A DNA stretch of 64,000 bases, from the NCBI GenBank assembly GCA_035485295.1, contig DATHOD010000174.1, positions 3,704 through 67,703 on the forward strand, in the 5' to 3' direction. This DNA comes from Bacteroidia bacterium. GTDB taxonomy: Bacteria > Bacteroidota > Bacteroidia > JABEUT01. Below are positions 1-64,000 of the stretch, piece by piece. The position numbers and the translations under genes were made by a program. Within the stretch, counting starts at the first letter, position 1. Every line of letters begins with the position of its first letter. Under the pieces are notes generated by a model. It had not been told where the DNA came from, did not search any database, and saw nothing but the letters and a program-made list of their open reading frames with translations.

Positions 1-354
1 TCCTATTTTGCCATGCTTGACATTTGCTTGTTGTTGCAGCCAGTCATAACAAGCTTTAACATCAGCTGACATACCTTCCACACTCATTGCCTGAAAGTGC
101 GGCATAATAGGCGCAAAATCATTGTAAGCAAATTCTTCGCCCGGTTTAGCTGAGCGGTGAAATAATTCCGGCGCTATGGCAACATAACCTTCTTTTGCAA
201 TACGGTCGGCTACATTGCGTATATGGCCATTTACACCAAAGGCTTCTTGCAAAACAAGCATACCCGGGAATGGCCCCTTACCTTCAGGAGTGGATACATA
301 GGCATTCATGGAAGTGCCATCGCTTACTTTTAATGTTACAGTTTGTGTTGACAT
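1..354 (-). CDS. dienelactone hydrolase family protein; start codon at 352-354, C-terminus runs off the window start
   Basis: Reverse translation begins MSTQTVTLKVSDGTSMNAYVSTPEGKGPFPGMLVLQEAFGVNGHIRNVADRIAKEGYVAIAPELFHR, a typical DLH fold N-terminus. Not in the ORF track because it is truncated. Confidence 0.7.
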   Translation of the reverse strand, partial: MSTQTVTLKVSDGTSMNAYVSTPEGKGPFPGMLVLQEAFGVNGHIRNVADRIAKEGYVAIAPELFHRSAKPGEEFAYNDFAPIMPHFQAMSVEGMSADVKACYDWLQQQANVKHGKIG

Positions 355-373
355 AATGAAACTATTTATGGGG

Positions 374-808
374 TTATAATTTATGCATTACTGTTACTTC
401 AACGGTTTGAACCATTTCCTTTTTGTCTGTATAAAATTCATATTTCCAGGTAATTACTGCATGGCCTCTCGCCGGATTTCGATGCAAATGAATAATGGTA
501 ATTACGCAGTGAGTAGGCTGATTGGCATATATGGGCCTTAAAAACTTCCAGTTGTTCAGTTCCAGTCCGCATATTACAGTTTCACCAAACATAGGCACCC
601 AATACTTAATATGGAACGCACTGAAAATATGAGGTCCGCTTGAAACAAATCCTTTGAACATGCTTTCCTCGGCGGCCTTTTTATCTATATGAAAAGCCAG
701 AGGGTCGTTAAGCTTGGCATAATTAATTATCTCCTCTTCTGAAAGTGTAATAGAGTCGAGATTGAAAACCTGTTTCTCGTGTAGGTCCTTAACTGAATAT
801 TTTTCCAC
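374..808 (-). CDS. MaoC-like / hotdog-fold dehydratase family protein
   Basis: 144-aa ORF; size and the central pattern HIDKKAAEESMFKGFVSSG are typical of MaoC N-terminal hotdog proteins. Confidence 0.5.
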   Translation of the reverse strand: MEKYSVKDLHEKQVFNLDSITLSEEEIINYAKLNDPLAFHIDKKAAEESMFKGFVSSGPHIFSAFHIKYWVPMFGETVICGLELNNWKFLRPIYANQPTHCVITIIHLHRNPARGHAVITWKYEFYTDKKEMVQTVEVTVMHKL

Positions 809-810
809 AA

Positions 811-2775
811 TTATGCTTCTTTTGCTTGTTTACTGGTTGCGAACCTAAACAGAATAAATGAGAGTATTAAAAAGAACACTAGTGATATCAGGTCGCCCCA
901 ATTTCCAAACTTATCTGCAACTCCGGTATTGAATTTATCAGCCAGTGAAATAGCTTTACCATCGGCTCCTGTACCTACATTGGTTCCAATCATTATCGCA
1001 ATTATAATTCCTGTTATGGCGCCACCTGCAATTAATCCTGAGCTGAACAATGCACCCGGCCCAATATCTGATTCGGCTTCTTTGGTTTTATTCTTTTTGT
1101 CAACTAGCCATTTTACAAGTCCACCGACAAATATTGGTGTTGTGCTTGATAGTGGGAGGTAAGCACCCACCGCAAATGCCAATGAACTTACTCCGCAAAG
1201 TTCCATTACAGCAGATATTCCCATACCAACCAAAACAAGTCCCCAGGGAAGATTATGGCTAAGCAAGCCTTTTATAACTGTTGCCATAAGGGTTGCCTGT
1301 GGTGCAGGTAAGGGGTTAGGATGTGATGCAGTTGCCATTCCTATTCCAATAGTTCTTTCTAAAAGCGTAAGTGTGAACCCAATAGCTACTGTTGAAACCA
1401 ATACTCCAATAATTAAGCCTAGCTGCTGTTTGAGTGGTGTTGCACCTAAAATATATCCTGTTTTTAAATCTTGTGATGTTGCACCCGCATTCGCCGATGC
1501 TATACAGACTATTGAACCAACTACCAATGCTATAGGTTGGTATACATCGCCTGTCCAGCCTATGCCCACAAATATTAATGAAGTTGCCATTAATGTTGCA
1601 ATTGTCATACCCGAAATTGGATTGGATGAAGAACCAATTAACCCAACAATGCGCGATGATACTGTAACGAAGAAAAAACCAAATACCACGATCATTAGAG
1701 CGGAAATGAAATTGGTTGGTATGTTTGGAATTACTGACATAAACACAATTAGCAATCCACTTCCAATCAATACATAAATAAGCGGAATGTCTCTTTCAGT
1801 ACGTAATTTTTCTGTCCTATGTACATCATCTTTTTTACGCAAGTCTTTAAAGGAATCGCGGAAAGCACTGATAATGGTAGGGAGTGTTTTTATCAAGGTC
1901 ATTAATCCACCAAAGGTTACTGCACCTGCACCTATGTAACGTATGTAACGGTTCCAGATATCATCTGCACTCATTTGAGAAATAAGCTGGGTTGTTTCAG
2001 GAGGAAAAACTTTCGTTAACCCGTCACCCAGCATAGTAATAAGCGGAGTCAGCACTAATGCTGATAATACTCCACCGGCTACCATTATACCTGCTATGCT
2101 CGGCCCGATAATATAACCTACACCCAATAATTCAGGAGTTATCTCACCGCTGATAGATGCATTAGGTAGAACAGAACTCCTATTGAAAATATATTGAGGA
2201 ACATCTTTCCAAAAGCCAAGTATTGACATAAGTAGTTTGTATAGGAATGCAATTCCTAATCCGTAATAAACTTTTTGAGCAAGCTTGCCACCTTTTTCAC
2301 CTGCAATAAGAACATCTGCGCAAGCAGTTCCTTCAGGGTAAGGAAGGTTGCCATGCTCTTTTACAATAAGTGAGCGCCTGAGTGGCACCATAAAAAGCAC
2401 ACCCAATATACCACCGGCAAGTGCCAGGACAAATATTTGCAGATAATGGAAGTATTGTTCTCCGCCCGCAAGAAAAAGCAGGGCAGGAACTGTAAATACC
2501 ACACCCGCTGCAACCGATTCACCGGCTGAGCCTATGGTCTGTACAATATTACTTTCTAAAATGCTGGCATTGCCCAGTTTTTTAAATACCGATATAGCAA
2601 GAACTGCAATAGGAATAGAGGCACTAACCGTAAGCCCTACTTTAAGTCCAAGGTAAACCGATGCCGCCCCGAAGATTACTCCGAAGATGGCACCCATGAT
2701 AATTGCCCTAAGCGAAAATTCAGGAATAAGCTCTTTTGCCGAAATAAAAGGCTTGAAATCTTTATCGTCTGCCAT
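811..2775 (-). CDS. OPT family oligopeptide transporter
   Basis: 654-aa polytopic membrane protein. N-terminus FISAKELIPEFSLRAIIMGAIFG and overall architecture match bacterial OPT transporters. Confidence 0.65.
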   Translation of the reverse strand: MADDKDFKPFISAKELIPEFSLRAIIMGAIFGVIFGAASVYLGLKVGLTVSASIPIAVLAISVFKKLGNASILESNIVQTIGSAGESVAAGVVFTVPALLFLAGGEQYFHYLQIFVLALAGGILGVLFMVPLRRSLIVKEHGNLPYPEGTACADVLIAGEKGGKLAQKVYYGLGIAFLYKLLMSILGFWKDVPQYIFNRSSVLPNASISGEITPELLGVGYIIGPSIAGIMVAGGVLSALVLTPLITMLGDGLTKVFPPETTQLISQMSADDIWNRYIRYIGAGAVTFGGLMTLIKTLPTIISAFRDSFKDLRKKDDVHRTEKLRTERDIPLIYVLIGSGLLIVFMSVIPNIPTNFISALMIVVFGFFFVTVSSRIVGLIGSSSNPISGMTIATLMATSLIFVGIGWTGDVYQPIALVVGSIVCIASANAGATSQDLKTGYILGATPLKQQLGLIIGVLVSTVAIGFTLTLLERTIGIGMATASHPNPLPAPQATLMATVIKGLLSHNLPWGLVLVGMGISAVMELCGVSSLAFAVGAYLPLSSTTPIFVGGLVKWLVDKKNKTKEAESDIGPGALFSSGLIAGGAITGIIIAIMIGTNVGTGADGKAISLADKFNTGVADKFGNWGDLISLVFFLILSFILFRFATSKQAKEA

Positions 2776-2826
2776 GGGGTATTAATTAATCTGTGAGGGG
2801 TAAATATACAATTAGTTAGAAAATTC

Positions 2827-2834
2827 TATATTTG
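2827..2834 (+). promoter_or_regulatory. candidate Bacteroidota sigmaA -7 box TATATTTG, 20 nt upstream of the POT transporter ATG
   Basis: Matches the TAnnTTTG consensus known for Bacteroidetes promoters. Lies in the divergent intergenic region between the OPT and POT genes. Confidence 0.35.
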
Positions 2835-2854
2835 GCTTAACTAAATCCCAGATT

Positions 2855-4537
2855 ATGTCAAATACTACACCTAGAAAGGGTCATCCGAGAGCATTATATG
2901 TTCTGTTCTTAACTGAAATGTGGGAACGCTTCGGCTACTACCTTATGGTTGGAATTTTCTTCCTGTATTTAATTGATCCTAGAAGGCACGGAGGCAAAGG
3001 GTTTGATGCTACTGCAGCATCTGATATTGTAGGTTCATATATAGCGCTAGTTTACCTTACCCCATTTCTTGGTGGACTTATAGCAGACCGGTATTTAGGT
3101 TACCGGAAGTCAATTATTTTAGGGGGATCACTTATGGCCTGCGGTTATTTTGGGCTGGCTTTGCCGGGTGATACTTCCATGTATGTATCATGTGCCTTAG
3201 TAATTATAGGTAATGGTTTCTTCAAACCTAATATAAGTACACTATTGGGTAATATTTATAATGCCGAAGATCTTAAACCCAAAAAGGATGTGGCCTATAA
3301 CATCTTCTATATGGGTATAAATATTGGGGCCTTCTTCTGCAATTTTGTAGCTGCTTACCTCCGTAACTATTACGGATGGGGATATGCTTTTGCAGCTGCC
3401 GGTGTAGGAATGGTAATCGGGCTTATTTTCTTCATGGTAGGCATGAGAGATGCAGAAGTTATAAAAGGAGATGTAGTTAAGCCTGCACAAAAGGAAGATA
3501 TGCCATTAAGCAAAATATTTATGTATGTATTCTTCCCTGCAATAATAACAGGTGCTATTGGCTGGAATATTAGCAAATGGATGCATTTGGATCACCCCAT
3601 TTTCAACACCATAACCAACGACGCTTTCTTCTTTGCCTGTGTTCCTCTTATTGTGTTTTATCTTGGTTTATATTTTAAAGCTTCGCATGAGGACAAAAGA
3701 GGACTAGGAGCCTTGCTTTCATTCTTTGCAGTGAGTATTGTGTTTTGGGTTATATATAACCAGAATAGTACCGCTTTAACCATATGGGCTGATACATATA
3801 CTAACCGACATATGCCTGCTGCAGGGGTTAAATGGACCAAGCCTTTCGGTATGTTACAAATGACTTCGGCCGATACAACTACGGTAACTAAAATAGATAA
3901 TCACTTCGTTGCAGTTCTTGATGCGAAGGGTAATACACAGGAGGTAAAGGGAGTGGATCCTTACCTGCAAAACCTGCCAAAAGACCAGTGGCCTAAGCCA
4001 GGTGAAAAAGAAAGCCTTATTTCTCCTGAGTTGTTTCAATCGGCAAATCCAATATATATTGTAATTCTGACACCTTTGGTACTTGGCTTCTTCGGGTTTA
4101 TGAAAAAGCGAAAATTTGAGTTAAATACTCCTATGAAAATTGCTTTTGGTATGATCATAGCTGGATTATCTTCGCTCACTATGTACTTTGCAGTTAAAAG
4201 CACCAATATTTATATCGACAAAACAAGCATGGGATGGCTTTTAAGTACCTATGGAATATTTTCTATCGGGGAATTGCTGATAAGCCCTATAGGGTTATCT
4301 ATGGTTTCTAAACTTGCCCCGGCACGTCTCACAGCGCTTATGATGGGCGGATGGTTCCTTATCAACTCTATGGCAGGTAAAATATCGGGCATGATGGGAA
4401 GTTACTGGGATAAGTTTGAAGACAAGGGTAACTATTTCCTTATACTATTCTTTTCTGCTCTTGGTTCCGCAGCTATCATGTTCTTTATGGTTAAGTGGTT
4501 GGCACAAGTAGTAAGAGAAAAGACAGGAAGCAATTAA
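2855..4537 (+). CDS. POT/PTR2 family proton-dependent di/tripeptide transporter (DtpT-like MFS)
   Basis: PTR2 signature ExxERFxYY (LTEMWERFGYYLMVGIFFLYL); about 14 TM helices over 560 aa. Confidence 0.85.
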   Translation: MSNTTPRKGHPRALYVLFLTEMWERFGYYLMVGIFFLYLIDPRRHGGKGFDATAASDIVGSYIALVYLTPFLGGLIADRYLGYRKSIILGGSLMACGYFGLALPGDTSMYVSCALVIIGNGFFKPNISTLLGNIYNAEDLKPKKDVAYNIFYMGINIGAFFCNFVAAYLRNYYGWGYAFAAAGVGMVIGLIFFMVGMRDAEVIKGDVVKPAQKEDMPLSKIFMYVFFPAIITGAIGWNISKWMHLDHPIFNTITNDAFFFACVPLIVFYLGLYFKASHEDKRGLGALLSFFAVSIVFWVIYNQNSTALTIWADTYTNRHMPAAGVKWTKPFGMLQMTSADTTTVTKIDNHFVAVLDAKGNTQEVKGVDPYLQNLPKDQWPKPGEKESLISPELFQSANPIYIVILTPLVLGFFGFMKKRKFELNTPMKIAFGMIIAGLSSLTMYFAVKSTNIYIDKTSMGWLLSTYGIFSIGELLISPIGLSMVSKLAPARLTALMMGGWFLINSMAGKISGMMGSYWDKFEDKGNYFLILFFSALGSAAIMFFMVKWLAQVVREKTGSN

Positions 4538-4558
4538 CAGAACGTATATAAATGAAAA

Positions 4559-4586
4559 GCCCCACGAGTATTCGTGGGGCTTTTTT
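4559..4586. terminator. intrinsic terminator hairpin between convergent genes
   Basis: Stem GCCCCACGA (4559-4567) pairs with TCGTGGGGC (4572-4580); followed by TTTTTT, preceded by AAAA. Confidence 0.6.
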
Positions 4587-4617
4587 AATGCCATTAAATC
4601 CCCTTTAGGAGCAATGC

Positions 4618-5700
4618 TTACTGTTGAACTACAAACTTGCCATTTGTAAGTATGTTGCCCGACTTATCAAGCACCCTGTAAAGGTATATTCCATTTGCAA
4701 ATGAAGAAGTATTGATTAAAGCGTCTCCGTTCTTCAGTATAGTTCCGTTAATTTCTCTTCCTGTAATGTCAAACAAAGAAACTGTTTGAGCATTTTGATT
4801 TGTACTGCGGAACGTAACCTGGGTAGTGCAAGGGTTAGGAAATAACTTAGTACTGTTGTTCTGACTTACTTCATTAATGCCGTTAGGAACACCATCATAC
4901 CATTTAACTGATTTTACATTAGCATTATTGGTATCCATTTGCATGGTAATAAGCATATCGCCAATGCCATTGGTGTACCACCTGTATTGGTAGTTCTTAG
5001 TTCTTAGGTCATAACCCGAATAAGACCAGGTGCCGAAGATTGAAAGAACATAGATGCTGTCTATATCAAGTTCATAATGCTTCTGACGCAATGTATTAAA
5101 TGAGCCAAATGGAGTTGTTAAAGTTCCCCATGCATCTATAGTATCGGCATATTTTATATAAGCTGTTCCTCTTGCAGAGTCTACTCCTGGTATAGCCACA
5201 ACCGCAATAGAATGAGATTTTCCTGTACTTACCCCACCATCAATATTTCCATAAATTCCAGGGAAGTTAATTTGAGTAAAGGCAGGGCTGAGGGCAATAG
5301 CCACATTATATCCCATAACGTTTTGAACAGTTCCAATAGCATTGAATGAACCCGATGAGCTATTTAAAAATATATACCCACCTCCATATGTGGTATCCGC
5401 AATATTAGAACTCGGGAAAGTACTTGCATATGGAGTTGTACTTGGATTCGTGAAGCTATCTATAGCTGTTGTGGTTCCTTTTAAAGAAGTAAAGTTCCAT
5501 GTTTGCCCTGTGCCTTTATTGCCAGGGGTAACCGTAGGTAAGGTATCGTCACGGTTAATTACCGCTTTACCAACAACAGGCATATCGGCCTGTGTTATGG
5601 TTATTTGCCCTTGCATCTGTATCGATAACAGAGTAAGGCATAACAGGGAACAGAGTAATGTAATTTTTTTCATGTTTTTGCGATTGGTTATAATTAACAA
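4618..5700 (-). CDS. secreted protein with T9SS (Por) C-terminal sorting domain
   Basis: Signal peptide MKKITLLCSLLCLTLLS. C-terminus matches T9SS CTD (…FANGIYLYRVLDKSGNILTNGKFVVQQ). Confidence 0.6.
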   Translation of the reverse strand: MLIITNRKNMKKITLLCSLLCLTLLSIQMQGQITITQADMPVVGKAVINRDDTLPTVTPGNKGTGQTWNFTSLKGTTTAIDSFTNPSTTPYASTFPSSNIADTTYGGGYIFLNSSSGSFNAIGTVQNVMGYNVAIALSPAFTQINFPGIYGNIDGGVSTGKSHSIAVVAIPGVDSARGTAYIKYADTIDAWGTLTTPFGSFNTLRQKHYELDIDSIYVLSIFGTWSYSGYDLRTKNYQYRWYTNGIGDMLITMQMDTNNANVKSVKWYDGVPNGINEVSQNNSTKLFPNPCTTQVTFRSTNQNAQTVSLFDITGREINGTILKNGDALINTSSFANGIYLYRVLDKSGNILTNGKFVVQQ

Positions 5701-5759
5701 ATATAGGAAAGGCTTTACAATAAAGTTTACTTCCAGTGCTACTTTACTACTTTTGCAGC

Positions 5760-6539
5760 ATGAACCAATATGTTAAGCCTAAGAAAAGACTTGGACAGCA
5801 TTTTTTAAAAGACGAAAATATAGCCAAGAAGGTGGCTTCTTATCTTACCCCTTCTGACGATATATTGATTGAAATTGGTCCGGGCACCGGTAACCTCACC
5901 ACGCATTTGGTGAAAGAATGGAGCGATAGGCTTTGGTTGGTAGAAGTAGATGATGAATCGGTAGAATATTTGCAGAACGTATTCCCTGAATTGAAACCAA
6001 GAACGTTGCATACCGATTTTCTGCAACTGGAATTAGATAAGACTTTTCCTAATAAAAGCCTTTCTGTTATAGGCAATTTCCCTTACAACATTTCATCGCA
6101 AATTCTTTTCAGAGTGCTGAAATACCGGGCGCAGGTAACACAAATGGTGGGTATGTTTCAAAAGGAAGTGGCTAAACGTATTTGTTCCCCTCCGGGTAAT
6201 AAGGACTATGGTATTTTGAGTGTTTTAGTTCAGGCATATTTCAATACAGAGTACCTGTTAGATGTTCCTCCTCAAGTATTTATTCCCCCGCCTGCAGTTG
6301 ATTCAGGTGTAATTAAGATAGAACGCAAGCCTGAATTCACATTAGGGTGCAATGAGGAATTATTTACAGCTGTTGTAAAGGCAGGGTTTAATCAGCGCAG
6401 GAAAAAGCTTTCCAATGCCCTTTCGGGTGTAATGGGAGATAAAAAAATAAAAAGTGAATTACTGGATAAACGTGCGGAGCAGTTATCGTGGCAAGATTTT
6501 GAAGTCCTTACTAAAATGATAGAGGAAAGCAGGCCTTAG
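5760..6539 (+). CDS. rsmA: 16S rRNA (adenine1518/1519-N6)-dimethyltransferase
   Basis: MNQYVKPKKRLGQHFLKDENIAKKV… with SAM motif EIGPGTGNLT. TACTTTTG (TAnnTTTG) lies just upstream. The ORF-track start at 5736 is probably 8 codons too far upstream. Confidence 0.9.
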   Translation: MNQYVKPKKRLGQHFLKDENIAKKVASYLTPSDDILIEIGPGTGNLTTHLVKEWSDRLWLVEVDDESVEYLQNVFPELKPRTLHTDFLQLELDKTFPNKSLSVIGNFPYNISSQILFRVLKYRAQVTQMVGMFQKEVAKRICSPPGNKDYGILSVLVQAYFNTEYLLDVPPQVFIPPPAVDSGVIKIERKPEFTLGCNEELFTAVVKAGFNQRRKKLSNALSGVMGDKKIKSELLDKRAEQLSWQDFEVLTKMIEESRP

Positions 6540-6913
6540 CTTTTTGGAATAAACTGGAATTTCATTCCAACTACCTTTTCGTATTCTTCCCCTGTATCTT
6601 TTATATCGTTATCGGTAAGATCATAATGCCACAATATTTCAATGGAAGCGCCATTGTCAATAAGGGTCTTTATCTGCGACAATAATTGCTTGAGTATGAT
6701 AATAGAGGATGAGCTTATGTATTCAAAAGATAGAGATAAGCGTATTGTTTCTGCAGATGGTGCAGGCAAATTTCTGAACCATTCAAACACAGGCTGATAA
6801 AAACCACGCGCATTTTCAGGAAATGACTTTCCTGAAATTTCAAATCTCTTTTTTGTTTGGTCTAATATGACCCTTGGGCTGTTAAGCGTTTCTTTTATAA
6901 ATAGGTTTTCCAT
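6536..6913 (-). CDS. SiaC-like DUF1987 partner-switch protein (candidate)
   Basis: 125-aa acidic protein immediately downstream of a GHKL kinase-like gene, the classic SiaB/SiaC layout. Called from size and context, not a motif. Confidence 0.45.
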   Translation of the reverse strand: MENLFIKETLNSPRVILDQTKKRFEISGKSFPENARGFYQPVFEWFRNLPAPSAETIRLSLSFEYISSSSIIILKQLLSQIKTLIDNGASIEILWHYDLTDNDIKDTGEEYEKVVGMKFQFIPKS

Positions 6914-6922
6914 AGGCTAATC

Positions 6923-7477
6923 TTATTTGTCAGGTATAGTAGCAGATATTTCAAACAGAGCAGCATGCTCATTCACCCTAACTTCTTCAAAGGTAAAATT
7001 ATTATTACTTTTTAATGCAATGGTAATAAGGCCGAGCCCAGCACCGCCTTTGGCAGAATATTGGTCGTTGCTAAGCACTTCCATATAGTGGTTCTTAAGC
7101 TGCCTTTCGTTCATTTTCTTTATTTCATCTAACGATGCTTTTATCTTGGTAGCAGTATCTGCTTTTACAATATTTGCACAGGTTACAACGTAATCTTCCA
7201 TATTACGGGCCAAAATAAAATAGAATGGCTTTCCTATTTCCGGTGTAGCGCTATGCAACAATACGTTCTGCAGCATTTCAATAAGTATATTGAATATCTT
7301 CTTGATAGTACCTCGGCGTGCGCCTTCAGTATCAAGCTGGTGCTCGGCTGCATACGATAACATGCTTACCCTGTCCTGGTCCATTTGCCCATGATAGGAA
7401 GTAATGACCTTCTTGCCCGGCCCGGTATTGCGGCTTAAAGCGTCAGAATATCTATTTTCCATTAAGGTGCTGGGCAT
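6923..7477 (-). CDS. SiaB-like / anti-sigma-factor-type GHKL serine kinase
   Basis: HATPase N-box EMLQNVLLHS and G2-box GGAGLGLITIA; 184 aa with no other domain (RsbW/SpoIIAB/SiaB-like). Confidence 0.55.
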   Translation of the reverse strand: MPSTLMENRYSDALSRNTGPGKKVITSYHGQMDQDRVSMLSYAAEHQLDTEGARRGTIKKIFNILIEMLQNVLLHSATPEIGKPFYFILARNMEDYVVTCANIVKADTATKIKASLDEIKKMNERQLKNHYMEVLSNDQYSAKGGAGLGLITIALKSNNNFTFEEVRVNEHAALFEISATIPDK

Positions 7478-7583
7478 TTTACAGGGATTAACGTAATGCT
7501 TTTAAAAGTTTAAGCTACAAAAAAGGGCAATTGGACATACAAAAATAAAAATTCTTCTCAAATCGAGGGCATTTGGTCTTTCT

Positions 7584-9641
7584 GTGCCTCTTTTCGTTTT
7601 ATCTTCGCGGCTCGTGAAAACTTTTAAACGATATACGATTACGGCTGCTTTGCCATATGCAAATGGCCCCCTTCATATAGGGCATATGGCAGGTTGCTAC
7701 CTGCCTGCAGATATATATGTGCGTTACCTGCGTTCAAAGGGTAGAGACGTAGTATTTATCTGTGGTTCAGACGAACATGGGGTGCCAATAACCATACGTG
7801 CTCGTAAAGAGGGGATTACACCACAGCAAGTGGTTGATAAGTACCATGCCTTAATGAAGAAGACTTTTGCTGATTTTGCAATAGATTTCAGCATTTATTC
7901 ACGTACTTCTAACGAAATACACCATAAAACAGCATCCGATATCTTCAAAAGGATATATGATAAGGGCATTTTCCAGGAATCGGTTACCGAACAATACTTC
8001 GATGAAAAGGCAGGCCAGTTTTTAGCCGATAGGTATATAACGGGTACCTGTCCTAATTGTGGTAATCCGAATGCATACGGCGACCAGTGCGAAAAATGCG
8101 GTACTTCCCTAAATCCTATGGATCTAAAAAATCCGGTATCGGCATTAAGTGGTGAAAAGCCAATATTAAAAGAAACAAAGAACTGGTTTTTGCCTCTGGA
8201 TAAACTTCAACCCCGGATAGAAGAGTATATAAACTCACATAGTGATTGGAAACCAAATGTATTTGGCCAATGCAAATCATGGCTTAATCAAGGCTTACAA
8301 CCCCGTGCTATGACACGTGATTTAGATTGGGGAGTGAAAGTGCCTATAAAAGGTGCAGAAAACAAGGTACTTTATGTTTGGTTCGATGCACCTATTGGGT
8401 ATATATCAGCCACTAAGGAACTTACAAAGGATTGGGAAAAATATTGGAAGGATAAAGATACACGCCTGATACATTTTATCGGCAAGGATAATATTGTGTT
8501 CCACTGTATTATCTTCCCTGCGGTACTTATGTGCGATGGGGAATTTATTTTACCTGATAATGTTCCTGCCAATGAATTTTTGAACCTGGAAGGAGAAAAA
8601 ATATCTACTTCTCGCAACTGGGCAGTTTGGTTGCATGAATACCTTGAAGATTTTCCCGGTAAGCAAGATGTGATGCGCTATACCCTTTGCGCCAATGCTC
8701 CTGAAAGCAAGGACAACGATTTTACCTGGAAAGATTTTCAGGCAAGAAACAATAGTGAACTTGTGGCTATACTTGGCAACTTTGTACACCGCACAAACGT
8801 GCTAACATGGAAATATTACGAAGGTAAAGTTCCGCATGCCGAACAATACGAGAAAAGTGATCTGTTGTTAATGGAAGAAATGAGCAAATTCCCTAAAAAG
8901 ATTGCTGATTCTATTGAAACATTCCATTTCCGCGAAGCTCTTTCTGAACTAATGAATCTGGCACGCCTTGGTAACAAATACCTTGCCGATAACGAACCAT
9001 GGAAGGCCATTACTCATAACCCGAAAAGGGTGCAAACTGTGTTGAATCTTTCTTTGCAGATTTGTGCCAACCTAGCTGTGCTTATGCAGCCCTTTCTGCC
9101 TTTTACATCCGATAAACTTTTCAGATTATTGAATATTTCTCCTCTTAACTGGGATGCTGCAGGCAAGGCTAATATATTAACAGATAGTCACCAGCTTTCA
9201 GAAGCAGTTATGTTATTTGACAGGATAGAAGACGAAATCATACAACAACAAGTGGATAAATTGCATAATAGTAAGAATGTGCCGGCAGCACCAAGTGTAA
9301 CTCTGCAAAAGGCAACTATTGCGTACGAGGATTTTGAAAAGATGGACATGCGTGTGGGTACAATAGTTAATGCAGAAAAAGTTGCAGGAGCCGATAAACT
9401 GCTTAAACTTACTGTAAATACGGGTATTGACACAAGAACAGTAGTATCGGGTATTGCAAAATATTATGCTCCTGAGCAGATTGTGGGCAAACAAGTGTGT
9501 TTATTGGTAAATTTGGCCCCGCGTAAATTAAGAGGTATCGAGTCGCAGGGAATGATATTAATGGCCGAAAATGCAAATGGAGAATTGGTTTTTGTGTCAC
9601 CTGTAAAACCCGATACCGATAATGGAGCAATAGTTAAATAA
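7584..9641 (+). CDS. metG: methionine--tRNA ligase with C-terminal EMAP/tRNA-binding domain
   Basis: HIGH motif PLHIGHMAG; KMSKS-like KISTSRN; Zn knuckle [18 protein letters not shown]; C-terminal [33 protein letters not shown] at 7614 is an alternative start. Confidence 0.93.
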
Positions 9642-9659
9642 GATAGTTCTTAAATTTTT

Positions 9660-9731
9660 GGCGCCGTAGTTCAATGGATAGAATAGAAGTTTCCTAAACT
9701 TTTGATATAGGTTCGATTCCTATCGGAGCCA
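9660..9731 (+). tRNA. tRNA-Arg (anticodon CCT)
   Basis: Hand-folded cloverleaf. Acceptor GGCGCCG/CGGAGCC (one mismatch); anticodon stem GAAGT/ACTTT with loop TTCCTAA; T-arm ATAGG-TTCGATT-CCTAT; discriminator A. CCA is not encoded. Confidence 0.75.
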
Positions 9732-9753
9732 CTGGGTGAAAACCCTAATAAAA

Positions 9754-9783
9754 CCCTTACTTAGTAAGGGTTTTATTGTTTCC
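9754..9783 (+). terminator. terminator hairpin after tRNA-Arg; member of a repeated ~48-nt terminator element
   Basis: Stem CCCTTAC, loop TTA, stem GTAAGGG, then TTTTATTGTTT. A near-identical element occurs at 32945-32995. Confidence 0.6.
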
Positions 9784-9953
9784 GGGACTTTCTTTTTTAG
9801 AAGAAATTTTATTGTTGAATAATTCCAATTATTACTGCAATTGAAAACACTACTGCTATTCAAAACATTATTGCTGACATTACATTTGATGAATCATTTG
9901 GGTTTTTCATATTGTTTGTATTTACCGGCTAAGATTATTTAATCGTGAAGGTG

Positions 9954-10394
9954 TTATGAGGCGATCTTATTCTTCAAATCCTTAATAGACTTTCCCAATT
10001 CACTCATATCACGGCTAAATCCCGCTTTGAATGCTTCCCACTTTTCTTTCCCTTCAGCTTTATAATCATCTATTTTCTTTTTCATGTCACTATCTTTCTC
10101 ATTCAATGCATCTATTTTTGCTTGGTATTCATTCTTATCCTCTTGTTTGTCATTTGCTATTCTTTCATTAAACTCTGTAATGCTTTGTTGGTTAGCAGAA
10201 ATACTATCGGCAGTTTGCTTTTTGTAACTTTCTATATCTGCCAGATATTCCTGATTTGCGCTATCCAGATTATTATTAGCTGTGGTAACATTATCTTGTG
10301 CGTTCTTGACTTTTTCCTCGGGGCTACTGCAGCCTGTAAATACTGCACTTATTATAACAGTAGATATAGCCAATGCCACAATTGATTTATTCAT
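9954..10394 (-). CDS. coiled-coil lipoprotein, function unknown
   Basis: Lipobox AVFTGCSS after the signal peptide; K/E/D-rich coiled-coil body. Carries the bipartite module upstream. Confidence 0.55.
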   Translation of the reverse strand: MNKSIVALAISTVIISAVFTGCSSPEEKVKNAQDNVTTANNNLDSANQEYLADIESYKKQTADSISANQQSITEFNERIANDKQEDKNEYQAKIDALNEKDSDMKKKIDDYKAEGKEKWEAFKAGFSRDMSELGKSIKDLKNKIAS

Positions 10395-10432
10395 GATATT
10401 ATTTATTTAAGTGTGAATTAGTTTTCACTGCG

Positions 10433-10488
10433 CAAAGATTGTATATGTATCAGCCGCTGATGTTATATTACTTTTAGAATAAGTTGCA
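10433..10488 (-). promoter_or_regulatory. bipartite module for the 9954 gene (minus strand): distal TGCAACT, 21 bp spacing, proximal TATAACA, N23, CTTTG, followed by GTGAAAACTAATTCACAC
   Basis: On the plus strand: CAAAG 10433-10437, TGTTATA 10461-10467, AGTTGCA 10482-10488. Same architecture as 20 other sites in the window. Confidence 0.55.
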
Positions 10489-10669
10489 TAATTGCCACAG
10501 GGTAGTTTAATGTAGGTTCCTAAATGGTTAACTGATAACCTAAGTACCATAAAAGGTTAGTATCATCTATTATACCTTTGCCAATGGAAATAAGCAGGTG
10601 GTGTTTCTCAGTATAATCAATGATGACTTTATATTGGGGACATTTATCAACTATAATTCAATAAATACT

Positions 10670-11458
10670 TTATTGGTTAAGTAATTTGAACAGGTCAGTT
10701 AAATCAGGTGATAAAATAATTTCAGTTCTGCGGTTCTTTGCTCTTCCTTCAGCAGTAATATTATCGGCCACAGGATAGTATTTAGACCTGCCTGATGCAA
10801 TAACATTATGCGGATTCACATTATAATCCTTAATAAGTATGCGCGTAATGGAGGTCGCTCTTGCGGTACTTAGAGCCCAGTTATCTTCATATTTCCCTGT
10901 CATGGGAATAGTGTCCGTATGTCCTTCAATGTCTATGGTAATACCTGTAGTTGTATTAAGTACGGTTGCTAATGTTTTCAATGCTTCCTTTCCTTTAGGA
11001 TCAACCTCTGCGCTGCCAGATTTGAATAGAAGTTTCTCTTGTAGTGAAACATAAAGTTTTCCATCTTTTAAAGTTACGGTTAGCTCATCAGGTTTAAAAT
11101 TAACTAGGGCATCTGCTACTGTTTTCTTAAGTTTATTCATCACATCTTTTTGTGCCTGAATAAGACCTTCCAGCGTTTTTAATCGCTTAGCCTGATCATC
11201 AATGGTCATATTAGAGTTCGCCTGATTAGACTGGTAGCTTACTGAGAGATCCTTTATGGAATTTTGCAAATCTACTTTGTCCTTTTCAAGTAATGCCACG
11301 TGTGAATTGCAGTCACTTAGTTTTGAATATGCGGCTGTACTGTCGTTCTGTAGTTTTTTAACTCTATTTCTGGAACTTATTAATTCTCTTTTTGGGACAC
11401 AACCGGTGACTATAATGGCAATAACGGATAGAAGTACAATGTATTTTTTCATGATCAT
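10670..11458 (-). CDS. OmpA-family lipoprotein (coiled-coil N-terminus, OmpA/MotB C-terminal peptidoglycan-binding domain)
   Basis: Lipobox VTGC; OmpA_C motifs NWALSTARATSI and GRAKNRRTEIIL. Confidence 0.8.
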   Translation of the reverse strand: MIMKKYIVLLSVIAIIVTGCVPKRELISSRNRVKKLQNDSTAAYSKLSDCNSHVALLEKDKVDLQNSIKDLSVSYQSNQANSNMTIDDQAKRLKTLEGLIQAQKDVMNKLKKTVADALVNFKPDELTVTLKDGKLYVSLQEKLLFKSGSAEVDPKGKEALKTLATVLNTTTGITIDIEGHTDTIPMTGKYEDNWALSTARATSITRILIKDYNVNPHNVIASGRSKYYPVADNITAEGRAKNRRTEIILSPDLTDLFKLLNQ

Positions 11459-11490
11459 TCTTTGTAAAGTGTGAATTAATTTTCACCGCG

Positions 11491-11546
11491 CAAAGATTGA
11501 TGAAGTTGAATGCATGGTTGTTATATGATTTCTGGAATATGTTACA
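11491..11546 (-). promoter_or_regulatory. bipartite module for the 10670 OmpA lipoprotein (minus strand)
   Basis: CAAAG 11491-11495, TGTTATA 11519-11525, TGTTACA 11540-11546 (21 bp apart). Shares the downstream block GTGAAAATTAATTCACAC with the 9954 gene. Confidence 0.55.
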
Positions 11547-11620
11547 ATATTTATGCGGACACACTAAGTTTTCATAGGAAATGGGACAATACACACCAAG
11601 AACCTTTGCCATATGATTTA

Positions 11621-11676
11621 TGTAAGGAAATCATACAAAAATGTAATACTGTAAAGGTTATATAGCTTCACCTTTG
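11621..11676 (+). promoter_or_regulatory. bipartite module for the CsbD-like gene at 11714
   Basis: TGTAAGG 11621-11627, TGTAATA 11642-11648 (21 bp apart), N23, CTTTG 11672-11676; ATG at 11714. Confidence 0.55.
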
Positions 11677-11713
11677 TTCCATAATTAGTTAATAAAATTC
11701 AAATCATAACATT

Positions 11714-11917
11714 ATGGAAACAACCCGAAGTAAAATAGCTGAATTCCCTAAAGCAAAAGGAAACTGGGATACTCTTTTAAGTAACCTGAAAAAGCATTTC
11801 GCATTACTTCCTGATGTGGAACATAAATTCACTTCCCCTCAAAAAAATGAATTGCTCAGTACGATAGAAGTGAGGTTGAATAGAAATCGTGAAGAGGTGA
11901 CTAACATTAGCAAGTAA
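11714..11917 (+). CDS. CsbD-like general stress protein (divergent)
   Basis: 67 aa with KGNWDTLLSNLKKHF…LLSTIEVRL…NREEV pattern like CsbD. Module upstream. Confidence 0.5.
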   Translation: METTRSKIAEFPKAKGNWDTLLSNLKKHFALLPDVEHKFTSPQKNELLSTIEVRLNRNREEVTNISK

Positions 11918-11968
11918 CTAACTGGCAGATAAAGTCTAAGTTGTCCTTATTTAAGGCAGCACATAAGG

Positions 11969-11995
11969 GCAGGTATAAACCTGCTCTTTCTTCTT
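11969..11995 (+). terminator. weak intrinsic terminator
   Basis: GCAGGT, loop ATAA, ACCTGC, then TCTTTCTTCTT. Confidence 0.35.
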
Positions 11996-12027
11996 GAATA
12001 GGTGGTAGCTTAATCATACAATAGAAT

Positions 12028-14904
12028 ATGGATACATTAATTGGCTTGTTAGATTACGGTCAGAGTTATTGGTTAGACAACCTTACAAGGAAGAAAATAA
12101 CCTCTGGTGAGCTTAAGAAAAGAGTTTCAGGTGAAGGCTTGCGCGGTATTACTTCAAACCCAAGCATATTTAATAAAGCCATTAGTAATAGTACTGATTA
12201 TGATGAGCAAATCAGTTCATTAGTAAAAGAAGGTAAAACAGTTGCACAGATTTACGACGCACTTACAATAAAAGATGTTCAGGAGGCGTGCGATATTCTA
12301 AAGACTGTATATGATCAATCTGCCGGTACCGATGGTTTTGTAAGCTTGGAAGTGTTGCCGTATTTGGCACATGATACCGAAGGTACAATGAAGGAAGCCC
12401 GTAGGTTATCGAATCTAGTAGGAAGACAGAATTGCCTTATTAAAATCCCCGGTACCCACGAAGGTATTCAGGCTATTGAGCAGATGCTTTACGAAGGGAT
12501 CAATATAAATGTAACACTTCTTTTCTCTGTTAAAAGATATATTGAAGTTGCCAATGCGCATATTAGAGCTATTGTAAGAAAAATTACCGAGGGAAAGCCA
12601 ATAAACAATATTATTTCTGTGGCGAGTGTTTTTATTAGCAGAATAGATATTCTTACTGACCAGTTATTAGGGCAACGTATTGTCCAGTTTAAAGATGGTG
12701 ATGCGAACTGTGGGCCTGAATCACTCTTAGGTAAGGCTGGAACAGCAACCGCCCAATTGGTATACCAACAATTTAAAGAACTCTTTAATAGTAAGAACTG
12801 GGATGAGTTGGAAGAAAAGGGAGCCAAAATGCAGCGCCCTTTATGGGCAAGTACAAGCAATAAGGATCCTATGTATAATGATCTTCGCTATGTAGAATCC
12901 TTAATTGGGAAGAATACAATCAATACCCTACCTGATGAGACTATAACTGCTCTCGCTCAACATGGTGATCTAAAAAGTGACACCATTGAAAAAGGTCTTG
13001 TAGAAGCCACTCAATTGTTTACTGAATTGGATGCACTAGGCATTAACATTGATTTTATAACCCAACAACTGGAAAATGAGGGTATACAAAAATTTACTGA
13101 TGCCTATAATGAATTAATTAAAAACCTTGCAAGTAAGCGATTGAAGATACTAGGAAATCAGGCTTCGCAGCAAATGATAAGCTATGGAAAGCTGGAAGCT
13201 GAAATAAACTCAGGCTACAACTCAGTGGATGAAAAGCAGATAGGTAGGCTTTTATTTGCAAAGGATCCTTACTTATGGAAAGCAGGTATTGAGCAGGTAA
13301 AAGAAATAAGTCATCGCTTAGGGTGGTTAAGTCTGCCTGATAATTTTGTTGAAAATGCTGAAAGTCTTATTAAGTTTTCTGAAGAGATTAAAAATGAAGG
13401 TTATACAGATGCAGTATTACTTGGCATGGGTGGTAGCAGCCTGTGTTCTGAAGTAGCTAGAGAAACATTTGGAACGAAAAATGGGTACCTCAAATTATCT
13501 GTTCTAGATAACACAGCCCCTGCTGCAATATTAGAATTAGAGAATAAGATAGATATTAATAAAACGCTCTTTATTGTGGCCAGTAAATCAGGCAATACAG
13601 AAGAGACATTGAGCTTTTTCCGTTATTTCTACGAACAATTAGAGAAGACAGGTAAACATCGGCCAGGGAATAGTTTTGTTGCAATAACTGATGATGGCAC
13701 TCCATTGGTTAAAATTGCTGAAGAAAATAGTTTTAGGAAAATATTCCTGAACTCCCCTGATTTGGGTGGCCGTTATTCGGTCTTATCAGATTTTGGATTG
13801 GTACCCATGGCGTTAATGGGAATTGATATTAACGCACTTCTATCTAGTGCCAAACAAATGGAAAGCAGTTGTGATTCAGTTCCTGCATCAGCCAACCCTG
13901 GTATTAGTTTGGGTATAGTTCTTGGTGTTTGTCAGAAGCGTGGACGAAACAAAGTCACATTTGTATTGTCTTCTTCTATAAGTTCCTTCGGTTTATGGGC
14001 GGAGCAATTACTAGCGGAAAGTACTGGTAAAGAAGGCCGTGGTCTTATTCCGATTAATGGTGAACTGCTTGGCGTCCCTTCAGTATATAGGAACGATAGA
14101 GTATTTGTACATATGTATCTGCCTACTGATAATAATTATGCTGATGAGAAAAAACTGAAAGCACTTGAAGCAGCAGGTCATCCTGTTATTAGAATTTGCC
14201 TAACAAATGAAATTGCCTTAGGTGGAGAATATTATCGTTGGGAGATAGCTGCAGCCATTGCCGGGATTGTAATGGGTATTAACTCATTTGACCAGCCAAA
14301 TGTAGAAGAGAGTAAAAAAAACACGAATCAACTACTTGAAGAATGGAAGAAAGAAGGCTCTTTTAAAACGGCAATACCGCTTTTGAAAACAGAAGCCATC
14401 TCTATTTATGGAGGAAAAGCAATTGAGAAGTTCGCTATTGACCAATATGAATCAATGGGAGATTTCGTAAGAGATTTCACCGAACAGGCAAGGGAAGGTG
14501 ATTATATCGCGCTATTACCATATTTCCTCATGACAGGTCATAGAACGAAAATATTGCAAGCGTGGAGGCAGCAAATGAGGGATGAGTTAAAAGTTGCCAC
14601 TACAATGCTAAATGGCCCTCGGTATCTACATTCTACCGGGCAATTGCATAAAGGTGGCCCCGATACCGGATTATATATTTTACTAATTGGAGATGAAGAG
14701 GAAGTATTGTCAATTCCAGAAGAAAAATTTGGTTTTGAGACATTGCATCAGGCACAAGCTCTTGGTGATTTCCGTTCACTCAATGATAAAGGCCGTAGAG
14801 TTATTCGTATAAACCTAGGCTGTGATATTGACTCCGGGCTAAATAAGTTGTATAGGTCGATTAAAGGCGCGAACAGGCTTAAGGTTTCACACCAACTTAT
14901 ATGA
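12028..14904 (+). CDS. bifunctional transaldolase / glucose-6-phosphate isomerase fusion protein
   Basis: N-terminal transaldolase (DNLTRKKI…GITSNPSIF). C-terminal PGI domain (VLLGMGGSSLCSEVA, SKSGNTEETL); 958 aa. Confidence 0.85.
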   Translation: MDTLIGLLDYGQSYWLDNLTRKKITSGELKKRVSGEGLRGITSNPSIFNKAISNSTDYDEQISSLVKEGKTVAQIYDALTIKDVQEACDILKTVYDQSAGTDGFVSLEVLPYLAHDTEGTMKEARRLSNLVGRQNCLIKIPGTHEGIQAIEQMLYEGININVTLLFSVKRYIEVANAHIRAIVRKITEGKPINNIISVASVFISRIDILTDQLLGQRIVQFKDGDANCGPESLLGKAGTATAQLVYQQFKELFNSKNWDELEEKGAKMQRPLWASTSNKDPMYNDLRYVESLIGKNTINTLPDETITALAQHGDLKSDTIEKGLVEATQLFTELDALGINIDFITQQLENEGIQKFTDAYNELIKNLASKRLKILGNQASQQMISYGKLEAEINSGYNSVDEKQIGRLLFAKDPYLWKAGIEQVKEISHRLGWLSLPDNFVENAESLIKFSEEIKNEGYTDAVLLGMGGSSLCSEVARETFGTKNGYLKLSVLDNTAPAAILELENKIDINKTLFIVASKSGNTEETLSFFRYFYEQLEKTGKHRPGNSFVAITDDGTPLVKIAEENSFRKIFLNSPDLGGRYSVLSDFGLVPMALMGIDINALLSSAKQMESSCDSVPASANPGISLGIVLGVCQKRGRNKVTFVLSSSISSFGLWAEQLLAESTGKEGRGLIPINGELLGVPSVYRNDRVFVHMYLPTDNNYADEKKLKALEAAGHPVIRICLTNEIALGGEYYRWEIAAAIAGIVMGINSFDQPNVEESKKNTNQLLEEWKKEGSFKTAIPLLKTEAISIYGGKAIEKFAIDQYESMGDFVRDFTEQAREGDYIALLPYFLMTGHRTKILQAWRQQMRDELKVATTMLNGPRYLHSTGQLHKGGPDTGLYILLIGDEEEVLSIPEEKFGFETLHQAQALGDFRSLNDKGRRVIRINLGCDIDSGLNKLYRSIKGANRLKVSHQLI

Positions 14905-15545
14905 AAGATAAAATTGTAACTACACTATTTCTTGATATTGGAGGAGTTCTGCTTAGCAATGGGTGGGGGGCTGAACAACGCACAAAGGCTATAGAGCATT
15001 TCAAACTTGATAGCAGTGAAATGAATGAGCGGCATCATTTGACATTTGATACTTACGAGGAAGGCAAATTAGATTTTAAAGAATATTTAAAACGGATTGT
15101 CTTTTATGAAGAAAGGCAATTTTCGGAGGATGAGTTTATAAAATTCATGTTTAAGCAATCGCTTGTTTACCAGGATGCAATTAATTTCTTTAAGGAAATT
15201 AAAAAACAGAACAACCTTAAAGTGATTGCAGTCAATAATGAAGGCAGGGAGTTGAATGCTTACCGAATAACAGAATTCAAACTGAATGAATTATTCGATG
15301 CTTTTGTCTCATCTTCATTTGTGCACATGCGCAAACCCGATGCAGATATATTCCGCATGGCAATTGACATATCGCAAACAACACCTGAACACTCACTATA
15401 TATTGATGACAGGTTAATGTTTGTTGAAGTAGCAAAGTCTTTAGGTATGTATGGAATACATTACCAGGGTTTGGAAAAGACTAAAAGCCTTTTAAAGGAA
15501 TACAAATTTGAAATGGAAGATGTAAAGAAAACAGCTAATAGTTAG
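14901..15545 (+). CDS. HAD-superfamily hydrolase
   Basis: Motif I LFLDIGGVL (DxGGV variant); size and overlap with the PPP genes. Confidence 0.6.
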   Translation: MKDKIVTTLFLDIGGVLLSNGWGAEQRTKAIEHFKLDSSEMNERHHLTFDTYEEGKLDFKEYLKRIVFYEERQFSEDEFIKFMFKQSLVYQDAINFFKEIKKQNNLKVIAVNNEGRELNAYRITEFKLNELFDAFVSSSFVHMRKPDADIFRMAIDISQTTPEHSLYIDDRLMFVEVAKSLGMYGIHYQGLEKTKSLLKEYKFEMEDVKKTANS

Positions 15546-15549
15546 AAAA

Positions 15550-16971
15550 ATGACTGAGAAGAAATACGATTATGGAATGATTGGATTGGGAACGATGGGA
15601 CGTAATCTTGTTTTCAATATAAATGATCATGGATATAGTGTTGCAGGGTTTGATAAGGACAATTCACAAGTGGAAACACTTAAAAACGAAGCAGCCAACC
15701 GTGAGATAATTGCCACTACCCAACTCGATGAATTTGTAAAGGGACTTAAAACCCCAAGAGTTATTATTATGCTTGTCCCAGCCGGGCGAATAGTAGATGA
15801 TGTTATACATGAATTAAAACCTCTTTTGTCAGAAAATGACTTATTGATCGATTGTGGTAATTCTCATTTTACCGATACAAACCGGAGAGATGATCTATTA
15901 GCAAAATCAGCTATTCACTTTATGGGTGTGGGTGTTTCAGGAGGCGAATCAGGTGCGCGTTATGGGCCCAGCATTATGCCTGGCGGTCCAAAGCAAGTAT
16001 ATGAACGCGTATCTAGTATATTTGAAGCTATTTCAGCTAAGGTGAAGGAAAGGCCTTGTGTGGCTTGGCTAGGAGAAGGCTCAGCAGGGCATTATGTCAA
16101 AATGGTACATAATGGAATAGAGTATGGGCTAATGCAACTTATATCAGAGTCATATCATTTGTTGAAGTCTGCCTGCAATATAGATAATGATGAACTGCAT
16201 AAAGTCTATTCAAAATGGAATGAAGGATTATTGCATTCATTTCTTATAGAGATTACGGCCGATATTTTTGCTCAAAAAGATGAGCTTACAAGTAACCACC
16301 TAATAGACATGATACTTGACAGTGCACATCAAAAAGGGACAGGTGGGTGGACTTCGGAGGATGCAATGAAGCTACAGGTGCCAATACCTGATATTGATAT
16401 TGCTGTTTCCATGCGCGATTTATCAGCTTATAAAAAGGAACGGGAAGTTGCCCAGCATAGACTTGGTGGCCCCGGAGCTAAATATAAAGGCAGTAAGGAT
16501 GAACTAGTTGCTTTACTGGAACGTGCACTTTATTTCTCTATGATCACTACGTATGCTCAAGGAATGGCTCTGTTGCATGTTGCATCGAAAGAATATAAAT
16601 ATGAGTTGAACCTGGAGAGCATAGCGGGTATTTGGAGAGGTGGGTGTATTATTCGAGCTTCTTTATTGGAAGATATCCGAATTGCTTTTTCTCAACATCC
16701 CGATTTATCTAACCTTTTACTAAACGATAAAATCTCCCACGAATTAAGACAGTCGCAACCCGGAATTCGTAAAGTTATTCAGGTAGCTGTTGAAACCGGG
16801 GTCCCGATACCTGCTATAATGGGCTCATTAGCTTATTATGACAGTTATAGGAGTGGTTGGTTACCCGCGAATTTAATACAGGCTCAACGTGATTATTTTG
16901 GGGCACATACATACGAACGTAACGACAGGGACGGTTCTTTTCATACACAATGGAATCAAACAAAAAAGTAG
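15550..16971 (+). CDS. gnd: 6-phosphogluconate dehydrogenase (decarboxylating)
   Basis: NAD(P)-binding [12 protein letters not shown]; conserved 6PGD core including [13 protein letters not shown]. Confidence 0.9.
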
Positions 16972-16972
16972 A

Positions 16973-18490
16973 ATGGAATCGAAGTTAAGAACAACGCCCA
17001 CAATTATTATTATTCTTGGCGCAACAGGGGACTTAGCATGGCGGAAGTTAATTCCCGCTATTTATAACTTATACCTTGATAGCTGGATACCGGATGAGTT
17101 CGCTGTAATTGGAATAGGTCGAAATAAGGTAAGCGAACAGGCCTTTACTAAACATTTACATGAGGGCGTAGACAAATTTTCACGAAGAGGCAAGGCAAAA
17201 AAAAGTGAATGGGACAAATTTGCAAAATGCCTATCCTACTCAAAGGGTGAGTTTAATGCCAGTTCAACCTATTCCAATATTGAGAAGCAAATAAAACAAA
17301 TTGAAAAGAAGTGGAAGTCAACTGCTAACCGCATTTTTTATATGGCTGTTCCGCCTAATTCATTTGAAGATATTGCAATTAGGATAGGGGAGTCATGCCT
17401 GGCAAAGAATAAGTTACAGAGCCGTATTGTAGTTGAAAAACCTTTTGGGCATGACCTTGAAAGTGCGAAGCATCTGAATAATCTGTTGCATACTATATTC
17501 GATGAATCACAGATCTATCGCATCGATCATTATCTGGGCAAAGAAACGGTTCAGAATATTTTGGCCTTTCGTTTTGCCAATGCACTGTTTGAGCCAACAT
17601 GGAACCGAAATTATATTGACAGTGTTCAAATAACCGTGTCGGAACAATTGGGAGTGGAGAACAGGGGGAATTATTATGAAACTGCCGGTGCCCTTCGTGA
17701 TATGATACAGAACCACATATTGCAACTTCTATGCCTTATTGCAATGGAGCCTCCGGTTTCTTTCGAAGCCGATGAAGTGCGAAACCGAAAGGTGGATGTG
17801 CTGAATGCTTTACGAAAGATTCGCCCAGAAGAAGTTCACCAATATGCCGTTCGTGGGCAATATGGAAAGGGCTGGATACAAGGAAAGAAAGTAATAGGAT
17901 ACAGGCAAGAACCTGATGTGAGCCCAACCTCGACTAAAGAAACATTTGCAGCTGTAAAGCTGTTTATAGATAATTGGAGATGGCAAGGGGTGCCTTTTTA
18001 TCTGCGAACAGGTAAACGCATGAATGAAACAATTTCTGTTATAACCATACAATTCAGGCCCGTACCCCATCAGTCATTTCCACCTGAAGCAACGGGTAAC
18101 TGGCAGCCAAACAGGTTGATTTTAAATATACAACCACATATGGGCATTCGTATGCGCTTCCAGGCAAAACGGCCGGGACTCGAAATGATTCTGTATCCTG
18201 TTGATATGCAATTTAACTATGATGAATCATATACTTCAGGAACGCCAGAAGCGTATGAAACGTTATTATTAGATATAATGGAAGGTGACTCAACTTTGTT
18301 TATGCGTGCCGATCAGGTAGAAGCAGCATGGAAAGCACTTATGCCTGTCATCAATTCATGGGAAACAAACCCTTCTGTCAATTTCCCTAATTACGAAGCA
18401 GGTATGCAGGGGCCTGAGGACGCTGAAGCGCTTATTGCAAAAAACGGACATAGTTGGGTGGTAATGCCAACGGAGAAGAATGGAGGCTAA
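16973..18490 (+). CDS. zwf: glucose-6-phosphate 1-dehydrogenase
   Basis: [29 protein letters not shown]. Start moved to the ATG at 16973, right after the gnd stop. The track ORF from 16889 overlaps gnd. Confidence 0.9.
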
Positions 18491-19223
18491 ATCAACATAC
18501 CAGCTTAAGGCTTTTCAGACTGTTGACGATCTCAACCAATCTGCTGCAAAACTTATTATAGAAATTGCAAATAAAGCTATTGCTGAAAGAGGGAAGTTTT
18601 CTATTTCACTTTCTGGTGGACAAACACCTATGGAATTATATTCACTCTTAGCGCAAACTCCTTTTTGTGAAGAACTTCCATGGAAGAATACAAGTGTTTT
18701 CTGGTGTGACGAACGTTGTGTTCCTGAAACAGACGTTAAGAATAATGCCCATCAGGCAAAATCAGTTCTTCTCGATAAGGTGAATATTCCCATATCTAAT
18801 ATCCATTCAGTTCAAGTGAATCTATCGCCTGCTGCTGCAGCCATTGAGTATGAAAAAGAAATAAGAAATTATTTCAGGGAAGAACCTATATGCTTCGATC
18901 TAATTCTACTTGGAGTAGGAGAGAATGGACATACAGCTTCTTTATTTCATGGTACAAAAGTAATAGATGAACATGCCGAAGGAGTAAGAGAAGTATATAT
19001 TGAAGATGAAAATATGTCTCGGATTACCATGACAGCAGCATTGATAAATAGAGCCCATAACATCCTTTTCCTGGTAACAGGAAAAAAGAAGGCAGAAATA
19101 ATGCAAGCAATATTCTCTGCTTCTGCATTGCCTGATAAGTACCCTGCGCAATTAATCAAACCTAGTAACGGAGAATTATTTTGGTTTGTTGATCAGGCAG
19201 CTGCGGCGCTTATTAGCAAATAA
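18480..19223 (+). CDS. pgl: 6-phosphogluconolactonase
   Basis: [11 protein letters not shown] and [11 protein letters not shown] motifs of the DevB/Pgl family. Confidence 0.85.
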
Positions 19224-19249
19224 TACCTGCTTCGCAATTCCACTCAGTT

Positions 19250-22200
19250 TCAAATTAGGAGTTCTCTATTAGTACATAATACTATTCCTATTGAATGGCC
19301 TATACCATCATCTACCAGAGTAATAATACCGCTCTTTTCCTCGATACCATCTACACTTACAATAGTCTCTCCCACGCTTTCCTTTTGAGTTACTACAATA
19401 TTATAAGTGGTTTTCATGTAACGATAATGTATGGTGAACGATTCCCATTCGGTGGGAACACAGGGTGCTATCTTTAGTTTATTCCCTTCCTGCTGCAAGC
19501 CAAGAAATGATTGTGTAATAAGCTGATACATCCATCCTGCGGAGCCTGTATACCATGTCCAGCCGCCACGTCCTGCATGCGGTGCACATCCATATACATC
19601 TGCTGCCAATACGTATGATTCAACCTTATAAATTCCAATCTCATCAGCACTTTTGCCATGGTTAATAGGGTTTACCATATTCAAAAGCTCCCATACTTTT
19701 TTCTTATCACCTAATTTGGCAAAAGCCATTATCATCCATATAGCGGCATGGGTATATTGTCCACCATTCTCGCGAACTCCCGGCACATATCCTTTTATGT
19801 ATCCGGGGTTTAAATCAGATTTATCGAATGGTGGTTCAAGTAACTGAATTACCCGTGTGTCTTTCTGAACAAGATTTTTATAGGCAGCTTCCATTGCAAC
19901 ATTTACTTTCTTTTCCTCTCCTGCACCTGATATTACTGACCAACTTTGTGCTATAGAATCTATTTTGCATTCTTCATTCATAGATGACCCCAATGGAGTG
20001 CCATTATCAAACCATGCACGCTTGTACCATTGTCCGTCCCAGGCATTTGCGTCAATATTCTTTTTTAACTTCTCTGCTTCTTTTGTGCACAACTCAGCAA
20101 ATTGTGAATCTTTAAATAAGCCTGCAGTTTCTGAAAACTTAATCAGTACGTCGTAAAGAAAGAATGCCATCCATACACTTTCTCCTTTACCATTAATACC
20201 AATCTTATCATACCCATCATTCCAATCTCCTGCGCCAATTAACGGTAAACCATGTTCTCCATATCGGAAGCCATGTTTGATGGCAAGTACACAATGAGCG
20301 TAAAGCTTAGCTGAATTAAGAGATATGGCAGGTGTATCATAATACGATTCCACTCCGGTGCCTAATGGCCGACCTTCAAGGAAGGTTACGGTTTCATCAA
20401 GTACTCCAATGTCACCTGTATGCGATATATATAATGATGTTACAAGTGGTAGCCATAGAAAATCATCAGAACATCTGGTACGGGTACCCTGGCCAATAGG
20501 AGGGTGCCACCAATGTTGTACATCACCCTCTGGAAATTGACGTGATGCACAGAGCAATATCTGTTCACGTGCCAAATGTGGTTGAGTATGAAGTAATGAC
20601 AAGACATCTTGCAGTTGGTCACGGAATCCAAACGCTCCGCCTGATTGATAAAACCCGCTGCGTCCCCAAAGCCTCGATGAAAGTGTTTGATATGTCAGCC
20701 AACCGTTTGTAATAAGGTTAAGTGCCGCATCAGGCGTTTCAACTCGTACAGCACTAAGAGTATGTTTCCAGTAGTTCTTTATTCTTTCCAGTGAATCATG
20801 TGCAACATCACTACCTCTGAATTGTCTTGCAATTCTACTTGCGTCACCGGCATCTCTTCCTGCTCCAAGCCTGAAGATGACTTCTGTCTCTTCGCCATCG
20901 GCCAGGTCAAATGGAACCTGGATGGCGGCACATGGGTCAAGCGCTAGGCCAATCTTTCCGGAAAGTTTCACGCGAGACATAGCATCTGGGTTTTGTAAAG
21001 TGCCATTCCTGCCTATGAACTCGATGCGATCTGCCGTAAATGTTTTTTTCGTAAAATCCACGTCGAAAAATGCTACTCTGTTTGCAAACTCTTTATTATA
21101 CGGATTCTTTCCAAAAAGAGCGCCGCTATCAGGGTCAATTTCAGTATGAATATGCATGGCAGTCTTCGCCCTGTTATTGTCAAGAACCCATTCTATGTAC
21201 CCGGTAGCGGAAAGTTTACGAGGCCTGCCAGACTGATTTCGTATTTTAAATGCTATAAACTTAATGGGCGAATCGATATCGACATAAGTCGTCATTTCCG
21301 AGTATATACCATCTTCAATATGTTCGAAGGCGCTATATCCAAAACCATGGCGTGTTATGTAAGCTGAATCACCTCCTGTAGGAAGAAGGGTAGTAGACCA
21401 GAAAGTCCCATTTTCTTCATCACGCAAATAAAATGTTTCCCCACCTGTATCGCATACAGGGTCATCATTCCATGGCGTAAGTCTTAGTTCATGAGCATTT
21501 TCAGTCCATGTATAAGCCGAACCACTTTCTGAAATAACAGTTCCAAAATTTGGATTCGCTATCACATTAACCCAGGGTGCAGGAGTTTTGTTCTTACTAT
21601 CTATTCGAATAATATATTCACTGCCATCTGGAGAAAAGCCTCCAAGTCCATTAAAAAATAAAAGTCCTTCAGGCAGTGCAACATCTGTTACGATTGGCTT
21701 ATGTGGCTGTGTGGGTGAAATATATGGAATAATAACCTTTTGTAGCTGTTTACGCTGAATATGGTCAGCTAATGCTCCACCATTATCAGAAATATTAATG
21801 CGTGCCACTGTTTGAAATAAAATACGGTCCTCATTTGATATCTGGTCTGATGCTCTTACAAAAATCCCACCCGGGCGATCAGCTAATTCTGCTGGTACCA
21901 ATGATTGAATTTCATTTTGGAAAATCTGCCGGTAGCCACTATGTTCCTCATTCCAAATTACAAGATCAACAGCAAGCCCTTTCAAACGCCAATAGGAATG
22001 GGCCTGTATAAGCTGTTTCACCAATTGCATATTCGCCTGCTTTTCAATTTTCAACAGCACAATAGGCAGATCTCCTGAAATTGAATACCCCCACAAGCCT
22101 GATTGACCACGATGATTATTGATGAGTATAGATGGGTCAGCACGAAATGAAGGATTTGTAAATAGAATAGAACTTGCAAGTTGTCCATATAATTGTGCGT

Positions 22201-25200
22201 CGGCTTCAGTTGCATTTATTTGTCTTAATACTACCTGGCTATGTGTCCAGGCAAGTTCAAATACGCGGTCTTTATGGTGCTTATCCTGGTATTTATCAAT
22301 CAAGCCTTGACAAGTTTCCCGGGTTTCTGCAATGCCAATAATCATATCAAGTATAACTGTCTCTTCGGGGTTAAGTGTTATTTTATACCTAATGGCAACG
22401 ATTGGATCCAGTACTGAACCCTGATTTCCTGACAGTACACCAGCATTAGCCACAGCCTTGGGATTGACAGTAGTATTTCCTCTTCCAATAAATTCCATCC
22501 TATCGGTTTCATATGATACTTCTTCAGGTTCTTTCCCTTGCATTGTCATTAAATGGAAAAGCCAAGGAGATTGTTCATCAGTGGACCGCGGCCTGCGTGT
22601 GCAAAGAATAGTGTGTTTATTTGGTATTATTTCTGTTTGAACAAAGAGATTACTAAATGCAGGCTGCATAAGGTCTGAAGCGGCAGATGCCATTACCACT
22701 TCTGCATAACTTGTTATTTCCAATGTAGTGCGGGTAGGCGAATTATTAGTTATACTAACTCTTCTCATTTCTATATCATCTTCCGGCGATACAACAATTT
22801 CTGTATGTGTTTCTATATTGCTATGCTTAGTACGAAAGCTTACATGTCCTTGTGAAAATGCAGCTTCATAAGCATCACCTTTTTTCAATGTAGGCTGATG
22901 TGTATTTGACCAATATTCGCCACTCTTCAAGTCACGTATATAGCAAAACGTGCCCCAATTATCACAGGTGCCATCTTCCCTCCAGCGTGTAACGGCAAGA
23001 TCCTTCCACTTACTATAACCACCGCCTGCATTAGTTACCATTACATGGTAGTTCCCATTTGATAATAATTGAACTTCAGGGGTAGGTGTGTCAGGGGTAT
23101 TTATTACTCTGGTTTCGGTGCCACTGGCTACATAATTTACATCAGCTATGTCCGTGGTATGTGCAAAGAAGGAAGATGCTTTCGGTATTCTTTCCTGGAG
23201 CAATAGGAGAGTAGCCTTAAATTGAGGTTCCGCTTCAAATAGTTTTTGCATAGGTTTATCAAGAAGCAGGTAACCAAGTGATAGCAAACTCATTCCCTGG
23301 TGATGGGCCATGTAAGAATAAATTATAGCGCTGGACTGCCCATGCTGTAAGCGTGATGGAGTATAATCGACTGCTTCATAAAACCCATATTTTCCTTCAA
23401 ATCCTTTTTTGTAAAGCAGTTCCAGATTCTTACAAGCCTCCTCTGGCACCACCATAAGTGCTAGTGCAGAAGCATACGGGGCAATTACTGAATCTTCTTC
23501 CAGGCCACGCTTTAAGCCAAGGCCGGGAGCACCAAATGCACGATATTGATAATTGGAATTAGCATTCACCATATTATAGCCTGATTCTGATATTCCCCAA
23601 GGCAGGCTTTTCAGTTTTCCATATTCTATTTGCCAGTCAACAGCTGCTTTGCAGGTTTGGTCTAACAAAGTATTTTCATAAGATGGCATTACTAAAAGTG
23701 GCATAAGATATTCGAACATAGAGCCACTCCATGATAGAAGGATAGGTTGCCCGTCGACATTGGTGAGTAAGCGCCCTAATGCAAACCAGCTTTCTTCGGG
23801 TAGTTTGCCTTGTGCAATACCAATAAAGGTGCATAACCTCGATTCAGATGCAAGCAGGTCATAATAGCTTACATCGGTTTTATGTTCATGTACATTATAC
23901 CCAATACTGAATAATTTGCTCGATGTGTCAAATAGGAAATCCCATTCCATATCCGCAAGTTCATTGCATTGTTGAGCTAAACTTTCGGTAGCTGAAATTC
24001 TTTCTTGAGCTATATGTATTGAACTGGATAAGGAAGCCTGAAATGTTTCTAGCCATTCATTTTCAACTACTGTATTACTGCTATTTTGCTGAAGAGTTGT
24101 ATTGATTTGTAAACCCTGAGCTGCCTTTAATAATTCAACTAAGCTTGAATTTATTTTCATGGGAACTACGTCAGTGAACTTGGCTGGAACTTGAATTTGC
24201 CATGGTGTAAAAAATTGAATGTCAGTAGTTGCCTGCTTAAGTTGGTTTTCGAAAGTTTGATTCCACCAATGCGTTTCACTATCGGTAGAATTATTAAGCT
24301 TTTCAAATACGGGAGTAAAGTCTTTTGTAAGTACTTGCAGTTGGGCATCGACTTCATGGCTATTGACTAAAATGGAATTACAGATTGTGTCCAACTCTGT
24401 TTTAAATTCTTTCAGCAGGTCGATATCTTCCCCTTTTAGCGTACCAATAAGTACCAGCAGTGTATCTCTAAGCCCTTCAAATAAATTCACACTTAATATT
24501 CTTTGATAGGGTATGGCAAGCATTCCTTGTCTTAAAACCAGCAAGTGTGATGCAAGGTTCCCGCTATCAACTGTTGAAATATATTTAGGCAGCAATGGGT
24601 TTAATGTTTCAGTATCGTACCAATTATAAAAATGGCCTTTGTATCGCTCCATTTTATTCATCGTATCTATTGTTTCGGTAGTTCGTTCAATAAGCTCATT
24701 TGTAGAAATATATCCAAATTCACAAGCTACTATATTGGATAGTAGCGAGAGCCCTATGTTGGTAGGTGATGTTCTATGCGCTATTTGAGCCTCTGGTTGT
24801 TCCTGGAAATTATCAGGGGGCAGCCAATTATCTTTAAGTACTACGAAGCGTTCAAAGTAACTCCAAGTTTTCCTTGCAAGTTTTCTAAGAAAAGTATTTT
24901 GCTCCTCATCGAGTACTGCTATTTGTTTTGCCAGTGGCTTGCTTGTCCACCAAGTAATTAAAGGTGCAAGAAGCCAAAGCACTAAAATAGGGCCGGCAAT
25001 AATTAATTTTATTGGTGAGAAAATGGTAAGATAAATTACTACTGAAATTGTGATTAACGGCTCAACAAACATATAAGCATAGGATGCAATCAGGCTTGTC
25101 TGCTTAGCAGCTTCATCATTAGCGGAAGAATTCCATTCCAGAAGTTTTTTCCGGGTGATAAGTACTTTCCATAAGGTGCGGGCTATTGCTTTTAAGTTTG

Positions 25201-27940
25201 AAAATGCTTCGTAGGGAAGGCAGATTAAAGTAAATAAGGTTTTAATAAATACATCAGCAATATTGGTGGCCGAATTCCTTATGTGATGCAACAGGATAAC
25301 ATCTTTGGGTTTTCTGATCGTGTCCCAGATAGAAGTAACTATAATGGGAATGATAATAATACTTGAAACCAGTATTGTCCAGAAAAAGCACGAGCCCAAT
25401 GCAATCCAGCCGAGTAGGAGCAGGAGTGTTAGTGCTACAGGCACAAGACTTCGTCTTATGTTATCAAATATTTTCCAGCGAGATAATGCTGATATAGGAT
25501 TTTTATGCCACTGGTTTCCGGGACCGGGAACAAAAGGCAGGAACCATGAAAAAATCTGCCAGTCGCCGCGAATCCAACGTGAGTACCTTTTCATATCTGC
25601 ACGATAGGTGGTAGGATACTTTTCAAACAATTGAACATCGCTTAATAGGCCCGAACGCACATAACATCCTTCCAAAAGATCATGGCTAAGTATCCCATTT
25701 TCAGAAAACCTTCCTTCCAGCACTTTTATAAATATATCTACTTCATAAATTCCTTTTCCAATAAAAGAGCCTTCTCCAAAAAGATCCTGATAAACATCTG
25801 AAGATGCGCGGGTATATGGGTCAATTCCGGGTTCATTACCATGCAGGCGGGCATATACTGAACCGGTAATATCAGGTAGGCTAACTGTAACTCTAGGTTG
25901 AAGGATCCCATATCCCTTTGTTACTCTTTTCTTTTTTTCGTCATACCATGGACGATTTAATGGATGAGCCATTGCACCAATTAGTTTCCATGCTGAACCC
26001 AATGGAAGCTGGGTGTCGGCATCGAGTGTAATAACATACTTTATTGTTGGAAAAATAGATTGATCACCTATGATTAGCGAAAAACCTTCTTTTGCTCCAC
26101 CACGCAATAATGTATTTAACTCTGAAAGTTTTCCACGCTTTCTTTCATAACCCATCCATGCATTTTCCTGTGGGTTCCAACGTCGCGGACGATGAAAGAG
26201 AAAAAACAGATCATTCTTTTCTCTTCGGTATTTCTTATTTAATCCCTCAATTTTCTGTTGTGCAAAACTCAACAGTTCCTGATCATCGGGTAGTGTTTCT
26301 TGGGCAGCGTCATTAAAATCTGTTAATAGACCGAAATGCAAATTATTATTTCTATTTGCCAGGAAACGAACTTCTAAAGCTTCAACTAAGTTCTCTATAC
26401 CTTCTATATTAGAAATCATCACCGGTATCACGACTAACGTTTTAGCGCTAATTGGAATCTCATGCGAGAAGTCCATTCTGGGTAATAAGTGTGGCTTAAC
26501 CAGTAAGGTGAAAATGAAATTGACAACTGAAATAGCGAGTTGGCTTGTGCAAATAAGCGCAAGCAATATAATTGACAGTAGTATCCAACGGTGCTCTGAA
26601 CTCGCATGCACTCTTATTAAAATGCCAATACTGATAGAGAATGTAATTAACGTGATACAAGTTAGGTATACACTAAAGGCTCGCTTTTTCAGCACTCTTC
26701 TTATCCGCTGGGCAGCAGATAAGTGCATATTTGCACGTTGTTGGGTTTGCCGCATTCCATGGCCTATCAGGTAATACCCGACATGCTTTGTACGATCATC
26801 TTGCTCATTTACTAATACATTTTCATGCATTAATTCTATGGCAATACGCGCTACTTCGAACTCGGTTATTTTGCTTTTTTTCGCAATATTCTCAACCGAG
26901 TGGCGGTATTGATCACGTGTCGAGAAATCCATTAAGCCATAAACGCCATCATTATCTTCACGCAGAGTTTGCTCTACTATGCTATGATTTTCAACAAAAT
27001 CGCGCCAATCCATTGCACCAAGCAATCGAAGACTGCCGATACTATTACTCATAGAAACCTGGTCTGTCGACTGTTTTTGAATTTCAGCATTTATCAGCTC
27101 GGTACTTGTTAGCCCGCTTTCAGATAATTGCTGCTCTATCCAGTTAAGCGATAGTGCCAGGTCAGGCCCTTTTCCACGAAGTTGCCGTGTTAGCTCAGAA
27201 ACAAATGCACTAACCATAGGTGGCTCAGAACGTGCCATATCTGAAATAACCAATATCAGGTCCTTGGGATTTTTTTCAGCGGTCTCAACCATTTGTCTTG
27301 CCCAGTAATCAGCAAGGTTTCTATCTACACGGTCAATAGCTATTCTTGCGGAAACCCGCCTGAGATTCTCAATAAGTGCAAGGCGGAGCATAATAGGAAT
27401 AGCCCATAATTCACCTAACTGCAAATTTGTAACAGATTGATAAGCTTGCATAAAGCTGCTAAGGCTTTCAATATCTATTCGTCCGTCGGTATGAGAAATT
27501 ATCTGCAGAACAATATCATAAATACGCGTAAATCCTTTCGATGCTCCATCCAATAGTTGAGGTAGATCTTCACTATAGTCTTTTGGGAAGTGTGTTTTAG
27601 CGGTCCGAATATGTTCTTCTATCAGGTAGAAGTTATCTATCAGCCATTCGCCTGCAGGTGTAATTTCATGTTTTCTCTTTATTGAGCCGGTAAGAAGCTT
27701 GCGCACTTCATGTAAAACCGCCTCATTATCTGCAAGCCGTTTGAGTAGATGTTCCTTTGCCGGTTTTGTACTTAGTTTGTGTGACCCGGCAAGAGTTTTC
27801 CCAAATCTTTCCATCTGCTCCGAACTAAACAACTCACCTCTTAATGGTTCCTCATTCAAGTAACGGAGCCTTGAGTTATTCGCCCTGAAAAAGTCCCTCA
27901 TATTGGATATGAGTTCGTGTGCTGCCGGTATTAATTTCAT
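19250..27940 (-). CDS. cyclic beta-1,2-glucan synthase (NdvB/Cgs/ChvB-like), 2896 aa
   Basis: Giant size. Multi-TM N-terminal region, central GT domain (DADTQLP…QPRV) and C-terminal GH94 glucan-phosphorylase-like domain, as in NdvB. Confidence 0.8.
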   Translation of the reverse strand: MKLIPAAHELISNMRDFFRANNSRLRYLNEEPLRGELFSSEQMERFGKTLAGSHKLSTKPAKEHLLKRLADNEAVLHEVRKLLTGSIKRKHEITPAGEWLIDNFYLIEEHIRTAKTHFPKDYSEDLPQLLDGASKGFTRIYDIVLQIISHTDGRIDIESLSSFMQAYQSVTNLQLGELWAIPIMLRLALIENLRRVSARIAIDRVDRNLADYWARQMVETAEKNPKDLILVISDMARSEPPMVSAFVSELTRQLRGKGPDLALSLNWIEQQLSESGLTSTELINAEIQKQSTDQVSMSNSIGSLRLLGAMDWRDFVENHSIVEQTLREDNDGVYGLMDFSTRDQYRHSVENIAKKSKITEFEVARIAIELMHENVLVNEQDDRTKHVGYYLIGHGMRQTQQRANMHLSAAQRIRRVLKKRAFSVYLTCITLITFSISIGILIRVHASSEHRWILLSIILLALICTSQLAISVVNFIFTLLVKPHLLPRMDFSHEIPISAKTLVVIPVMISNIEGIENLVEALEVRFLANRNNNLHFGLLTDFNDAAQETLPDDQELLSFAQQKIEGLNKKYRREKNDLFFLFHRPRRWNPQENAWMGYERKRGKLSELNTLLRGGAKEGFSLIIGDQSIFPTIKYVITLDADTQLPLGSAWKLIGAMAHPLNRPWYDEKKKRVTKGYGILQPRVTVSLPDITGSVYARLHGNEPGIDPYTRASSDVYQDLFGEGSFIGKGIYEVDIFIKVLEGRFSENGILSHDLLEGCYVRSGLLSDVQLFEKYPTTYRADMKRYSRWIRGDWQIFSWFLPFVPGPGNQWHKNPISALSRWKIFDNIRRSLVPVALTLLLLLGWIALGSCFFWTILVSSIIIIPIIVTSIWDTIRKPKDVILLHHIRNSATNIADVFIKTLFTLICLPYEAFSNLKAIARTLWKVLITRKKLLEWNSSANDEAAKQTSLIASYAYMFVEPLITISVVIYLTIFSPIKLIIAGPILVLWLLAPLITWWTSKPLAKQIAVLDEEQNTFLRKLARKTWSYFERFVVLKDNWLPPDNFQEQPEAQIAHRTSPTNIGLSLLSNIVACEFGYISTNELIERTTETIDTMNKMERYKGHFYNWYDTETLNPLLPKYISTVDSGNLASHLLVLRQGMLAIPYQRILSVNLFEGLRDTLLVLIGTLKGEDIDLLKEFKTELDTICNSILVNSHEVDAQLQVLTKDFTPVFEKLNNSTDSETHWWNQTFENQLKQATTDIQFFTPWQIQVPAKFTDVVPMKINSSLVELLKAAQGLQINTTLQQNSSNTVVENEWLETFQASLSSSIHIAQERISATESLAQQCNELADMEWDFLFDTSSKLFSIGYNVHEHKTDVSYYDLLASESRLCTFIGIAQGKLPEESWFALGRLLTNVDGQPILLSWSGSMFEYLMPLLVMPSYENTLLDQTCKAAVDWQIEYGKLKSLPWGISESGYNMVNANSNYQYRAFGAPGLGLKRGLEEDSVIAPYASALALMVVPEEACKNLELLYKKGFEGKYGFYEAVDYTPSRLQHGQSSAIIYSYMAHHQGMSLLSLGYLLLDKPMQKLFEAEPQFKATLLLLQERIPKASSFFAHTTDIADVNYVASGTETRVINTPDTPTPEVQLLSNGNYHVMVTNAGGGYSKWKDLAVTRWREDGTCDNWGTFCYIRDLKSGEYWSNTHQPTLKKGDAYEAAFSQGHVSFRTKHSNIETHTEIVVSPEDDIEMRRVSITNNSPTRTTLEITSYAEVVMASAASDLMQPAFSNLFVQTEIIPNKHTILCTRRPRSTDEQSPWLFHLMTMQGKEPEEVSYETDRMEFIGRGNTTVNPKAVANAGVLSGNQGSVLDPIVAIRYKITLNPEETVILDMIIGIAETRETCQGLIDKYQDKHHKDRVFELAWTHSQVVLRQINATEADAQLYGQLASSILFTNPSFRADPSILINNHRGQSGLWGYSISGDLPIVLLKIEKQANMQLVKQLIQAHSYWRLKGLAVDLVIWNEEHSGYRQIFQNEIQSLVPAELADRPGGIFVRASDQISNEDRILFQTVARINISDNGGALADHIQRKQLQKVIIPYISPTQPHKPIVTDVALPEGLLFFNGLGGFSPDGSEYIIRIDSKNKTPAPWVNVIANPNFGTVISESGSAYTWTENAHELRLTPWNDDPVCDTGGETFYLRDEENGTFWSTTLLPTGGDSAYITRHGFGYSAFEHIEDGIYSEMTTYVDIDSPIKFIAFKIRNQSGRPRKLSATGYIEWVLDNNRAKTAMHIHTEIDPDSGALFGKNPYNKEFANRVAFFDVDFTKKTFTADRIEFIGRNGTLQNPDAMSRVKLSGKIGLALDPCAAIQVPFDLADGEETEVIFRLGAGRDAGDASRIARQFRGSDVAHDSLERIKNYWKHTLSAVRVETPDAALNLITNGWLTYQTLSSRLWGRSGFYQSGGAFGFRDQLQDVLSLLHTQPHLAREQILLCASRQFPEGDVQHWWHPPIGQGTRTRCSDDFLWLPLVTSLYISHTGDIGVLDETVTFLEGRPLGTGVESYYDTPAISLNSAKLYAHCVLAIKHGFRYGEHGLPLIGAGDWNDGYDKIGINGKGESVWMAFFLYDVLIKFSETAGLFKDSQFAELCTKEAEKLKKNIDANAWDGQWYKRAWFDNGTPLGSSMNEECKIDSIAQSWSVISGAGEEKKVNVAMEAAYKNLVQKDTRVIQLLEPPFDKSDLNPGYIKGYVPGVRENGGQYTHAAIWMIMAFAKLGDKKKVWELLNMVNPINHGKSADEIGIYKVESYVLAADVYGCAPHAGRGGWTWYTGSAGWMYQLITQSFLGLQQEGNKLKIAPCVPTEWESFTIHYRYMKTTYNIVVTQKESVGETIVSVDGIEEKSGIITLVDDGIGHSIGIVLCTNRELLI

Positions 27941-29595
27941 ACTGCGTTTTCTTTAATGCTTAAAGCAGTATTGACAATATCTGTAGCTTCTTTGATGATC
28001 TGTCTTAAGTGAGATCTTTCTAAAAAGCTTTCTGCATATATTTTATAAATATCCTCCGTTCCTGAAGGGCGTGCTGCAAACCAGCCATTCTCTGTACCCA
28101 CTTTCACACCACCAATCGAGGCGTTATTAGCAGGTGCAGTAGTAAATATTTTTTTTATTTCTTCTCCCGCTAAATCTTTGTGTGTGATCTGTTCAGAAGA
28201 AAGCGTTCTCAGTTTTTCTTTTTCCTGAGGTGTTGCTTTAGTTTCAATACGTTCGTAAATAGGGGTACCAAGTTCTTTTGTGAGTTCATTATAGAGCATA
28301 CCCGGGTCGCGGCCCATTTTTGCAGTCATTTCTGCTGATAGTAATGCAGGTATAAATCCATCCTTATCTGTTGTCCATACACTTCCATCTAACCGGGAAA
28401 ACGATGCACCAGCGCTTTCTTCTCCTCCAAAGCAAAGCGATGAGTTAAGCAAACCATCTACAAACCACTTAAAGCCAACCGGAACCTCATAAAGCTGCCT
28501 TCCAAATTTTGCCGCAATACGGTCTATCAGTTGGGTGGTAACAACCGTTTTACCTACTGCAGCTGTTTTATTCCACTTAGGGCGATTTTGAAGCAGGTAT
28601 GAAATGGCAACAGATAAATAATTGTTAGGATTTAAAAGTCCTTCACTTCTTGTAATAATTCCATGCCTATCATGGTCTGTATCACAGGCAAAAGAAATAT
28701 CAAAACGGTCTTTCATTTTGATTAACCTTTGCATAGCATAGGAAGAAGAGGGATCCATCCGAATCTGCCCATCCCAATCCCTTGTCATGAAACCGAAAGT
28801 AGGATCGACTGTTTTATTTACAACTGTTAAGTCTAATTTGTATCGTTCAGCAATGGGCTCCCAATAATGAACTCCGGCACCACCCAGAGGGTCAACACCA
28901 ATACTAATATTTGAATTACGAATTACATCCATATCGATAATATTACCAAGGTCATTAACATATGAATTCAAATAGTCGTAGTAGTGCGTTGTAGATAAGC
29001 GAAGTGCTTTGTCAAATGAAATCCTTTTTACAGATTGAAGATTATTCTCAAGAAATTCATTTGCTTTTGATTCAATCCAGTCTGTTACCTCTGTTCCTGC
29101 AGGCCCGCCATTGGGAGGATTGTATTTAAACCCACCATCATCAGGCGGATTGTGTGAAGGTGTAATTACTATACCATCGGCCATGCCTGTACTACGCCTC
29201 TGATTATATTTTAAAATAGCATGTGAAATAACAGGAGTAGGGGTGAATTCATCATCTTCAGTGATCATTACCTCTACATTATTTGCAGCCAATATTTCCA
29301 TTGTAGTGGCAAAGGCAGGTGCTGAAAGCGCGTGGGTATCGAAGCCCAAATATAACGGGCCATCAATCTTTTGTTCTTTACGGTATAAGCAAATGGCTTG
29401 TGTAATAGCCACAATATGATTTTCATTAAATGAATTTGTGAATGAAGACCCTCTATGCCCGGAAGTTCCGAACACGATACGTTCAGCCGAAACAGTTGGA
29501 TCAGGTTTTCCAGTATAATATGCAGATACAAGCCTTGGTATGTTTACCAATATCTCCGGTATAGCCGGTTTGCCTGCAAAAGGACTCACTATCAT
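27937..29595 (-). CDS. pgm: phosphoglucomutase (alpha-D-glucose phosphate-specific)
   Basis: Active-site loop TPSHNPPDDGGFKYNPPNGGPA; metal site FACDTDHDR. Confidence 0.9.
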   Translation of the reverse strand: MIVSPFAGKPAIPEILVNIPRLVSAYYTGKPDPTVSAERIVFGTSGHRGSSFTNSFNENHIVAITQAICLYRKEQKIDGPLYLGFDTHALSAPAFATTMEILAANNVEVMITEDDEFTPTPVISHAILKYNQRRSTGMADGIVITPSHNPPDDGGFKYNPPNGGPAGTEVTDWIESKANEFLENNLQSVKRISFDKALRLSTTHYYDYLNSYVNDLGNIIDMDVIRNSNISIGVDPLGGAGVHYWEPIAERYKLDLTVVNKTVDPTFGFMTRDWDGQIRMDPSSSYAMQRLIKMKDRFDISFACDTDHDRHGIITRSEGLLNPNNYLSVAISYLLQNRPKWNKTAAVGKTVVTTQLIDRIAAKFGRQLYEVPVGFKWFVDGLLNSSLCFGGEESAGASFSRLDGSVWTTDKDGFIPALLSAEMTAKMGRDPGMLYNELTKELGTPIYERIETKATPQEKEKLRTLSSEQITHKDLAGEEIKKIFTTAPANNASIGGVKVGTENGWFAARPSGTEDIYKIYAESFLERSHLRQIIKEATDIVNTALSIKENAV

Positions 29596-29597
29596 AT

Positions 29598-30074
29598 TTA
29601 AATTGCGTTTCGCGTACTTTCTAGTTCAGCTACTTTAGCCAAACGCCTGGTATGTTTTTCTGTATTCCTAAACTTTGCTTCAAGAAATATCTTAGTCAAT
29701 TCCCAGCCAAGGGCCAAATCAATCACCCTGCCACCCAGGCATATCATATTCATGTCGTCGTCTTCAACACCTTGTTGTGCTGAAAACTTTTCATGGATAA
29801 GGCTCGCTCTTATACCTGTAACTTTATTTGCTGCAATACAAGCTCCAACACCACTTCCACAAACAGCAATACCTTTAAGTACATCACCTGTAGCAATTGC
29901 CCTTGCAAGTGGAATCACGTAATCAGGATAATCATCATCAGGGTGTAAGCCACTAGCACCAAAATCAATTGTCTGGTAATCGGTTTCATTTAGCTTTTTT
30001 ACTAAATATTCTTTCAATTCAAATCCTGCGTGATCTGCCGCAATTCCAATTTTAAATTTCCCAATACTATTCAT
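29598..30074 (-). CDS. rpiB: ribose-5-phosphate isomerase B
   Basis: [17 protein letters not shown]…CGSGVG, typical RpiB/LacAB. Confidence 0.9.
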
Positions 30075-32157
30075 TACTATTCCTTTTTAATAAGGCCTGA
30101 GCTTGCTTGCATATATTTTCAACTGTAAATCCTTTTTTATCCATCATGGTTTTTCCGGGAGCCGAAGCTCCGAATGTGTCGATACCTATTACTATTCCTT
30201 TATCGCCTGTATATTTATGCCAGCCTTGTGTAACTCCGGCTTCTATAGCAATTCTTTTATTAATCGAAGGAGGAAGTATTATATCTCGGTATTCAGTAGC
30301 CTGTGCTTCGAATAGTTCCCAGCTTGGCATTGAAACAATTCGTGCAGGAATATTATGCTTCATTAATTCTTGTTGCGCATCTACTATCAAACCGACTTCA
30401 GAACCGCTTGCTATTAATATCAATTCTGGTTTAACATCAGGAATATCTGATAATATATAAGCCCCGAAGCGAAGACCTTCCGCAGAAGCATATTGTTTCC
30501 TGTCAACAGTGGGTACGTCCTGTCGGGAAAGAATTAATGCCACCGGCGCTTTTTTTGATTCAATAGCAATGCGCCATGCCTCGGCAGTTTCATTTGCATC
30601 ACAGGGCCGTATTACAATCAAACGAGGGATTGCCCTAAGACATGCAAGATGTTCTATGGGTTGATGGGTTGGCCCGTCTTCACCCATAGCGATACTATCG
30701 TGGGTGAAAACAAAAACTGTATTTAATTCCATTAATGCCGCAAGTCGAATAGCAGGGCGCATATAATCTGAGAAAGTCAGGAATGTGGCACAGAATGGGA
30801 TAATACCTCCATGAGCAGCCATTCCATTTGAAATTGATGCCATTCCATGCTCACGAACGCCAAACTGTAAATTGCGGCCGGCATAGCTCCATCCACCTCC
30901 CGCTGACCCTTGAAGGTCACCTACGGCCATGGAAGGGTTTTCAAAGTTTCCGGCATCTATAAGTTCTGTGAAAGTAGATGTGTTAAGGTCGGCAGAGCCA
31001 CCAATGAAGCCAGGGAGTAAAGGACTAAAAGCCTGCATTATTTTGCCAGAAGCCACGCGTGTAGCTATGCCCTTGCTATCAGCCGGAAATTTAGGAATAG
31101 TGGCATCCAAGTAAATAGAAGGCTCTCCTTTTATTAGACTGAATAGCTCTTGAGCAAGTTCAGGATATTTTTGTTCGTATTCTGAGAAGTGCTTTTTCCA
31201 TTTATCTTCTAAATGCTTTCCGGTTTCAACTGACTTGCGAAAGTTAATCAGGGCATCTTTAGGAATCAGAAATGATGGGGTCAAGGGCCAGCCAAGTTTT
31301 GCCTTGGTTAACTTTACTTCTTCTTCTCCTAACGGAGAACCATGAGCAGCGCATGTATCTTGTTTGTTAGGTGAGCCGTAACCAATATGAGTTCTTACTA
31401 TTATCAGCGAAGGACGCTCTTTTTCTTCCTGAGCAGCTTTAATCGCTTTCTCAATGGATTCTAGGTCATTACCATCCTCAATAGATGCCACGTGCCATCC
31501 GTATGCTTCAAATCGCTTCGCATGATCTTCAGTAAATGTAACGGGAGTTGCAGAGGCAAGTGTAATATGATTATTGTCGTACAGATAAATCAGTTTGCCA
31601 AGTTTTAAATGACCAGCAAGCGGAGCTGCTTCTGCAGATACCCCTTCCATTAGGTCACCATCGCTTACTAAGCCATAGGTGTAATGATTGATGATTTCAA
31701 AACTGGGCTTATTGTATCGTGCAGCCAAATATGCTTCGGCAATTGCCATACCCACACCATTTGCAAATCCCTGGCCGAGAGGACCGGTTGTTGTTTCAAC
31801 GCCGGGCGTTATTCCACGCTCAGGATGGCCAGGTGTTTTACTTCCCCATTGCCGAAACTGTTTAATATCATCAAGTGATAGATCATATCCAGTCAAGTGC
31901 AACAAGCTATATAACAGCATTGAACCATGGCCCGCAGACAATACAAACCTATCGCGGTTAAACCAATGTGGATTTGTTGGATTATGCTGCAGGAACCTTG
32001 TCCATAGAACGTATGCCATGGGTGCAGCACCTAACGGCAAGCCAGGGTGGCCGCTATTAGCCTTTTGAACAGCATCTATTGACAGAAAACGTATTGTATT
32101 TACAGAAAGGGTATCCAATTCCAATTGAGGATGAATTGGTTCACTTAGTTTGTTCAT
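30067..32157 (-). CDS. tkt: transketolase
   Basis: [27 protein letters not shown]…GDGDLMEG…[15 protein letters not shown]. Confidence 0.95.
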
Positions 32158-32176
32158 TAGGGTATTTTATTAATAC

Positions 32177-32244
32177 GTAAAATAGCCGCTATTTGCCAAA
32201 GCAAGTGTTACACAAGTTTTAGAATATATTATACAATTCACACA
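32177..32244 (-). promoter_or_regulatory. bipartite module (degenerate box) upstream of the tkt-rpiB-pgm-cyclic glucan synthase operon
   Basis: Minus-strand reading gives TGTGTGAATTGTATAA, 21 bp, TGTAACA, N23, CTATTTTAC. The distal 16-mer differs at 2 positions from TGTGTGAATAGTGTAA, found at 33111 and 54721. Confidence 0.45.
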
Positions 32245-32380
32245 TTAGTGTAAAATTCAGAATGTTGAAACAAAATGAATAAATTTGAAACCTCTAGTGA
32301 CTGAAAATTGTTTCAGCTTTGTATTACCTAAGCAAAATGAAATTATGTATTATGTTGCTTTTCAAGTAAATGAATGTTCT

Positions 32381-32403
32381 GGTTCGATTCCTATCGTAGC
32401 CAC
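32381..32403 (+). other. orphan copy of the tRNA-Arg 3-prime end (22/23 nt identical to 9710-9732)
   Basis: GGTTCGATTCCTATCGtAGCCAC versus GGTTCGATTCCTATCGgAGCCAC at the tRNA. No acceptor 5-prime partner upstream, so it is not a tRNA gene. Confidence 0.5.
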
Positions 32404-32496
32404 AAAAATTGTGATAATAAAAGGATTTAAGCTAAAAACCAGGGCACGGAAGGTTCTGTTTTTTTCATTTACTATAACATTTTGAATCGTTAAAAT

Positions 32497-32931
32497 ATGC
32501 CAAAGCTTATATATCCTAAGAACTATAAATCAAGTTCATATTATTACAACCCTAAAATTGAGGTAAGGAAATCTAAAATTCATGGGATGGGTGTTTTTGC
32601 TAAAAAGCCTATTAAAAAAAATGAAGTATTGGAAGAGGATCACTATATTATTTTAAAAGGGAACTTCAATAAATTACCCAAGCTTTTGCAAGAATATGTT
32701 TTTGCCTGGACAAAGGAGTTACCGGAGTATAAATCAAAAGCCGCCGTATTACTTGGAACAGGGCCCATTTATAACTCTTCACCTAAGCCAAATGCTGACT
32801 GGCTAACGAGTGTAAAGAGGAATCGATTCATATTCCACGCCACAAAAAACATTAAGGCTGGCGAAGAGATAATGATAGACTACGGCCCTGAATATTGGGA
32901 AAGTAGAAACAAGGACTATAATAAAGGTTAG
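32497..32931 (+). CDS. SET-domain protein (putative protein-lysine methyltransferase)
   Basis: 144 aa with SET C-terminal signature NSSPKPN…RFIFHATKNIKAGEEIMIDYG (NHSxxPN and EELxxDY-like). Confidence 0.65.
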   Translation: MPKLIYPKNYKSSSYYYNPKIEVRKSKIHGMGVFAKKPIKKNEVLEEDHYIILKGNFNKLPKLLQEYVFAWTKELPEYKSKAAVLLGTGPIYNSSPKPNADWLTSVKRNRFIFHATKNIKAGEEIMIDYGPEYWESRNKDYNKG

Positions 32932-32966
32932 TTTGATAAATTAATAGTAGTGAAAAACTTCCTAAA

Positions 32967-32995
32967 CCCCTTGCTTAGTAAGGGGTTTATTGTTT
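32967..32995 (+). terminator. terminator hairpin; second copy of the repeated terminator element
   Basis: CCCCTTGC, loop TTA, GTAAGGGG, then TTTATTGTTT. Flank GTGAAAAACTTCCTAAA parallels GTGAAAACCCTAATAAAA at 9734. Confidence 0.6.
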
Positions 32996-33110
32996 ATGGC
33001 CTCAACAATTATAATATATCACCAAAACCTTAGAATTTCCTTCCCTGAGTGTTATGCGTTCATTACCATTCAAGAATATTCTTCAATTCTGGTAAAATAA
33101 GCGTAACTTG

Positions 33111-33175
33111 TGTGAATAGTGTAAGTTAATTCCATCGCAGTATAACACTTCCTTGTTATAAGCTTATCACTTTTG
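33111..33175 (+). promoter_or_regulatory. bipartite module for the small gene at 33213
   Basis: TGTGTGAATAGTGTAAGT (distal TGTAAGT 33120-33126), TATAACA 33141-33147 (21 bp apart), N22, CTTTTG 33170-33175. Confidence 0.55.
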
Positions 33176-33212
33176 TGGTTGTAAAATCTATACAACTATC
33201 AAGTTTGGAGTC

Positions 33213-33458
33213 ATGAAAAAACAGGAATTAAACCAATTTATAAGCGACATAGTAATTTGCTTCTATTCAAAAAGCATAAAGATTAGCCTGGCCTCATTAA
33301 ATTCAATCCTAAAAGACAAGGATGCTGACTTTAGTAGTAAAAAGAAACTAGGAAGGCATGTGGCCGAGGCCTATAAGTATTGGGAGAAGAAAGACCCTGT
33401 AGTACACCATGCAATAGCTTATGTGTTTTCAGATAAGCATGGAAAGTATGTCTATTAA
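33213..33458 (+). CDS. hypothetical 81-aa protein (module-associated)
   Basis: ORF with the module upstream; no recognisable domain. Confidence 0.4.
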   Translation: MKKQELNQFISDIVICFYSKSIKISLASLNSILKDKDADFSSKKKLGRHVAEAYKYWEKKDPVVHHAIAYVFSDKHGKYVY

Positions 33459-33478
33459 ATGAAAGGAAGTGTGAATTA

Positions 33479-33534
33479 TGTAACTATTCCCCAAAATGAT
33501 GTAATAGTTAACAAAACAGAATAAAGGAATTTTG
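33479..33534 (+). promoter_or_regulatory. bipartite module in front of the AraC-family regulator gene
   Basis: TGTAACT 33479-33485, TGTAATA 33500-33506 (21 bp apart), N23, TTTTG 33530-33534. Confidence 0.55.
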
Positions 33535-33579
33535 ATTAGTACGAGTAAATAAAATAATTTGAAGTTACACATTAAGTAT

Positions 33580-34140
33580 ATGGTAAGTAACCGCTGCAAG
33601 ATGGCGGTGAAAGAAGAATTAAATAAACTTGGCCTCCATTATGTAATTGTAGATTTAGGTGAAGTTGAAGTAATGGAAGACCTTTCTGTGTTGGAACTGG
33701 AACAGTTGAGAGCTGGTCTACAGGTATCGGGGCTTGAATTAATGGATGATAAGAAAGGTGTGATGATTGAAAAAATTAAAAACACCATTATTGAAATGAT
33801 ACATCATGCAGATGAGGCTATGAAAGTCAATTTATCGGACTACCTGAGCGAGAAACTGAAACACGACTATACTTACCTGGCAAACTTGTTTTCTGAAGTG
33901 CAAGGGATTACTATAGCCCAGTTTGTTGCTGCTCATAAAATAGAGAGGATTAAAGAACTGATAATGTATGATGAATTAAATATTACTGAAATTGCCTGGA
34001 AGATGAATTACAGCAGTGTAGCCCATTTATCTAATCAATTTAAGAAAGCAACCGGCTTTACTCCATCACAGTTTAAGCAATTGAAGGATAAGAAGAGAAT
34101 GCCAATTGAAGAAATTGGAAATTTAAACGGTACGAAATAA
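33580..34140 (+). CDS. AraC/XylS-family transcriptional regulator (short N-terminal domain plus C-terminal HTH_18)
   Basis: C-terminal two-HTH AraC signature …LANLFSEVQGITIAQFVAAHKIERIKELIM…ITEIAWKMNYSSVAHLSNQFKKATGFTPSQFKQ. The track ORF starts at a TTG (33559); ATG at 33580 or 33601 is more likely. Confidence 0.8.
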   Translation: MVSNRCKMAVKEELNKLGLHYVIVDLGEVEVMEDLSVLELEQLRAGLQVSGLELMDDKKGVMIEKIKNTIIEMIHHADEAMKVNLSDYLSEKLKHDYTYLANLFSEVQGITIAQFVAAHKIERIKELIMYDELNITEIAWKMNYSSVAHLSNQFKKATGFTPSQFKQLKDKKRMPIEEIGNLNGTK

Positions 34141-34159
34141 CCCCAATTTCGAAACTAGA

Positions 34160-36379
34160 ATGGTTAAAACAAATAAAACAGATAAAGAAGCATTACTCGA
34201 TGCCCAAAAGGAACTTGTCTCGCAAAAGCAAGAGAAAGACAAGTTGCTTGCAGAGTTAGATAGTGCGAACAAAAAATTAGCCTTTCAGGATCAGGAGAAA
34301 GGAAAACGTGCGGCGGAGTTAGGTATTGCCAACAAGGAACTGGCCTTTCAAGACGGGGAGAAGGAGAAAAGGGCAGATGAATTAAGCATTGCTCATTCTA
34401 CAATATTAGCATCTCAATATGCCAGAAGTTTAATAGAAGCAAGTCTTGATCCGCTATTTACTATTAGCCCCGGAGGTAAGATTACTGATATGAATAATGC
34501 TTCAATAAACATTATAGAGTTATCGCGCGAGAAATTAATTGGCACAGACTTTTTTAAATATTTCACCGAACCCGATAAGGCTCGGAAAGGTTACCAGGAA
34601 GTCTTTGCAAAAGGTTTCGTGGCTGATTACCCTCTAACCATGATAGATGGGAAATTTACAGATGTATTGTTTAATGGCTCTGTTTATAAAGACGAAAATG
34701 GTCATGTGGTAGGTGCCGTTGTAGTGGCAAGGGATATTACTGACCAAAAAAGAATTGCTACAGAACTTACAGTAGCGAAAGTTGCTGCCGAATTGGCAAC
34801 TGCAATTGCTGAAGAAGCAAAGGGTAAAGCTGAAAATGCTACCCGTATTGCTGAAGATGCTGTGAAATCGAAACAGCAGTTCTTGTCGAATATGAGTCAC
34901 GAGATACGAACACCTATGAATGCCATTATAGGGTTTACTAAGGTGGTATTAAAGACAGAACTTACTGCAAAACAAAAGGAATATTTAATGGCTATTAAAA
35001 TGAGTGGTGATGCTCTTATTGTGCTCATAAATGATATTCTTGATCTTGCAAAGGTTGATGCGGGTAAAATGACATTTGAACAAACACCCTTTAAAATGGC
35101 ATTATCTATTTCTGCCATGCTGCATTTGTTTGAAACCAAAATTCAGGAGAAGAACCTAATTTTAGTTAAAGAATACGATAGCAAGATACCCGAAGTGCTT
35201 GTGGGTGACCCTGTACGCTTACACCAGATAATTTTAAACCTTGTTAGCAATGCAGTGAAGTTTACAACCAAAGGAAAGATAACAGTAAGTGTGAAATTGC
35301 TTAACGAAGATGAAGACAAAGTCACTATAAAGTTTGCTGTAACAGATACAGGCATAGGAATACCTACAAATAAAATAGGTAAGATCTTCGAGAACTTTCA
35401 GCAGGCATCGAGTGGCACATCAAGGTTATACGGCGGTACCGGTTTAGGCCTTGCAATAGTAAAGCAGTTAGTAGAACCGCAAGGTGGAACTATAAAAGTA
35501 GAAAGCAAGATAAATGAAGGTTCTACCTTTAGTTTTATACTCGATTTTCAGAAAACAAAAGAAAAGGCAGAAGCCGAGACTGATATTTTAGAAGTTGACC
35601 CGGAAATTAGAAACATTAAGGTATTAGTGGTTGAAGATATAGCACTTAATCAATTACTAATGAAAACACTGTTAGATGATTTTGGTTTTGAACGTGATAT
35701 TGCAGGAAATGGAAAAGTAGCAATAGAGAAACTAAAGGCAAAGACATATGATATTATACTTATGGATTTGCAAATGCCTGAAATGAATGGATTTGAGACC
35801 ACAGAATACATTCGCAATACCTTGAATTCTAAAATACCAATTATTGCATTAACCGCCGATGTAACAACCGTTGACCTGGCTAAATGCAAGGTAGTAGGCA
35901 TGAATGACTATATAGCAAAACCGGTTGATGAAAGGTTGTTATACAGTAAAATAGTAGGCCTGGTTAAGAAGCCGCCACATATAAAGGCTACCGAAGTAGT
36001 AGATGACCATAAGAAAGTAAAATGTATTGACCTGGCCTACCTGATACATCGTACAAAGTCTAACCCTAAGTTAATGATGGAAATGATATCACTTTACCTG
36101 GAACAGACTCCTCCTTTAATTTTAGCCATGAAACAAAGTTTACGTGATAAAGACTGGCATGCTCTGTATTCCGCAGCGCATAAAATGATCCCTTCGTTCC
36201 TAATTATGGGTATAAGCTCAGATTTTGAGAATATGGCAAAGAAAGTACAGGAATATGCCAGTACACAAAAGCAAACGGACGGAATACCTGACCTGGTAAT
36301 GCAACTTGAAAATGTATGTGAACAGGCATGTAAAGAATTACAAATAGAGTTTAATACAATTAAAAGCACAACTGTATGA
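34160..36379 (+). CDS. hybrid sensor histidine kinase / response regulator with C-terminal Hpt domain
   Basis: N-terminal triple coiled-coil repeat (ELxxANKxLAFQDxEKxKRAxEL, three times). PAS; HisKA H-box MSHEIRTPMNAIIGF; HATPase (GGTGLGLAIV). REC (VLVVEDIALNQ…ILMDLQMPEMNG). Hpt (YSAAHKMIPSF). Confidence 0.9.
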   Translation: MVKTNKTDKEALLDAQKELVSQKQEKDKLLAELDSANKKLAFQDQEKGKRAAELGIANKELAFQDGEKEKRADELSIAHSTILASQYARSLIEASLDPLFTISPGGKITDMNNASINIIELSREKLIGTDFFKYFTEPDKARKGYQEVFAKGFVADYPLTMIDGKFTDVLFNGSVYKDENGHVVGAVVVARDITDQKRIATELTVAKVAAELATAIAEEAKGKAENATRIAEDAVKSKQQFLSNMSHEIRTPMNAIIGFTKVVLKTELTAKQKEYLMAIKMSGDALIVLINDILDLAKVDAGKMTFEQTPFKMALSISAMLHLFETKIQEKNLILVKEYDSKIPEVLVGDPVRLHQIILNLVSNAVKFTTKGKITVSVKLLNEDEDKVTIKFAVTDTGIGIPTNKIGKIFENFQQASSGTSRLYGGTGLGLAIVKQLVEPQGGTIKVESKINEGSTFSFILDFQKTKEKAEAETDILEVDPEIRNIKVLVVEDIALNQLLMKTLLDDFGFERDIAGNGKVAIEKLKAKTYDIILMDLQMPEMNGFETTEYIRNTLNSKIPIIALTADVTTVDLAKCKVVGMNDYIAKPVDERLLYSKIVGLVKKPPHIKATEVVDDHKKVKCIDLAYLIHRTKSNPKLMMEMISLYLEQTPPLILAMKQSLRDKDWHALYSAAHKMIPSFLIMGISSDFENMAKKVQEYASTQKQTDGIPDLVMQLENVCEQACKELQIEFNTIKSTTV

Positions 36380-36804
36380 AGAATAAAATAAAACTCTTCC
36401 TTGTAGACGATGACGCAGTATTTTTAAAATCATTGGAGATTGAATTCATGGAACATGCAGACTTTGTAATTGAAACCTACGCTACCGGGGAATTATGCAT
36501 GGAAAATCTATCACACAACCCTGACGTAATTATATTAGATTACCATCTTGATGGTATTGATAAGAATGCAATGAATGGCCTGGCAACATTAGACAAAATA
36601 AAGGCATATAACCAGGATATACCAGTTGTTATGCTATCCTCACAAGATAAAATTGACGTTGCCGTAAACTGTATGCACCATAGAGCATTTGATTATGTGG
36701 TGAAGAGTGAAACTGCATTTATGCGCCTTCAAAAGATCATTACAACTATTTTTAGCTACCAGAAGATGCAAAAGACCTTGAACTGGTATATGGAGCGGAT
36801 GTAA
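36376..36804 (+). CDS. single-domain response regulator (CheY-like receiver)
   Basis: LFLVDDDAVFLKSL…VIILDYHLDG…MLSS: acidic pocket, phospho-Asp and T/S positions present. The ATGA overlaps the HK stop. Confidence 0.85.
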   Translation: MKNKIKLFLVDDDAVFLKSLEIEFMEHADFVIETYATGELCMENLSHNPDVIILDYHLDGIDKNAMNGLATLDKIKAYNQDIPVVMLSSQDKIDVAVNCMHHRAFDYVVKSETAFMRLQKIITTIFSYQKMQKTLNWYMERM

Positions 36805-36824
36805 TTCCCTTTATTACTCATGGC

Positions 36825-37214
36825 ATGAGGCTTACACTATTTCTATTACTTTCCTGTACTTCAACCATTGGATATTCCCAATCAAATGGTCTTATTGGTA
36901 AGTGGAAGTTACGGCGTATTGACGCAGATAACAGAACCCTTAGGCCAGTTCCGGAAGTAAAAGAATACTTTCTTACAATATCCCAAACCAGCATTGCTTA
37001 TAATTTAGATGTGAATGATTGCTGGGGAAGTATAGTATCAATTAATGATTCAGTTCTAGTATTAAGTAATGCAGGCTGCGCACAGGTTTGTTGCGACGGC
37101 CGTGTAGATGCTATAGCCCTTTACATAAACTACAGTGGCAGATATACCATTGTGCATGATAGTCTGCTAATTATAAGTAATGATAAAGGGAAGTTCTATT
37201 TAAAGAGAGAGTAG
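36825..37214 (+). CDS. lipocalin-like secreted protein
   Basis: Signal peptide then GLIGKWKLRRID, the GKWKL start typical of Bacteroidota lipocalin-like domains. Confidence 0.4.
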   Translation: MRLTLFLLLSCTSTIGYSQSNGLIGKWKLRRIDADNRTLRPVPEVKEYFLTISQTSIAYNLDVNDCWGSIVSINDSVLVLSNAGCAQVCCDGRVDAIALYINYSGRYTIVHDSLLIISNDKGKFYLKRE

Positions 37215-37261
37215 GGTAGTGCACCCTATAAGTAACCCGGGAAAGTTTATTGCAAAAAAAA

Positions 37262-37289
37262 GGGGCAGGTTTTAATCCAGCCCTGCCCC
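37262..37289. terminator. bidirectional terminator hairpin
   Basis: GGGGCAGG, 12-nt loop, CCTGCCCC, flanked by an A8 tract (T8 on the minus strand). Confidence 0.55.
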
Positions 37290-37309
37290 TTACACATAAA
37301 GGTTATAAA

Positions 37310-38152
37310 TTACTTTATAACCACCACGAGGTATTTACTTTTACTCCAGAAAGCATCGGCATTGGTAATATCCAATGAGGCACTAACTGTATTTGTTACG
37401 GTATATGAATCGGTGGGATGTTCTGTAATTACTTTTACAAATCCTGCATCTAATGCTACATGTTGCAATACGGTCTTATCTGCCTTAATGAAAGCTGATG
37501 CACTTATATTATTGTTAAGTACAGCTTCACGGCCTATGCCAATAAAGCCACCTTCTTTAGTTATAATGCCTTCATGTTTTAATGTTTTCATTGTTCCAAT
37601 AGCGTAATAAACGGTATTCATATCTGCCTGCATCATACCAATCTTTTCACGCTCTCTAACAGCTACATTAATACTGTCGTTAAGTTGAGCAAGAGTAATT
37701 TGTAAGGTGTTGTTGGTTTCAACAAGTGTTTCCTGAAGGCCAACTATCTCAGTATCCTTATAGTTCAATTCTACACCCAAGCGTTGTACCATGTCTTCCA
37801 ATGAGGCATTCTTTTTATCGCTTTTCTTTAACCTCACTTCCAATGCAGCTAATGCTTTATTATCGGCAATAATCATCCTGCCTAGTAATTTTACATCTTC
37901 TACTATGGTGCCTGTACTTGCTTTGGCCTCGCTGTTTACTTTCAAAATATGAGCCACAGTTTTAACACTGTCAAGGTTAGCCTGTATCCGGTCAATTGAA
38001 TTAACAAAATCGGTTAGGGCTGAATCTTTCTGCTGAACGACTACCATAAGGGAGTCCTGGGTTTTCTGGTTTTGTGTTTGCAACTCCTGCCCCTGGTGGC
38101 CGCAAGCCGAGAGAAAGAATATTGCAATAGGAATTAGAATTGTACTTTTCAT
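37310..38152 (-). CDS. coiled-coil lipoprotein, function unknown
   Basis: Lipobox FFLSAC; long Q/L/E-rich coiled coils. Confidence 0.5.
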   Translation of the reverse strand: MKSTILIPIAIFFLSACGHQGQELQTQNQKTQDSLMVVVQQKDSALTDFVNSIDRIQANLDSVKTVAHILKVNSEAKASTGTIVEDVKLLGRMIIADNKALAALEVRLKKSDKKNASLEDMVQRLGVELNYKDTEIVGLQETLVETNNTLQITLAQLNDSINVAVREREKIGMMQADMNTVYYAIGTMKTLKHEGIITKEGGFIGIGREAVLNNNISASAFIKADKTVLQHVALDAGFVKVITEHPTDSYTVTNTVSASLDITNADAFWSKSKYLVVVIK

Positions 38153-38250
38153 GATGTGTTTTAGTTTGTTTTAAATTAATTATTAGGACAGAAGAACATT
38201 GATAAGAGGTCGGACGAAGTGATAATACATACTATATATAATGAGCATGA

Positions 38251-38520
38251 TCAAATCGTTGTTTCGTTATTCGAAGAACTTTGCTTCATATCTTCACGTT
38301 TAGCTTCACTAGCCATGTTAAGATATTCCTTGGCCAGCATTGCGCTTTCAGCTGCCTTTTCATAACTTCCTTGCTTAAGATAATTAGCGGCCTTGAAATG
38401 ATGAGTGGCGGCAGCCAGCAAATGCGAAGCTGTTGTTTTATGGGTTTCAATTATGGCCTGACTGTCTATATAAGGCAGGTGGTTGGTGTTATCTTCTATT
38501 AGTGCCATAGGATTCTTCAT
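38251..38520 (-). CDS. hypothetical 89-aa protein (module-associated). Start moved to the second ATG
   Basis: MKNPMALIEDNTN…; a module sits immediately upstream, which would place the promoter inside the longer track ORF. Confidence 0.45.
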   Translation of the reverse strand: MKNPMALIEDNTNHLPYIDSQAIIETHKTTASHLLAAATHHFKAANYLKQGSYEKAAESAMLAKEYLNMASEAKREDMKQSSSNNETTI

Positions 38521-38541
38521 TTTAGTTGTGTTTATCGGATG

Positions 38542-38597
38542 CAAAGATGCCTCCATAAAACCTGGCGGGCATTACATCTATCTATCAAAAGGTTACA
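38542..38597 (-). promoter_or_regulatory. bipartite module for the 38251 gene (minus strand)
   Basis: On the plus strand: CAAAG 38542-38546, CATTACA 38570-38576, GGTTACA 38591-38597; 21 and 23 nt spacings. Confidence 0.55.
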
Positions 38598-38650
38598 TCT
38601 TTCCTATTTGGGCAGAAGAATATAATCGTAAGCGCAAATCAAGATAAATG

Positions 38651-38706
38651 TGTAAGGTTATTCTGTGTATGTGTAACACTCTAAAGTGTTGTATGCACAA
38701 TCTTTG
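38651..38706 (+). promoter_or_regulatory. bipartite module for the SHOCT/Usp operon
   Basis: TGTAAGG 38651-38657, TGTAACA 38672-38678, N23, CTTTG 38702-38706. The spacer carries the palindrome AACACTCTAAAGTGTT. Confidence 0.55.
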
Positions 38707-38739
38707 TCTGGTAATTGATAAACCTTAAAGCAAAATATT

Positions 38740-38988
38740 ATGATTGACGGTAGCTATTTTTTGGGCATGCATATGGTTTGGTGGTTTGTATGGGCTGCAA
38801 TTATGTTTTGGATTTTTGCCACTCCATATAATATTCCTGGGCAACGGAAGAGAAAAGACCAAGACACTTCACTTGATATTTTGCAGAAGCGATTTGCATC
38901 AGGGCAGTTTTCAGCCGAAGAATACAAACGAAGGAAAGATACACTTAAAGAACATTTCATACTGGTAAACCAGATTACATATAAATAG
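38740..38988 (+). CDS. SHOCT-domain membrane protein
   Basis: N-terminal TM helix (W-rich); C-terminal LQKRFASGQFSAEEYKRRKDTL matches the SHOCT short C-terminal domain. Confidence 0.6.
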   Translation: MIDGSYFLGMHMVWWFVWAAIMFWIFATPYNIPGQRKRKDQDTSLDILQKRFASGQFSAEEYKRRKDTLKEHFILVNQITYK

Positions 38989-39076
38989 CACATGAGGCAA
39001 TAAGGCAGTTGGGAATGCTTTAGAACAGTTTTCAATTGCCGCTTCATTATACACTAACCTTTAAATCTTATTTAAA

Positions 39077-40024
39077 ATGAATAAAACAGAAATAAAACGG
39101 ATACTTATTCCGACCGATTTTTCCGATACGTCACTTAAAGCTATTGATCATGCCATATTTCTGGCAAAGCTTAAAAATGCAGAAGTAACATTATTGCATG
39201 TAATGGATGAAACTTCAAGGCAAGAAAACATAGCCGCAACCCCATTGAATTATGCTGAATATGTTGGAGCAGTTGAAATGCTGGCTCAAAGATATTCTGC
39301 CTTGGAAGAAAAGTGGGAAGAACATATCAATACATTAATGGCCCACCTGGTAAATAAGATACGTCATGAAGGAGTAGAGGAAGTAAATTCTATAATTGAA
39401 ACAGGTGATGTATATGTTGTAATTTGTGAGCAGGCAAAAAAATTAAACGCTGATATAATTGTTATGGGTACGCATGGCGTTAAAGGCTTCAGGGAATTTA
39501 CAGTTGGAAGTAACACTTATAGCGTAGTAAAACATGCTGAGTGCCCTGTTCTTAGTATTCAGAAGAAAGTTCCAATTGTCGCTTTTGCTAACATTCTTGT
39601 CCCTTTTAGCGATAAACCCCATTCAAGGGAAAGTGTAGACTATGCTGTAAGTATAGCTAAGGACTATGGAGCAACTATTCATTTATTGGGAATAGACACT
39701 GAGAAAACCGAAATGCACTTTGATAAAATAAAGAAAGAGGCAAACCAGATTATGGAGATAGCTGAGAAAGATGGTATAAAATGTACAAAAACGGTTATGC
39801 CTGCCTCGGATATAACAGAATTGATAATGAAGGAAGCTAAAATGAGTAATGCTGATTTAATAGTACTTGTATCAGATATGGATAAGATGAAAATGAGTGA
39901 ATATTTCACGGGGCCAGTTATACAGCAAATAGTGAATCACTCACCTATTCCGGTTATTAGTATAAAGCCACAGCCTAAGCACTATAGCCCTGTTGCTAAT
40001 TATCCTGAGCGGGTTACCTTCTAA
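39077..40024 (+). CDS. universal stress protein (tandem UspA domains)
   Basis: ILIPTDFSDTSLKAIDHAIFLAKL…LLHV…IVMGTHG and a second Usp repeat; 315 aa. Confidence 0.85.
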   Translation: MNKTEIKRILIPTDFSDTSLKAIDHAIFLAKLKNAEVTLLHVMDETSRQENIAATPLNYAEYVGAVEMLAQRYSALEEKWEEHINTLMAHLVNKIRHEGVEEVNSIIETGDVYVVICEQAKKLNADIIVMGTHGVKGFREFTVGSNTYSVVKHAECPVLSIQKKVPIVAFANILVPFSDKPHSRESVDYAVSIAKDYGATIHLLGIDTEKTEMHFDKIKKEANQIMEIAEKDGIKCTKTVMPASDITELIMKEAKMSNADLIVLVSDMDKMKMSEYFTGPVIQQIVNHSPIPVISIKPQPKHYSPVANYPERVTF

Positions 40025-40051
40025 ATAGATCTAAGCTTGGGATGTGTTATA

Positions 40052-40107
40052 TGTAAAACACTACTATGCAAATGTAACACTTCACCAACTGAAGTGCATC
40101 ACTTTTG
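40052..40107 (+). promoter_or_regulatory. bipartite module for the 40148 gene
   Basis: TGTAAAA 40052-40058, TGTAACA 40073-40079, N22, CTTTTG 40102-40107, then GTGGAAATTCATTCAC 40115-40130. Confidence 0.55.
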
Positions 40108-40147
40108 TTCCGTTGTGGAAATTCATTCACAGCTTAAAACAATAAAT

Positions 40148-40603
40148 ATGAAAAAGAGTAGATTGATAATTGGTGGCTTGCTGCTGATTCTTGCAGGAGT
40201 ATTACATGCACAAGTTGGCGTAAATATAGTAGTTGGAACTCCGCCAGCATGGGGCCCGGCTGAATCATCGGGAGTAAGGTTTTATTACCTGCCTGAAATT
40301 GAAGCATATTATGATGTAAACACATCAAATTATATCTATATGTCTGGAGGAAGATGGATACATGCTTCAAACTTACCACCTGCATATAGAAATTATGATT
40401 TATACGGAGGGTATAAGGTTATGCTTAACGGTTATCATGGCGAAAGGCCTTATGATAATTTCAGGGAACATCAAAGAAGCTACCCAAGAGGATACAATAA
40501 AGGGCATGGACAAAAGACATACGGAGAAAGACCAGGCAATAGAGGCGAACATGGAGAAGGTAATCATGGGCATGATGATAAAGACCATGGTGATCATAAA
40601 TAA
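40148..40603 (+). CDS. secreted Gly/His-rich small protein
   Basis: Signal peptide MKKSRLIIGGLLLILAGVLHAQ. C-terminal GHGQKTYGERPGNRGEHGEGNHGHDDKDHGDHK. The track start at 40037 would swallow the promoter module. Confidence 0.5.
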   Translation: MKKSRLIIGGLLLILAGVLHAQVGVNIVVGTPPAWGPAESSGVRFYYLPEIEAYYDVNTSNYIYMSGGRWIHASNLPPAYRNYDLYGGYKVMLNGYHGERPYDNFREHQRSYPRGYNKGHGQKTYGERPGNRGEHGEGNHGHDDKDHGDHK

Positions 40604-40638
40604 TAGTATTTCAACAACAAGTAATTACTAATAATAAA

Positions 40639-40676
40639 GGGGCCTTGGTTTTGAATAAGAACCTTGGCCTCTTTTT
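40639..40676 (+). terminator. intrinsic terminator
   Basis: GGGGCC-tt-GGTT, loop, AACC-tt-GGCCTC, then TTTTT. Confidence 0.5.
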
Positions 40677-40717
40677 AATTAATGCCCGAATAGAAACAGT
40701 AATATAATTAAATTAAA

Positions 40718-40888
40718 ATGGAAAACGAGAATATGCCAAATACAACCAAAGAAGGAATTGATTCGAAAATAGAATTGATTAAAGACCAAACCAATTATAC
40801 TGAAGAAGCCTCTAAGAGCAACAGAAGGTTGGTTATTATAGCAATATTAATATCTATACTCAGCTTAATAGTAGCCGTCTTTAAATAG
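40718..40888 (+). CDS. possible 56-aa tail-anchored membrane peptide (not in ORF track)
   Basis: MENENMPNTTKEG…RRLVIIAILISILSLIVAVFK; hydrophilic head plus one C-terminal TM helix. Called from coding potential only. Confidence 0.25.
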   Translation: MENENMPNTTKEGIDSKIELIKDQTNYTEEASKSNRRLVIIAILISILSLIVAVFK

Positions 40889-40898
40889 TCCTTAGCTA

Positions 40899-41561
40899 TT
40901 AGCTGATGTAAGCTTTTTGGTAGGTGAGTATCTTTTTAGAAAGCCTATAGCATCCTGAAGCAAAGAAAGGCGCACACAATACATCAATAGTATAGTGAAC
41001 ATGTTGTATTAATACAAGGATACCAATAGCTATTGCTGCTAAAAGCATGTAAACTCTGTCAGGTTTTTTTGACGAGCATAAATAGAATAGGAAAAGAGTA
41101 GCTGTATGGCCGGAATAAAACAGATCCCTGGTAATTGTTCTTGAACAATACATCATATCGCATACTGGGTCTTTAAGGTCTATCAAACCTATTGGTGCAC
41201 GTAACTCTGTTATGCTTATGGTTATTATACGTGTAATTAGTATAAGCACAAAACCAATAAGGTAAGTAATGAACATATTGGGATTAGTCAGGGATCGAAA
41301 GAAGAATAAGAGCATTACACTCGACATAAGGAAAGTAATTGGTACAGATGCATCCATTGCGGGAAGTACATTTAGTATCCAGTCGTTTAATACAATGCCA
41401 CCCGATCGATTTTGGTTATAACCTAAGAAGAAATAGGTAAGTACTAGCATAATTACCAGTGCGACCGAACCCAAAATCAGGTTCTTAACAAATACTTTAT
41501 TATGTACAGCACTATACCAATTTCGTTTAATTGGTAATGTATTCGTGTCATTTAAACTCAT
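40899..41561 (-). CDS. PAP2_C / sphingomyelin-synthase-like lipid phosphotransferase family membrane protein
   Basis: Six predicted TM helices with D3-like FYSGHTATLF and D4-like HVHYTIDVLCAPFF motifs (SGHT and HYTxDV of the SMS/IPC-synthase family). Confidence 0.5.
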   Translation of the reverse strand: MSLNDTNTLPIKRNWYSAVHNKVFVKNLILGSVALVIMLVLTYFFLGYNQNRSGGIVLNDWILNVLPAMDASVPITFLMSSVMLLFFFRSLTNPNMFITYLIGFVLILITRIITISITELRAPIGLIDLKDPVCDMMYCSRTITRDLFYSGHTATLFLFYLCSSKKPDRVYMLLAAIAIGILVLIQHVHYTIDVLCAPFFASGCYRLSKKILTYQKAYIS

Positions 41562-41675
41562 TGTAGTTTTTTTAAATTTAAAGTACCTACAAAGGTCTAT
41601 TCTTCAAGTCATGTAGATATTATACTTGAATGGGGAAATATTATATAAGTCACACATTAAACCTGATAAGATATG

Positions 41676-41731
41676 TGTAAGCTTATTCTATATCTGTGTA
41701 ATGCTTTGCCGGACAAATGCCTCCACCTTTG
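41676..41731 (+). promoter_or_regulatory. bipartite module for the 41770 gene
   Basis: TGTAAGC 41676-41682, TGTAATG 41697-41703, N23, CTTTG 41727-41731, then CGTAATTATTTATTAATAA. Confidence 0.55.
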
Positions 41732-41769
41732 CATCGTAATTATTTATTAATAACTCAAACAACAACAAT

Positions 41770-41973
41770 ATGAAAACTAATGAAACCCTAAGCAAAAAGG
41801 AACAATCAGGCGATTCTTCCAAGAAACAATCCAATAGTTCATCTTCAGAGCAATCAACCAACACTCCTAAGAAACAATCAAGTGGAAATTCATCTGAGAA
41901 GTCTAATGACCCATCTAAGAAGCAGTCGAATAACAGCTCATCTGAAAAGGCGGGCCACTCTTCCAAAAAATAA
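41770..41973 (+). CDS. Ser/Lys-rich low-complexity hydrophilic protein (hydrophilin/LEA-like)
   Basis: 67 aa of imperfect SSKKQSN repeats. Chosen over the antisense ORF 41688..41966 because the module and a terminator flank it in the plus orientation. Confidence 0.45.
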   Translation: MKTNETLSKKEQSGDSSKKQSNSSSSEQSTNTPKKQSSGNSSEKSNDPSKKQSNNSSSEKAGHSSKK

Positions 41974-42040
41974 TCGGTAATATATTCTTCAGAGGATTAA
42001 ATACCGTTAATAGAGTTAAGTAAGCAAATAAGTTGCCCTG

Positions 42041-42080
42041 ATAATAGTATTGTGAGAGATACTATGTCAGGGCACTTTTA
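42041..42080 (+). terminator. long palindromic hairpin (terminator or operator)
   Basis: GCCCTGAtaaTAGTATtgtgagagATACTAtgTCAGGGC followed by ACTTTTAAAG. Confidence 0.4.
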
Positions 42081-42092
42081 AAGAAACAAAAT

Positions 42093-42524
42093 ATGAGCAA
42101 AGAAGTAGAATTAATTAAGAAGGAAGATAACGGAAAGAATACTTCTCCAGTCCTTCCAGCCCATTTAAAGAACTACCTGGTAGATATAGATGGCACAATA
42201 TGTGAGGATATACCTAATGAAGAACCTGAACGTATGATACTTGCAGCAGTATTTCCCGGCGCAGTAGACACCCTGAATAAATGGTATGATGAAGGGCATA
42301 TTATTACTTTTTTCACTTCACGTACCGAGCAACACCGTTTGGTAACCGAAGAATGGCTTAAAAAAAATGGATTTAAATATCATTCCCTTTTAGTAGGTAA
42401 ACCACGTGGTGGTAACTATACATGGATAGATAATGCACCTGTACAGATAATGAATATGAAAGAAGATTTCTGGAAATTCAATTTTAGTAAGAACAATGTC
42501 ATTGGTTATAAACTGCCGGCGTAA
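42093..42524 (+). CDS. small HAD-like phosphatase
   Basis: Motif I LVDIDGTICED (DxDGT), motif II FFTSRT, about 140 aa. Confidence 0.5.
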   Translation: MSKEVELIKKEDNGKNTSPVLPAHLKNYLVDIDGTICEDIPNEEPERMILAAVFPGAVDTLNKWYDEGHIITFFTSRTEQHRLVTEEWLKKNGFKYHSLLVGKPRGGNYTWIDNAPVQIMNMKEDFWKFNFSKNNVIGYKLPA

Positions 42525-42560
42525 TGAACTATAAACGACAATACTTAATATTTAATCATA

Positions 42561-43184
42561 ATGAAACATCTTTTCCCTCTTTTGCTATTCCTGGTTTTCA
42601 TCAGTTCAGGAGTCGTAGGTCAAGATTTGAGAAACCCTAATACAAAATTCCTAACCAAAAGAGGATATACATTCCCCGACTCCACTAAGAAATATGCTAT
42701 GTCGGGCAAAATAAGCCAGTGGCCTGATACTATGTACTATAATACTATGTATAGGGCTAAACTCATGGGTTCCCTAACTATTCCAATTACATTCAGTAGT
42801 ATTGAAATTAGTAATGGCAATGCTGTAGTAAGTCCAAATGTAAGTTTAGGACTTGGTTACACCTGGTTCTATGGTGACTTTGTATTTAATGAAGATGATA
42901 AGATGACTGTCTATCCAACTTTTTTCTTTGGAGTAATAGGTGATGCAGGTATAGAAAATAATTTCAGTCTAAACAAATTAGCTGGTTTTTTTGCCGGCGG
43001 ATTTGTGGGTATTGGAGCATTTACTTTATTCGGGGGCTATGATATTATTAATAAATATGCTTTAATTGGCTTAGGTGGCAGAGTAGACTTCTTTACCATT
43101 TCACAAAAGTTCCTTCATGTATTTGGCAAGGTTGAAGAGGTTAGAAAGCACAAATCGATTGCGTTACCTATTACCGGCGAATAG
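42561..43184 (+). CDS. secreted hypothetical protein
   Basis: Signal peptide MKHLFPLLLFLVFISSGVVGQ; alternating hydrophobic beta-strand-like segments. Confidence 0.4.
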   Translation: MKHLFPLLLFLVFISSGVVGQDLRNPNTKFLTKRGYTFPDSTKKYAMSGKISQWPDTMYYNTMYRAKLMGSLTIPITFSSIEISNGNAVVSPNVSLGLGYTWFYGDFVFNEDDKMTVYPTFFFGVIGDAGIENNFSLNKLAGFFAGGFVGIGAFTLFGGYDIINKYALIGLGGRVDFFTISQKFLHVFGKVEEVRKHKSIALPITGE

Positions 43185-43241
43185 GGCGTACTGAATATAA
43201 ATAAGATCGTCCGATTTAGAAACAATATTAAAACACATATT

Positions 43242-43487
43242 ATGTTACAAGTACACCCAGTAAGAACAGAAAAAGAACTGAATGAGGATATTTTAAGAAT
43301 AACACTATTGATACAGGATAAATATCCTGAGCTTTCAAAGTTTATAGGTGAAATGCCTGTTACTGTTCCCAATGCTAATGATACAGAATCAACTATTAAG
43401 AATCTGGAGAGTTACTATCATTCATTAAACTCATTATTATCGAACTATAACACTAGTCACGCAGAAGGGCTAAAGCTTAACGTGTGA
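43242..43487 (+). CDS. hypothetical 81-aa protein
   Basis: ORF only. Confidence 0.3.
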   Translation: MLQVHPVRTEKELNEDILRITLLIQDKYPELSKFIGEMPVTVPNANDTESTIKNLESYYHSLNSLLSNYNTSHAEGLKLNV

Positions 43488-43491
43488 TTAA

Positions 43492-43547
43492 TGTAAGGTT
43501 TTTCAATAAAAGTGTAATATCTAGAACAAGTTGAATATTCACCTTTG
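43492..43547 (+). promoter_or_regulatory. bipartite module for the 43574 gene
   Basis: TGTAAGG 43492-43498, TGTAATA 43513-43519 (21 bp apart), N23, CTTTG 43543-43547. Confidence 0.55.
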
Positions 43548-43573
43548 CTGACTAATAATCAAAAACAAAAAAC

Positions 43574-43825
43574 ATGAAACTCAAAACATTAGCTATTGCA
43601 GGAATTGCAATTGCTGCCTTAACCTTAAGTGTTACAGTTACTGCCAATGCACAGGAAAACAACAAGACGACCACAACTAAAAATTCATCTGAAACGAATG
43701 GCGACAAAACAGTAAAGAAGTCGAGCAAGAAAACGGTTACAAAGAAACAAAGTAAGGATGGCGATAAGAAGTCAACCGACACCAAGACCAGCACAGACAC
43801 TAAAGTTGAAACAAACAAGAAATAG
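43574..43825 (+). CDS. secreted Lys/Thr-rich low-complexity small protein
   Basis: Signal peptide MKLKTLAIAGIAIAALTLSVTVTANAQ, then a KKS/TDTK-rich tail. Preferred over the antisense ORF 43552..43818. Confidence 0.45.
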   Translation: MKLKTLAIAGIAIAALTLSVTVTANAQENNKTTTTKNSSETNGDKTVKKSSKKTVTKKQSKDGDKKSTDTKTSTDTKVETNKK

Positions 43826-43852
43826 TTTTCTCGGTTAGTTTAAACTATGAAG

Positions 43853-43878
43853 GGCCTCGCAATTTGCGGGGCTTTTTC
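43853..43878 (+). terminator. intrinsic terminator
   Basis: CCTCGC, loop AATTT, GCGGGG, then CTTTTT. Confidence 0.55.
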
Positions 43879-43917
43879 ATTTTCTATTACACCATCAGTG
43901 AGAAATTTGCAGATATG

Positions 43918-43973
43918 TGTAAACCTTTCCATTCAAACTGTAACAGCCACAGGGCTCAATCCACTGACTTTTG
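43918..43973 (+). promoter_or_regulatory. bipartite module for the 44011 gene
   Basis: TGTAAAC 43918-43924, TGTAACA 43939-43945, N22, CTTTTG 43968-43973, then CGTAATATTTATTAATAA. Confidence 0.55.
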
Positions 43974-44010
43974 CCGCGTAATATTTATTAATAATCTAAA
44001 ACAAAATATC

Positions 44011-46263
44011 ATGAAAATGAATTTCTTAAACTCAACAAAAGCGGGCATTTTGCTGTTGGCGGCTACGCTTGGCAGTAACTTTGCATCTGGAACAGTATTT
44101 ACGGCAGCTGCTTCAGGAGGTACCTGGAGTGTAGGCACAACATGGGTTGGTGGGATAGCGCCTCCTTTTAAATTAGGAACACTTGACCAGGTATCTATAG
44201 GTGGTGGGATAACTGTTACTATGGACAGCACTGTTGAACTTACTGCTGCTGCTGCACTTGTAACAGTAGATGGAACGCTTAATTCGGCTAATAATTCGTT
44301 TATTATGCTGCTGGGTATGCTTTCAGGTACAGGTGCAATGACAATGCAAAATGTTACAATGGAAACCGGAAGTGTTCTAAACTTTACCGGCGCACTAAAT
44401 ACTGATACACTTATTAACTACGAAGCAACACTTAGTACTTCTGCGCAAATGATGGTAAGTAAAGTTCTTACTTATTCAGGAGCTATGACTATTATTACCG
44501 GTGGAAGCCTAACTATGGGTGCCGGTTCTGTAATTAATGTAGTAGGTGGCTCGCTTACTGTTACAGGTGGCACACTAGGGCTTACTTCAAAGTATAATGT
44601 GAATTATATATCTCCGTCCATTACTTCAGGATTGGAAATTAGTGGTACAGGGCTTAGCACAATAACTGTAAATGTATTAGCTGCAAATAGCGTAACACTT
44701 GCTTCAAGTATCATATTAAGTGATTCACTTAATATGGTTAGTGGCGCGTTAATTCTAAACGGACATAAAGTTGTTGTAAATGGCGCTATAACAGGTGCAG
44801 GTACAATAAGCGGAGACTCAAAAGCGAACCTTGCAATTAATACAGCAAGCGGTTTAATTTCAACTATTTCTTTTACCAGCGGTTCACGTGTGCTGAATAG
44901 TCTTACTGAAAATGTGGGTCCGGGTAAGTTGGTTAATCTTCTATCTGATCTTGTATTAGATAGCACCTTAACCCTTTCCGGTGCAAGTAATTTAAACATG
45001 AATGGAGTTATGCTAACATTAAATGGCGGCTTTAATGGCAATGGTTTAATATTTGTGAATACTAAATCGGCCATAGTTATTAATGGTGCGGCCTCTATAT
45101 TACCTGATATATCTATAGATGGTAATCTTGGTAGTTTCGTATTGAATGTAGGTACAGGAAACACTGTAACTTTAGGTTATGATTTAACTGCGGATACTAT
45201 TAGTCTGCAAACTGGAACGTTGGTGCTTAATTTCCACAATCTTTCTGTTAATGGCGATATTAGTGCGCTTGGAACCGGTGTAGTATTCGCTACTGCTGGT
45301 TCTAATATTTCTGTAGCAGCATCTTCGTCTACATCTGATTCCTTAACTTTTACTTACCCTGGAAATACGGTTGGTAATTTTACCGTAAATATTGGTGCAG
45401 CTGGCTCGGTAATGATTGGTTCTGATCTTATAATTCATGGAGAATTGAATTTAATAAATGGCCATATCAATACAGGAACCAATAATTTGCAAATAGCAAC
45501 ATCTGGCTCTATAGTAGGCGCAAATAGCAACTCATATGTAATCACAGCTCCTGGTGGCTACTTAACAATGAATGCTGCAGTATCTGTTATAGATACCTTT
45601 CCAATAGGTACTGTATCCAGTTACTCCCCTGCAAGTATTATGCTAAATACAGGCTCTTCAGTCGGTACTGTTGGTGTAAATGCTTCAACAGGTGTTTATT
45701 CATTGGGCACATCGGGTACATTATTATCTGCTACCCAGCCAATGGTAAATACAACATGGTTATTTGAAACCAGTATTGCATCGGGTCTTAATGCGAATAT
45801 GCAGTTGACATGGTCACCGGCTACCGAGGTAAATGGTTTTATACATACTGGCGATTACATCTCTCATTATATATCAGGTGCATGGGATAAGTCATCAGAT
45901 TCTTTAAATGCAACTAATGTTACAGGTGGAATGTTCAGCATAGAAAGACTGGCTGTTACTTCCATGAGCCCCTTTGCTGTATTTAACAGGAACGCAATTA
46001 CAGGTATAGATGAAGTAGTTGTTGGGAAAGCATTTAATGTATATCCCAACCCGGTATCAGGAAATCTTTATATACAGAACAATGCTGGTACCACTGGTGT
46101 TACTCATGCTGATGTATTAAACATTCTTGGTCAAGTTGTTGGTACGTATACTCTTACAAATACTATGACAATAGTTCCTATGGAAGGATTAACTACAGGA
46201 GATTATTTTATCAGGCTTTACAATGATAAAATGACTGTTGTAGAGAAAGTCGTTAAGCTTTAA
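44011..46263 (+). CDS. large secreted G/T/S-rich beta-helix-like repeat protein with T9SS C-terminal sorting domain
   Basis: Signal peptide MKMNFLNSTKAGILLLAATLG. Repetitive G/S/T/N-rich body. C-terminal CTD …VYPNPVSGNLYIQNN…DYFIRLYNDKMTVVEKVVKL. Start moved from 43864 to 44011. Confidence 0.65.
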   Translation: MKMNFLNSTKAGILLLAATLGSNFASGTVFTAAASGGTWSVGTTWVGGIAPPFKLGTLDQVSIGGGITVTMDSTVELTAAAALVTVDGTLNSANNSFIMLLGMLSGTGAMTMQNVTMETGSVLNFTGALNTDTLINYEATLSTSAQMMVSKVLTYSGAMTIITGGSLTMGAGSVINVVGGSLTVTGGTLGLTSKYNVNYISPSITSGLEISGTGLSTITVNVLAANSVTLASSIILSDSLNMVSGALILNGHKVVVNGAITGAGTISGDSKANLAINTASGLISTISFTSGSRVLNSLTENVGPGKLVNLLSDLVLDSTLTLSGASNLNMNGVMLTLNGGFNGNGLIFVNTKSAIVINGAASILPDISIDGNLGSFVLNVGTGNTVTLGYDLTADTISLQTGTLVLNFHNLSVNGDISALGTGVVFATAGSNISVAASSSTSDSLTFTYPGNTVGNFTVNIGAAGSVMIGSDLIIHGELNLINGHINTGTNNLQIATSGSIVGANSNSYVITAPGGYLTMNAAVSVIDTFPIGTVSSYSPASIMLNTGSSVGTVGVNASTGVYSLGTSGTLLSATQPMVNTTWLFETSIASGLNANMQLTWSPATEVNGFIHTGDYISHYISGAWDKSSDSLNATNVTGGMFSIERLAVTSMSPFAVFNRNAITGIDEVVVGKAFNVYPNPVSGNLYIQNNAGTTGVTHADVLNILGQVVGTYTLTNTMTIVPMEGLTTGDYFIRLYNDKMTVVEKVVKL

Positions 46264-46357
46264 GTAATAAAGTAGTAATCAACTTTTATGACAGGGCTGA
46301 TATAGAAATATATCGGCCCTGCTTCTTTTAAGTGAACTGGCTATTTATGAGAAGGAT

Positions 46358-46412
46358 GTAACATATTCCAATTGTTGTATAACATCCAAAGGACAGGGCA
46401 CATCTAATTTTG
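46358..46412 (+). promoter_or_regulatory. bipartite module (variant) for the 46452 OmpA-family gene
   Basis: TGTAACA 46358-46364, TGTATAACA 46376-46384, N23, TTTTG 46408-46412. Confidence 0.45.
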
Positions 46413-46451
46413 TCAAATAAATAAACAACAATTAATAACTCAATCAATAAA

Positions 46452-48482
46452 ATGAAAACACTAAAATTTTACCTATCCATAAATAAGTGGAAGAGAAGCA
46501 ATCATTTGTCTGCCCGAATACCACGGTTATTTGGGAAAGGCCTTTTATTGCTTGTAGCATTTCTTACAATGCAATCAGCAGTAAAGGCCCAAGATAGGGT
46601 AAGACCAATCTGGTGGTTTGGAGTATCAGGTGGAGCAAACTTTAATTTCTATCGTGGTTCAGCTCAAATTCTAAATGATAACACAACTACACCCAGTTCA
46701 TTCGAGAATGGCTTTGGAGTAGCTCCTTATTTTTCTGTATTCGCTGAATATAGAAAGAGTAAAGTATGGGGTTTAATGTTTAATGTAGCGTATGATGGTC
46801 ATAGGGGTTCATTTACTGAAACTAATGCTCCTGATGGTGCAGCAGCAACCTCATTGAATGCAGAGTTTGACTATATAGCATTTGAACCAAGTTTAAGAAT
46901 CGCTCCATTTGCGGGTAATCTTTACTTCTTTATAGGCCCAAGATTTGCTTATAATGTTGAAAATGACTTTAATTATCAACCTGCATCGGGCCCTAATAAC
47001 GAAGCAAAATGGAGCGATGTATATGGTGTAAGGTTTTCAGCACAAGTAGGTGTAGGATATGAGATTCCGCTTTCAGCACCGGCTAGTACTACCCAAGTAA
47101 ACTTATCGCCTTTTGTTGCTTTTCTGCCTTATTTTGGCGATCAACCAAGGAGCATAGAGGATTTAACTTTAACTACAGTGCGTGCCGGCATAGCTATAAA
47201 AATTGGTTGTGGCCCAAAGCAAGCGGCAACAGCAATAGTAACTCCTCCTCCGGCAGCTCCGTTCATTCCTGAAGTGCAATTTTCGGTTGCAGCTCCAAGT
47301 TCAGTGCCCGACCAGCAGATTGTAAAGGAAACACTTCCACTTTGTAACTATGTATTCTTTAATGCGGGCAGTACAGAAATCCCAGGCAGATATATTGTAC
47401 TTACAAAATCTCAAGCCACTGGCTTTGCAGAATCGCAATTACAAGATTGCCAAAAGAACCCAGGCACCCGTTCATCAAGGCAAATGACAATGTATTACAA
47501 TGTAATGAACATTGTAGCCTACAGAATGGAAAAGCACCCTGATGCTACTATCACATTGATAGGCGCTTCAGCCGGCAAAGGAGAAGAAACCGGAAAAGCT
47601 AACGCTACTGCAGTTAAGAACTACTTGGTAGATGTATTTGGCATAAATGCTTCAAGAATTAAAATCGAAGCAAGAAACAGGCCATTAATCCCATCTGAAT
47701 TAGCTAATAGCACTATTGATACCAATCTTACTAATGTGGAAGATAACAGGGTTGATATAGTAAGTTCATCTCCTTTCCTTATGATGGAAGTAAAGGATAA
47801 TTCAGCTTTATGTTTAAACCCAATTGAAGTTACTGCAATAGACGGCAGTTCTGCAAATGACGCCCCAGTAACTTTAAATGCTGTTGGAGCAAGTGGATCT
47901 TATAAATCATGGTCGGTAGATATTACCGATGGAATGGGAAACACAACTCATTATGGACCATTTACAGGTGATGTTACAACCCTTTCAGGTTCTACAATCT
48001 TAAATGGCAACAAAAGTGGCACATATAAAATTGTAATGACCGGAACAACTAATTCAGGAGAGACTATAATAAAACAGACCACATTTACTTTAGTGCGTAA
48101 AAGCGCACCTAGCCAACCTGAGCAAATGACGAGTATTTTGTTTGAATTCGACAAATCTAAAACAGTTGCAACCTTCGATGACTTTCTTACGAAAGTAGTG
48201 GCACCTCATATTGTGTCGAACTCAACAGTTATAATAAGCGGGCATACTGATAATGTAGGTACTGCTGAACACAACTTAAGCTTATCGCAAGAACGTGCAC
48301 AACAAGCGCAATTGATACTAGAGGGTGCCATAGCTAAATCTAATATTACCGGTGTTACTTATAAAACAAACGGATATGGTGAAGCAGGTGCAGCATTCTC
48401 AAACAACTTACCTGAAGAAAGGTTTTATAACAGGACAGTAGTTATTGATGTAGTATCATCCGGAACAGTAGTAAATAAATAA
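46452..48482 (+). CDS. OmpA-family outer membrane protein (N-terminal beta-barrel plus C-terminal OmpA peptidoglycan-binding domain)
   Basis: C-terminus …ISGHTDNVGTAEHNLSLSQERAQQA…NRTVVIDVV. N-terminal aromatic-rich beta-strands after the signal peptide. Confidence 0.75.
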   Translation: MKTLKFYLSINKWKRSNHLSARIPRLFGKGLLLLVAFLTMQSAVKAQDRVRPIWWFGVSGGANFNFYRGSAQILNDNTTTPSSFENGFGVAPYFSVFAEYRKSKVWGLMFNVAYDGHRGSFTETNAPDGAAATSLNAEFDYIAFEPSLRIAPFAGNLYFFIGPRFAYNVENDFNYQPASGPNNEAKWSDVYGVRFSAQVGVGYEIPLSAPASTTQVNLSPFVAFLPYFGDQPRSIEDLTLTTVRAGIAIKIGCGPKQAATAIVTPPPAAPFIPEVQFSVAAPSSVPDQQIVKETLPLCNYVFFNAGSTEIPGRYIVLTKSQATGFAESQLQDCQKNPGTRSSRQMTMYYNVMNIVAYRMEKHPDATITLIGASAGKGEETGKANATAVKNYLVDVFGINASRIKIEARNRPLIPSELANSTIDTNLTNVEDNRVDIVSSSPFLMMEVKDNSALCLNPIEVTAIDGSSANDAPVTLNAVGASGSYKSWSVDITDGMGNTTHYGPFTGDVTTLSGSTILNGNKSGTYKIVMTGTTNSGETIIKQTTFTLVRKSAPSQPEQMTSILFEFDKSKTVATFDDFLTKVVAPHIVSNSTVIISGHTDNVGTAEHNLSLSQERAQQAQLILEGAIAKSNITGVTYKTNGYGEAGAAFSNNLPEERFYNRTVVIDVVSSGTVVNK

Positions 48483-48530
48483 TTCCAACCGTAAACAAGA
48501 ATAGTTCTTAAACAATTAAAATTAAACAAC

Positions 48531-48716
48531 ATGAACACAACACAACTGAAAGGAAACTGGAACGAACAGAAAGGCAAACTGAAACAAAAATTTGCAATTC
48601 TAACTGATAATGACCTTCTATTTGAGGAAGGAAAGCAAAATGAAATGTTCGGTAAACTTCAAATTAAATTGGGCAAGACCAAAGAAGAGTTACAAGAGAT
48701 AATTGCCAGTCTTTAA
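48531..48716 (+). CDS. CsbD-family general stress protein
   Basis: MNTTQLKGNWNEQKGKLKQKFAILTDNDLLFEEGKQNEMFGKLQIKLGKTKEELQEII; the canonical CsbD pattern. Confidence 0.7.
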   Translation: MNTTQLKGNWNEQKGKLKQKFAILTDNDLLFEEGKQNEMFGKLQIKLGKTKEELQEIIASL

Positions 48717-48755
48717 ACACTGAACAATTCCACAGGAATTTAAGAAGCAAGCATT

Positions 48756-48801
48756 GGCGGAGATAAGACTTCTGGTATGAGAAGCCCTCCGCCGGTGGCG
48801 G
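48756..48801 (+). other. leader with mutually exclusive hairpins upstream of the ferritin gene
   Basis: GGCGGAG (48756-62) pairs with CTCCGCC (48787-93), with an inner CTTCT/AGAAG stem. Alternatively CCGCC-GGT-GGCGG (48789-48801). Confidence 0.3.
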
Positions 48802-48831
48802 CTTCAGAATAATAAGGCATAAATAAACAAC

Positions 48832-49383
48832 ATGAATACAAACAGACTTTCAAAAACCCTTGCTGCTGAACTTAATATTCAGATGACCAAAGAAGCACAT
48901 GCTTCTCAGATTTATTTAGGCTATGCCGCATGGGCCGACAGCCAGGGATACGGTGGGTTATCGAATTTCCTTTTAAGACATGCACAGGAAGAACGCAACC
49001 ATATGATGAAGGTATTGGAATACATATTAAAAAGAGGTGCCGAAGTTCATATAGAAGCAATTCCAGCTCCTCCGGAAAATCCAATAAGTATGATGAATTG
49101 CTTTGAGAAGATATTTGAACATGAAGTAGAAAACACAAAAGCAGTATACAAACTTGTTAAAATGAGTTTTGTAGAAGAGGACTGGGCTACCTGGAATTTT
49201 ATGCAGTGGTTTGTAAAAGAGCAAATAGAGGAAGAAACACTTGCTTTGAGGTTACTGGATAAATTGAAAATAACCGGTGAAGAAAAGATAAGCAGTAATG
49301 CTTTGTATTCATTTGACCGCGACCTTGAGAAAACACCAGATGAAGTAAGATCAGCGACTGAAGTCACAGCAGAGAATCCTTAG
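48832..49383 (+). CDS. ftnA: bacterial non-heme ferritin
   Basis: FLLRHAQEERNHMMKVLEYILKRG and TWNFMQWFVKEQIEEETLALRLLDKL align with the FtnA ferroxidase and C-terminal regions. Confidence 0.85.
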   Translation: MNTNRLSKTLAAELNIQMTKEAHASQIYLGYAAWADSQGYGGLSNFLLRHAQEERNHMMKVLEYILKRGAEVHIEAIPAPPENPISMMNCFEKIFEHEVENTKAVYKLVKMSFVEEDWATWNFMQWFVKEQIEEETLALRLLDKLKITGEEKISSNALYSFDRDLEKTPDEVRSATEVTAENP

Positions 49384-49386
49384 GTA

Positions 49387-49779
49387 ATGAAAACCATATT
49401 GCTAATTGATGATACCATAAGTATCCTTGAAAATTTAGCCGAATATCTGGAAATGAAAGGTTATAAGGTAATTGTGGCAAATAATGGTAAAAAGGGAATT
49501 GAAATGGCAAATGAGTTTGTGCCTGATTTAATAATTTGTGATGTTGTAATGGCTGAAATGGATGGTCATGAAGTTTTAAGGTTGCTTTTGGACGCATCTA
49601 AGACCTTCGAGATACCCTTTATTTTTAGCACATCAATGTCGGAGAAAGTTGATAGGACTGAGGCCATGGCACTTGGGGCAGATGAATATATAATAAAGCC
49701 TTTTGAACTACAGGCCCTTTTAGAAATAACAGAGAAATGTATAAAGTCTGGTAGTAAAAGGCATAAAGAAGTACTTTAA
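49387..49779 (+). CDS. single-domain response regulator (CheY-like)
   Basis: ILLIDDTISI…DLIICDVVMAEMDG…FIFSTS: all receiver hallmarks present. Confidence 0.85.
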   Translation: MKTILLIDDTISILENLAEYLEMKGYKVIVANNGKKGIEMANEFVPDLIICDVVMAEMDGHEVLRLLLDASKTFEIPFIFSTSMSEKVDRTEAMALGADEYIIKPFELQALLEITEKCIKSGSKRHKEVL

Positions 49780-49870
49780 TTATAAAAATAGAATATATGT
49801 GGTTTTGGACATGGTGGGGTATGTTAAGCGTTGCATTGGTTATTGTAGTAATAGGTAAGGCATTGCATAT

Positions 49871-52231
49871 ATGGAGGAAAAAGTAATGGAGAAGCTTGTA
49901 AGTGTGAGGCCTGCAAAATCGAAAAGAAAGAAAATACTTATTATACTAAGTAGTATTATCATTTTAATTCCAATCGTTATTATTATTTGTATTTCGCCAA
50001 TAACTAAATACTTGGTAGAAAAGTATAGTGTAAAGTATATTGGTAGGCAAGTTAAAATGGATTGGGCCTATGTAAATCCATTTACTGGATATGCTTACTT
50101 CAAGAATCTAAAAATAAATGAATTTGAAAGCGATAGCATATTTATATCTGCAAATGGTGCAAGTGCTACATTCAGTTTGCTTAAACTATTCTCAAGAACA
50201 TGCGAAATCACTCAAATTACATTAGATCAGCCAAACATTATAATTATAGAATCACAAAAGGATGTGAATTTTTATGACCTTATACAAAGGTTCAAGCCCA
50301 AGGACACAATAAGTACAAATTCTCCATTTCATGTTAATGTGCTAAATATGAAAATCGTTAATGGGGTTTTACGCTACCGCGATAACCGTGTACCCGTTAA
50401 TTATTCTGTAGTACACCTGGATATTGAGAGTCCGGGATTGCAATGGAATATGGACACCTTAGCTGCAAAGGTTTCTTTGTTATCGGGAAATGGTGCAGGG
50501 GGAATAAAGGGCCATATTACAATTAACCTAAAAACCCTTGATTATAAGCTTGATGCAGTTATAGATAAACTTGAATTAGAATTTCTTAATCAGTATCTTA
50601 AAACAATGTCTAATTATGGCAGTTTTAGGGCGAACCTTGATGCAGATATTAAAGCCAATGGTAGTTTTAAAGATGCTGAGAATATGGAAGCTAAAGGCCA
50701 GGTTGTAATAAGTGATTTTCATTTCGGCGAGGATTCAGAAAGGGATTTTGCTTCCTTTAAAAAGTTTACACTAAGGGTCAATGCGTTGAACCCTAAGAAT
50801 AAGGAATATTTAATTGATTCCGTATCACTAAGTCACCCATATTTCAAATTCGAGCAGTACGATTATTTGAATAATGTTGAGCGTATGTTTGAACAAAAGG
50901 GAGAGGCAGTGCAACAAGGGGTAGGGAAGTTCAACTTGATTGTAGCTATAGGTAATTATATAAAAGAATTGTCACAAAACTTTTTCAGGAGTAACTATAC
51001 GGTAACCCATTTGGCTGTTTATAATGGTGACTTTCTATATGATGATTTTTCGCTAAACGAGAAATTCGCTATAGCTGCTAACCCAGTATATATAAGAGCT
51101 GATTCTATAAAAAAGACTAATTCCAGGGTAAAAATATCCTTTAACACCGGTATTAAGCCTTATGGCTCTGGTACAATTAATCTAAGTGTTGATCCTCAGG
51201 ATAGCTCAGACTTTGATTTAAATTATAATCTTAAAAAAATACCTATTTCCATATTTAATCCCTACCTTATCGCATATACTTCCTTCCCATTAGATATGGG
51301 CACATTGGAACTTAATGGTACATGGAAAGTAAGAGAAGGGGTAATACAAAGCGATAACCACTTACTGGTTATTGATCCACGCATAGGACAGCGTGTAAAA
51401 AATAAAAACAACCACTGGCTTCCAATGCGACTGGCTATGTTTTTGATAAAGGAAGAAGATAACGTGATAGATTATCAAATACCGATCACAGGAAATTTGA
51501 AGAGCCCTTCTTTTCATCTTCATGAAGTGGTTATGGATATTATACGGAACATCTTCGTGAAACCTGCTACTTCGGTATATAGAACCGAAGTGAAAAACAG
51601 GGAAGATGAAATTGAACAATCTATGACTCTTAAATGGGAAACCCGGCAGTTTTCCTTATCAGGATACCAGAGAAGGTTTTTGGATAAAACGGAAAAATTT
51701 CTGGAAGAAAACCCCACTTCTTCGGTTCTCATATCGCCTGAGTTATATGAAGCAAAGGAGAAAGAAGGAATATTGTTCTACGAGGCTAAGAAGAAGTATT
51801 ATCTATCAATTAATCAGGGGGAAACCAGGCCATTCAGCGAAGATGACTCTGAACATGTAGAAAGAATGTCAATAAGGGACTCTATGTTTATACGTTATTT
51901 AAATAAGCACCTTACTCATGCTCTTGAGTTTACTTTACAAGATAAATGCGCTAGTCTTATAGGTGTAGCAGTGATTAATACTAAATTCAATCAGCTAACT
52001 AAGAATAGAAAGAATGCCTTTCTTTCTTATTTTAAGGATAAAGATGTTGGAACGCGAGTAAAATTCAGCCCCATTCAAAATAACATCCCATACAACGGCT
52101 TTTCGTATTATAAGATCGAATTCAAGGGTGAATTGCCTGACTACTTGATTAAAGCCTATGCAAAAATGGCTGAACTAAATACCAGGAGTCCCCGCGAAAA
52201 GTATAGCAAAGAGAGGAAAAGCATTTTGTAG
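49871..52231 (+). CDS. large N-terminally membrane-anchored protein, AsmA/DUF748-like (tentative)
   Basis: 786 aa; one N-terminal TM helix (ILIILSSIIILIPIVIIICI) and a long periplasmic beta-rich region. Family assignment is uncertain. Confidence 0.35.
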   Translation: MEEKVMEKLVSVRPAKSKRKKILIILSSIIILIPIVIIICISPITKYLVEKYSVKYIGRQVKMDWAYVNPFTGYAYFKNLKINEFESDSIFISANGASATFSLLKLFSRTCEITQITLDQPNIIIIESQKDVNFYDLIQRFKPKDTISTNSPFHVNVLNMKIVNGVLRYRDNRVPVNYSVVHLDIESPGLQWNMDTLAAKVSLLSGNGAGGIKGHITINLKTLDYKLDAVIDKLELEFLNQYLKTMSNYGSFRANLDADIKANGSFKDAENMEAKGQVVISDFHFGEDSERDFASFKKFTLRVNALNPKNKEYLIDSVSLSHPYFKFEQYDYLNNVERMFEQKGEAVQQGVGKFNLIVAIGNYIKELSQNFFRSNYTVTHLAVYNGDFLYDDFSLNEKFAIAANPVYIRADSIKKTNSRVKISFNTGIKPYGSGTINLSVDPQDSSDFDLNYNLKKIPISIFNPYLIAYTSFPLDMGTLELNGTWKVREGVIQSDNHLLVIDPRIGQRVKNKNNHWLPMRLAMFLIKEEDNVIDYQIPITGNLKSPSFHLHEVVMDIIRNIFVKPATSVYRTEVKNREDEIEQSMTLKWETRQFSLSGYQRRFLDKTEKFLEENPTSSVLISPELYEAKEKEGILFYEAKKKYYLSINQGETRPFSEDDSEHVERMSIRDSMFIRYLNKHLTHALEFTLQDKCASLIGVAVINTKFNQLTKNRKNAFLSYFKDKDVGTRVKFSPIQNNIPYNGFSYYKIEFKGELPDYLIKAYAKMAELNTRSPREKYSKERKSIL

Positions 52232-52236
52232 TTATT

Positions 52237-52292
52237 TGTAAGATTGGAGCATAATAGTGTAACACTTCTAAGAGTAGCTATTTCCAGCTTTG
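52237..52292 (+). promoter_or_regulatory. bipartite module for the 52334 gene
   Basis: TGTAAGA 52237-52243, TGTAACA 52258-52264 (21 bp apart), N23, CTTTG 52288-52292, then palindrome ATCGCAAATGCGAT before the ATG. Confidence 0.55.
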
Positions 52293-52333
52293 CACAATCT
52301 AATTATCGCAAATGCGATTTAACTCCATCACAT

Positions 52334-52894
52334 ATGAAAACTACACCATTAAACTTATCAGTTCTTGATAAGAACTCAATTATCATAGGTCCACTCAGTA
52401 CTTACCTTAACACCAGGTTCGGTGAAAGGATCAATATAACTCCATATTCAGATGCTGAACTATGCATGCAGTTTATTGACGATGACTCACATGTAATTAT
52501 CCTTGATTATTTTATAAATCATGAAGATAGAACCGGCACCAAAGGATTAAAGCTATTTGAAACAATGAAAAAGCGTAACCCAGGGAGTAAGATAACCATG
52601 CTAAGCTCAAGGGAAGATATTGATGTGGCTACCGAGGAGATGCAGCAAGGTGCCAGCAAATACATTATGAAGAACGAAAGGGGATTATACGATATAAGGT
52701 TTGTGCTGGATAAAGCTGTAAGGCCAATGAAAACAATCGTAATTCCGGTTATAACACTCCCAATAAGAAAACTAGTGCATTATTATAACTTGAAATCATA
52801 CCTAATGATGTTCCTTGTAGCATTTATATCTGTAGGTATCCTGGTAATTGCAGGGTACGTTGGCCTGAAATTCGCACACTTATTAAATATATAG
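52334..52894 (+). CDS. membrane-anchored pseudo-receiver (REC-like domain lacking the acidic pocket, with a C-terminal TM helix)
   Basis: VIILDYFINHEDRTGTKGLKLFETMKK…KITMLSSREDIDVA parallels the receiver at 36376 (VIILDYHLDG…VVMLSSQDKIDVA). N-terminus lacks the DD pair. C-terminus LMMFLVAFISVGILVIAGYVGL. Confidence 0.5.
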   Translation: MKTTPLNLSVLDKNSIIIGPLSTYLNTRFGERINITPYSDAELCMQFIDDDSHVIILDYFINHEDRTGTKGLKLFETMKKRNPGSKITMLSSREDIDVATEEMQQGASKYIMKNERGLYDIRFVLDKAVRPMKTIVIPVITLPIRKLVHYYNLKSYLMMFLVAFISVGILVIAGYVGLKFAHLLNI

Positions 52895-52912
52895 TCGAAT
52901 AATACAAAACAT

Positions 52913-52958
52913 TCTAACAATTGTATAATAATGCTAAGTGCGATGGTATCCAACTTTG
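52913..52958 (+). promoter_or_regulatory. bipartite module (variant) for the 52992 gene
   Basis: TGTATAATA 52923-52931, N22, CTTTG 52954-52958. Distal half-site weak. Confidence 0.35.
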
Positions 52959-52991
52959 CATATAAATTAACAACCATTAATAATTGAATAT

Positions 52992-53246
52992 ATGAACATT
53001 ATAACTTATGGCTTAACAGGCGCAGGGGTATTTGTACTCTTTATCATAATATACTCTTATATAGAGACCCATTATAAAAAGAAAACGTACAAGATGAAAC
53101 TGGAGGAAAGGTTAAAAAGCGAAATGGACACAGAGGAAGATTATCGCCACAAGCTATCTGATACAATACCTATCAGCAATGAGAAATCATTAAGCCATAA
53201 AGAAGATGCCCGTAAAGATGAAATAAAAACAGCGATAAAATTATAG
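52992..53246 (+). CDS. small membrane protein (N-terminal TM, charged tail)
   Basis: MNIITYGLTGAGVFVLFIIIYSYI then a K/E-rich tail. Confidence 0.4.
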   Translation: MNIITYGLTGAGVFVLFIIIYSYIETHYKKKTYKMKLEERLKSEMDTEEDYRHKLSDTIPISNEKSLSHKEDARKDEIKTAIKL

Positions 53247-53247
53247 A

Positions 53248-53303
53248 TGTAACATATACATAAGTATGTGTAACACTCTACCGGTTGAACTGCCACATCT
53301 TTG
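53248..53303 (+). promoter_or_regulatory. bipartite module for the 53343 CsbD-like gene
   Basis: TGTAACA 53248-53254, TGTAACA 53269-53275 (21 bp apart), N23, CTTTG 53299-53303, then CGTAATAATTTAATAATAC. Confidence 0.6.
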
Positions 53304-53342
53304 CATCGTAATAATTTAATAATACTTTAATAAAATAAAATC

Positions 53343-53633
53343 ATGGAAACAACTCAAAACAAAACTTCTGAAACAACTCAAAACAAGACTCCAGAAGCAA
53401 CTCAGAGCAAAACCCCGGAAGCAACCCAATCTACTGAATCATTTAAAGTGACCGGTAACTGGGCTACTAAATCACAAGAACTTAAGTCTCAATATTCAAC
53501 CCTTACCGATTCAGACGTAAAGTTTGAAACAGGTAAAGAAAGTGAACTATTAGGCAGGTTACAAACCAAGTTAGGTAAGAACCGTGAAGAGGTAATTGCT
53601 TTGATTAAGCAAACCGAAACTATACAAGCTTAA
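53343..53633 (+). CDS. CsbD-like stress protein with N-terminal ETTQNKT/EATQSKTP tandem repeats
   Basis: C-terminal half VTGNWATKSQELKSQYSTLTDSDVKFETGKESELLGRLQTKLGKNREEV has the CsbD pattern. N-terminal 8-aa repeats. Confidence 0.6.
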   Translation: METTQNKTSETTQNKTPEATQSKTPEATQSTESFKVTGNWATKSQELKSQYSTLTDSDVKFETGKESELLGRLQTKLGKNREEVIALIKQTETIQA

Positions 53634-53691
53634 AGATATACCGATTAAATGAATAGTGTTACAGCTATTTCGTTTGAAAGGGAAATAAAAA

Positions 53692-53719
53692 GGCAGGATC
53701 CCCAATACCTGCCTTTTTT
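53692..53719 (+). terminator. intrinsic terminator
   Basis: GGCAGG, 10-nt loop, CCTGCC, then TTTTTT. Confidence 0.55.
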
Positions 53720-53838
53720 ATAAAACTGAGATAATGATAAGAAAAAGATAAGGAGTTTAAAATATTCCTTTTTATCGGATACTCATAAAAGAGCGCTTAA
53801 TGGCGCTCTTTGCTTTTTAGGGAAGTTAGCAGGAATAG

Positions 53839-53894
53839 TGTAACCTAATCAGGCAATTATGTAACAATAGTAAGCCAGAGCTAATAGACCTTTG
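53839..53894 (+). promoter_or_regulatory. bipartite module for the 53934 gene
   Basis: TGTAACC 53839-53845, TGTAACA 53860-53866, N23, CTTTG 53890-53894, then GTGAAAATTCATTCA 53901-53915. Confidence 0.6.
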
Positions 53895-53933
53895 TGCGTT
53901 GTGAAAATTCATTCATAATCTAATTTACTAAAA

Positions 53934-54689
53934 ATGAAAAAGTTAAAATTAATATCAACTCTTGCCATCGCATCGGTTGTCTTACTGGCAGCATGTGCCA
54001 AGAGTGACACTTCACCTACCACAACTACTACTACACCACCAATTGTTATACCCGTTCAAACTACTATACAAGGATCTGTTTCTCTGGGTAGTTCAGCCAG
54101 TACCATGGTAGTTATTGCTGGTTCAACAGTTACAAGCACCGGGGCAACAAATATTACAGGTGACCTGGGATTAAGTCCAGGTACTGGATTAAGTGGATTC
54201 CCTCCCGGGATAATTAATGGAACAAAACACATTGATGATACTGCAGCCAGCCAGGCTAAACGTGATATAACAGCAGCCTATAACGATGCTGGCAGCCGCA
54301 CTTCTGCCGATATGGTAACACTTTCGGGAAATATTGGTGGGCTCACACTTACCCCTGGCCTTTATAAATCAACCTCTTCACTTGCTATATCATCAGGTAA
54401 CCTGACTTTTGATGCAAAAGGAAATGCAAATGCCGTCTTTATAATACAGATAGCTTCTTCATTAACTGTGACATCGGCACGCCAGGTAATTCTTGCTGGA
54501 GGAGCTTCAGCCGCAAATATATTTTGGCAGATTGGCAGTTCTGCTACTTTCGGAACTACTTCAGTAATGTATGGAACTGTATTGGTAATGCAATCTATTA
54601 CACTAAATACTGGGGCAACACTTAATGGCAGGGTATTTGCAAGAACCGGAGCGGTAGTAATGCAGGCAAATACTGTAACTAAGCAATAG
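53934..54689 (+). CDS. lipoprotein with DUF3494 ice-binding-like (IBP-1 fold) domain
   Basis: Lipobox LLAAC, poly-Thr linker. …[86 protein letters not shown] matches the DUF3494/IBP signature. Confidence 0.7.
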
Positions 54690-54731
54690 GTAATCTTGTT
54701 TTTATACAAAATGGGGTATATGTGTGAATAG

Positions 54732-54787
54732 TGTAATATATATGCACAGTTATGTAATACTTATAAGTGCTAAGGTAGGCACCTTTA
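54732..54787 (+). promoter_or_regulatory. bipartite module (box variant CCTTTAC) for the 54837 gene
   Basis: TGTGTGAATAGTGTAATA (TGTAATA 54732-54738), TGTAATA 54753-54759 (21 bp apart), N23, CTTTA 54783-54787. Confidence 0.5.
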
Positions 54788-54836
54788 CCAAGTACAATTA
54801 ATTCATATTAAATCAAGTCCCTTAGGGGCAAAAAAA

Positions 54837-56459
54837 ATGAAAAATAAACTATCTAATATGCTTACAGTTGCTATGCTACTGGTAATTCCTTCTCTTAGTT
54901 TTGCACAAGCACCAACGCTTGGTACAGCAGCTGATTTTGTTCTGTTTACTACTAACGGAGCAGTAAAGAATACTGGCACATCTCAACTTACAGGTAATGT
55001 AGGGACCAATAATGGATCTAACACAGGCTTCGGCAATGTAAATGGTGTTATGCACGCTAAAGATGCAGCAACTGCAAAATGCGATTCAAATGTACTGGTT
55101 GCTTATGGCCAATTAAAAGCTGATGTTCCTACTTTCTTTCCTTCTGCTTCAATGGGAAATGGGGATACACTTATACCAGGTGTTTATTCTATTGCTGCTG
55201 CTGCAACGTTGAATTTGAACCTTTATTTAAATGCAAAAGGGAATCCAAATGCAGTGTTTGTGTTTCAAATAGGTGGGCCGCTTTCAACCGGCGCATTATC
55301 TAAAGTAAAATTGATTAATGGTGCATTAGCATGTAATGTGTATTGGAAAGTAGAAGGCCTGGTAAGTATGGCTGCGGGTTCTACCATGCGCGGAACAATT
55401 ATTATAAACAATGCGGCTATTAATATGAACACTGGTGATACACTTGAAGGCAGAGCGCTTTCTATTGCAGGTGCAGTTACAGTAAGTGGAATACTTGCTT
55501 ACACCCCGATAGGTTGTAGTAGCCCTACGTTAACAGGCCCGGCGGCTCCAACGCTTGGTGCAGCAGGATGTTATGCAGTTTTTTCTACCGATGGCGCTGT
55601 AACTAATTCCGGAACAACACACTTAACCGGCGATGTAGGAACAAATGTAGGCCTAACCACAGGGTATAATGCAGTTGACGTAACTGGTACCATACATCCT
55701 AAACCGGATGGTTCAACTGCTGTTTGCGCGTCAGATCTGCTTTCTGCTTACAATTACCTTAATACTCTTCCATACGATATTGAATTATTGTATCCTGCCC
55801 AGTTTGGCCATAACCTGGTACTTACTCCTCATACGTATATTATGAAATCGGCAGTCACTTTTACCGATTCTCTTTATCTGAATGCTGAAAATGATCCGGC
55901 AGCCATATTTGTAATACAAGTAAACGGTGCTTTTGCTACCAGTACCTTTTCAAAGGTTATTTTAATAAATGGTGCACAGGCCGCAAACGTGTATTGGGTA
56001 ATAAATGGGGCAGTAAGTATTAACAAGTTCTCTACTTTTAATGGAACTGTTGTTTGCAATAACGGCGCAATTAACGTGGTTACCGGAGCTGTGATCAATG
56101 GCAGAGTTCTTACCACTAAGGGCCAGGTAACAACTGATACAATTACGGTTACAGCCTCAGCTATTCCGGGCAATTGTTCAACAGTAGGAATTCAGAATAT
56201 TAATGCAGATGATGAATCAGTTACTCTGTATCCTAACCCATTCAGGTCTTCTTTAGCTATTAAAATAAGCGACAATGCAATTCTAAATAATTGCAATTTG
56301 ACTATTTATAATGTACTTGGACAAGAAGTATTGAAAATGGATATTACCGAGCATTCAACTACTGTTGAAACAAGTAAGCTGATCTCGGGAATTTACTTTT
56401 ATAAGGTAATTGAGAATAACAATGTAATACAATCAGGCAAGTTGATATCACAACAGTAA
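54837..56459 (+). CDS. secreted protein with two tandem DUF3494 ice-binding-like domains and a T9SS C-terminal sorting domain
   Basis: Two repeats of …NAVFVFQIGGPLSTGALSKVKLINGALACNVYWKVEG… and …AIFVIQVNGAFATSTFSKVILINGAQAANVYWVINGAVS…GRVLTTKGQVT. CTD …VTLYPNPFRSSLAIKIS…GIYFYKVIENNNVIQSGKLISQQ. Confidence 0.7.
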   Translation: MKNKLSNMLTVAMLLVIPSLSFAQAPTLGTAADFVLFTTNGAVKNTGTSQLTGNVGTNNGSNTGFGNVNGVMHAKDAATAKCDSNVLVAYGQLKADVPTFFPSASMGNGDTLIPGVYSIAAAATLNLNLYLNAKGNPNAVFVFQIGGPLSTGALSKVKLINGALACNVYWKVEGLVSMAAGSTMRGTIIINNAAINMNTGDTLEGRALSIAGAVTVSGILAYTPIGCSSPTLTGPAAPTLGAAGCYAVFSTDGAVTNSGTTHLTGDVGTNVGLTTGYNAVDVTGTIHPKPDGSTAVCASDLLSAYNYLNTLPYDIELLYPAQFGHNLVLTPHTYIMKSAVTFTDSLYLNAENDPAAIFVIQVNGAFATSTFSKVILINGAQAANVYWVINGAVSINKFSTFNGTVVCNNGAINVVTGAVINGRVLTTKGQVTTDTITVTASAIPGNCSTVGIQNINADDESVTLYPNPFRSSLAIKISDNAILNNCNLTIYNVLGQEVLKMDITEHSTTVETSKLISGIYFYKVIENNNVIQSGKLISQQ

Positions 56460-56477
56460 GCTTTTATTAACTAAAAA

Positions 56478-56519
56478 GCCCTCTGCTTGGTACAATCCGG
56501 GCAGGGGGCTTTTCTTTTG
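56478..56519 (+). terminator. intrinsic terminator
   Basis: GCCCTCTGC, loop, GCAGGGGGC, then TTTTCTTTT. Confidence 0.55.
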
Positions 56520-56534
56520 TATCTACCTTATATA

Positions 56535-56590
56535 TATAACTATTACTTAAAGTTATGTAACAGCTGAAATAGCCTAAATACGCAGCTTTG
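56535..56590 (+). promoter_or_regulatory. bipartite module for the 56630 gene
   Basis: Proximal TGTAACA 56556-56562, N23, CTTTG 56586-56590, then GTGAAAATTATTTCACAC. Distal half-site weak (TATAAC 56535-40). Confidence 0.5.
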
Positions 56591-56629
56591 TATCGTCGTG
56601 AAAATTATTTCACACATAAAACAAAAATC

Positions 56630-57268
56630 ATGAAAAAGTTATTTATCGCAATAAGTTTATTGTCAATGTTCTTTGGAACAAGAGTAATGGCTCAGGATGG
56701 AACTGATCCAAGGGAAGATCTTACATTTGGTTTAAAGGTGGGAGCCAACTATTCTAATGTTTACGATGCACAAGGACAAAACTTTGTCGCAGACTCTAAA
56801 GTTGGTTTTGCAGGTGGGGTATTTTTAGGAATACCATTAGGCAAATATTTAGGTTTTCAACCTGAAGCCCTGATATCGCAAAAAGGATTCCAGGGATCAG
56901 GGATATTAGAAGATGAACCATACTCTTTTACCAGAACTACTACCTACCTGGATATTCCACTATTACTGCAATTAAAACTTACTCCATGCCTAACTATATT
57001 AGCAGGACCGCAATATTCTTACTTATTGAGTGAGAAGGATGTGTATACATATGGTGCAAATAGCGCTGCCCAGGAACAGGATTTTTCAAATGATAATATA
57101 CGGAAAAACATTTTTGGCTTTGTTGTTGGTGCTGATGTTAGCATTTCGCACTTCCTTATTTCAGGAAGAGCAGGCTGGGATTTGCAAACCAATAATGGTA
57201 ATGGCACTTCTTCTACGCCTCAATACAGAAATCAATGGTTACAATTAACTGTAGGCTTTAAGGTTTAA
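56630..57268 (+). CDS. outer membrane beta-barrel protein (porin-family / OmpW-like small barrel)
   Basis: Signal peptide MKKLFIAISLLSMFFGTRVMAQ; alternating amphipathic strands; C-terminal …WLQLTVGFKV ending in an aromatic residue. Confidence 0.7.
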   Translation: MKKLFIAISLLSMFFGTRVMAQDGTDPREDLTFGLKVGANYSNVYDAQGQNFVADSKVGFAGGVFLGIPLGKYLGFQPEALISQKGFQGSGILEDEPYSFTRTTTYLDIPLLLQLKLTPCLTILAGPQYSYLLSEKDVYTYGANSAAQEQDFSNDNIRKNIFGFVVGADVSISHFLISGRAGWDLQTNNGNGTSSTPQYRNQWLQLTVGFKV

Positions 57269-57294
57269 CCAGTAAAGTAAATAAACCAGTAAGC

Positions 57295-57330
57295 TCTCTA
57301 TCCTATAAACAGGATAGGGGGCTTTCGCTT
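57295..57330 (+). terminator. intrinsic terminator
   Basis: CTCTATCCT, loop ATAAAC, AGGATAGGGG, then CTTTCGCTTT. Confidence 0.5.
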
Positions 57331-57358
57331 TGTAAGATATTCATCAAATCGGGATTTA

Positions 57359-57414
57359 TGTAATTAATCCCAATAGTTATGTAACACTTAAGGATAGCCG
57401 GATGTTCACTTTTG
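57359..57414 (+). promoter_or_regulatory. bipartite module for the 57460 gene
   Basis: TGTAATT 57359-57365, TGTAACA 57380-57386 (21 bp apart), N22, CTTTTG 57409-57414. Confidence 0.55.
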
Positions 57415-57459
57415 TACCATTGCAGAAATTCTTTTGTAATCGTTAATTAAAATCTAATA

Positions 57460-58041
57460 ATGAAAAAAATATTCCAACAACTCCTGGTACTAACGGCATC
57501 AACTGTATTGCTATCATCATGCGCTAATATTTCTAAATTATCACTAACAAAAAGGCACTACAGAAGCGGCTACTTTGTTGATTTTGGAAGTAGTAAGCAT
57601 ATTACACCTATTACTGTAATACACAGGAAGCCTCAAAATGAAACTTTAACCCCGGTAACGGCAAAATCTGCGCAACCAGTTGTAACAACTGCCGCAATAA
57701 TTGCAACCAATGAAGTAAACACAGCTCCTTCAAATATAGTCCCTAAGACAAAAAAGGTGAATGCAGCTAAAATAGCAAGTGCAAATGCGACAGCTCATGT
57801 AGCACTGGCAATTACGGCATCACCAACTACTTATGCGAAAGACGAATCAGACTTAGATCATCATACTCAGGTTGATGTTAATGTATCGTTTGTGGTTATT
57901 GTGCTTTGTGCCATATTTATACCACCACTTGGTGTAGCACTAATGTATGGTATTACTACTTATTTCTGGATCGACTTGATCTTAACACTGCTTTTTTTCT
58001 TCCCGGGAATGATATTCGCTCTGATAGTCGTTCTTAGTTAG
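57460..58041 (+). CDS. lipoprotein fused to a C-terminal YqaE/Pmp3 (UPF0057, RCI2-like) proteolipid domain
   Basis: Lipobox LLSSC. The last ~55 aa, IFIPPLGVALMYGITTYFWIDLILTLLFFFPGMIFALIVVL, match the Pmp3/RCI2 stress proteolipid family. Confidence 0.65.
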   Translation: MKKIFQQLLVLTASTVLLSSCANISKLSLTKRHYRSGYFVDFGSSKHITPITVIHRKPQNETLTPVTAKSAQPVVTTAAIIATNEVNTAPSNIVPKTKKVNAAKIASANATAHVALAITASPTTYAKDESDLDHHTQVDVNVSFVVIVLCAIFIPPLGVALMYGITTYFWIDLILTLLFFFPGMIFALIVVLS

Positions 58042-58080
58042 AAAGAATAAAATCATTAATCAAATAAATAATAAAACATC

Positions 58081-58233
58081 ATGGGAAATCTATTGTACGT
58101 AATAGCAGTAATACTAATCATTTGCTGGCTAATTGGCTTTGTAGGATACGGAGCAGGTGGGTTAATCCACATACTACTTGTAATTGCCATAATAGCTGTT
58201 ATTATGCGTGTAATTCAAGGTAAAAAACTATAA
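58081..58233 (+). CDS. lmo0937-family small membrane protein (50 aa, absent from ORF track)
   Basis: MGNLLYVIAVILIICWLIGFVGYGAGGLIHILLVIAIIAVIMRVIQGKKL, the characteristic two-helix pattern of this widespread small-protein family. Confidence 0.55.
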   Translation: MGNLLYVIAVILIICWLIGFVGYGAGGLIHILLVIAIIAVIMRVIQGKKL

Positions 58234-58257
58234 TCTAATATTCTAACAATAATATAT

Positions 58258-58524
58258 ATGGATATTTCAAATAACTCAGGAAAAATAATTGGCGCCTTAT
58301 TAATGGGAGCTGCAATTGGCGGTGTACTTGGAATTCTATTTGCTCCTGATAAAGGCAGCAAGACTAGAAGGAGAATAATTGGCAATGCAGAAGACATTAC
58401 CGATGCAATGCAGGATAAATTCAACGAATTTCTTGATGAGATAAAAGAAGAAGTTGAAGCCGTTAAGCTTAAGGCAGAGATTTTTATTGGAGACGGTACA
58501 CCTAAGAACCATAAACTAAAATAA
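58258..58524 (+). CDS. YtxH-domain protein
   Basis: IGALLMGAAIGGVLGILFAPDKGSKTRRRI then a helical acidic tail: the YtxH/DUF948 pattern. Confidence 0.65.
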   Translation: MDISNNSGKIIGALLMGAAIGGVLGILFAPDKGSKTRRRIIGNAEDITDAMQDKFNEFLDEIKEEVEAVKLKAEIFIGDGTPKNHKLK

Positions 58525-58537
58525 GAACATTAAGAAT

Positions 58538-58592
58538 GTAACTTATTTCGGATTATGTGTAATACTAAGCCGGAATCAAGTTACCACTTTTG
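58538..58592 (+). promoter_or_regulatory. bipartite module for the 58633 mini-gene
   Basis: TGTAACT 58538-58544, TGTAATA 58558-58564, N22, CTTTTG 58587-58592, then GTAGAAATTCATTAACA 58600-58616. Confidence 0.55.
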
Positions 58593-58632
58593 TATCGCTG
58601 TAGAAATTCATTAACAACATAAAACTAAAAAC

Positions 58633-58752
58633 ATGAAAAAGATAATTTTTATACTGGCCGTATTTATTGGCCTTTCAATGCAAGGTTGTTTTATTGGTAG
58701 GCCTCATGGCGGTGGCGACCATCATGAAGGACACCATGATGACAGGCACTAA
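58633..58752 (+). CDS. 39-aa His-rich lipopeptide-like mini-protein (absent from ORF track)
   Basis: MKKIIFILAVFIGLSMQGCFIGRPHGGGDHHEGHHDDRH; signal and lipobox (MQGC). Full module and GTAGAAATTCATTAACA element 17 nt upstream of the ATG. Confidence 0.4.
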   Translation: MKKIIFILAVFIGLSMQGCFIGRPHGGGDHHEGHHDDRH

Positions 58753-58820
58753 GTAAAAACTAAAGGCTTTCTGTTGTTTTATTAACCGAATAGCAGAAAG
58801 CCTTTATCTAACAAAATCCA

Positions 58821-59924
58821 ATGGACGTTTCTTTTAAAGTACCTTTCTATGCAAAGACAGCATTGATATTCATCGCAATGTTCGCTTTGGTATTTACGTT
58901 GTATGTTGGCCAGCATATCATTGTCCCGATAGTATACGCCACTATCATAGCTATTTTACTTAATCCTTTTGTTAATTTGCTAGTAAGGAGAGGAGTTAAT
59001 AAGATAGTGGCAATTTCTGTTGCGGTAATATTTGCAATTGTTGCCGTGTTGGGAGTCCTTTATGTGGTTTCTTCCCAGATAAATATGATAAGTGATACCT
59101 ATCCTCAGCTAAAGGTAAAATTCAACGTTACCAGTACACAGCTTATACAATGGGTTTCCACTAAGTTTAATGTCAGGGTATCGAAGATATATGCCTGGAT
59201 GGCGGTAACACAAACTGAGGCTATCAGCAATTTTGCCATAGGGGCCAAGCTTACTGCTGCAGGGCAGTTACTAATGACGGGGATATTATTGCCTGTCTAC
59301 CTTTTTATGATACTGTTTTATAAACCCTTACTTCTTGAGTTTATACGAAAATTATTTAAGCTTGAACATCATAACACAGTAGTAGAAGTATTGACAAACT
59401 CTAAGAAGATCATTCAGAATTACTTAGCAGGTTTATTCATTGAGTTAATAATTATTGCTGTTTTGAACTCGGCTGGCCTTTTGGTTATTGGTATAGATTA
59501 TGCCATTATCCTCGGAATTACCGGAGCCATACTTAATATCATTCCTTATATAGGTGGAATAATCGCTATAGCATTACCTATGAGTATAGCCTTTATAACC
59601 AAAGATTCCATTACATATCCTATTCTGGTATTCTTTGTATACGTATTTATCCAGTTTATTGATAATCATTACATTATTCCCAGGATTGTTGCGTCAAGAG
59701 TAAAGATAAATGCACTGGTTTCAATTATTGTGGTTCTTATAGGCGGAGCCATTTGGGGTATACCTGGTATGTTCCTGTCTATTCCCCTAACAGCCATTAT
59801 CAAAGTTATTTTCGATCACATTGACAGCATGAAGCCCTGGGGCTTTTTATTGGGAAATATCGTTCCCACTGTTTCCCGATTTTCTTTTATCAAACCAAAA
59901 ACCAAACCATCATCGAACCTATAG
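58821..59924 (+). CDS. AI-2E family transporter (PerM/UPF0118)
   Basis: Eight-TM topology with …IPYIGGIIAIALPMSIAF…. Confidence 0.75.
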   Translation: MDVSFKVPFYAKTALIFIAMFALVFTLYVGQHIIVPIVYATIIAILLNPFVNLLVRRGVNKIVAISVAVIFAIVAVLGVLYVVSSQINMISDTYPQLKVKFNVTSTQLIQWVSTKFNVRVSKIYAWMAVTQTEAISNFAIGAKLTAAGQLLMTGILLPVYLFMILFYKPLLLEFIRKLFKLEHHNTVVEVLTNSKKIIQNYLAGLFIELIIIAVLNSAGLLVIGIDYAIILGITGAILNIIPYIGGIIAIALPMSIAFITKDSITYPILVFFVYVFIQFIDNHYIIPRIVASRVKINALVSIIVVLIGGAIWGIPGMFLSIPLTAIIKVIFDHIDSMKPWGFLLGNIVPTVSRFSFIKPKTKPSSNL

Positions 59925-59974
59925 TAGTAACAGAAAAGGTAATTGTTCCTTCCGGAAGTAAGCTGATTAAGTTC

Positions 59975-60721
59975 ATGAGAAGCTTTTTTGAAGAAGTAAC
60001 TATGTTGACCCGTTTCACATTGAGATTTTTCAGGGAAGCAATTAAACCTCCTTATGAATTCAATGAGATTCTTAAACAAGCTTATTTAGTAGGGTATAAA
60101 TCACTTCCCTTAGTTGCTATTACAGGGTTCATATTGGGGCTGGTATTAACTATTCAATCAAGGCCAACATTGGCACAATTTGGGGCTGAATCATGGCTTC
60201 CGGCTATGGTTGCAGTTTCAATAATCAGGGAGCTTGGTCCTGCTATTACTGCATTAATATTTGCAGGTAAGGTAGGGTCTGGGATAGGAGCCGAGCTGGC
60301 TTCAATGAAAGTAACTGAACAGATAGATGCAATGGAAGTCTCAGGAATGAACCCATTTAAATATATAGTTGTAACCAGAGTGATAGCTACTACATTAATG
60401 TTACCAGTTTTGGTAATAATGAATGATACAATATCATTGCTTGGGGCATATCTTGCAGTCAACCTTAAGGGAGATGTTAGTTTTCATTTGTACTATTTGC
60501 AAGTATTCCAAGGCTTGGCTTTTTCTGATTTGTTTCCGGCAGTTATTAAAACTGTCTTTTTCGGTTTTGCAATTGGGATAATTGGTTGTTATAAAGGGTA
60601 TAATTCAACCAGAGGTACTGAAGGTGTTGGTATTTCAGCTAACTCAGCCGTAGTTATAGGATCATTATCTGTTTTTATAATAGACATGATTGCTGTGCAA
60701 ATAACCAGCCTCTTTACATAG
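59975..60721 (+). CDS. mlaE: MlaE-family ABC transporter permease
   Basis: …IRELGPAITALIFAGKVGSGIGAELASMKVTEQIDAMEVSGMNP…. Confidence 0.85.
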   Translation: MRSFFEEVTMLTRFTLRFFREAIKPPYEFNEILKQAYLVGYKSLPLVAITGFILGLVLTIQSRPTLAQFGAESWLPAMVAVSIIRELGPAITALIFAGKVGSGIGAELASMKVTEQIDAMEVSGMNPFKYIVVTRVIATTLMLPVLVIMNDTISLLGAYLAVNLKGDVSFHLYYLQVFQGLAFSDLFPAVIKTVFFGFAIGIIGCYKGYNSTRGTEGVGISANSAVVIGSLSVFIIDMIAVQITSLFT

Positions 60722-60726
60722 ATATA

Positions 60727-61455
60727 ATGGAAGCAATTGTAGAGATAGATGGGTTAAAGAAGTCTTTCGGTAGCAATGAAGTGCTGAAAGGTGTAAGCCT
60801 AAAAATTGAGAAGGGAAAAAACCTCGTCGTATTCGGAAAATCAGGGAGTGGTAAATCAGTACTTATAAAATGTCTGATTGGATTATTAGAACCGGATGAG
60901 GGTAAGATTACTCTATTTGGACGGGATATTACTGAACTAAATGAGCAAGAATTAAACATGGTTAGAAAAAAGATAGGTTTCTTGTTTCAAAGTGCGGCTT
61001 TATACGACTCTATGACCGTGAGAGAAAACCTGGAATTCCCATTACGCGAATCAAAACTAAAGCAAGAAGAAGTAGATGCATTGGTTATAGAGGCTTTGGC
61101 AAATGTGGGGCTATCTGAAGCAATTGAAAAAATGCCATCAGAACTTTCAGGCGGCATGAGAAAGAGGGTTGGGCTGGCCCGTACATTAATACTAAAACCT
61201 GAGGTAATACTCTATGATGAGCCAACAACCGGATTAGACCCTATTACTTCAAGAGAAATAAGTCAGCTTATTTTAGATATACAGAAAAAATATAATACAG
61301 CATCCCTAATCATTACCCATGATGTGGAATGTGCACATACAACGGCAAACCATATTATGGTTATTAAAGAGGGGTTGGTTTTTGCTGAAGGCACTTTTAT
61401 TGAGTTATCAGAATCGAAGGATGAGTGGGTAAGCTCATTCTTCAAACAATATTAA
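60727..61455 (+). CDS. mlaF: MlaF-like ABC transporter ATP-binding protein
   Basis: Walker A GKSGSGKS, signature LSGGMRKRVGLAR, Walker B ILYDEPTTGLD. Confidence 0.9.
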   Translation: MEAIVEIDGLKKSFGSNEVLKGVSLKIEKGKNLVVFGKSGSGKSVLIKCLIGLLEPDEGKITLFGRDITELNEQELNMVRKKIGFLFQSAALYDSMTVRENLEFPLRESKLKQEEVDALVIEALANVGLSEAIEKMPSELSGGMRKRVGLARTLILKPEVILYDEPTTGLDPITSREISQLILDIQKKYNTASLIITHDVECAHTTANHIMVIKEGLVFAEGTFIELSESKDEWVSSFFKQY

Positions 61456-61465
61456 AATTTAGATC

Positions 61466-62161
61466 ATGAAAAAGACAAAAGGAAATAAAATAAAGCTAGG
61501 AGTTTTTGTTACAGTAACTGTAGCTTTGCTTGTTGCAGGCATATATTTTATAGGCCAAAAGCAACAGCTATTCAACCGCACATTCCAGGTAAGCGGAGTG
61601 TTTAAAGATATAAGCGGCCTGCAGGTTGGTAACAATGTACGTTTCTCGGGTATTAATGTTGGTATTGTACAAGATATTGAACAAGTAACTGATTCAACTG
61701 TAAAAGTAGATATGCAAGTTGATGAACGTACCAGGAAATTTATTAAAAAAAATGCCAAAGCGGTAATAGGATCTGATGGCCTGATGGGGAACAAAATAGT
61801 AGTTATTGTTGCAGGAGTACCTGGAATGCAGGAATTAGCAAATAATGATGTCATTGCAACTGTGCAGCCTGTAAATGTTGACGAGATACTCTTGAATCTA
61901 AAGGTGACTAGTAATAACATGGCAGATATTACCTATGATCTGGCTGGTATTATGAAAAATATACACGATGGCAAGGGAACTATAGGTGAATTATTCATGG
62001 ATAGTTCAATGGCAAAGAACGTTAACCAGGCATTTGTAAATATAAAACAAGGTGCTGGCGGCTTTAAAAATAATATGGATGCTGCCGGGCATAGTTTCCT
62101 TTTAAGAGGGTACCTAAAGAAGAAGGATAAGGACGAAAAGAACAAGAAGGATTCAAAGTAA
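61466..62161 (+). CDS. mlaD: MlaD/MCE-domain protein
   Basis: N-terminal TM then MCE domain (…FNRTFQVSGVFKDISGLQVGNNVRFSGINVGIVQDIE…). Confidence 0.8.
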   Translation: MKKTKGNKIKLGVFVTVTVALLVAGIYFIGQKQQLFNRTFQVSGVFKDISGLQVGNNVRFSGINVGIVQDIEQVTDSTVKVDMQVDERTRKFIKKNAKAVIGSDGLMGNKIVVIVAGVPGMQELANNDVIATVQPVNVDEILLNLKVTSNNMADITYDLAGIMKNIHDGKGTIGELFMDSSMAKNVNQAFVNIKQGAGGFKNNMDAAGHSFLLRGYLKKKDKDEKNKKDSK

Positions 62162-62209
62162 TAATCACTTCATTAAGAAGCACTATACCAAAACAATACT
62201 AAGAAGCCC

Positions 62210-62422
62210 CTACTTCTTAGTAGTAGCCATAAGCACAACACCACTTACAAGTAATATACCGCCAAGTATAGGCGACCATTGCACAGGGTGATTCTCGGTT
62301 TTATTAATCTTAATATCCCCTATATCAACTACATTCTTTGTGCTTATATAATTAAAGCCTGTATAAACCATCATAATTGCACCAATTATGATGAGCACGA
62401 TACCTAAGTTTTTTGTTTTCAT
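62210..62422 (-). CDS. small two-TM membrane protein
   Basis: MKTKNLGIVLIIIGAIMMVYTGF…ILGGILLVSGVVLMATTKK. Confidence 0.4.
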   Translation of the reverse strand: MKTKNLGIVLIIIGAIMMVYTGFNYISTKNVVDIGDIKINKTENHPVQWSPILGGILLVSGVVLMATTKK

Positions 62423-62426
62423 GTTT

Positions 62427-63296
62427 TTAGTTTGTATTTTTAGAATTAGCGGACGGAATATTTATTTTATGCATTTTCCCTTCGTGCAGGGTGACAACCC
62501 ACATACCCGTGGAGAACCCAATTGCACCTCCCAGAAAACTGTCAGATGCCCAATCTTGCCCTTCGTAAATGCGAGAGAGGACAGTAAGTGCAGCAGGTAA
62601 GAATGAGAATATCTTTAAAAGAGTGGAGTGGGCATGACGGAACATAATAGTTGAAAGAGCAAAAGCGCTTGTAACATAAACACTTGGAATGGAATTATAA
62701 CCACTTGCAAAAGTAAATGGATGATAAGTAAACGCCGCTTTATTTTCGTAAGGCTTTGCCCTGCCGATACCTACAATCAATTTCTCAGTAATTAGTTCGG
62801 AATAGATTCCCGATTGCAGTAATTCTATGGCAATTTTTTTCGCTTTAATATTATGAGTCAATATTCCATACCCGGCAAAAACTAAAGTAACGGCGCCTAT
62901 AGAATACCATTCGCCGTATATCCTGCCTGTTAATACAGGTATGTTAACGTATCTGTATTGCTGCCTGGTTATTGTGTTAGATACATATTGATCTATGGGC
63001 ATGATAGAAAGCGTTAAAGCTGTTACTAAACTAGCCCTAATCCAGTCATTACTATGCCACCGTACCGGTGCTTTTATAAAAAGAAAAGTTTCGTGTTCAA
63101 ACTGTCGAAGCCCATAAAAATGGGTTTCCAGTTTACTTTCTAGAACGGTGTCCTTTTTTGTTTCTTCTCTTTTAGAAGTGTCCTTAATTACAAGTTGAAT
63201 TATATTCCCTAAGCTCTTAGTACTATCTTTTACTGCCCCCTGTGCCTTTGTAATTATAGAAATTCCAATAAAAAGCAGTACGAGTATTTGACGCAT
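62427..63296 (-). CDS. PAP2-family phosphatase paralog with degenerate catalytic motifs
   Basis: Motif 1 GRAKPY present. Motif 2 PSGH replaced by IPSVYVTS. Motif 3 SRIYEGQDWASD lacks the catalytic His. Confidence 0.65.
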   Translation of the reverse strand: MRQILVLLFIGISIITKAQGAVKDSTKSLGNIIQLVIKDTSKREETKKDTVLESKLETHFYGLRQFEHETFLFIKAPVRWHSNDWIRASLVTALTLSIMPIDQYVSNTITRQQYRYVNIPVLTGRIYGEWYSIGAVTLVFAGYGILTHNIKAKKIAIELLQSGIYSELITEKLIVGIGRAKPYENKAAFTYHPFTFASGYNSIPSVYVTSAFALSTIMFRHAHSTLLKIFSFLPAALTVLSRIYEGQDWASDSFLGGAIGFSTGMWVVTLHEGKMHKINIPSANSKNTN

Positions 63297-64000
63297 TATT
63301 TAGCATCAGCTGATGGAATATTTATCTTGTGCCTTTTCCTTTCGTGAAGATTAACAACCCAGCTGCCTGTAGCAAAACCAACTGCAGCACCGAAGAACTC
63401 GTCCGAAGCCCAATGGAAATCTTGATAGATACGAGAGAATAAGGTAAACCCCGCCGGCACATAGGCTAATATTTTTAACCAGGTTGAATGTGCATGGCGT
63501 GACATTACTGTGGAAAGTGCAAATGCGCTGGTAGCATGCCCGCTAGGGCTTGACTGGTAATCAACATTTATAGGTGTAAATGGGTGAAAAGTATAAGCAC
63601 CATCATTAACGTATGGACGTGCCCGGCCTACTATAATCTTTATTATTTCAGTAAACAGCTCGGAATATGCACCAGCCTGGAATAGTTCAATTGCAATTTT
63701 CTTTGCAGAAGTATCATGTGCCAATATTCCGTATCCACCAAAAATGGCTGTTACTGTTCCAATGGAATACCATTCTCCATATATTCTTCCCCCAACCACA
63801 AATGGGCTATTATAGTAGTGCTGGTTACCTTGTGTGCTATTTGTAATTCCCTGGTCAAAAGGCATTATTGCAGCAGTTACAGCAATAGTTACACCAACTC
63901 TTAACCAATCAGCCGTGCGCCATCTAAAAGGGGTTGCAATAAATAGAACCGTTTCATGCTCGAATTGATGAAACCCATAAAAGTGAGTCTCTAATTTCTT
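63296..64000 (-). CDS. PAP2-family phosphatase (intact motifs), N-terminus beyond the window end
   Basis: GRARPY, SSPSGHATSAF, SRIYQDFHWASD all present. Open reading frame continues to position 64000 (…KKLETHFYGFHQFEHET…), paralogous to the upstream gene. Confidence 0.75.
   Translation of the reverse strand, partial: KKLETHFYGFHQFEHETVLFIATPFRWRTADWLRVGVTIAVTAAIMPFDQGITNSTQGNQHYYNSPFVVGGRIYGEWYSIGTVTAIFGGYGILAHDTSAKKIAIELFQAGAYSELFTEIIKIIVGRARPYVNDGAYTFHPFTPINVDYQSSPSGHATSAFALSTVMSRHAHSTWLKILAYVPAGFTLFSRIYQDFHWASDEFFGAAVGFATGSWVVNLHERKRHKINIPSADAK

Follow-up and report, generated by a model that had tools for sequence, protein, structure and literature searches.

A 65-bp promoter module of rigid geometry precedes 22 stress and envelope operons in a stretch of a Bacteroidota genome (64,000 nucleotides, the window). 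The motif and its spacing are conserved across Bacteroidota orders, its target families recur in other genomes and it is linked to the gene of an AraC-family regulator. Judged from the sequence, the module is most likely the signature of a stress regulon under positive control by the highly conserved AraC-type activator of the same island; we consider it probable that the 22 modules are activator-dependent sigma-A promoters of a phylum-wide Bacteroidota stress and envelope regulon, driven by this AraC-family protein. No prior description of the module was found in the literature searched or in Rfam, in agreement with an earlier sequence-only reading that had matched it to no known regulon.

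Two direct repeats, two helical turns apart, and a third box make up the module. With the first T of the proximal TGTAACA as anchor, the distal T(G/A)TAA lies at -21 and TTTG at +31, and this single register is common to all sites: the TGTAA-type distal element starts 21 bp 5' of the proximal TGTAACA-type T (22/22), and the third box starts 31 bp 3' of it (22/22). The sequence-only reading had claimed 21 sites with exactly this half-site spacing. All of its anchors mark real sites, although they mix proximal half-sites on the plus strand with reverse-complement coordinates on the minus strand; after re-anchoring, the 17 plus-strand and 4 minus-strand sites align in one register (21/21). Scanning the window with a position weight matrix (PWM) added a 22nd site on the minus strand, with its proximal T at 41624, 5' of a PAP2_C gene. 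The modules and their predicted targets are:

Module 1, 10433..10497, minus strand: 146-aa lipoprotein (10394-9954); leader palindrome GTGAAAACTAATTCAC 3' of the TTTG box
Module 2, 11491..11555, minus strand: OmpA-family lipoprotein (11458-10670); leader palindrome
Module 3, 11612..11676, plus strand: divergent from module 2; 67-aa protein (11714-11917), with Tal/PGI fusion, HAD, Gnd, Zwf and Pgl genes downstream, to 19220
Module 4, 32178..32242, minus strand: transketolase (32157-30067), with RpiB, phosphoglucomutase and a 2896-aa cyclic beta-1,2-glucan synthase-like protein downstream, to 19250
Module 5, 33111..33175, plus strand: 81-aa protein (33213-33458)
Module 6, 33470..33534, plus strand: promoter of the AraC-family regulator gene (33559-34140)
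Module 7, 38542..38606, minus strand: 89-101-aa protein (38520/38556-38251)
Module 8, 38642..38706, plus strand: 82-aa membrane protein with a weak SHOCT match (38740-38988), then tandem Usp protein (39077-40024)
Module 9, 40043..40107, plus strand: 151-aa secreted protein (40148-40603); leader palindrome
Module 10, 41590..41654, minus strand: absent from the earlier list; PAP2_C membrane phosphatase (41561-40899)
Module 11, 41667..41731, plus strand: 67-aa Ser/Lys-rich hydrophilic protein (41770-41973), then HAD-like, 207-aa and 81-aa proteins
Module 12, 43483..43547, plus strand: 83-aa secreted protein (43574-43825)
Module 13, 43909..43973, plus strand: 750-aa protein with T9SS sorting domain (44011-46263)
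Module 14, 46348..46412, plus strand: 676-aa OMP-barrel/OmpA protein (46452-48482), with CsbD, Dps/ferritin, REC and DUF748 proteins downstream, to 52231
Module 15, 52228..52292, plus strand: 186-aa protein, receiver domain and unassigned C-terminus (52334-52894)
Module 16, 52894..52958, plus strand: degenerate half-sites (TACAA / TATAAT); 84-aa membrane protein (52992-53246)
Module 17, 53239..53303, plus strand: 96-aa hydrophilic protein, weak CsbD match (53343-53633)
Module 18, 53830..53894, plus strand: ice-binding-like lipoprotein (53934-54689); leader palindrome
Module 19, 54723..54787, plus strand: TTTA replaces TTTG; ice-binding-like protein with T9SS tail (54837-56459)
Module 20, 56526..56590, plus strand: OMP beta-barrel protein (56630-57268); leader palindrome
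Module 21, 57350..57414, plus strand: Pmp3-domain lipoprotein (57460-58041), then DUF5670 and YtxH proteins
Module 22, 58528..58592, plus strand: 39-aa His-rich lipoprotein (58633-58752), then AI-2E transporter and MlaE/F/D

The 22 sites score 33-54 bits on the PWM, the next best window position scores 9.7 bits, and 100 Markov shuffles reach at most 13.8. Leave-one-out scores of the 21 originally listed sites are at least 25 bits, and a strict IUPAC pattern gives 14 matches against 0.00 expected from 100 dinucleotide shuffles. The upstream placement and orientation noticed earlier hold throughout, with a co-oriented open reading frame downstream of every site and 55-84 nt from the proximal T to the ATG. 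The distal TGTAAnn of the sequence-only reading is present within a longer element (phylum consensus aATGTGTGAATnATGTAAC), and its third box, given as CTTTTG, is real but reads cAnCTTTG, with A at +28 in 20/21 sites and a first position that in the window is mostly C, as against the T of TAnnTTTG. By annotation of the downstream genes, the targets are indeed mostly stress and envelope genes. Of the four CsbD proteins proposed among them, the one at 48531 has a clear Pfam match and that at 53343 a weak match (E = 0.01); no match was obtained for either 67-aa protein (11714 and 41770).

A check in related genomes found the same module with unchanged spacing across Bacteroidota orders and in two Ignavibacteria MAGs. 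In 163 sites from 200 other loci, the distal-proximal spacing is 21 bp in 162 and the proximal-TTTG spacing 31 bp in 152. A pattern search of 185,579 species genomes gave at least 120 matches, which among the 120 listed are overwhelmingly from Bacteroidota, plus the two Ignavibacteria MAGs. Eight of the matches listed carry labels of other phyla (Bacilli, Bacillales, Oceanobacillus, two Clostridiales, Lachnospiraceae, Nostoc and Halarcobacter) and stay under 18 bits when scored with the full PWM; five more, labelled Saccharibacteria, Akkermansia, Absconditabacterales, 'bacterium' and 'uncultured bacterium', score 21-45 bits, and one of these, L124, which has a 73%-identical regulator, looks mis-binned. 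Downstream open reading frames elsewhere include 16 ice-binding-like proteins, 8 OmpA lipoproteins, 8 CsbD, 7 DUF5670, 3 YtxH and 2 AraC proteins, the first five being families shared with the targets in the window. The many copies within one 48-kb stretch might suggest a dispersed repeat, a mobile-element remnant or a structured RNA rather than a DNA binding site. We give this explanation practically no credence, since the spacer columns carry only about 0-0.2 bits each, as expected from the unrelated spacers already remarked upon; the register is conserved across orders, before homologous genes, no Rfam family overlaps the module, and the module sits 5' of the predicted start site.

The third box had been taken for a -33-like TTTG element. 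This assignment was rejected: at four sites the box ends only 20-28 nt before the ATG, so that transcription starting some 33 nt further on would begin within the coding sequence. Among 47 sites not chosen by the search pattern, +28 is always A, +31 to +33 are always TTT and +34 is G or A, while the box may open with any base (A4, C20, G13, T10). In flavobacteria (F. psychrophilum), the sigma-A box TAnnTTTG is located at -12 to -5 (PMC9723704), and an entry in the start-site table of B. thetaiotaomicron reads TACGTTTG, 4 nt, then the start site. From such published box positions we infer that the TTTG box (nAnCTTTG) is the Bacteroidota sigma-A -7 box, which would place the proximal repeat at about -39/-33 and the distal one at about -60. 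No sufficiently conserved candidate for a -7 box was seen 3' of TTTG, either in the window sites or in the phylum-wide alignment. In the proposed geometry, cAnCTTTG at about -12 to -5 would be followed by a start site about 5 nt past the box G, at a conserved G-T dinucleotide, a position extrapolated from other Bacteroidota. A -33 TTTG element would be absent, with the proximal repeat aaTTrTGTAACA (about -39 to -33) standing where it would otherwise lie; the distal repeat TGTGAATnATGTAAC, the stronger of the two, would span about -69 to -55, exactly 21 bp 5' of the proximal one.

ECF promoters have GAAC-type -35 elements, which TGTAAC loosely resembles, and general stress regulons of other phyla are driven by sigma factors. 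An alternative ECF-like sigma promoter, with TGTAAC as its -35, the TTTG box as its -10 and the distal copy as an auxiliary or UP-like element, would also suit a box that in the window begins mostly with C, unlike TAnnTTTG. We nevertheless regard it as improbable. Neither the window nor the annotated neighbourhoods of the orthologues were found to contain a sigma or anti-sigma gene, the gap between TGTAAC and the box is 21 bp rather than 16-17, and there is no conservation where an ECF -10 would sit. The sigma-A signature A-nn-TTTG is kept, with the phylum-wide variation at its first position given above, and a sigma factor would not account for the other full repeat, exactly 21 bp further 5'.

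Module 6 stands in front of the candidate regulator and its operon:

33559..34140, plus strand: candidate regulator, AraC-family, 193 aa, TTG start, Pfam HTH_18
34160..36379, plus strand: cytoplasmic hybrid histidine kinase with coiled coil, PAS, HisKA, HATPase, REC and C-terminal HPt-like segment
36376..36804, plus strand: receiver-only response regulator, 142 aa

Of about 60 annotated window open reading frames, only the one for the 193-aa protein encodes a DNA-binding protein. An AraC/XylS- or OmpR-type activator had been suggested; an OmpR-type one found no support, as the annotation contains no winged-helix gene in the window, and an AraC/XylS-type activator, which the island encodes behind a module of its own, is the best candidate and presumably binds the module. 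Its AlphaFold model (pLDDT 85) predicts an HMA/Atx1-like beta-alpha-beta-beta-alpha-beta N-domain of about 60 residues with a single Cys, a linker helix and an AraC/MarA-type two-HTH domain; there is no receiver domain. Foldseek matches the model to AraT, MarA, SoxS and the AraC DNA-binding domain, and a 'hybrid two-component system protein' is among the best PDB sequence matches to its DNA-binding domain. The homologues listed, labelled from several Bacteroidota lineages, are 73-92% identical, with a nearly invariant second HTH segment.

The distal element lies 5' of 50/74 regulator orthologues against about 3.4 expected, and the full module (>18 bits) 5' of 42/75. Autoregulation appears common but not universal, because about a third of the orthologues have no recognisable module upstream (24/74 lack the distal element). 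Conversely, the regulator gene is present in 27 of 120 random 8-kb motif-bearing loci, against about 0.2 expected, an expectation estimated from an assumed genome size. The order AraC, hybrid kinase, REC is kept in loci L001, L004/5, L206 and L207, the kinase gene directly follows the AraC orthologue in 40/52 metagenome loci, and receiver-only orthologues (70-86% identical) sit after the kinase gene, their counterpart in the window being the likely end point of the phosphorelay.

Linkage and autoregulation would also be expected if the AraC protein were merely a member of the regulon. A different transcription factor from outside the window, such as another AraC paralogue, a LytTR-type response regulator or an unknown protein, might then own the module, with the AraC-kinase-REC operon as a mere target. 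Direct repeats with a 21-bp period are used by LytTR-type regulators and suit several activator families, several genomes have a second AraC paralogue close to the regulator to which the motif could belong wholly or in part, and extra receiver proteins in the window (49387 and 52334) are themselves targets; the orthologues lacking the module point the same way. We consider this unlikely, though the most serious of the alternatives, given that neither the 48-kb island nor five Pfam-annotated orthologous neighbourhoods contain a further DNA-binding domain, that the regulator gene is so frequent at random motif loci, and that its near-invariant HTH segments parallel a near-invariant motif across orders.

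AraC-family proteins can also repress. The proximal site lies across the -35 region, where a -33 element would be, and might in theory serve as an operator, with the same protein shutting out RNA polymerase by -39/-33 occupancy until stress occurs. There is little chance of this in our view: these promoters have no -33 TTTG themselves, as is typical of activator-dependent promoters, the single-bp rigidity (152/163 at 31 bp) is expected for polymerase contact and unneeded for occlusion, and a module in the regulator's own promoter fits positive feedback. We infer activation rather than repression, and a role for the phosphorelay in it.

AraC binds direct-repeat sites at araI1-araI2 in class II activation. 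XylS binds two 15-bp direct repeats, each composed of box A and box B, via two recognition helices (PMC5481539). The module resembles such systems in its two direct-repeat sites of 21-bp period, with two sub-boxes for the two HTH motifs of each protomer, in a proximal site that abuts or overlaps the -35 region and in a candidate regulator with the family's DNA-binding domain. It differs in its core promoter, of the Bacteroidota sigma-A type (-7 box TAnnTTTG), in the predicted HMA/Atx1-like N-domain in place of a cupin or other ligand domain, in a likely phosphorelay rather than small-molecule input, and in a large, phylum-conserved regulon rather than a single catabolic operon. Bacteroides hybrid two-component systems likewise bring together histidine kinase, receiver and AraC-type output, but in one polypeptide and for polysaccharide-utilisation loci; the island has three separate cytoplasmic proteins, its AraC protein without a receiver and its terminal receiver without an output domain, and its likely targets are stress and envelope genes. 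The regulon's gene content (CsbD, YtxH, Dps, Usp, envelope and small hydrophilic proteins) overlaps that of the alphaproteobacterial general stress response (PhyR-NepR-EcfG) and of the Bacillus sigma-B regulon. As in those systems, signalling by kinase and receiver probably ends in a protein-protein switch and the master regulator would be autoregulated, although no alternative sigma or anti-sigma was seen here and the output would be an AraC-type activator working with the housekeeping sigma. PM2 of B. thetaiotaomicron, compared by description only, is also an orphan Bacteroidota promoter motif of stationary-phase and oxidative-stress genes whose recognising factor is unknown (PMC7366714); unlike the module, it is a non-canonical near-palindrome comprising a -10 and a -30 box, and most of its occurrences are at start sites that are internal or antisense (PMC7366714).

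In the mechanism we propose for the AraC-type activator, two protomers of the 193-aa protein would sit in tandem on the two 15-bp direct repeats, and the two helix-turn-helix motifs of each protomer would read a pair of sub-boxes spaced by 9 bp. The promoter-proximal protomer would touch RNA polymerase, in the manner of class II activators such as AraC at araI1-I2 or XylS at Pm. Because the N-domain is not among the dimerisation or ligand domains known from the AraC family, both dimerisation and tandem binding are assumptions. The co-transcribed cytoplasmic phosphorelay probably controls the regulator's activity: the signal would pass from the PAS hybrid kinase to its REC, the HPt-like segment and the 142-aa receiver-only protein, which may act on the HMA-like N-domain through protein-protein contact; by activating its own operon, the regulator would create positive feedback. 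Going by gene content, the output of the regulon would comprise cyclic beta-1,2-glucan synthesis and the pentose-phosphate pathway, Usp, Dps, CsbD/YtxH-type small proteins and ice-binding-like surface proteins, together with envelope proteins of the OmpA and OMP-barrel types, lipid phosphatases and Mla.

With the initial T of the proximal TGTAACA as anchor, the 21 sites listed by the sequence-only reading fall into one common register, 17 of them on the plus strand and four on the minus strand. In all 21, the distal T(G/A)TAA is located exactly 21 bp 5' of the proximal T and the TTTG box exactly 31 bp 3' of it. A position weight matrix spanning −28 to +35 relative to the proximal T assigns these sites full scores of 33–54 bits and leave-one-out scores of at least 25 bits; the best non-site position in 128 kb of scanned sequence reaches 9.7 bits. 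The maximum in 100 Markov shuffles, 13.8 bits, is below all window sites, setting the module apart from shuffled sequence. The matrix scan also identified a 22nd module, absent from the original list, at 41590-41654 (-) (proximal T 41624, 32.9 bits), which is positioned 5' of a PAP2_C phosphatase gene and points away from the module at 41667-41731. The 21-bp distal-proximal spacing is found in 22/22 window sites. A strict IUPAC pattern has 14 matches in the window, of which the G+C content is 38%, versus 0.00 expected. All sites are 55–84 nt 5' of a same-strand ORF with an ATG start, and modules 11525/11642, 38576/38672 and 41624/41697 form three pairs, each serving divergent genes from one common intergenic region.

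The spacer columns of the module contain 0–0.2 bits. A dispersed repeat or MITE would need similarity through the spacers too; as these carry essentially no information, this candidate was rejected, and the module has the architecture of a binding site, as had been proposed from the sequence. At the gathering threshold, the sole Rfam match in the window is a tRNA gene (9660-9731 (+), RF00005, 64.6 bits), with metG on one side and the first module on the other. Scanning 32000-59000 by E-value gave three chance-level matches (E = 0.5–1), none overlapping a module. The near-zero spacer information, these Rfam nulls and the register conserved across genomes exclude a repeat or RNA element almost entirely.

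Using the strict pattern, one genome per species was scanned for 185,579 species, and at least 120 loci matched. The matches listed are nearly all from Bacteroidota (Bacteroidales, Chitinophagales, Cytophagales, Flavobacteriales, Sphingobacteriales and Saprospirales), where most score 25–60 bits, and they include the cultured strains Flavobacterium fluvii DSM 19978, Pedobacter sp. PLR, Arenibacter arenosicollis and Pelobium manganitolerans. Eight matches listed under labels from other phyla (Bacilli, Bacillales, Oceanobacillus, two Clostridiales, Lachnospiraceae, Nostoc and Halarcobacter) do not reach 18 bits when scored on the positions that the pattern leaves free. Five more of those listed, at 21–45 bits, are labelled Saccharibacteria, Akkermansia, Absconditabacterales, 'bacterium' and 'uncultured bacterium'. 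The contig labelled Saccharibacteria (L124) contains three modules and, since it also encodes a regulator 73% identical to the candidate described below, is probably a mis-binned Bacteroidota contig. Two Ignavibacteria MAGs are among the matches listed (L101, 1330 (+), 36.7 bits; L102, 4122 (+), 37.4 bits), so the system may extend past Bacteroidota within the FCB group.

For 47 sites unselected by the pattern, the consensus is aATGTGTGAATnATGTAACttttt..a.aaTTrTGTAACAntt-N17-cAcCTTTG. Outside the window, the distal-proximal distance is 21 bp in 162/163 sites and the proximal-TTTG distance 31 bp in 152/163; the fixed-register matrix under-scores the roughly 6% of sites in which the latter spacing is 30 bp. 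The ORFs 3' of modules elsewhere are homologous to targets in the window and encode 16 ice-binding-like proteins, eight OmpA lipoproteins, eight CsbD, seven DUF5670, three YtxH and two AraC proteins. That the motif and its regulon are real and conserved is, in our judgement, hardly open to doubt.

About 60 ORFs in the window were annotated with Pfam. Each of the 22 promoters precedes either a single gene or an apparent operon, and internal genes are mostly without a recognisable promoter of their own.

Genes and operons headed by modules in the window
11714-19223 (+), metabolic operon: 67-aa protein, 958-aa transaldolase/PGI fusion, HAD, Gnd, Zwf, Pgl
19250-32157 (-), metabolic operon: transketolase, RpiB, phosphoglucomutase, 2896-aa cyclic beta-1,2-glucan synthase-like protein (GH94 + GT2)
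58633-58752 (+), 39-aa His-rich lipoprotein (tail …GRPHGGGDHHEGHHDDRH), first gene 3' of module 22 (58528-58592 (+)), with an AI-2E transporter and MlaEFD next
OmpA-family lipoproteins and OMP beta-barrels
Two ice-binding-like proteins (PF11999) and one T9SS sorting-domain protein
Small membrane protein (weak SHOCT match), then a tandem Usp protein
Pmp3, DUF5670 and YtxH proteins
Gene string of OMP, CsbD, Dps, REC and DUF748
PAP2_C lipid phosphatase
Several small hydrophilic proteins without a family

The content of CsbD, YtxH, Dps, Usp and Pmp3 genes supports the stress regulon proposed earlier. Four CsbD genes had been counted; Pfam recovers one clearly and one weakly and leaves the other two unconfirmed. 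Both metabolic operons, which had gone unflagged, begin with a module, and from their predicted gene products they appear to link the regulon with glucan synthesis and the supply of NADPH. Just outside the island, the roughly 48-kb stretch carrying the modules, a SiaC-family (DUF1987) phosphoprotein gene adjoins a DUF6272 gene (6536-7477 (-)). These two genes, which have no module upstream, look like a partner-switch-type signalling pair.

The box of the window sites reads cAnCTTTG, with the A present in 20/21, the TTT in 21/21 and the following G in 19/21. The A and TTT are invariant in the 47 sites not chosen by the search pattern, and the T that opens TAnnTTTG is unconserved. In F. psychrophilum, the sigma-A consensus TAnnTTTG is located at −12 to −5 (PMC9723704), and in Bacteroides TAnnTTTG serves as the canonical −7 element (PMC7366714); a row of the start-site table for B. 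thetaiotaomicron gives TACGTTTG, then 4 nt, then the start site. By this comparison, we assign the TTTG box as the Bacteroidota sigma-A −7 box, with transcription predicted to start around 5 nt 3' of it. An exact TAnnTTTG is present at 2/20 of the listed gene starts examined; the window contains too few non-regulon promoters for more than a limited local check of the housekeeping −7 box, and the assignment is thus taken from the literature. The predicted start, at about +39 from the proximal T, would be within a G-T dinucleotide that is enriched at this place in the window sites, putting the proximal repeat at about −39 to −33 and the distal repeat at about −60.

The sequence-only reading had described the TTTG as a −33-like element. 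The gap from TTTG to ATG is as short as 20 nt, measuring 20–28 nt at four sites, and a start around 33 nt 3' of TTTG would be intragenic at these four. Nor is a conserved −7-like box found 3' of TTTG in the window-site or the 47-site alignment, and the −33 reading was rejected. A conserved −33 TTTG, 17–23 bp 5' of the box, is likewise absent, its position being held by the proximal TGTAACA. Recognition of the module as a promoter by an ECF-like sigma factor is very unlikely: the spacing is 21 bp instead of 16–17 bp, the ECF −10 position shows no conservation, the box resembles the sigma-A type, the repeat is duplicated upstream, and a sigma gene is absent from the window and the annotated neighbourhoods.

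Within 15-bp direct repeats, sub-boxes TGTGAAT and TGTAAC are 9 bp apart. XylS binds a pair of 15-bp direct repeats that each contain two sub-boxes (PMC5481539), and the module shares this layout. It fits the AraC/XylS class II arrangement: tandem repeats at 21 bp, two sub-boxes in each, and the proximal repeat at the −35 region of the predicted start. Either an AraC-type or an OmpR-type activator had been suggested. The former gains support, as the sole DNA-binding protein of the island is of the AraC family, making it the candidate for binding the module; at relaxed Pfam thresholds, no sigma, winged-helix, LytTR or other DNA-binding domain was found in the island beyond it. The OmpR type finds no counterpart, with no Trans_reg_C among the roughly 60 window proteins. 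A single Trans_reg_C gene is present in one compared locus (L002) and is unconserved in the other annotated neighbourhoods.

Operon of the candidate regulator
33559-34140 (+), 193-aa AraC-family regulator
34160-36379 (+), hybrid kinase
36376-36804 (+), 142-aa receiver-only protein

The regulator matches HTH_18 (E = 8e-16) and HTH_AraC (E = 5e-9) in Pfam, and has the C-terminal domain of about 100 amino acids with two helix-turn-helix motifs that defines the AraC/XylS family. In the AlphaFold model (pLDDT 85), this domain is helical (residues 85–179), and Foldseek matches it to the DNA-binding domains of AraT, MarA, SoxS, AdpA and AraC. Residues 1–62 are modelled with a beta-alpha-beta-beta-alpha-beta fold, joined to the C-terminal domain by a linker helix. 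Matches to the N-terminal fold are weak and exclusively to HMA domains of the Atx1/HAH1 type (E = 0.05–0.1); there is one Cys and no CxxC. Neither the model nor Foldseek indicates a cupin or ToxT/Rns-like N-terminal domain, which is optional for family membership.

Homologues of the regulator number in the thousands, the best 120 being 73–100% identical, with labels including Crocinitomicaceae, Saprospirales, Prolixibacteraceae and Cytophaga. Orthologous loci preserve the succession of AraC, hybrid kinase and REC genes, have CsbD, DUF5670, YtxH, SHOCT, BON, AI-2E and ice-binding genes as neighbours and contain the module in identical register. The linkage evidence between motif and regulator gene is strong. 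The distal element is 5' of 50/74 regulator orthologues in metagenome loci, versus about 3.4 expected, and the full module is found above 18 bits 5' of 42/75; among the 120 motif-bearing 8-kb loci sampled at random, those of the matches listed, 27 contain the regulator gene and 23 the kinase gene. Binding of the module by a different, unlinked transcription factor is regarded as unlikely. That the regulator binds the same sites and represses is scarcely probable, since the promoters are without a −33 element and the repeats are phased to the single base pair with the −7 box.

Four 8-kb loci (L028, L048, L078 and L093) contain a second regulator homologue, and a shorter HTH_18 paralogue of 179 aa is paired with a protein of 150–170 aa in two others (L001, 1842-2381; L207, 7126-7665). 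The paralogues may share or split the motif. In a host-associated Bacteroides fragilis MAG (L080), a diverged homologue with 41% identity is encoded at 3210-2662, and a weaker module-like site is located at 738 (-) on the same strand (23.5 bits); gut Bacteroides may retain the system in diverged form.

The hybrid kinase, encoded directly 3' of the regulator in 40/52 metagenome loci, is cytoplasmic and consists of a coiled coil, PAS, HisKA, HATPase and REC domains and an HPt-like C-terminus. A LOV-type PAS was considered and dismissed, the NCRFL motif being absent. The 142-aa receiver-only protein encoded 3' of the kinase is 70–86% identical across loci, and its putative phospho-site is D55, the Asp of ILDYHL. 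The phosphorelay would end on an output-less receiver beside an AraC protein without receiver, which suggests control by protein-protein contact: the receiver-only protein would act on the AraC regulator by binding it. An AraC-type activator with phosphorelay input is, as a full mechanism, the reading we consider reasonably probable. Two further receivers are found among the targets, a 130-aa receiver-only protein (49387-49779 (+)) encoded 3' of Dps, and a 186-aa protein (52334-52894 (+)) with its own module and 70 C-terminal amino acids in which no domain was recognised. Their presence suggests a phosphorelay with feedback or branches. Conservation of the 52334 receiver beside the regulator was apparent only, arising from cross-hits to orthologues of the 142-aa receiver.

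Two kinds of leader sequence follow the module. A second conserved element, the palindrome GTGAAAATTCATTCAC, begins 4–7 nt 3' of the TTTG, coinciding with the predicted +1, with predicted 5' ends in the window at 10428(-), 11486(-), 40112(+), 53899(+), 56595(+), 57419(+) and 58597(+). Among regulon genes, it is restricted to those for secreted proteins, lipoproteins and OMPs. In other genomes it is present at 19/148 motif promoters versus 2.2 expected (loci L006, L007, L010, L033, L045, L054, L064, L082, L104, L106, L108, L113, L117 and L124). Its variants preserve pairing either by G-U (GCAGAA..TTTTGT) or by a compensatory change (GCGAA..TTCGC), and it could be a 5'-terminal mRNA hairpin or the operator of a second factor. 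An AT-rich leader, (C)GTAATnATTTATTAATAA(C)T(C)AAA, is common to small hydrophilic-protein genes in the window, following the modules at 11642, 38672, 41697, 43939, 46378, 52924 and 53269. This may be no more than the A/T-rich translation-initiation context of Bacteroidota, or a separate leader element.

We know of no general stress system of the RpoS, sigma-B or EcfG type in Bacteroidota, nor of any other master regulator of stress survival described for them. The literature searched describes neither the motif nor the regulator, and contains no account of a general stress response in Bacteroidota. The sigma-B, RpoS and EcfG regulons are alike in gene content (CsbD, YtxH, Dps, Usp and Pmp3), but depend on a master alternative sigma factor with partner switching, whereas no sigma factor was found here in the window or neighbourhoods. 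The system acts like a general stress response and is not a member of these three. The nearest orphan motif is PM2 of B. thetaiotaomicron, which is near-palindromic with mostly internal or antisense start sites (PMC7366714); set apart by its description, not its logo, it is probably different and was rejected as a prior description of the module.

Tentatively, and with somewhat less than even confidence, we propose the system as the general stress response that had been missing from Bacteroidota, perhaps from the wider FCB group. It would be sigma-factor-independent and operate through a near-invariant HMA-AraC activator. A PAS hybrid kinase with an HPt-like segment would start a cytoplasmic phosphorelay, and the receiver-only protein at its end would set the activity of the activator by partner binding; in thousands of genomes, the regulon would be defined by the module. 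As a class of mechanism, AraC-type class II activation is familiar; a phylum-wide stress regulon apparently without alternative sigma factor looks new, as do the HMA-AraC domain architecture and the split design that combines a phosphorelay and a receiver-only protein with an AraC regulator. The module is an easily scanned 65-bp cis-signature with one candidate regulator, its signalling partners and a conserved target list, spanning glucan and pentose-phosphate metabolism, ice-binding-like surface proteins, the envelope and small hydrophilic proteins, many so far without an assigned function. The cultured motif carriers make the role of the regulator testable by deletion. The module would supply a stress-inducible promoter part for Bacteroidota engineering, and would place dozens of orphan protein families in a stress context.

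Follow-up and report, generated by a model that had tools for sequence, protein, structure and literature searches.

The window, as we call the whole 64-kb stretch of DNA that was analyzed, encodes a protein of 2896 aa that, judged from its sequence, is a bona fide full-length cyclic glucan synthase of the Cgs type, homologous to NdvB/ChvB. Our main reading, to which we assign a probability of about 0.65, is that cgs belongs to a single operon, tkt-rpiB-pgm-cgs, with an activator-dependent promoter module that would be bound by an AraC-family regulator and that would serve a regulon of general-stress type.

The identity of the synthase, proposed in an earlier note on this DNA, was confirmed by domain searches and alignments to structure chains. 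Pfam identified the GH94 supersandwich and catalytic domains, a glucoamylase-like domain and a weak match to GT2. The protein aligns collinearly and over its full length with the cryo-EM chain of A. tumefaciens Cgs (8rf0, 2000 bits) and with the cyclization domain 8wy1 (444 bits). All catalytic residues are present (D640/D642, Y709, D754, E1366, E1410, E1452, H1546/H1547 and D2575), as are the DAD motif, HDLLEG and RWxRGDWQ. The priming tyrosine in GIDPY, the counterpart of Y694 in A. tumefaciens (PMC11842490), is retained, and so are the positions matching the GH189 residues E1356, E1400, E1442 and H1536/H1537 of TiCGS (PMC10834661) and the equivalent of the GH94 catalytic aspartate D2528 of Agrobacterium (PMC10901819). 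The same note had regarded such an enzyme as unusual in Bacteroidota. Instead it is common there, with more than 120 clusters of relatives at 68% identity or higher, of which the named ones are almost all from Bacteroidota.

The four genes overlap or nearly abut (Table 1), no terminator-like site above chance was detected inside tkt-rpiB-pgm-cgs, and the PWM scan found no internal copy of the module there. The gene order recurs in the related loci L083, L084, L168 and L169, and the pgm-cgs pair is also found in L003, L016, L167, L170 and L171 in addition to these four. Based on this compactness and conservation, we conclude that the four genes are a single transcription unit, as previously suggested. 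Neither galU nor a ChvA/NdvA-type glucan exporter was found within the 64-kb window, so that the window itself accounts neither for UDP-glucose supply nor for periplasmic localization.

The module upstream of tkt consists, on the minus strand, of a distal ATGTGTGAATTGTATAA (32245-32229), a spacer of 16 nt, a proximal TGTAACA (32212-32206), a further 20 nt and the -7-like box CTATTTTA (32185-32178), with the ATG 20 nt past this box. The elements and the outer coordinates 32177-32244 of the earlier description were correct, including CTATTTTAC at 32185-32177, whereas its spacers of 21 and 23 nt were measured as 16 and 20 nt; the value of 21 is the TGTAA-to-TGTAA period in this promoter and not a spacer length. 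The 16-mer TGTGTGAATTGTATAA at 32244-32229 indeed differs at only two positions from TGTGTGAATAGTGTAA, of which exact copies are located at 33109 and 54721. Matches to this 16-mer at no more than three mismatches number nine in the window, against 0.95 expected and a maximum of four in 100 shuffles.

A PWM scan identified 21 copies of the module at 20 bits or more, while none of 20 shuffles reached 12 bits. Twelve of the 21 sites had been used to train the PWM and the other nine were newly found; the score distribution was bimodal. The consensus is rigid, with ATGTGTGAATnATGTAAC, 15-16 nt, TrTAACA, 20 nt and cAccTTTG, a Bacteroidota -7 box, and the fixed spacing is evident in a logo of 188 non-identical module sites. 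The housekeeping -7 consensus of Bacteroidota is TAnnTTTG. Every one of the 21 copies points at an ORF that starts with ATG, at a distance of 20-49 nt from the -7 box in all but one copy, in which it is 228 nt. The same rigid module would drive at least 20 transcription units in the window besides the tkt operon.

Table 1. Operon genes, candidate regulators and module copies in the window (bits are PWM scores unless a Pfam model is named)
Feature	Position	Strand	Evidence or remark
Module, sll1863-family stress protein (9954-10394)	10433-10500	-	40.8 bits
Module, OmpA-family protein (10670-11458)	11491-11558	-	39.3 bits
Module, orf67 and tal-pgi-HAD-gnd-zwf-pgl	11609-11676	+	44.7 bits; 37 nt before orf67
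orf67, small conserved 67-aa leader ORF before tal-pgi	11714-11917	+	Homologue in L083
tal-pgi fusion, HAD, gnd, zwf, pgl	12028-19223	+	Pfam; convergent with cgs, stop codons 26 nt apart
cgs	19250-27940	-	Pfam and structure-chain alignments
pgm, phosphoglucomutase	27937-29595	-	Pfam PGM_PMM I-IV; 4-nt overlap with cgs start
rpiB, ribose-5-phosphate isomerase B	29598-30074	-	Pfam LacAB_rpiB, 152 bits; 2-nt gap to pgm
tkt, transketolase, first gene of operon	30067-32157	-	Pfam Transketolase_N, Transket_pyr, Transketolase_C; 8-nt overlap with rpiB
Module, tkt operon	32178-32245	-	56.0 bits
Module, 81-aa ORF (33213-33458)	33108-33175	+	49.9 bits
Module, araC-hybrid HK-RR operon	33467-33534	+	54.4 bits; candidate autoregulation
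AraC-family regulator	33580-34140	+	Pfam HTH_18; candidate module activator
Hybrid PAS histidine kinase (34160-36379), REC-only response regulator (36376-36804)	34160-36804	+	Pfam; co-operonic with araC
Module, 89-aa ORF (ATG 38520)	38542-38609	-	25.8 bits
Module, 82-aa ORF (38740-38988), then tandem Usp (39077-40024)	38639-38706	+	20.7 bits
Module, 151-aa secreted protein (ATG 40148)	40040-40107	+	34.7 bits
Module, PAP2 phosphatase (40899-41561)	41590-41657	-	42.0 bits
Module, 67-aa ORF (41770-41973), then HAD/LNS2-like protein (42093-42524)	41664-41731	+	34.5 bits
Module, 83-aa secreted Lys/Thr-rich protein (43574-43825)	43480-43547	+	49.7 bits
Module, 750-aa T9SS-sorted protein (ATG 44011)	43906-43973	+	21.9 bits
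Module, OmpA/beta-barrel protein (46452-48482)	46345-46412	+	47.7 bits
Module, 84-aa membrane ORF (52992-53246)	52891-52958	+	27.9 bits
Module, 96-aa ORF (53343-53633)	53236-53303	+	28.3 bits
Module, ice-binding-like protein (53934-54689)	53827-53894	+	38.4 bits
Module, ice-binding-like T9SS protein (54837-56459)	54720-54787	+	60.3 bits
Module, outer-membrane beta-barrel protein (ATG 56630)	56523-56590	+	26.6 bits
Module, Pmp3-domain lipoprotein (57460-58041)	57347-57414	+	51.3 bits
Module, AI-2E family transporter (58821-59924)	58525-58592	+	27.0 bits; 228 nt upstream, least certain assignment

The housekeeping roles of tkt and rpiB, together with a -7 box that is the weakest of all module copies (CTATTTTA, CTAyTTTA in the orthologues), could suggest that the tkt motif is a non-functional chance likeness in front of a constitutive pentose phosphate operon. 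However, this explanation is already disfavoured and highly improbable, given the score of the tkt copy compared to shuffled sequences, its exact register to the tkt ATG and the results of phylogenetic footprinting. The module is kept upstream of tkt in L083, L084, L168 and L169 and the surrounding intergenic DNA is not; in the alignment of the five upstream regions, the invariant columns fall almost entirely inside the module elements, and the module is all that is conserved. The earlier claim that the tkt promoter carries the shared module thus holds. The module also recurs before cgs in three other operon layouts. In total, about 17 Bacteroidota loci were compared, and 8 of them have the module before an operon that contains cgs: tkt-rpiB-pgm-cgs in the window and the four loci above, gnd-zwf-pgm-cgs in L170, Band7-orf-cgs in L085 and lipoprotein-orf-cgs in L026, a Bacteroidales MAG. 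The other examined cgs loci of this phylum, roughly half of the set (L166, L171, L003-L006, L038 and L074), show no module before cgs.

We propose that the tkt operon is transcribed by the housekeeping Bacteroidota sigma factor from an activator-dependent promoter. The -7 box, of nAnnTTTG type, has TGTAACA exactly 20 nt upstream, which would stand in place of the usual -33 element, and a second TGTAA, extended to ATGTGTGAAT, lies one 21-bp period farther upstream. Because the -7 box of tkt is the weakest of the set, the basal and induced behaviour of this promoter may differ from that of the other module promoters.

The activator is most likely the 186-aa AraC-family regulator, which we consider the best candidate because the module lies upstream of a conserved araC gene that heads an araC-hybrid kinase-response regulator operon. 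The AF2 model displays a small N-terminal alpha-beta-beta-alpha domain followed by a two-HTH DNA-binding domain, with fold matches in the PDB to the DNA-binding domains of AraT, YesN, MarA, SoxS and AdpA. More than 8000 homologues were identified, the top 120 of which are 73-100% identical and spread across Bacteroidota orders. Between families the identity is 73-92%, and the second HTH is almost invariant, which matches the near-invariant DNA motif. In 68 of 76 related metagenomic loci, araC has a module on its own strand, about 112 nt before its ATG, and these are the best and most invariant copies of the module; araC itself appears to be autoregulated. The complete trio is also present in L084, and araC with the response regulator in L083. 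In L093, tkt lies directly downstream of araC-HK-RR, and in L113 the 21-bp repeat unit upstream of araC is amplified to 4.5 tandem copies. A paralogous AraC subtype (62-65% identity) is present in L083, L167 and L169, so that either paralogue may bind a given site.

AraC would bind the 21-bp direct repeats as two protomers, the proximal of which would abut the -35 region, as in class II activation by AraC, XylS and RhaS. Positive autoregulation would set its activity or level together with the PAS hybrid kinase and the REC-only response regulator encoded in the same operon. An autoregulation-like placement is nevertheless no proof that AraC is the binder, and the module may belong to another factor, with araC as no more than its best-conserved target. 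A transcription factor encoded elsewhere, or an alternative sigma factor with TGTAACA as its -35, would agree with the rigid 20-nt spacing to the -7 box, as in sigma -35/-10 recognition, and direct repeats spaced by 21 bp next to the -35 are typical also of LytTR regulators. We regard this as rather unlikely, since the downstream box is the standard housekeeping element, no sigma factor or LytTR gene was found in the 64-kb island, and both the quality of the copies at the araC promoter and the joint invariance of HTH and motif point to AraC. If another factor does bind, araC-HK-RR would merely be a highly conserved regulon member; the wiring of cgs would stand, with the regulator misassigned.

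The plus-strand genes that face cgs are tal-pgi, HAD, gnd, zwf and pgl, as the earlier note had listed them, but its statement that this oxidative pentose phosphate operon lacks the module was incorrect, as a copy is located upstream of the small leader ORF orf67. Equivalent copies occur in L083 and L084, where the module is followed by a small ORF and then by tal-pgi or pgi, respectively, and in L169, where Dps and tal-pgi follow it. The module probably drives the facing operon through the leader ORF, although the coupling is uncertain because of a terminator-like hairpin (11965-11988) between orf67 and tal-pgi.

The content of the regulon suggests, from gene annotation, a general stress response rather than a specifically osmotic one. 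Targets preceded by the module in the window include sll1863-like, OmpA-like, PAP2, Pmp3 and ice-binding proteins, with Usp reached through a small leader ORF. Related loci add YtxH and an M48 peptidase to this list, as well as Dps in L169 only; the Dps gene of the window has no module upstream. Apart from araC, relatives of the 96-aa ORF are the targets found most often in related loci (15 sites). CsbD genes are neighbours of cgs in L084 and in the P0022 locus, as candidate targets at most.

The earlier note favoured a specifically osmotic or envelope-stress regulon in which Cgs supplies an osmoregulated periplasmic glucan, in line with the requirement of Agrobacterium for cyclic beta-1,2-glucans during hypo-osmotic growth (PMC10901819). 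Many targets do belong to the envelope (OmpA-like, beta-barrel, PAP2 and Pmp3 proteins), one is of the sll1863 salt-stress type, and the island carries a DUF748/AsmA-like gene with a homologue that is a module target in L143. We nevertheless consider this specialization unlikely, as Usp, ice-binding proteins, YtxH and M48 peptidase are of general stress type, the PAS sensor of the kinase is of cytoplasmic type and no glucan exporter was identified in the window. Moreover, low osmolarity classically increases OPG synthesis, but several targets are of high-salt or desiccation type.

It is also possible, if only tentatively so, that the linkage of pgm and pentose phosphate genes to cgs reflects turnover of the glucan, as a stress-mobilized carbon or redox reserve, rather than its supply. 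GH94 would phosphorolyse beta-1,2-glucan to glucose-1-phosphate, which Pgm would convert to G6P for NADPH formation by zwf and gnd. Consistent with this, the GH94 phosphorylase domain is intact with its catalytic aspartate, no gene accompanies cgs more constantly than pgm, as also in gnd-zwf-pgm-cgs of L170, the operon is without galU, and the L167 cluster combines a GH144-like beta-1,2-glucanase, a sugar transporter, phosphoketolase, pgm and cgs. However, the GH94 domain of Agrobacterium controls glucan length and is dispensable for function (PMC10901819), and because Pgm is reversible the linkage fits G1P supply equally well. This reading concerns the direction of flux and can coexist with the regulatory model. 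If the AraC-dependent model is true, a stress trigger would increase the capacity of the pentose phosphate pathway together with G6P/G1P interconversion and the synthesis of cyclic glucan, as one output of a general-stress-type regulon.

The reference 16-mer occurs exactly at positions 33109 and 54721, and nine matches with three or fewer mismatches were observed, as compared to 0.95 expected. A three-mismatch match at 7165 falls inside the ORF of a DUF6272 protein and is probably due to chance. A longer and rigid architecture, here called the module, emerged when the matches were aligned. The module was searched for with a 76-nt weight matrix, for which sites of at least 20 bits were accepted. 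Using this threshold, a total of 21 sites were identified in the window, 12 of which were training sites and 9 newly found, while none of 20 shuffled sequences reached 12 bits. The set is cleanly separated, since only two additional positions scored between 5 and 20 bits. The logo of 188 non-identical sites reads A-t-g-T-G-T-G-A-A-T-n-a-T-r-T-A-A-c, 15-16 nt, T-r-T-A-A-C-a, exactly 20 nt and c-A-c-c-T-T-T-g, with TrTAAC at logo positions 9-14 and 30-35, corresponding to a period of 21 bp. In the -7 consensus, cAccTTTG, the A was present at 92% and the TT at 99% of these sites. The three elements proposed by the earlier note on the minus strand before tkt were recovered, TGTGTGAATTGTATAA at 32244-32229, TGTAACA at 32212-32206 and CTATTTTAC at 32185-32177; the spacers between them are 16 and 20 nt and not 21 and 23 nt as stated there.

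All 21 copies in the window face an ORF that starts with ATG, and 20 of these are located 20-49 nt from the ATG, which argues that they are promoters rather than dispersed repeats. A mobile or MITE-like repeat was rejected, as conservation is confined to the motif positions and the copies stand in a fixed register with the start codons. An inverted-repeat hairpin of GTGAAT and ATTCAC showed a covariation-like pattern in three copies of the window, but the logo of 188 sites has no conserved partner, and the pattern was taken as chance. The only structured RNA identified in the window with Rfam at gathering thresholds was a tRNA-Arg. We also observed a palindrome, GTGAAAATTnATTCAC, in 30 of 236 module promoters. 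It usually starts 4 or 7 nt past the -7 box, which places it at the predicted transcript 5' end or close to it. The pairing is preserved in variants such as GTAATAATTCAGTTAC and ACGAAAATTCATTCGT, including U-G-compatible changes, which points to an RNA hairpin at the 5' terminus or to an operator. The tkt promoter does not carry this palindrome.

Housekeeping promoters of Bacteroidota consist of a -33 element, TTTG, and a -7 element, TAnnTTTG. The module shares with these a -7 element, nAnnTTTG, whose distance from the start codons is as expected, whereas the first base of the box is usually C instead of T, and in the tkt promoter the box is CTATTTTA, which is weaker than the consensus. The -33 TTTG is absent from the 188-site logo; TrTAACA stands in its place in all copies, at the fixed spacing of 20 nt, a substitution consistent with dependence on an activator. 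Promoters of an ECF or other alternative sigma factor were rejected, because the -7 box is of the housekeeping type and no sigma factor gene is present in the window, where the scan of ORFs of at least about 90 aa revealed no sigma factor domain. A LytTR-type regulator, suggested by the 21-bp direct repeats, was likewise rejected, as there is no LytTR domain in the window.

The minus-strand genes tkt, rpiB, pgm and cgs were confirmed in position and Pfam identity, as described in the earlier note (table). The genes tkt and rpiB overlap by 8 nt, rpiB and pgm are 2 nt apart, and pgm and cgs overlap by 4 nt. The number of intrinsic terminators predicted inside the operon, 10 as compared to 9.9 expected, is at chance level. 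The convergent plus-strand genes for a tal-pgi fusion, a HAD protein, gnd, zwf and pgl were also identified with Pfam. The same convergent arrangement with pgl-zwf-gnd-(HAD)-(tal)pgi is found in three related loci from other genomes or metagenomes, L083, L084 and L169 (74-78% Cgs identity), and in a fourth, L168 (72%), the order tkt-rpiB-pgm-cgs is maintained with pgl as the only convergent partner. In L083, tkt and rpiB are fused into one ORF of 860 aa at 5751-8333, with transketolase domains plus LacAB_rpiB. Other layouts also place pgm next to cgs: gnd-zwf-pgm-cgs (L170), a fully co-directional PPP-pgm-cgs arrangement with genes of the pentose phosphate pathway (PPP; L016) and glucanase-transporter-pgm-cgs (L167).

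Coordinates of the cgs operon, of selected module copies and of the palindrome
Feature	Position	Strand	Remark
cgs	19250-27940	-	2896 aa
pgm	27937-29595	-	Pfam phosphoglucomutase
rpiB	29598-30074	-	Pfam RpiB
tkt	30067-32157	-	Pfam transketolase
Module copy before the 67-aa ORF and tal-pgi	11609-11676	+	44.7 bits; 37 nt upstream of the 67-aa ORF (11714-11917)
Module copy before the araC-hybrid kinase-REC operon	33467-33534		Likewise in L083 and L084
Palindrome GTGAAAATTnATTCAC	40112-40135, 53899-53920, 56595-56615, 58597-58617	+	Window
Palindrome GTGAAAATTnATTCAC	11487-11465, 10429-10408	-	Window
Palindrome GTGAAAATTnATTCAC			Also in L084, L087, L089, L106, L115, L149, L163 and other loci

A gene for a bacterial SET-domain protein of 144 aa (32497-32931, plus strand; Pfam SET, 50 bits) is divergent from tkt, a position that is shared by L001 and L002. 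Between this gene and the tkt promoter, the sequence GGTTCGATTCCTATCGTAGCCAC (32381-32403, plus strand) resembles the 3' end of a tRNA, with its T-arm and acceptor. No tRNA was called at these positions by ARAGORN, and an apparently intact tRNA-like sequence was recognized by eye upstream of tkt in L083. The GGTTCGATTCCTATCGTAGCCAC sequence may represent what is left of a tRNA or the scar of an old integration.

The module is located directly upstream of tkt in the window (56 bits) and in L083 (37), L084 (59), L168 (23) and L169 (40), and in an alignment of these five upstream regions the invariant columns fall almost exclusively within the module elements. Copies were also identified before gnd-zwf-pgm-cgs in L170 (54 bits), before Band7-orf-cgs in L085 (36 bits) and before lipoprotein-orf-cgs in L026 (48 bits), a Bacteroidales MAG in which the Cgs protein is just 56% identical. 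Thus, of the approximately 17 cgs loci of Bacteroidota in which the upstream sequence could be used, 8 carry the module, in four operon contexts, and the remaining loci have no copy. This distribution is strong evidence that cgs belongs to the module regulon and that its membership has been retained through rearrangements.

The earlier note stated that the oxidative PPP operon facing cgs lacks the module, but a copy of 44.7 bits precedes the 67-aa ORF in front of tal-pgi (table). The corresponding order is module, homologue of the 67-aa ORF and tal-pgi in L083, module, small ORF and pgi in L084, and module, Dps and tal-pgi in L169. A terminator-like hairpin at 11965-11988 is located only 40 nt before the ATG of tal-pgi, and the facing operon is therefore probably reached from the module by read-through. 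The small ORF between the module and tal-pgi has the pattern GNW...L..LKKHF...P.KNELL in two genomes, the window (plus strand) and L083 (25953-26162, minus strand), and showed no Pfam match. A possibly related small ORF of this type is found between the module and cgs in L026 (936-1241, plus strand).

The earlier note described the enzyme encoded by cgs as an NdvB/Cgs-type synthase, and the domain searches and the alignments to chains of known structure agree with this. Pfam identified two GH94 supersandwich domains, a GH94 catalytic domain (Glyco_hydro_94, positions 1-420 of 420, 384 bits), a glucoamylase-like domain and a sub-threshold GT2 match (GT2_3, 23.4 bits, below the cutoff of 27 bits). 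The full-length protein is collinear with the cryo-EM chain of Agrobacterium tumefaciens Cgs, 8rf0_A, at 2000.5 bits. Within its N-terminal 1320 aa, residues 34-1139 align to 26-1118 of 8rf0 (740 bits; the TM/GT region), and the C-terminal stretch 1317-2865 aligns to 1250-2818. The motifs of the GT84/GT2-type transferase domain, LDADT (D640 and D642 of the DAD), GIDPY (Y709), HDLLEG and RWIRGDWQ align with those of the Agrobacterium enzyme, in which the counterpart of Y709, Y694, is the priming tyrosine (PMC11842490). The alignment to the GH189 cyclization domain 8wy1_A scored 452 bits, and E1366, E1410, E1452 and H1546/H1547 correspond to E1356, E1400, E1442 and H1536/H1537 of TiCGS, so that the nucleophile Glu, the acid/base Glu and the His-His pair are all kept (PMC10834661). 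The GH94 catalytic Asp, located in DWNDG at about D2575, aligns with D2528 of the Agrobacterium enzyme (PMC10901819). Since every catalytic residue is conserved, the protein is, judged by its sequence, a complete Cgs of a known family and unremarkable by itself.

The window protein thus shares with the Agrobacterium-type enzymes the length class, the collinear order of TM/GT, GH189 cyclization and GH94 phosphorylase regions, and all experimentally defined catalytic residues. It differs in that it belongs to a Bacteroidota clade, that its gene is embedded in a PPP/pgm operon with a stress-type promoter and that there is no ChvA/NdvA exporter gene nearby. We know of no characterized member of this clade. 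The earlier note had considered such a synthase unusual in Bacteroidota, a view contradicted by at least 120 related protein clusters (68-100% identity among those listed). The named ones among these are nearly all from Bacteroidota (Bacteroidia, Hanamia, Ginsengibacter, Cyclobacteriaceae and Cytophagaceae), plus one labelled Eubacteriaceae. Relatives were found in at least 599 species-representative genomes from many phyla, and among the 80 genome loci listed the identity was 64-78% in Bacteroidota and at most 59% in other phyla. The closest relatives among these loci are thus from Bacteroidota, and the GC content of cgs (0.39-0.43) is like that of the flanking PPP genes. Given these observations, we see no sign of a recent transfer, and recent horizontal acquisition of cgs was rejected.

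A candidate for the factor that recognizes the module is the 186-aa AraC-family protein, the gene of which heads an operon with a PAS hybrid histidine kinase and a REC-only response regulator and is itself preceded by a module copy (table). A metagenome scan with this protein identified at least 544 relatives. In 68 of the 76 loci with enough upstream DNA, the module is found on the araC strand about 112 nt before the ATG, in most cases with a near-perfect ATGTGTGAATTATGTAAC. Homologues attributed to Crocinitomicaceae, Cytophaga, Saprospirales and Prolixibacteraceae share 73-92% identity with the protein, and the second HTH is almost invariant. Pfam assigned HTH_18 and HTH_AraC, whereas the NCBIfam matches were only sub-threshold ones to generic AraC equivalogs. 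In the AF2 model (pLDDT 80), a two-HTH AraC domain is preceded by a small alpha-beta-beta-alpha domain, and the fold matches include AraT, YesN, MarA, SoxS, AdpA and AraC DNA-binding domains. Upstream of araC in L113 (640-734), the 21-nt unit AATTGTGTAACTTTTATAAGT is present in 4.5 tandem copies, an array that reads as a natural expansion of the module half-site, and in L093 tkt directly follows the araC, kinase and response regulator genes.

In the classical layout of AraC, XylS and RhaS promoters, the half-sites form a pair with a 21-bp period, and the proximal site abuts the -35 element. The window system shares with the class II systems, as generally known (AraC I1-I2, XylS at Pm, RhaS/RhaR and MelR, as well as MarA/SoxS/Rob), the two-HTH DNA-binding domain, the direct repeats of 21-bp period of which the proximal one abuts or replaces the -35 element, and an apparent autoregulation. 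In contrast to these, the protein is very small, with an N-terminal domain of about 50 residues instead of a ligand-binding cupin; its gene shares an operon with those of a hybrid histidine kinase and a REC-only regulator; it would act with the Bacteroidota -7 type of promoter; and it is highly conserved across orders and would have a large, stress-related regulon. In the main rival explanation, the module is bound by a different factor, of which araC is simply the best-conserved target. Because of the module copies at the araC loci, the conserved two-HTH protein, the AraC-like half-site layout, the expansion in L113 and the tkt linkage in L093, we infer instead that the AraC protein is the activator. 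It would then be an autoregulated activator of the module, receiving its input from the PAS hybrid kinase and the REC-only regulator.

A second AraC subtype (62-65% identical, S[FY]KLHYSS as compared to AWKMNYSS in the second HTH) was observed near the cgs loci L083, L167 and L169, and the gene in L083 comes with a module variant of its own, in which GTAAAT replaces GTGAAT. Receiver proteins with no recognizable output domain are encoded on the plus strand of the window at 36376-36804, 49387-49779 and 52244-52894; the 216-aa protein matches REC only weakly, and two of the three genes are located directly after Dps and after a DUF748/AsmA-like gene, respectively.

Among the module targets of the window are an sll1863-type stress protein, OmpA-like proteins, Usp, PAP2, Pmp3, two ice-binding-like proteins, T9SS cargo and several small ORFs, and those in related loci include YtxH, an M48 peptidase, an alpha/beta hydrolase and, in L169, Dps. 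No module precedes the Dps gene of the window itself, and CsbD genes were encountered only in related loci, in the vicinity of cgs. In E. coli, RpoS controls talA-tktB, otsBA, dps and osmY, and SigB of Bacillus controls csbD, ytxH, dps and gsiB. The target list resembles such general stress regulons (RpoS, SigB and EcfG of Alphaproteobacteria) in the presence of Usp, YtxH, OmpA-like proteins and, in one related locus, Dps, and in the combination of PPP enzymes with a protective glucose polymer or sugar. It differs from them in that no alternative sigma factor is evident in the window and that the module promoters retain the housekeeping -7 box and apparently rely on an activator site instead. 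The two ice-binding-like (DUF3494) genes are adjacent (53934-56459, plus strand), one with a T9SS sorting domain and each with a strong module copy, and the arrangement in L084 at 25724-27892 is orthologous. This gene pair hints at cold or freezing as part of the module response. At the edge of the stress island (6536-7477, minus strand), a SiaC-family regulatory phosphoprotein is encoded beside the DUF6272 protein; the two may form a partner-switching pair.

Co-induction of the PPP enzymes, pgm and Cgs would give NADPH, pentoses and a glucan that is protective or osmotically active. As glucose-1-phosphate is released by the GH94 domain, pgm could equally feed the glucan back into the PPP as supply its synthesis. 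Neither galU nor a glucan exporter is found within the window, in which the only ABC genes are MlaE, MlaF and MlaD-like; an exporter of the ChvA/NdvA/Cgt type could be encoded elsewhere in the genome.

The regulatory finding is real, and larger than first supposed: a conserved activator-type promoter class marks the stress island and, it appears, a regulon of the whole phylum in which cgs and the PPP are found repeatedly. On a broader reading, to which we assign a probability of about 0.45, environmental Bacteroidota would have a phylum-wide general stress response that operates with no alternative sigma factor. A small, extremely conserved and autoregulated AraC-type activator, under a PAS hybrid kinase and a REC-only regulator, would switch on housekeeping-sigma promoters with the ATGTGTGAAT-TGTAAC / TGTAACA module, with cyclic beta-1,2-glucan synthesis and the whole PPP as recurrent core outputs. 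To our knowledge, Bacteroidota have no defined regulator of a general stress response, and in the literature we found no description of such a regulator, the module motif, the AraC regulator or Bacteroidota Cgs. The locus offers a 68-bp promoter signature, a candidate regulator with its sensor kinase, a list of targets and a metabolic output in the PPP enzymes and the cyclic glucan synthase, which makes the question of a general stress response in Bacteroidota directly testable in any cultured relative. It would also extend the biology of cyclic beta-1,2-glucans from host-associated Proteobacteria to free-living Bacteroidota of soil and freshwater, and would tie the glucan to stress physiology.

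Follow-up and report, generated by a model that had tools for sequence, protein, structure and literature searches.

An araC-hybrid kinase-receiver operon conserved across Bacteroidota orders and the repeated promoter module that it may control

In a 64,000-nt stretch of DNA from a Bacteroidia bacterium (contig DATHOD010000174.1; hereafter the window), a gene for an AraC-family protein lies behind a repeated promoter module and ahead of genes for a hybrid histidine kinase and a stand-alone receiver. A sequence-only reading of this locus had nominated the AraC protein as master regulator of the module genes, and this raises the question of whether the operon controls the promoters that share its module or is itself targeted by another factor.

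The promoter module and its copies in the window

The sequence-only reading had described, in front of araC, the repeats TGTAACT (33479-33485, forward strand) and TGTAATA (33500-33506, +), 21 bp apart start to start, with TTTTG (33530-33534) 23 nt further on. These coordinates were borne out, and the pattern was far above shuffle expectation: allowing up to one mismatch, TGTAA-N16-TGTAA occurred 40 times versus 10.5 ± 3.2 in shuffled sequence, and none of 100 shuffles reached 40. A third conserved element had been missed, namely GTGTGAAT at 33469-33476 (+), 10 bp upstream of the distal TGTAA. The module consensus is GTGTGAAT-N2-TGTAAC-N15-TGTAAC-N21-CAnCTTTG, and its final element is the Bacteroidota -7 box, in a variant that differs from the canonical TAnnTTTG; in the araC module this box reads GAATTTTG (33527-33534, +). 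In related loci, GTGTGAAT matched the core in conservation, both in 57 araC promoters and in 201 other module promoters, and the proximal TGTAAC was devoid of a GTGTGAAT-type partner. In 1.25 Mb of related DNA, 258 real module sites scored above 16 bits, while no shuffled site exceeded 14 bits. These data showed that the module is real, conserved, and placed within the promoter.

Module promoters retain the -7 box and lack the -33 element (TTTG), the place of which is taken by the proximal repeat at a strictly fixed spacing from the -7 box. Since the -7 box occupies positions -12 to -5 (PMC9723704), the proximal repeat falls at about -39 to -33. The araC transcript would start near 33539. The binding sites of XylS and AraC are direct repeats, spaced by 21 bp and overlapping the -35 element. 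The sequence-only reading had noted that the 21-bp direct repeats of the module have the geometry of AraC/XylS sites. With a proximal repeat in place of the -33 element, the arrangement fits class II activation of the AraC/XylS type, and the direct-repeat motifs predicted for 16 Bacteroides AraC-type HTCS regulators likewise have a mean spacing of 21 bp (PMC3878776).

A weight matrix located 22 in-register sites in the window, including that of araC, and all of them lie 76 to 105 nt ahead of a start codon. The highest-scoring copy (50 bits; 33110-33175, +) drives an 81-aa ORF (33213-33458) directly upstream of araC, and no terminator was found between the two. On the other strand, the module at 32178-32243 (-) serves an operon of tkt, rpiB, pgm, and a cyclic beta-1,2-glucan synthase gene (30067-32157 down to 19250), whereas that at 11611-11676 (+) precedes a CsbD-like ORF (11714-11917) and then pentose-phosphate genes (12028-19223), whose functions were read by eye from the translations without a profile scan. 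Further copies belong to an OmpA-family gene (10670-11458; module 11491-11556, -) and a lipoprotein gene (9954-10394; degenerate module TGCAAC/TATAAC, 10433-10498, -). On the far side of the operon, modules at 38542-38607 (-) and 38641-38706 (+) precede, respectively, the gene at 38251-38556 and a SHOCT-like ORF (38740-38988) that is followed by a tandem Usp gene (39077-40024). The next ones serve an exported protein (40148-40603; 40042-40107, +), a PAP2 gene (40899-41561; TATAAT/TATAAT, 41590-41655, -), the genes at 41770-41973 (41666-41731, +) and 43574-43825 (43482-43547, +), a T9SS-sorted protein (44011-46263; 43908-43973, +), and an OMP barrel-OmpA gene (46452-48482; 46347-46412, +) with CsbD (48531), ferritin (48832), REC (49387), and DUF748 (49871) genes downstream. 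Beyond these, modules precede a membrane-anchored REC-like gene (52334-52894; 52227-52292, +), the gene at 52992-53246 (degenerate, 52893-52958, +), a CsbD-like gene (53343-53633; 53238-53303, +), an ice-binding-like gene (53934-54689; 53829-53894, +), an ice-binding-like T9SS protein (54837-56459; 54722-54787, +), an OMP beta-barrel gene (56630-57268; 56525-56590, +), a Pmp3-domain protein (57460-58041; 57349-57414, +) with YtxH (58258-58524) downstream, and a 39-aa His-rich lipoprotein ORF (58633-58752; 58527-58592, +) followed by an AI-2E transporter gene (58821-59924).

AraC-A and the genes that follow it

The regulator, here AraC-A, is a 193-aa protein encoded at 33559-34140 (+). The gene had been read from an ATG at 33580, but the seven additional codons upstream (MKLHIKY) are conserved with synonymous changes, begin with ATG in some orthologs, and form beta-strand 1 of the AF2 model (pLDDT 84; fold compared with Foldseek), so that the start is the TTG at 33559. 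Residues 1-62 form an HMA/ferredoxin-like N-domain, which a linker helix (residues 65-82) joins to a double-HTH AraC DNA-binding domain (residues 85-180; Pfam HTH_18, 58.5 bits against a cut-off of 33.6). An N-terminal domain of 85 aa that was neither a receiver nor sugar-binding had been proposed; cupin or sugar-binding and REC domains are indeed absent, but the length has to be corrected to about 62 aa plus the linker helix. The N-domain has the fold of the Atx1/CopZ metallochaperones with a Cys in the metal-binding loop, and the HMA CxxC motif is replaced by SxxC. Ser10, Arg12, Cys13, His82, His83, and Asp85 are invariant in 33 AraC-A orthologs. Among these orthologs and the paralogs, the second HTH, YSSVAHLSNQFKK, shows no variation and the first hardly any, and such recognition helices fit an invariant DNA motif, although to our knowledge the DNA specificity of AraC-type domains is not predictable from sequence.

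By structure or sequence, the DNA-binding domain comes closest to two-component outputs, namely AraT, YesN, and an HTCS, and a REC-DBD family (P0250) is 56% identical to AraC-A from the linker helix onward. One AraC-REC fusion (P0129) and one AraC-PAS-HK fusion (P0123) were found; as singletons, they could be frameshift or gene-calling artefacts. In the scanned parts of the window, no DNA-binding regulator other than AraC-A could be recognised, in agreement with the sequence-only reading.

The araC gene is followed after 19 nt (20 nt had been given) by a soluble hybrid histidine kinase gene (34160-36379, +), which overlaps the receiver gene by 4 nt, as reported before. The kinase carries three 21-aa coiled-coil repeats, PAS, HisKA, HATPase_c, and REC domains, and a weak Hpt. 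The domain assignment of the earlier reading thus stands for the four that exceed their Pfam cut-offs, and is weaker for Hpt (17.1 bits, below the cut-off of 24.6); the ArcB, TorS, and EvgS models do align across the Hpt region, and a His is present in AAHKM. The coiled-coil repeats had been called unusual; orthologs carry more copies of them. The receiver (36376-36804, +) is a 142-aa single-domain response regulator; its phospho-acceptor pocket is intact, with the DD, D, S, and K residues in place, and about 30 aa extend it at the C terminus. After a further 20 nt lies a small lipoprotein-like ORF (36825-37214, +; 129 aa), probably co-transcribed with the other three genes and outside the conserved unit: it had been labelled lipocalin-like, and it gave no Pfam or NCBIfam match and had no homolog in 80 related loci.

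Conservation of the operon and association of modules with AraC genes

The araC, PAS hybrid kinase, and single-domain receiver genes were syntenic, at 72-80% protein identity, in 58 of the 63 loci with enough flank to be informative (92%); across 80 loci, the kinase was syntenic in 66 to 68 and the receiver (about 70% identity) in 65 to 68. A strict module was located fewer than 260 nt ahead of the araC ortholog in 57 of 80 genome loci, and a relaxed pattern placed one upstream in 60 of 79; about a quarter of the orthologs had no recognisable module directly upstream. Sites reached a density of 0.97/kb immediately ahead of araC, compared with 0 within the operon and 0.1-0.4/kb in the surrounding DNA. 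Flavobacteriales, Chitinophagales, Cytophagales, Saprospirales, and Bacteroidales are all represented among the loci, so the arrangement recognised in the window is conserved across Bacteroidota orders. Such synteny argues for a tight functional unit. The position of araC behind a module would be equally expected if araC were merely the target of another factor; no other conserved DNA-binding gene was found in the araC neighbourhoods of the related loci.

A motif-first metagenome search (120 contigs, 665 kb) yielded 139 sites, with the -7 box in register at 132, and the genes behind them again belonged to the window's families (CsbD-like, OmpA/barrel, ice-binding-like, and cupin). In 18 of the 120 contigs, an AraC protein of the AraC-A family was encoded no more than a few kb away, making this family the second commonest window-protein homolog behind CsbD, and araC genes of this family adjoin modules far more often than expected of a few-copy gene. 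About 1 in 139 of the sites was at an araC-A promoter. A paralog, AraC-B, is 60-67% identical to AraC-A and has the same recognition helices, whereas its linker and C-terminal motifs differ and the His patch reads HY instead of HH. It has no adjacent kinase or receiver, and its gene typically ends 10-35 nt before a module driving a cupin gene. Since AraC-B, with the same helices, is also tied to modules, the master regulator may be a pair. Thus, the observation made in the sequence-only reading is confirmed, and its interpretation is partly supported: an AraC family is tied to the modules, though perhaps not as a single protein, and the regulon, first seen as a local cluster of 21 genes, is probably on the order of a hundred promoters per genome.

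Proposed control of the module and comparison with known systems

We consider it rather probable (about 60%) that the operon in this region controls a regulon found throughout the phylum Bacteroidota, with AraC-A activating the module promoters and the phosphorelay as input; AraC-A binding, the direction of control, the phosphorelay coupling, and the inducing signal are what we infer here. AraC-A is the best candidate for the switch, as the module signature is common to araC and about 20 nearby stress and envelope genes. The N-domain probably serves dimerisation and/or partner contact, and AraC-A most likely sits on the module as a dimer, with one subunit on the distal composite site GTGTGAAT-N2-TGTAAC, whose two sub-elements, separated by one helical turn, have the spacing that the paired HTHs of a single AraC-type domain should require, and the other on the proximal TGTAAC, 21 bp downstream. 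Because the proximal site lies at the missing -33 element, 21 nt upstream of CAnCTTTG, bound AraC-A would recruit sigma-A RNA polymerase, that is, by class II activation. It would thereby activate its own operon (positive autoregulation) and 21 other window promoters. The predicted targets are CsbD-like, YtxH, ferritin, Usp, and Pmp3 proteins; OmpA and beta-barrel outer-membrane proteins; ice-binding-like T9SS proteins, PAP2, and AsmA/DUF748; and the pentose-phosphate and cyclic beta-1,2-glucan synthase genes. The signal would likely enter through the two co-transcribed phosphorelay proteins, with the soluble PAS hybrid kinase providing the His-Asp-His steps and the single-domain receiver the final Asp; the receiver, when phosphorylated, may contact the N-domain or linker and switch AraC-A on or off. 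A literature search returned no description of this AraC-HK-REC/module system. If the proposal holds, AraC-A is the switch for a still uncharacterised general stress programme.

It is possible, though we doubt it, that AraC-A activates the module but detects its signal directly via the HMA-like domain, one conceivable means being redox or metal chemistry at two invariant features, Cys13 and the His82-His83-Asp85 patch, the kinase and receiver being co-expressed outputs or a feedback branch. The six invariant residues, the metallochaperone fold with its loop Cys, an AraC-B that does without a neighbouring kinase or receiver and departs from AraC-A at the patch, and the finding that further REC and kinase genes are themselves behind modules all fit direct sensing; the 92% synteny, the loss of the CxxC needed for HMA metal binding, and the fusion of DNA-binding-domain relatives to REC domains speak against it. 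That AraC-A instead represses the module, or competes there with a true activator such as AraC-B until relieved by the phosphorelay, is very unlikely. Two paralogs with identical recognition helices and divergent linkers and C-terminal motifs would suit such competition, and a site overlapping the -33 region could occlude polymerase; however, promoters that lack their own -33 element should be silent unless an activator is present, and repressing them would be pointless unless AraC-B is that activator.

Two further explanations take the module away from AraC-A. An unlinked factor, for instance a response regulator of the OmpR/PhoB or LytTR type, might bind the TGTGA/TGTAA repeats, which would leave the operon a conserved regulon member and perhaps a second-tier regulator. 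LytTR regulators use repeats with a period of ~21 bp, TGTGA and TGTAA 10 bp apart resemble the tandem half-sites of winged-helix response regulators, and with some 1 in 139 modules at an araC-A promoter the regulon is dispersed and would not need control from the araC locus. We regard this as unlikely, given that no such gene is conserved near modules in the 80 plus 120 loci, that a single AraC family recurs in 18 of 120 motif-sampled contigs, and that AraC-B lies upstream rather than downstream of a module, which is the arrangement of a regulator beside its target. An alternative sigma factor reading TGTAAC as a -35-like and CTTTG as a -10-like element would explain the fixed spacing and the departure from TAnnTTTG, yet it is barely credible: such a promoter has no need for a second identical element 21 bp upstream and a third 10 bp beyond, the downstream box is the sigma-A -7 box at a normal distance from the start codon, and no sigma-factor gene is conserved nearby.

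The proposed AraC-A system shares with the XylS/AraC/RhaS-type class II activators of Proteobacteria the double-HTH domain, a pair of direct-repeat sites at 21-bp spacing whose proximal member overlaps the -35-equivalent, a full site of two sub-elements ~10 bp apart, and probable autoregulation. It differs from them in its 62-aa HMA/ferredoxin-like instead of cupin or sugar-binding N-domain, its -33/-7-type Bacteroidota promoter, its stress and envelope targets instead of a catabolic pathway, and its sharing of an operon with a phosphorelay. Bacteroides HTCS are likewise Bacteroidota phosphorelay proteins with an AraC-type output domain and predicted direct repeats ~21 bp apart (PMC3878776), and an HTCS chain is among the best PDB sequence matches of the AraC-A DNA-binding domain. 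However, an HTCS unites periplasmic glycan sensor, HK, REC, and AraC in one membrane polypeptide, whereas here three separate soluble proteins are found, the sensor is a PAS domain, the AraC protein carries no REC, and there is no polysaccharide utilisation locus. Both in structure and in sequence, the DNA-binding domain is best matched by the YesN/AraT-type response regulators (6swi, 3lsg); in AraC-A, the HMA-like domain stands at the place of REC and the receiver is a separate gene. In ExsA-ExsD, MxiE-IpgC, and InvF-SicA, small AraC proteins are set by a protein partner and not by a small ligand, which is the mode proposed for the receiver acting on AraC-A; these partners are type III secretion chaperones or anti-activators with no phosphorelay, and sequence relation to AraC-A is confined to the DNA-binding domain. 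Finally, the general stress systems, sigma-B with RsbK/RsbY in Bacillus cereus, PhyR-NepR-EcfG in Alphaproteobacteria, and RpoS, resemble the module genes in their regulons (CsbD, YtxH, Dps/ferritin, Usp, envelope, and osmoprotection genes) and in having a hybrid kinase and receiver upstream of an autoregulated transcription output, which in those systems is an alternative sigma factor and here would be an activator of the AraC type that acts together with the housekeeping sigma factor.

Promoter anatomy of the module

The repeats of the araC-A promoter lie where the sequence-only reading had put them, with TGTAACT at 33479-33485 and TGTAATA at 33500-33506, 21 bp from start to start, and with TTTTG, as read from the sequence, at 33530-33534, 23 nt past TGTAATA. 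The signature that they belong to, here called the module, is no chance pattern but a promoter. With up to one mismatch allowed, TGTAA-N16-TGTAA occurred 40 times in the window versus 10.5 ± 3.2 times in shuffles, and the aligned copies shared far more than both pentamers (consensus gtGAat-aTGTAAc-N15-ATGTAACACt-N-CAcCTTTG). Using a weight matrix from these aligned copies, we located 22 modules in the window, 17 on the plus and 5 on the minus strand, and every one of the 22 stands 76-105 nt ahead of the ATG of an ORF. The Bacteroidota -7 box is TAnnTTTG at -12 to -5 (PMC9723704), and the last element of the module is this box. Module promoters lack the usual -33 TTTG, the place of which is occupied by the proximal TGTAAC, the layout of an activator-dependent (class II) promoter.

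The phylum-wide consensus was aA-GTGTGAAT-TATGTAACTTaTt-N-AGTTaTGTAAC-N-cACCTTTG, with a third element, GTGTGAAT, positioned one helical turn upstream of the distal TGTAA and conserved equally in 201 non-araC module promoters of related loci. Sites scoring above 16 bits numbered 258 in 1.25 Mb of related loci, and no shuffled site exceeded 14 bits. A palindromic reading of the repeats (GTTAyrTAAC, GAAT...ATTC) was rejected, as the flanks vary across the phylum. In a sigma-70 promoter scan of 32900-38700, promoter-like matches did not rise above shuffles, as expected for Bacteroidota.

Conserved leaders were also seen. In five module promoters (40104-40127, 53890-53913, 56587-56610, 57411-57434, and 58589-58612, all on the plus strand), all of which precede exported or lipoprotein genes, the -7 box is directly followed, within the transcribed leader, by TTTG-N4-GTnGnRGAAATTCATT. 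This element matched 7 times where 0.56 matches were expected, and it may act as an operator or in RNA form as a leader element. The other leader type, TTTGCATCGTAATnATTTAtTAA, follows the -7 box of four further module promoters (41728-41750, 43970-43992, 53300-53322, and 11673-11695, plus strand) and was weakly enriched (9 matches versus 4.4 expected). Over the whole window, only the tRNA at 9660-9731 reached an Rfam gathering score, and the module and the conserved leaders are therefore not known RNA families.

The AraC-A protein and its operon

The start codon of araC-A had been assigned to ATG 33580, an assignment that was not borne out. The 21 nt ahead of it (TTG AAG TTA CAC ATT AAG TAT) are conserved, with synonymous changes, in every ortholog and open with ATG in several of them, so the gene starts at TTG 33559 (33559-34140, plus strand) and encodes 193 aa. 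In the AlphaFold2 model of AraC-A (pLDDT 84), the seven added residues form strand 1 of a beta-alpha-beta-beta-alpha-beta domain (residues 1-62; strands 2-6, 28-30, 35-38, and 60-62; helices 11-23 and 44-56), followed by a long helix (65-82) and then by a seven-helix AraC domain.

By its DNA-binding domain (~100 aa, two helix-turn-helix motifs), AraC-A belongs to the AraC/XylS family. It passed the Pfam cut-offs of HTH_18 (58.5 bits; cut-off, 33.6) and HTH_AraC (36.6 bits; cut-off, 26.6), and in Foldseek its C-terminal domain superposed on AraT, GadX, YesN, AdpA, MarA, and SoxS (TM 0.64-0.83 by target). The second helix-turn-helix, YSSVAHLSNQFKK, is invariant across orthologs and the first nearly so. 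In NCBIfam, AraC-A fell far below the cut-off for all 21 of its matches, which gave no named equivalog (AraC, MelR, RhaS/R, XylS-like, SoxS, or GadX) and were confined to the DNA-binding domain, apart from two weak ones (AraC and RhaS) that extend further N-terminal; no named equivalog passed for the operon's kinase or receiver either.

The N-domain is not a cupin-type ligand-binding/dimerisation domain. As modelled, it has an HMA ferredoxin-like fold: Foldseek matched it to Atx1, Atox1, GolB, and CopZ-like chains (TM 0.61-0.70 by target, rmsd 2.4-3.0 Å over ~65 residues), and a weak CopZ match was found in NCBIfam (E 0.005). The metal-binding MxCxxC of the beta1-alpha1 loop is not present in AraC-A, which there reads M-V-S-N-R-C, i.e., SxxC, and both Ser10, which replaces the first Cys, and Cys13 are invariant in its orthologs. 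Neither Pfam nor the AlphaFold2 model gave a REC domain in the 193 residues.

Downstream of araC-A lie a hybrid kinase (HK; 739 aa, 34160-36379, plus strand) and a single-domain receiver (142 aa, 36376-36804, plus strand, Pfam REC). The 4-nt overlap that the sequence-only reading reported between these two genes held, and the gap between araC and HK is 19 nt, not 20. Of the HK domain order proposed there, Pfam returned PAS, HisKA, HATPase_c, and REC (HisKA, 69.4 bits; HATPase_c, 104.8; Response_reg, 90.7), and Hpt scored 17.1 bits, below its cut-off of 24.6. The HK translation shows the H-box SHEIRTP and the phospho-Asp motif ILMDLQMP; toward its C-terminus, alignments with the full-length models of ArcB, TorS, and EvgS run to residues 717-728, and a His is present in AAHKM. 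HK is without a transmembrane segment or periplasmic domain, and its coiled-coil repeat is visible at the protein level only, as Tandem Repeats Finder on the 5' end of the gene indicated. A lipoprotein-like ORF of 129 aa (36825-37214, plus strand) begins 20 nt past the receiver; the label "lipocalin-like" given to it found no backing, since it has no family match and no homolog in any related locus, which places it outside the conserved unit.

A terminator scan of 32900-38700 showed no terminator-like site on the plus strand inside the operon, and a strong hairpin at 32963-32989, after a SET-domain gene, separates the region from upstream DNA. The window derives from a metagenome-assembled genome of the Bacteroidia, with a G+C content of 38%. 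The same AraC protein was found on three other metagenome contigs, with identical gene order on one. Directly upstream of araC-A, behind the best-scoring module of the window (33110-33175), lies an 81-aa ORF (33213-33458, plus strand) with sub-threshold matches only (DUF1374 and AcrID1) and homologs in only one or two related loci; transcription from this module may read through into araC.

Conservation, and the candidate factor at the module

More than 8000 relatives of AraC-A were found at E ≤ 1e-10, the best 120 of which are 73-100% identical to it and ~180-200 aa long. The HMA-AraC family to which it belongs comprised 494 clusters at 50% clustering (E ≤ 1e-30), nearly all with the same full-length architecture. 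We retrieved 80 genome loci from Flavobacteriales, Chitinophagales, Cytophagales, Saprospirales, and Bacteroidales, with orthologs 72-80% identical to the window protein. HK and the receiver (67% and 70% identity) follow the araC ortholog on the same strand at 58 of 63 loci with sufficient flanking sequence. The placement that had suggested autoregulation is kept as well, a strict module lying at most 260 nt upstream of the araC ortholog in 57 of 80 loci and the relaxed pattern in 60 of 79. Module density was 0.97/kb just upstream of araC, zero inside the operon, and 0.1-0.4/kb around it; loci without a module upstream of araC still hold other modules (0.135/kb versus 0.172/kb). One contig binned as Ignavibacteria (L011, CALMMI010000603.1) carries an ortholog with 76% identity to AraC-A and no module upstream of it; this placement may reflect a binning error or horizontal transfer.

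AraC/XylS proteins activate transcription from repeated binding sites of 17-20 bp that overlap the -35 region or lie close to it. The geometry of the module fits a dimer of this kind, with a distal site of two sub-elements 10 bp apart and a second site 21 bp downstream that overlaps -33. In addition, for each of the 16 Bacteroides AraC-type HTCS regulators that Ravcheev et al. analyzed, the predicted sites are direct repeats, with 21 bp as the mean spacing (PMC3878776). AraC-A also kept its standing as the sole DNA-binding regulator, no other being present in the scanned parts of the window, and when all ORFs of the 80 loci were clustered, no LytTR, OmpR-type, sigma-factor, or other DNA-binding family recurred. 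An unlinked response regulator or alternative sigma factor acting at the module is possible but unlikely, and we found no positive support for either. Given the lack of another recurring DNA-binding gene, the site geometry, and the 21-bp HTCS precedent, binding of the module by the HMA-AraC family is probable, at about three chances in four. The whole model, which adds activation and autoregulation by AraC-A, appears somewhat less secure, although we favor it.

Starting from the motif, we scanned metagenome contigs with the pattern GTGTGAATNNTGTAAC-N15-TGTAA and obtained 139 sites in 120 contigs (665 kb). At 132 of these sites the -7 box is in register, and the downstream genes belong to the families already seen behind modules. 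A member of the HMA-AraC family was present on 18 of the 120 contigs; among homologs of window proteins there, only CsbD was commoner. Three of these 18 contigs carry orthologs (71-72% identity), and most others carry a second AraC, paralog B (60-67%), with the same architecture and recognition helices but a different linker (HH to HY) and C-terminus. The window holds araC-A only. Typically, paralog B stops 10-35 nt before a module driving a cupin gene, and this araC-B-module-small cupin cassette is conserved in L198, L203, L155, L169, L118, L178, and L007 (8714-9740); in some genome loci, e.g., L007, it lies directly upstream of araC-A. Only one of the 139 sites was an araC-A promoter, and the strict pattern was matched by 14 of 80 araC-A promoters versus 20 of 201 other module promoters. 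Taken jointly, these counts suggest a regulon of ~100 promoters per genome, a very rough figure since it depends on that single araC-A site.

As to the phosphorelay as a candidate input, the araC-HK-REC synteny is very tight, and the nearest solved relatives of the AraC-A DNA-binding domain are two-component outputs (AraT, YesN, and an HTCS). A family of four REC-DBD proteins (P0250) is 56% identical to AraC-A from the linker helix onward. Two HMA-AraC fusions were observed, one with a receiver (P0129, 336 aa) and one with PAS-HisKA-HATPase (P0123, 620 aa, Flavobacterium sp., partial); they may be true Rosetta-stone fusions or frameshift artefacts, and we weighed them as weak support because each is a single sequence. 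Direct sensing by AraC-A itself, through its invariant Cys13/His82/His83/Asp85 patch, seems unlikely to us. In 12 loci, mostly from Flavobacterium, genes for CheR, CheB, and another kinase of ~1200 aa extend the operon 3-6 kb downstream of araC (L018, L037, L044, L046-L048, L050, L062, L066, L072, and L075 among them); the presence of CheR and CheB hints that the repeated coiled-coil motif of HK, ANKELAFQNEEKEKRAAEL, might be a methylation substrate.

Genes behind modules and relation to known systems

In the window, module-driven genes encode outer-membrane proteins (OmpA-family and beta-barrel), CsbD-like proteins, two ice-binding-like proteins and one more T9SS cargo protein, a PAP2 phosphatase, and several small exported or His-rich proteins. 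YtxH lies behind a module-driven gene for a Pmp3-domain protein, and a tandem Usp behind one for a SHOCT-like protein. One module-driven OmpA gene is followed by CsbD, ferritin, receiver, and DUF748/AsmA genes. Another module precedes a small CsbD-like gene and then putative oxidative pentose-phosphate genes, tal/pgi-HAD-gnd-zwf-pgl (12028-19223; five read by eye from translations). A module-driven operon at 19250-32157 (minus strand) encodes transketolase (tkt), rpiB, phosphoglucomutase (pgm), and a 2896-aa GT2/GH94 cyclic beta-1,2-glucan synthase, suggesting osmoprotectant glucan synthesis within the regulon. The families recurring behind modules in related loci were araC (59 loci), CsbD-like (27), ice-binding-like (26), small lipoprotein (13), OmpA/barrel (11), small kinase (11), receiver-like (9), and cupin (8), and also YtxH, Dps, and BON. 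This content fits a general stress and envelope-protection regulon, a class in which one regulator, responding to several stresses, drives many unrelated genes of stress protection.

Several single genes deserve mention. A module-driven receiver-like protein (52334-52894, plus strand) combines a weak REC match (32.5 bits) with a C-terminal transmembrane segment; to our knowledge, a membrane-anchored receiver is unusual. Two module-driven exported proteins (58633-58752 and 40148-40603, both plus strand) have His/Asp-rich tails, HGGGDHHEGHHDDRH and HGEGNHGHDDKDHGDHK, and may bind metals. At 6536-7477 (minus strand), a gene for a SiaC-family phosphoprotein adjoins a DUF6272 gene, a pair that looks like a partner switch; the module-driven small lipoprotein family of related loci also matches DUF6272, weakly.

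Full-text literature searching found no description of the module motif, of an AraC-A-type regulator, or of a Bacteroidota general stress regulator, and stress sigma factors of the RpoS, sigma-B, or EcfG type are not known from this phylum. The system might be the missing Bacteroidota general stress switch, operating without an alternative sigma factor, a proposal that we put forward tentatively. In this scheme, an AraC-type activator whose N-domain has a degenerate metallochaperone fold would be under the control of a single-domain receiver and a soluble PAS hybrid kinase, the latter being tuned in some lineages by adjacent CheR/CheB methylation enzymes; the activator would drive ~100 promoters at which a TGTAAC repeat stands in for the -33 element; and a paralog with the same DNA specificity would supply a second input. 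The mechanism is ordinary, the conservation is unusually high, and the system is uncharacterised and directly testable. What we offer as a candidate is one regulator family, 72-80% identical over several Bacteroidota orders, together with a defined phosphorelay and a 66-bp promoter signature searchable in any Bacteroidota genome. If the proposal is true, genome sequence would directly reveal the stress regulons of soil, freshwater, marine, and some anaerobic Bacteroidota, genetic tools would gain a stress-inducible promoter, and the AraC family would gain a new input architecture, an HMA-fold domain plus a separate receiver.

Compared with known systems, an HTCS joins a periplasmic sensor, transmembrane segment, HK, REC, and AraC in a single polypeptide, whereas the window system consists of three separate ORFs; in YesN-type regulators, REC is fused N-terminal to the AraC domain, whereas here the receiver is the separate gene at 36376-36804. 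Both defining architectures were looked for and neither was found, and AraC-A is thus neither an HTCS nor a YesN-type regulator. By analogy, its mode would be most like that of XylS or AraC at class II promoters, its control may resemble that of partner-dependent AraC proteins, and the module regulon resembles those of sigma-B or EcfG.
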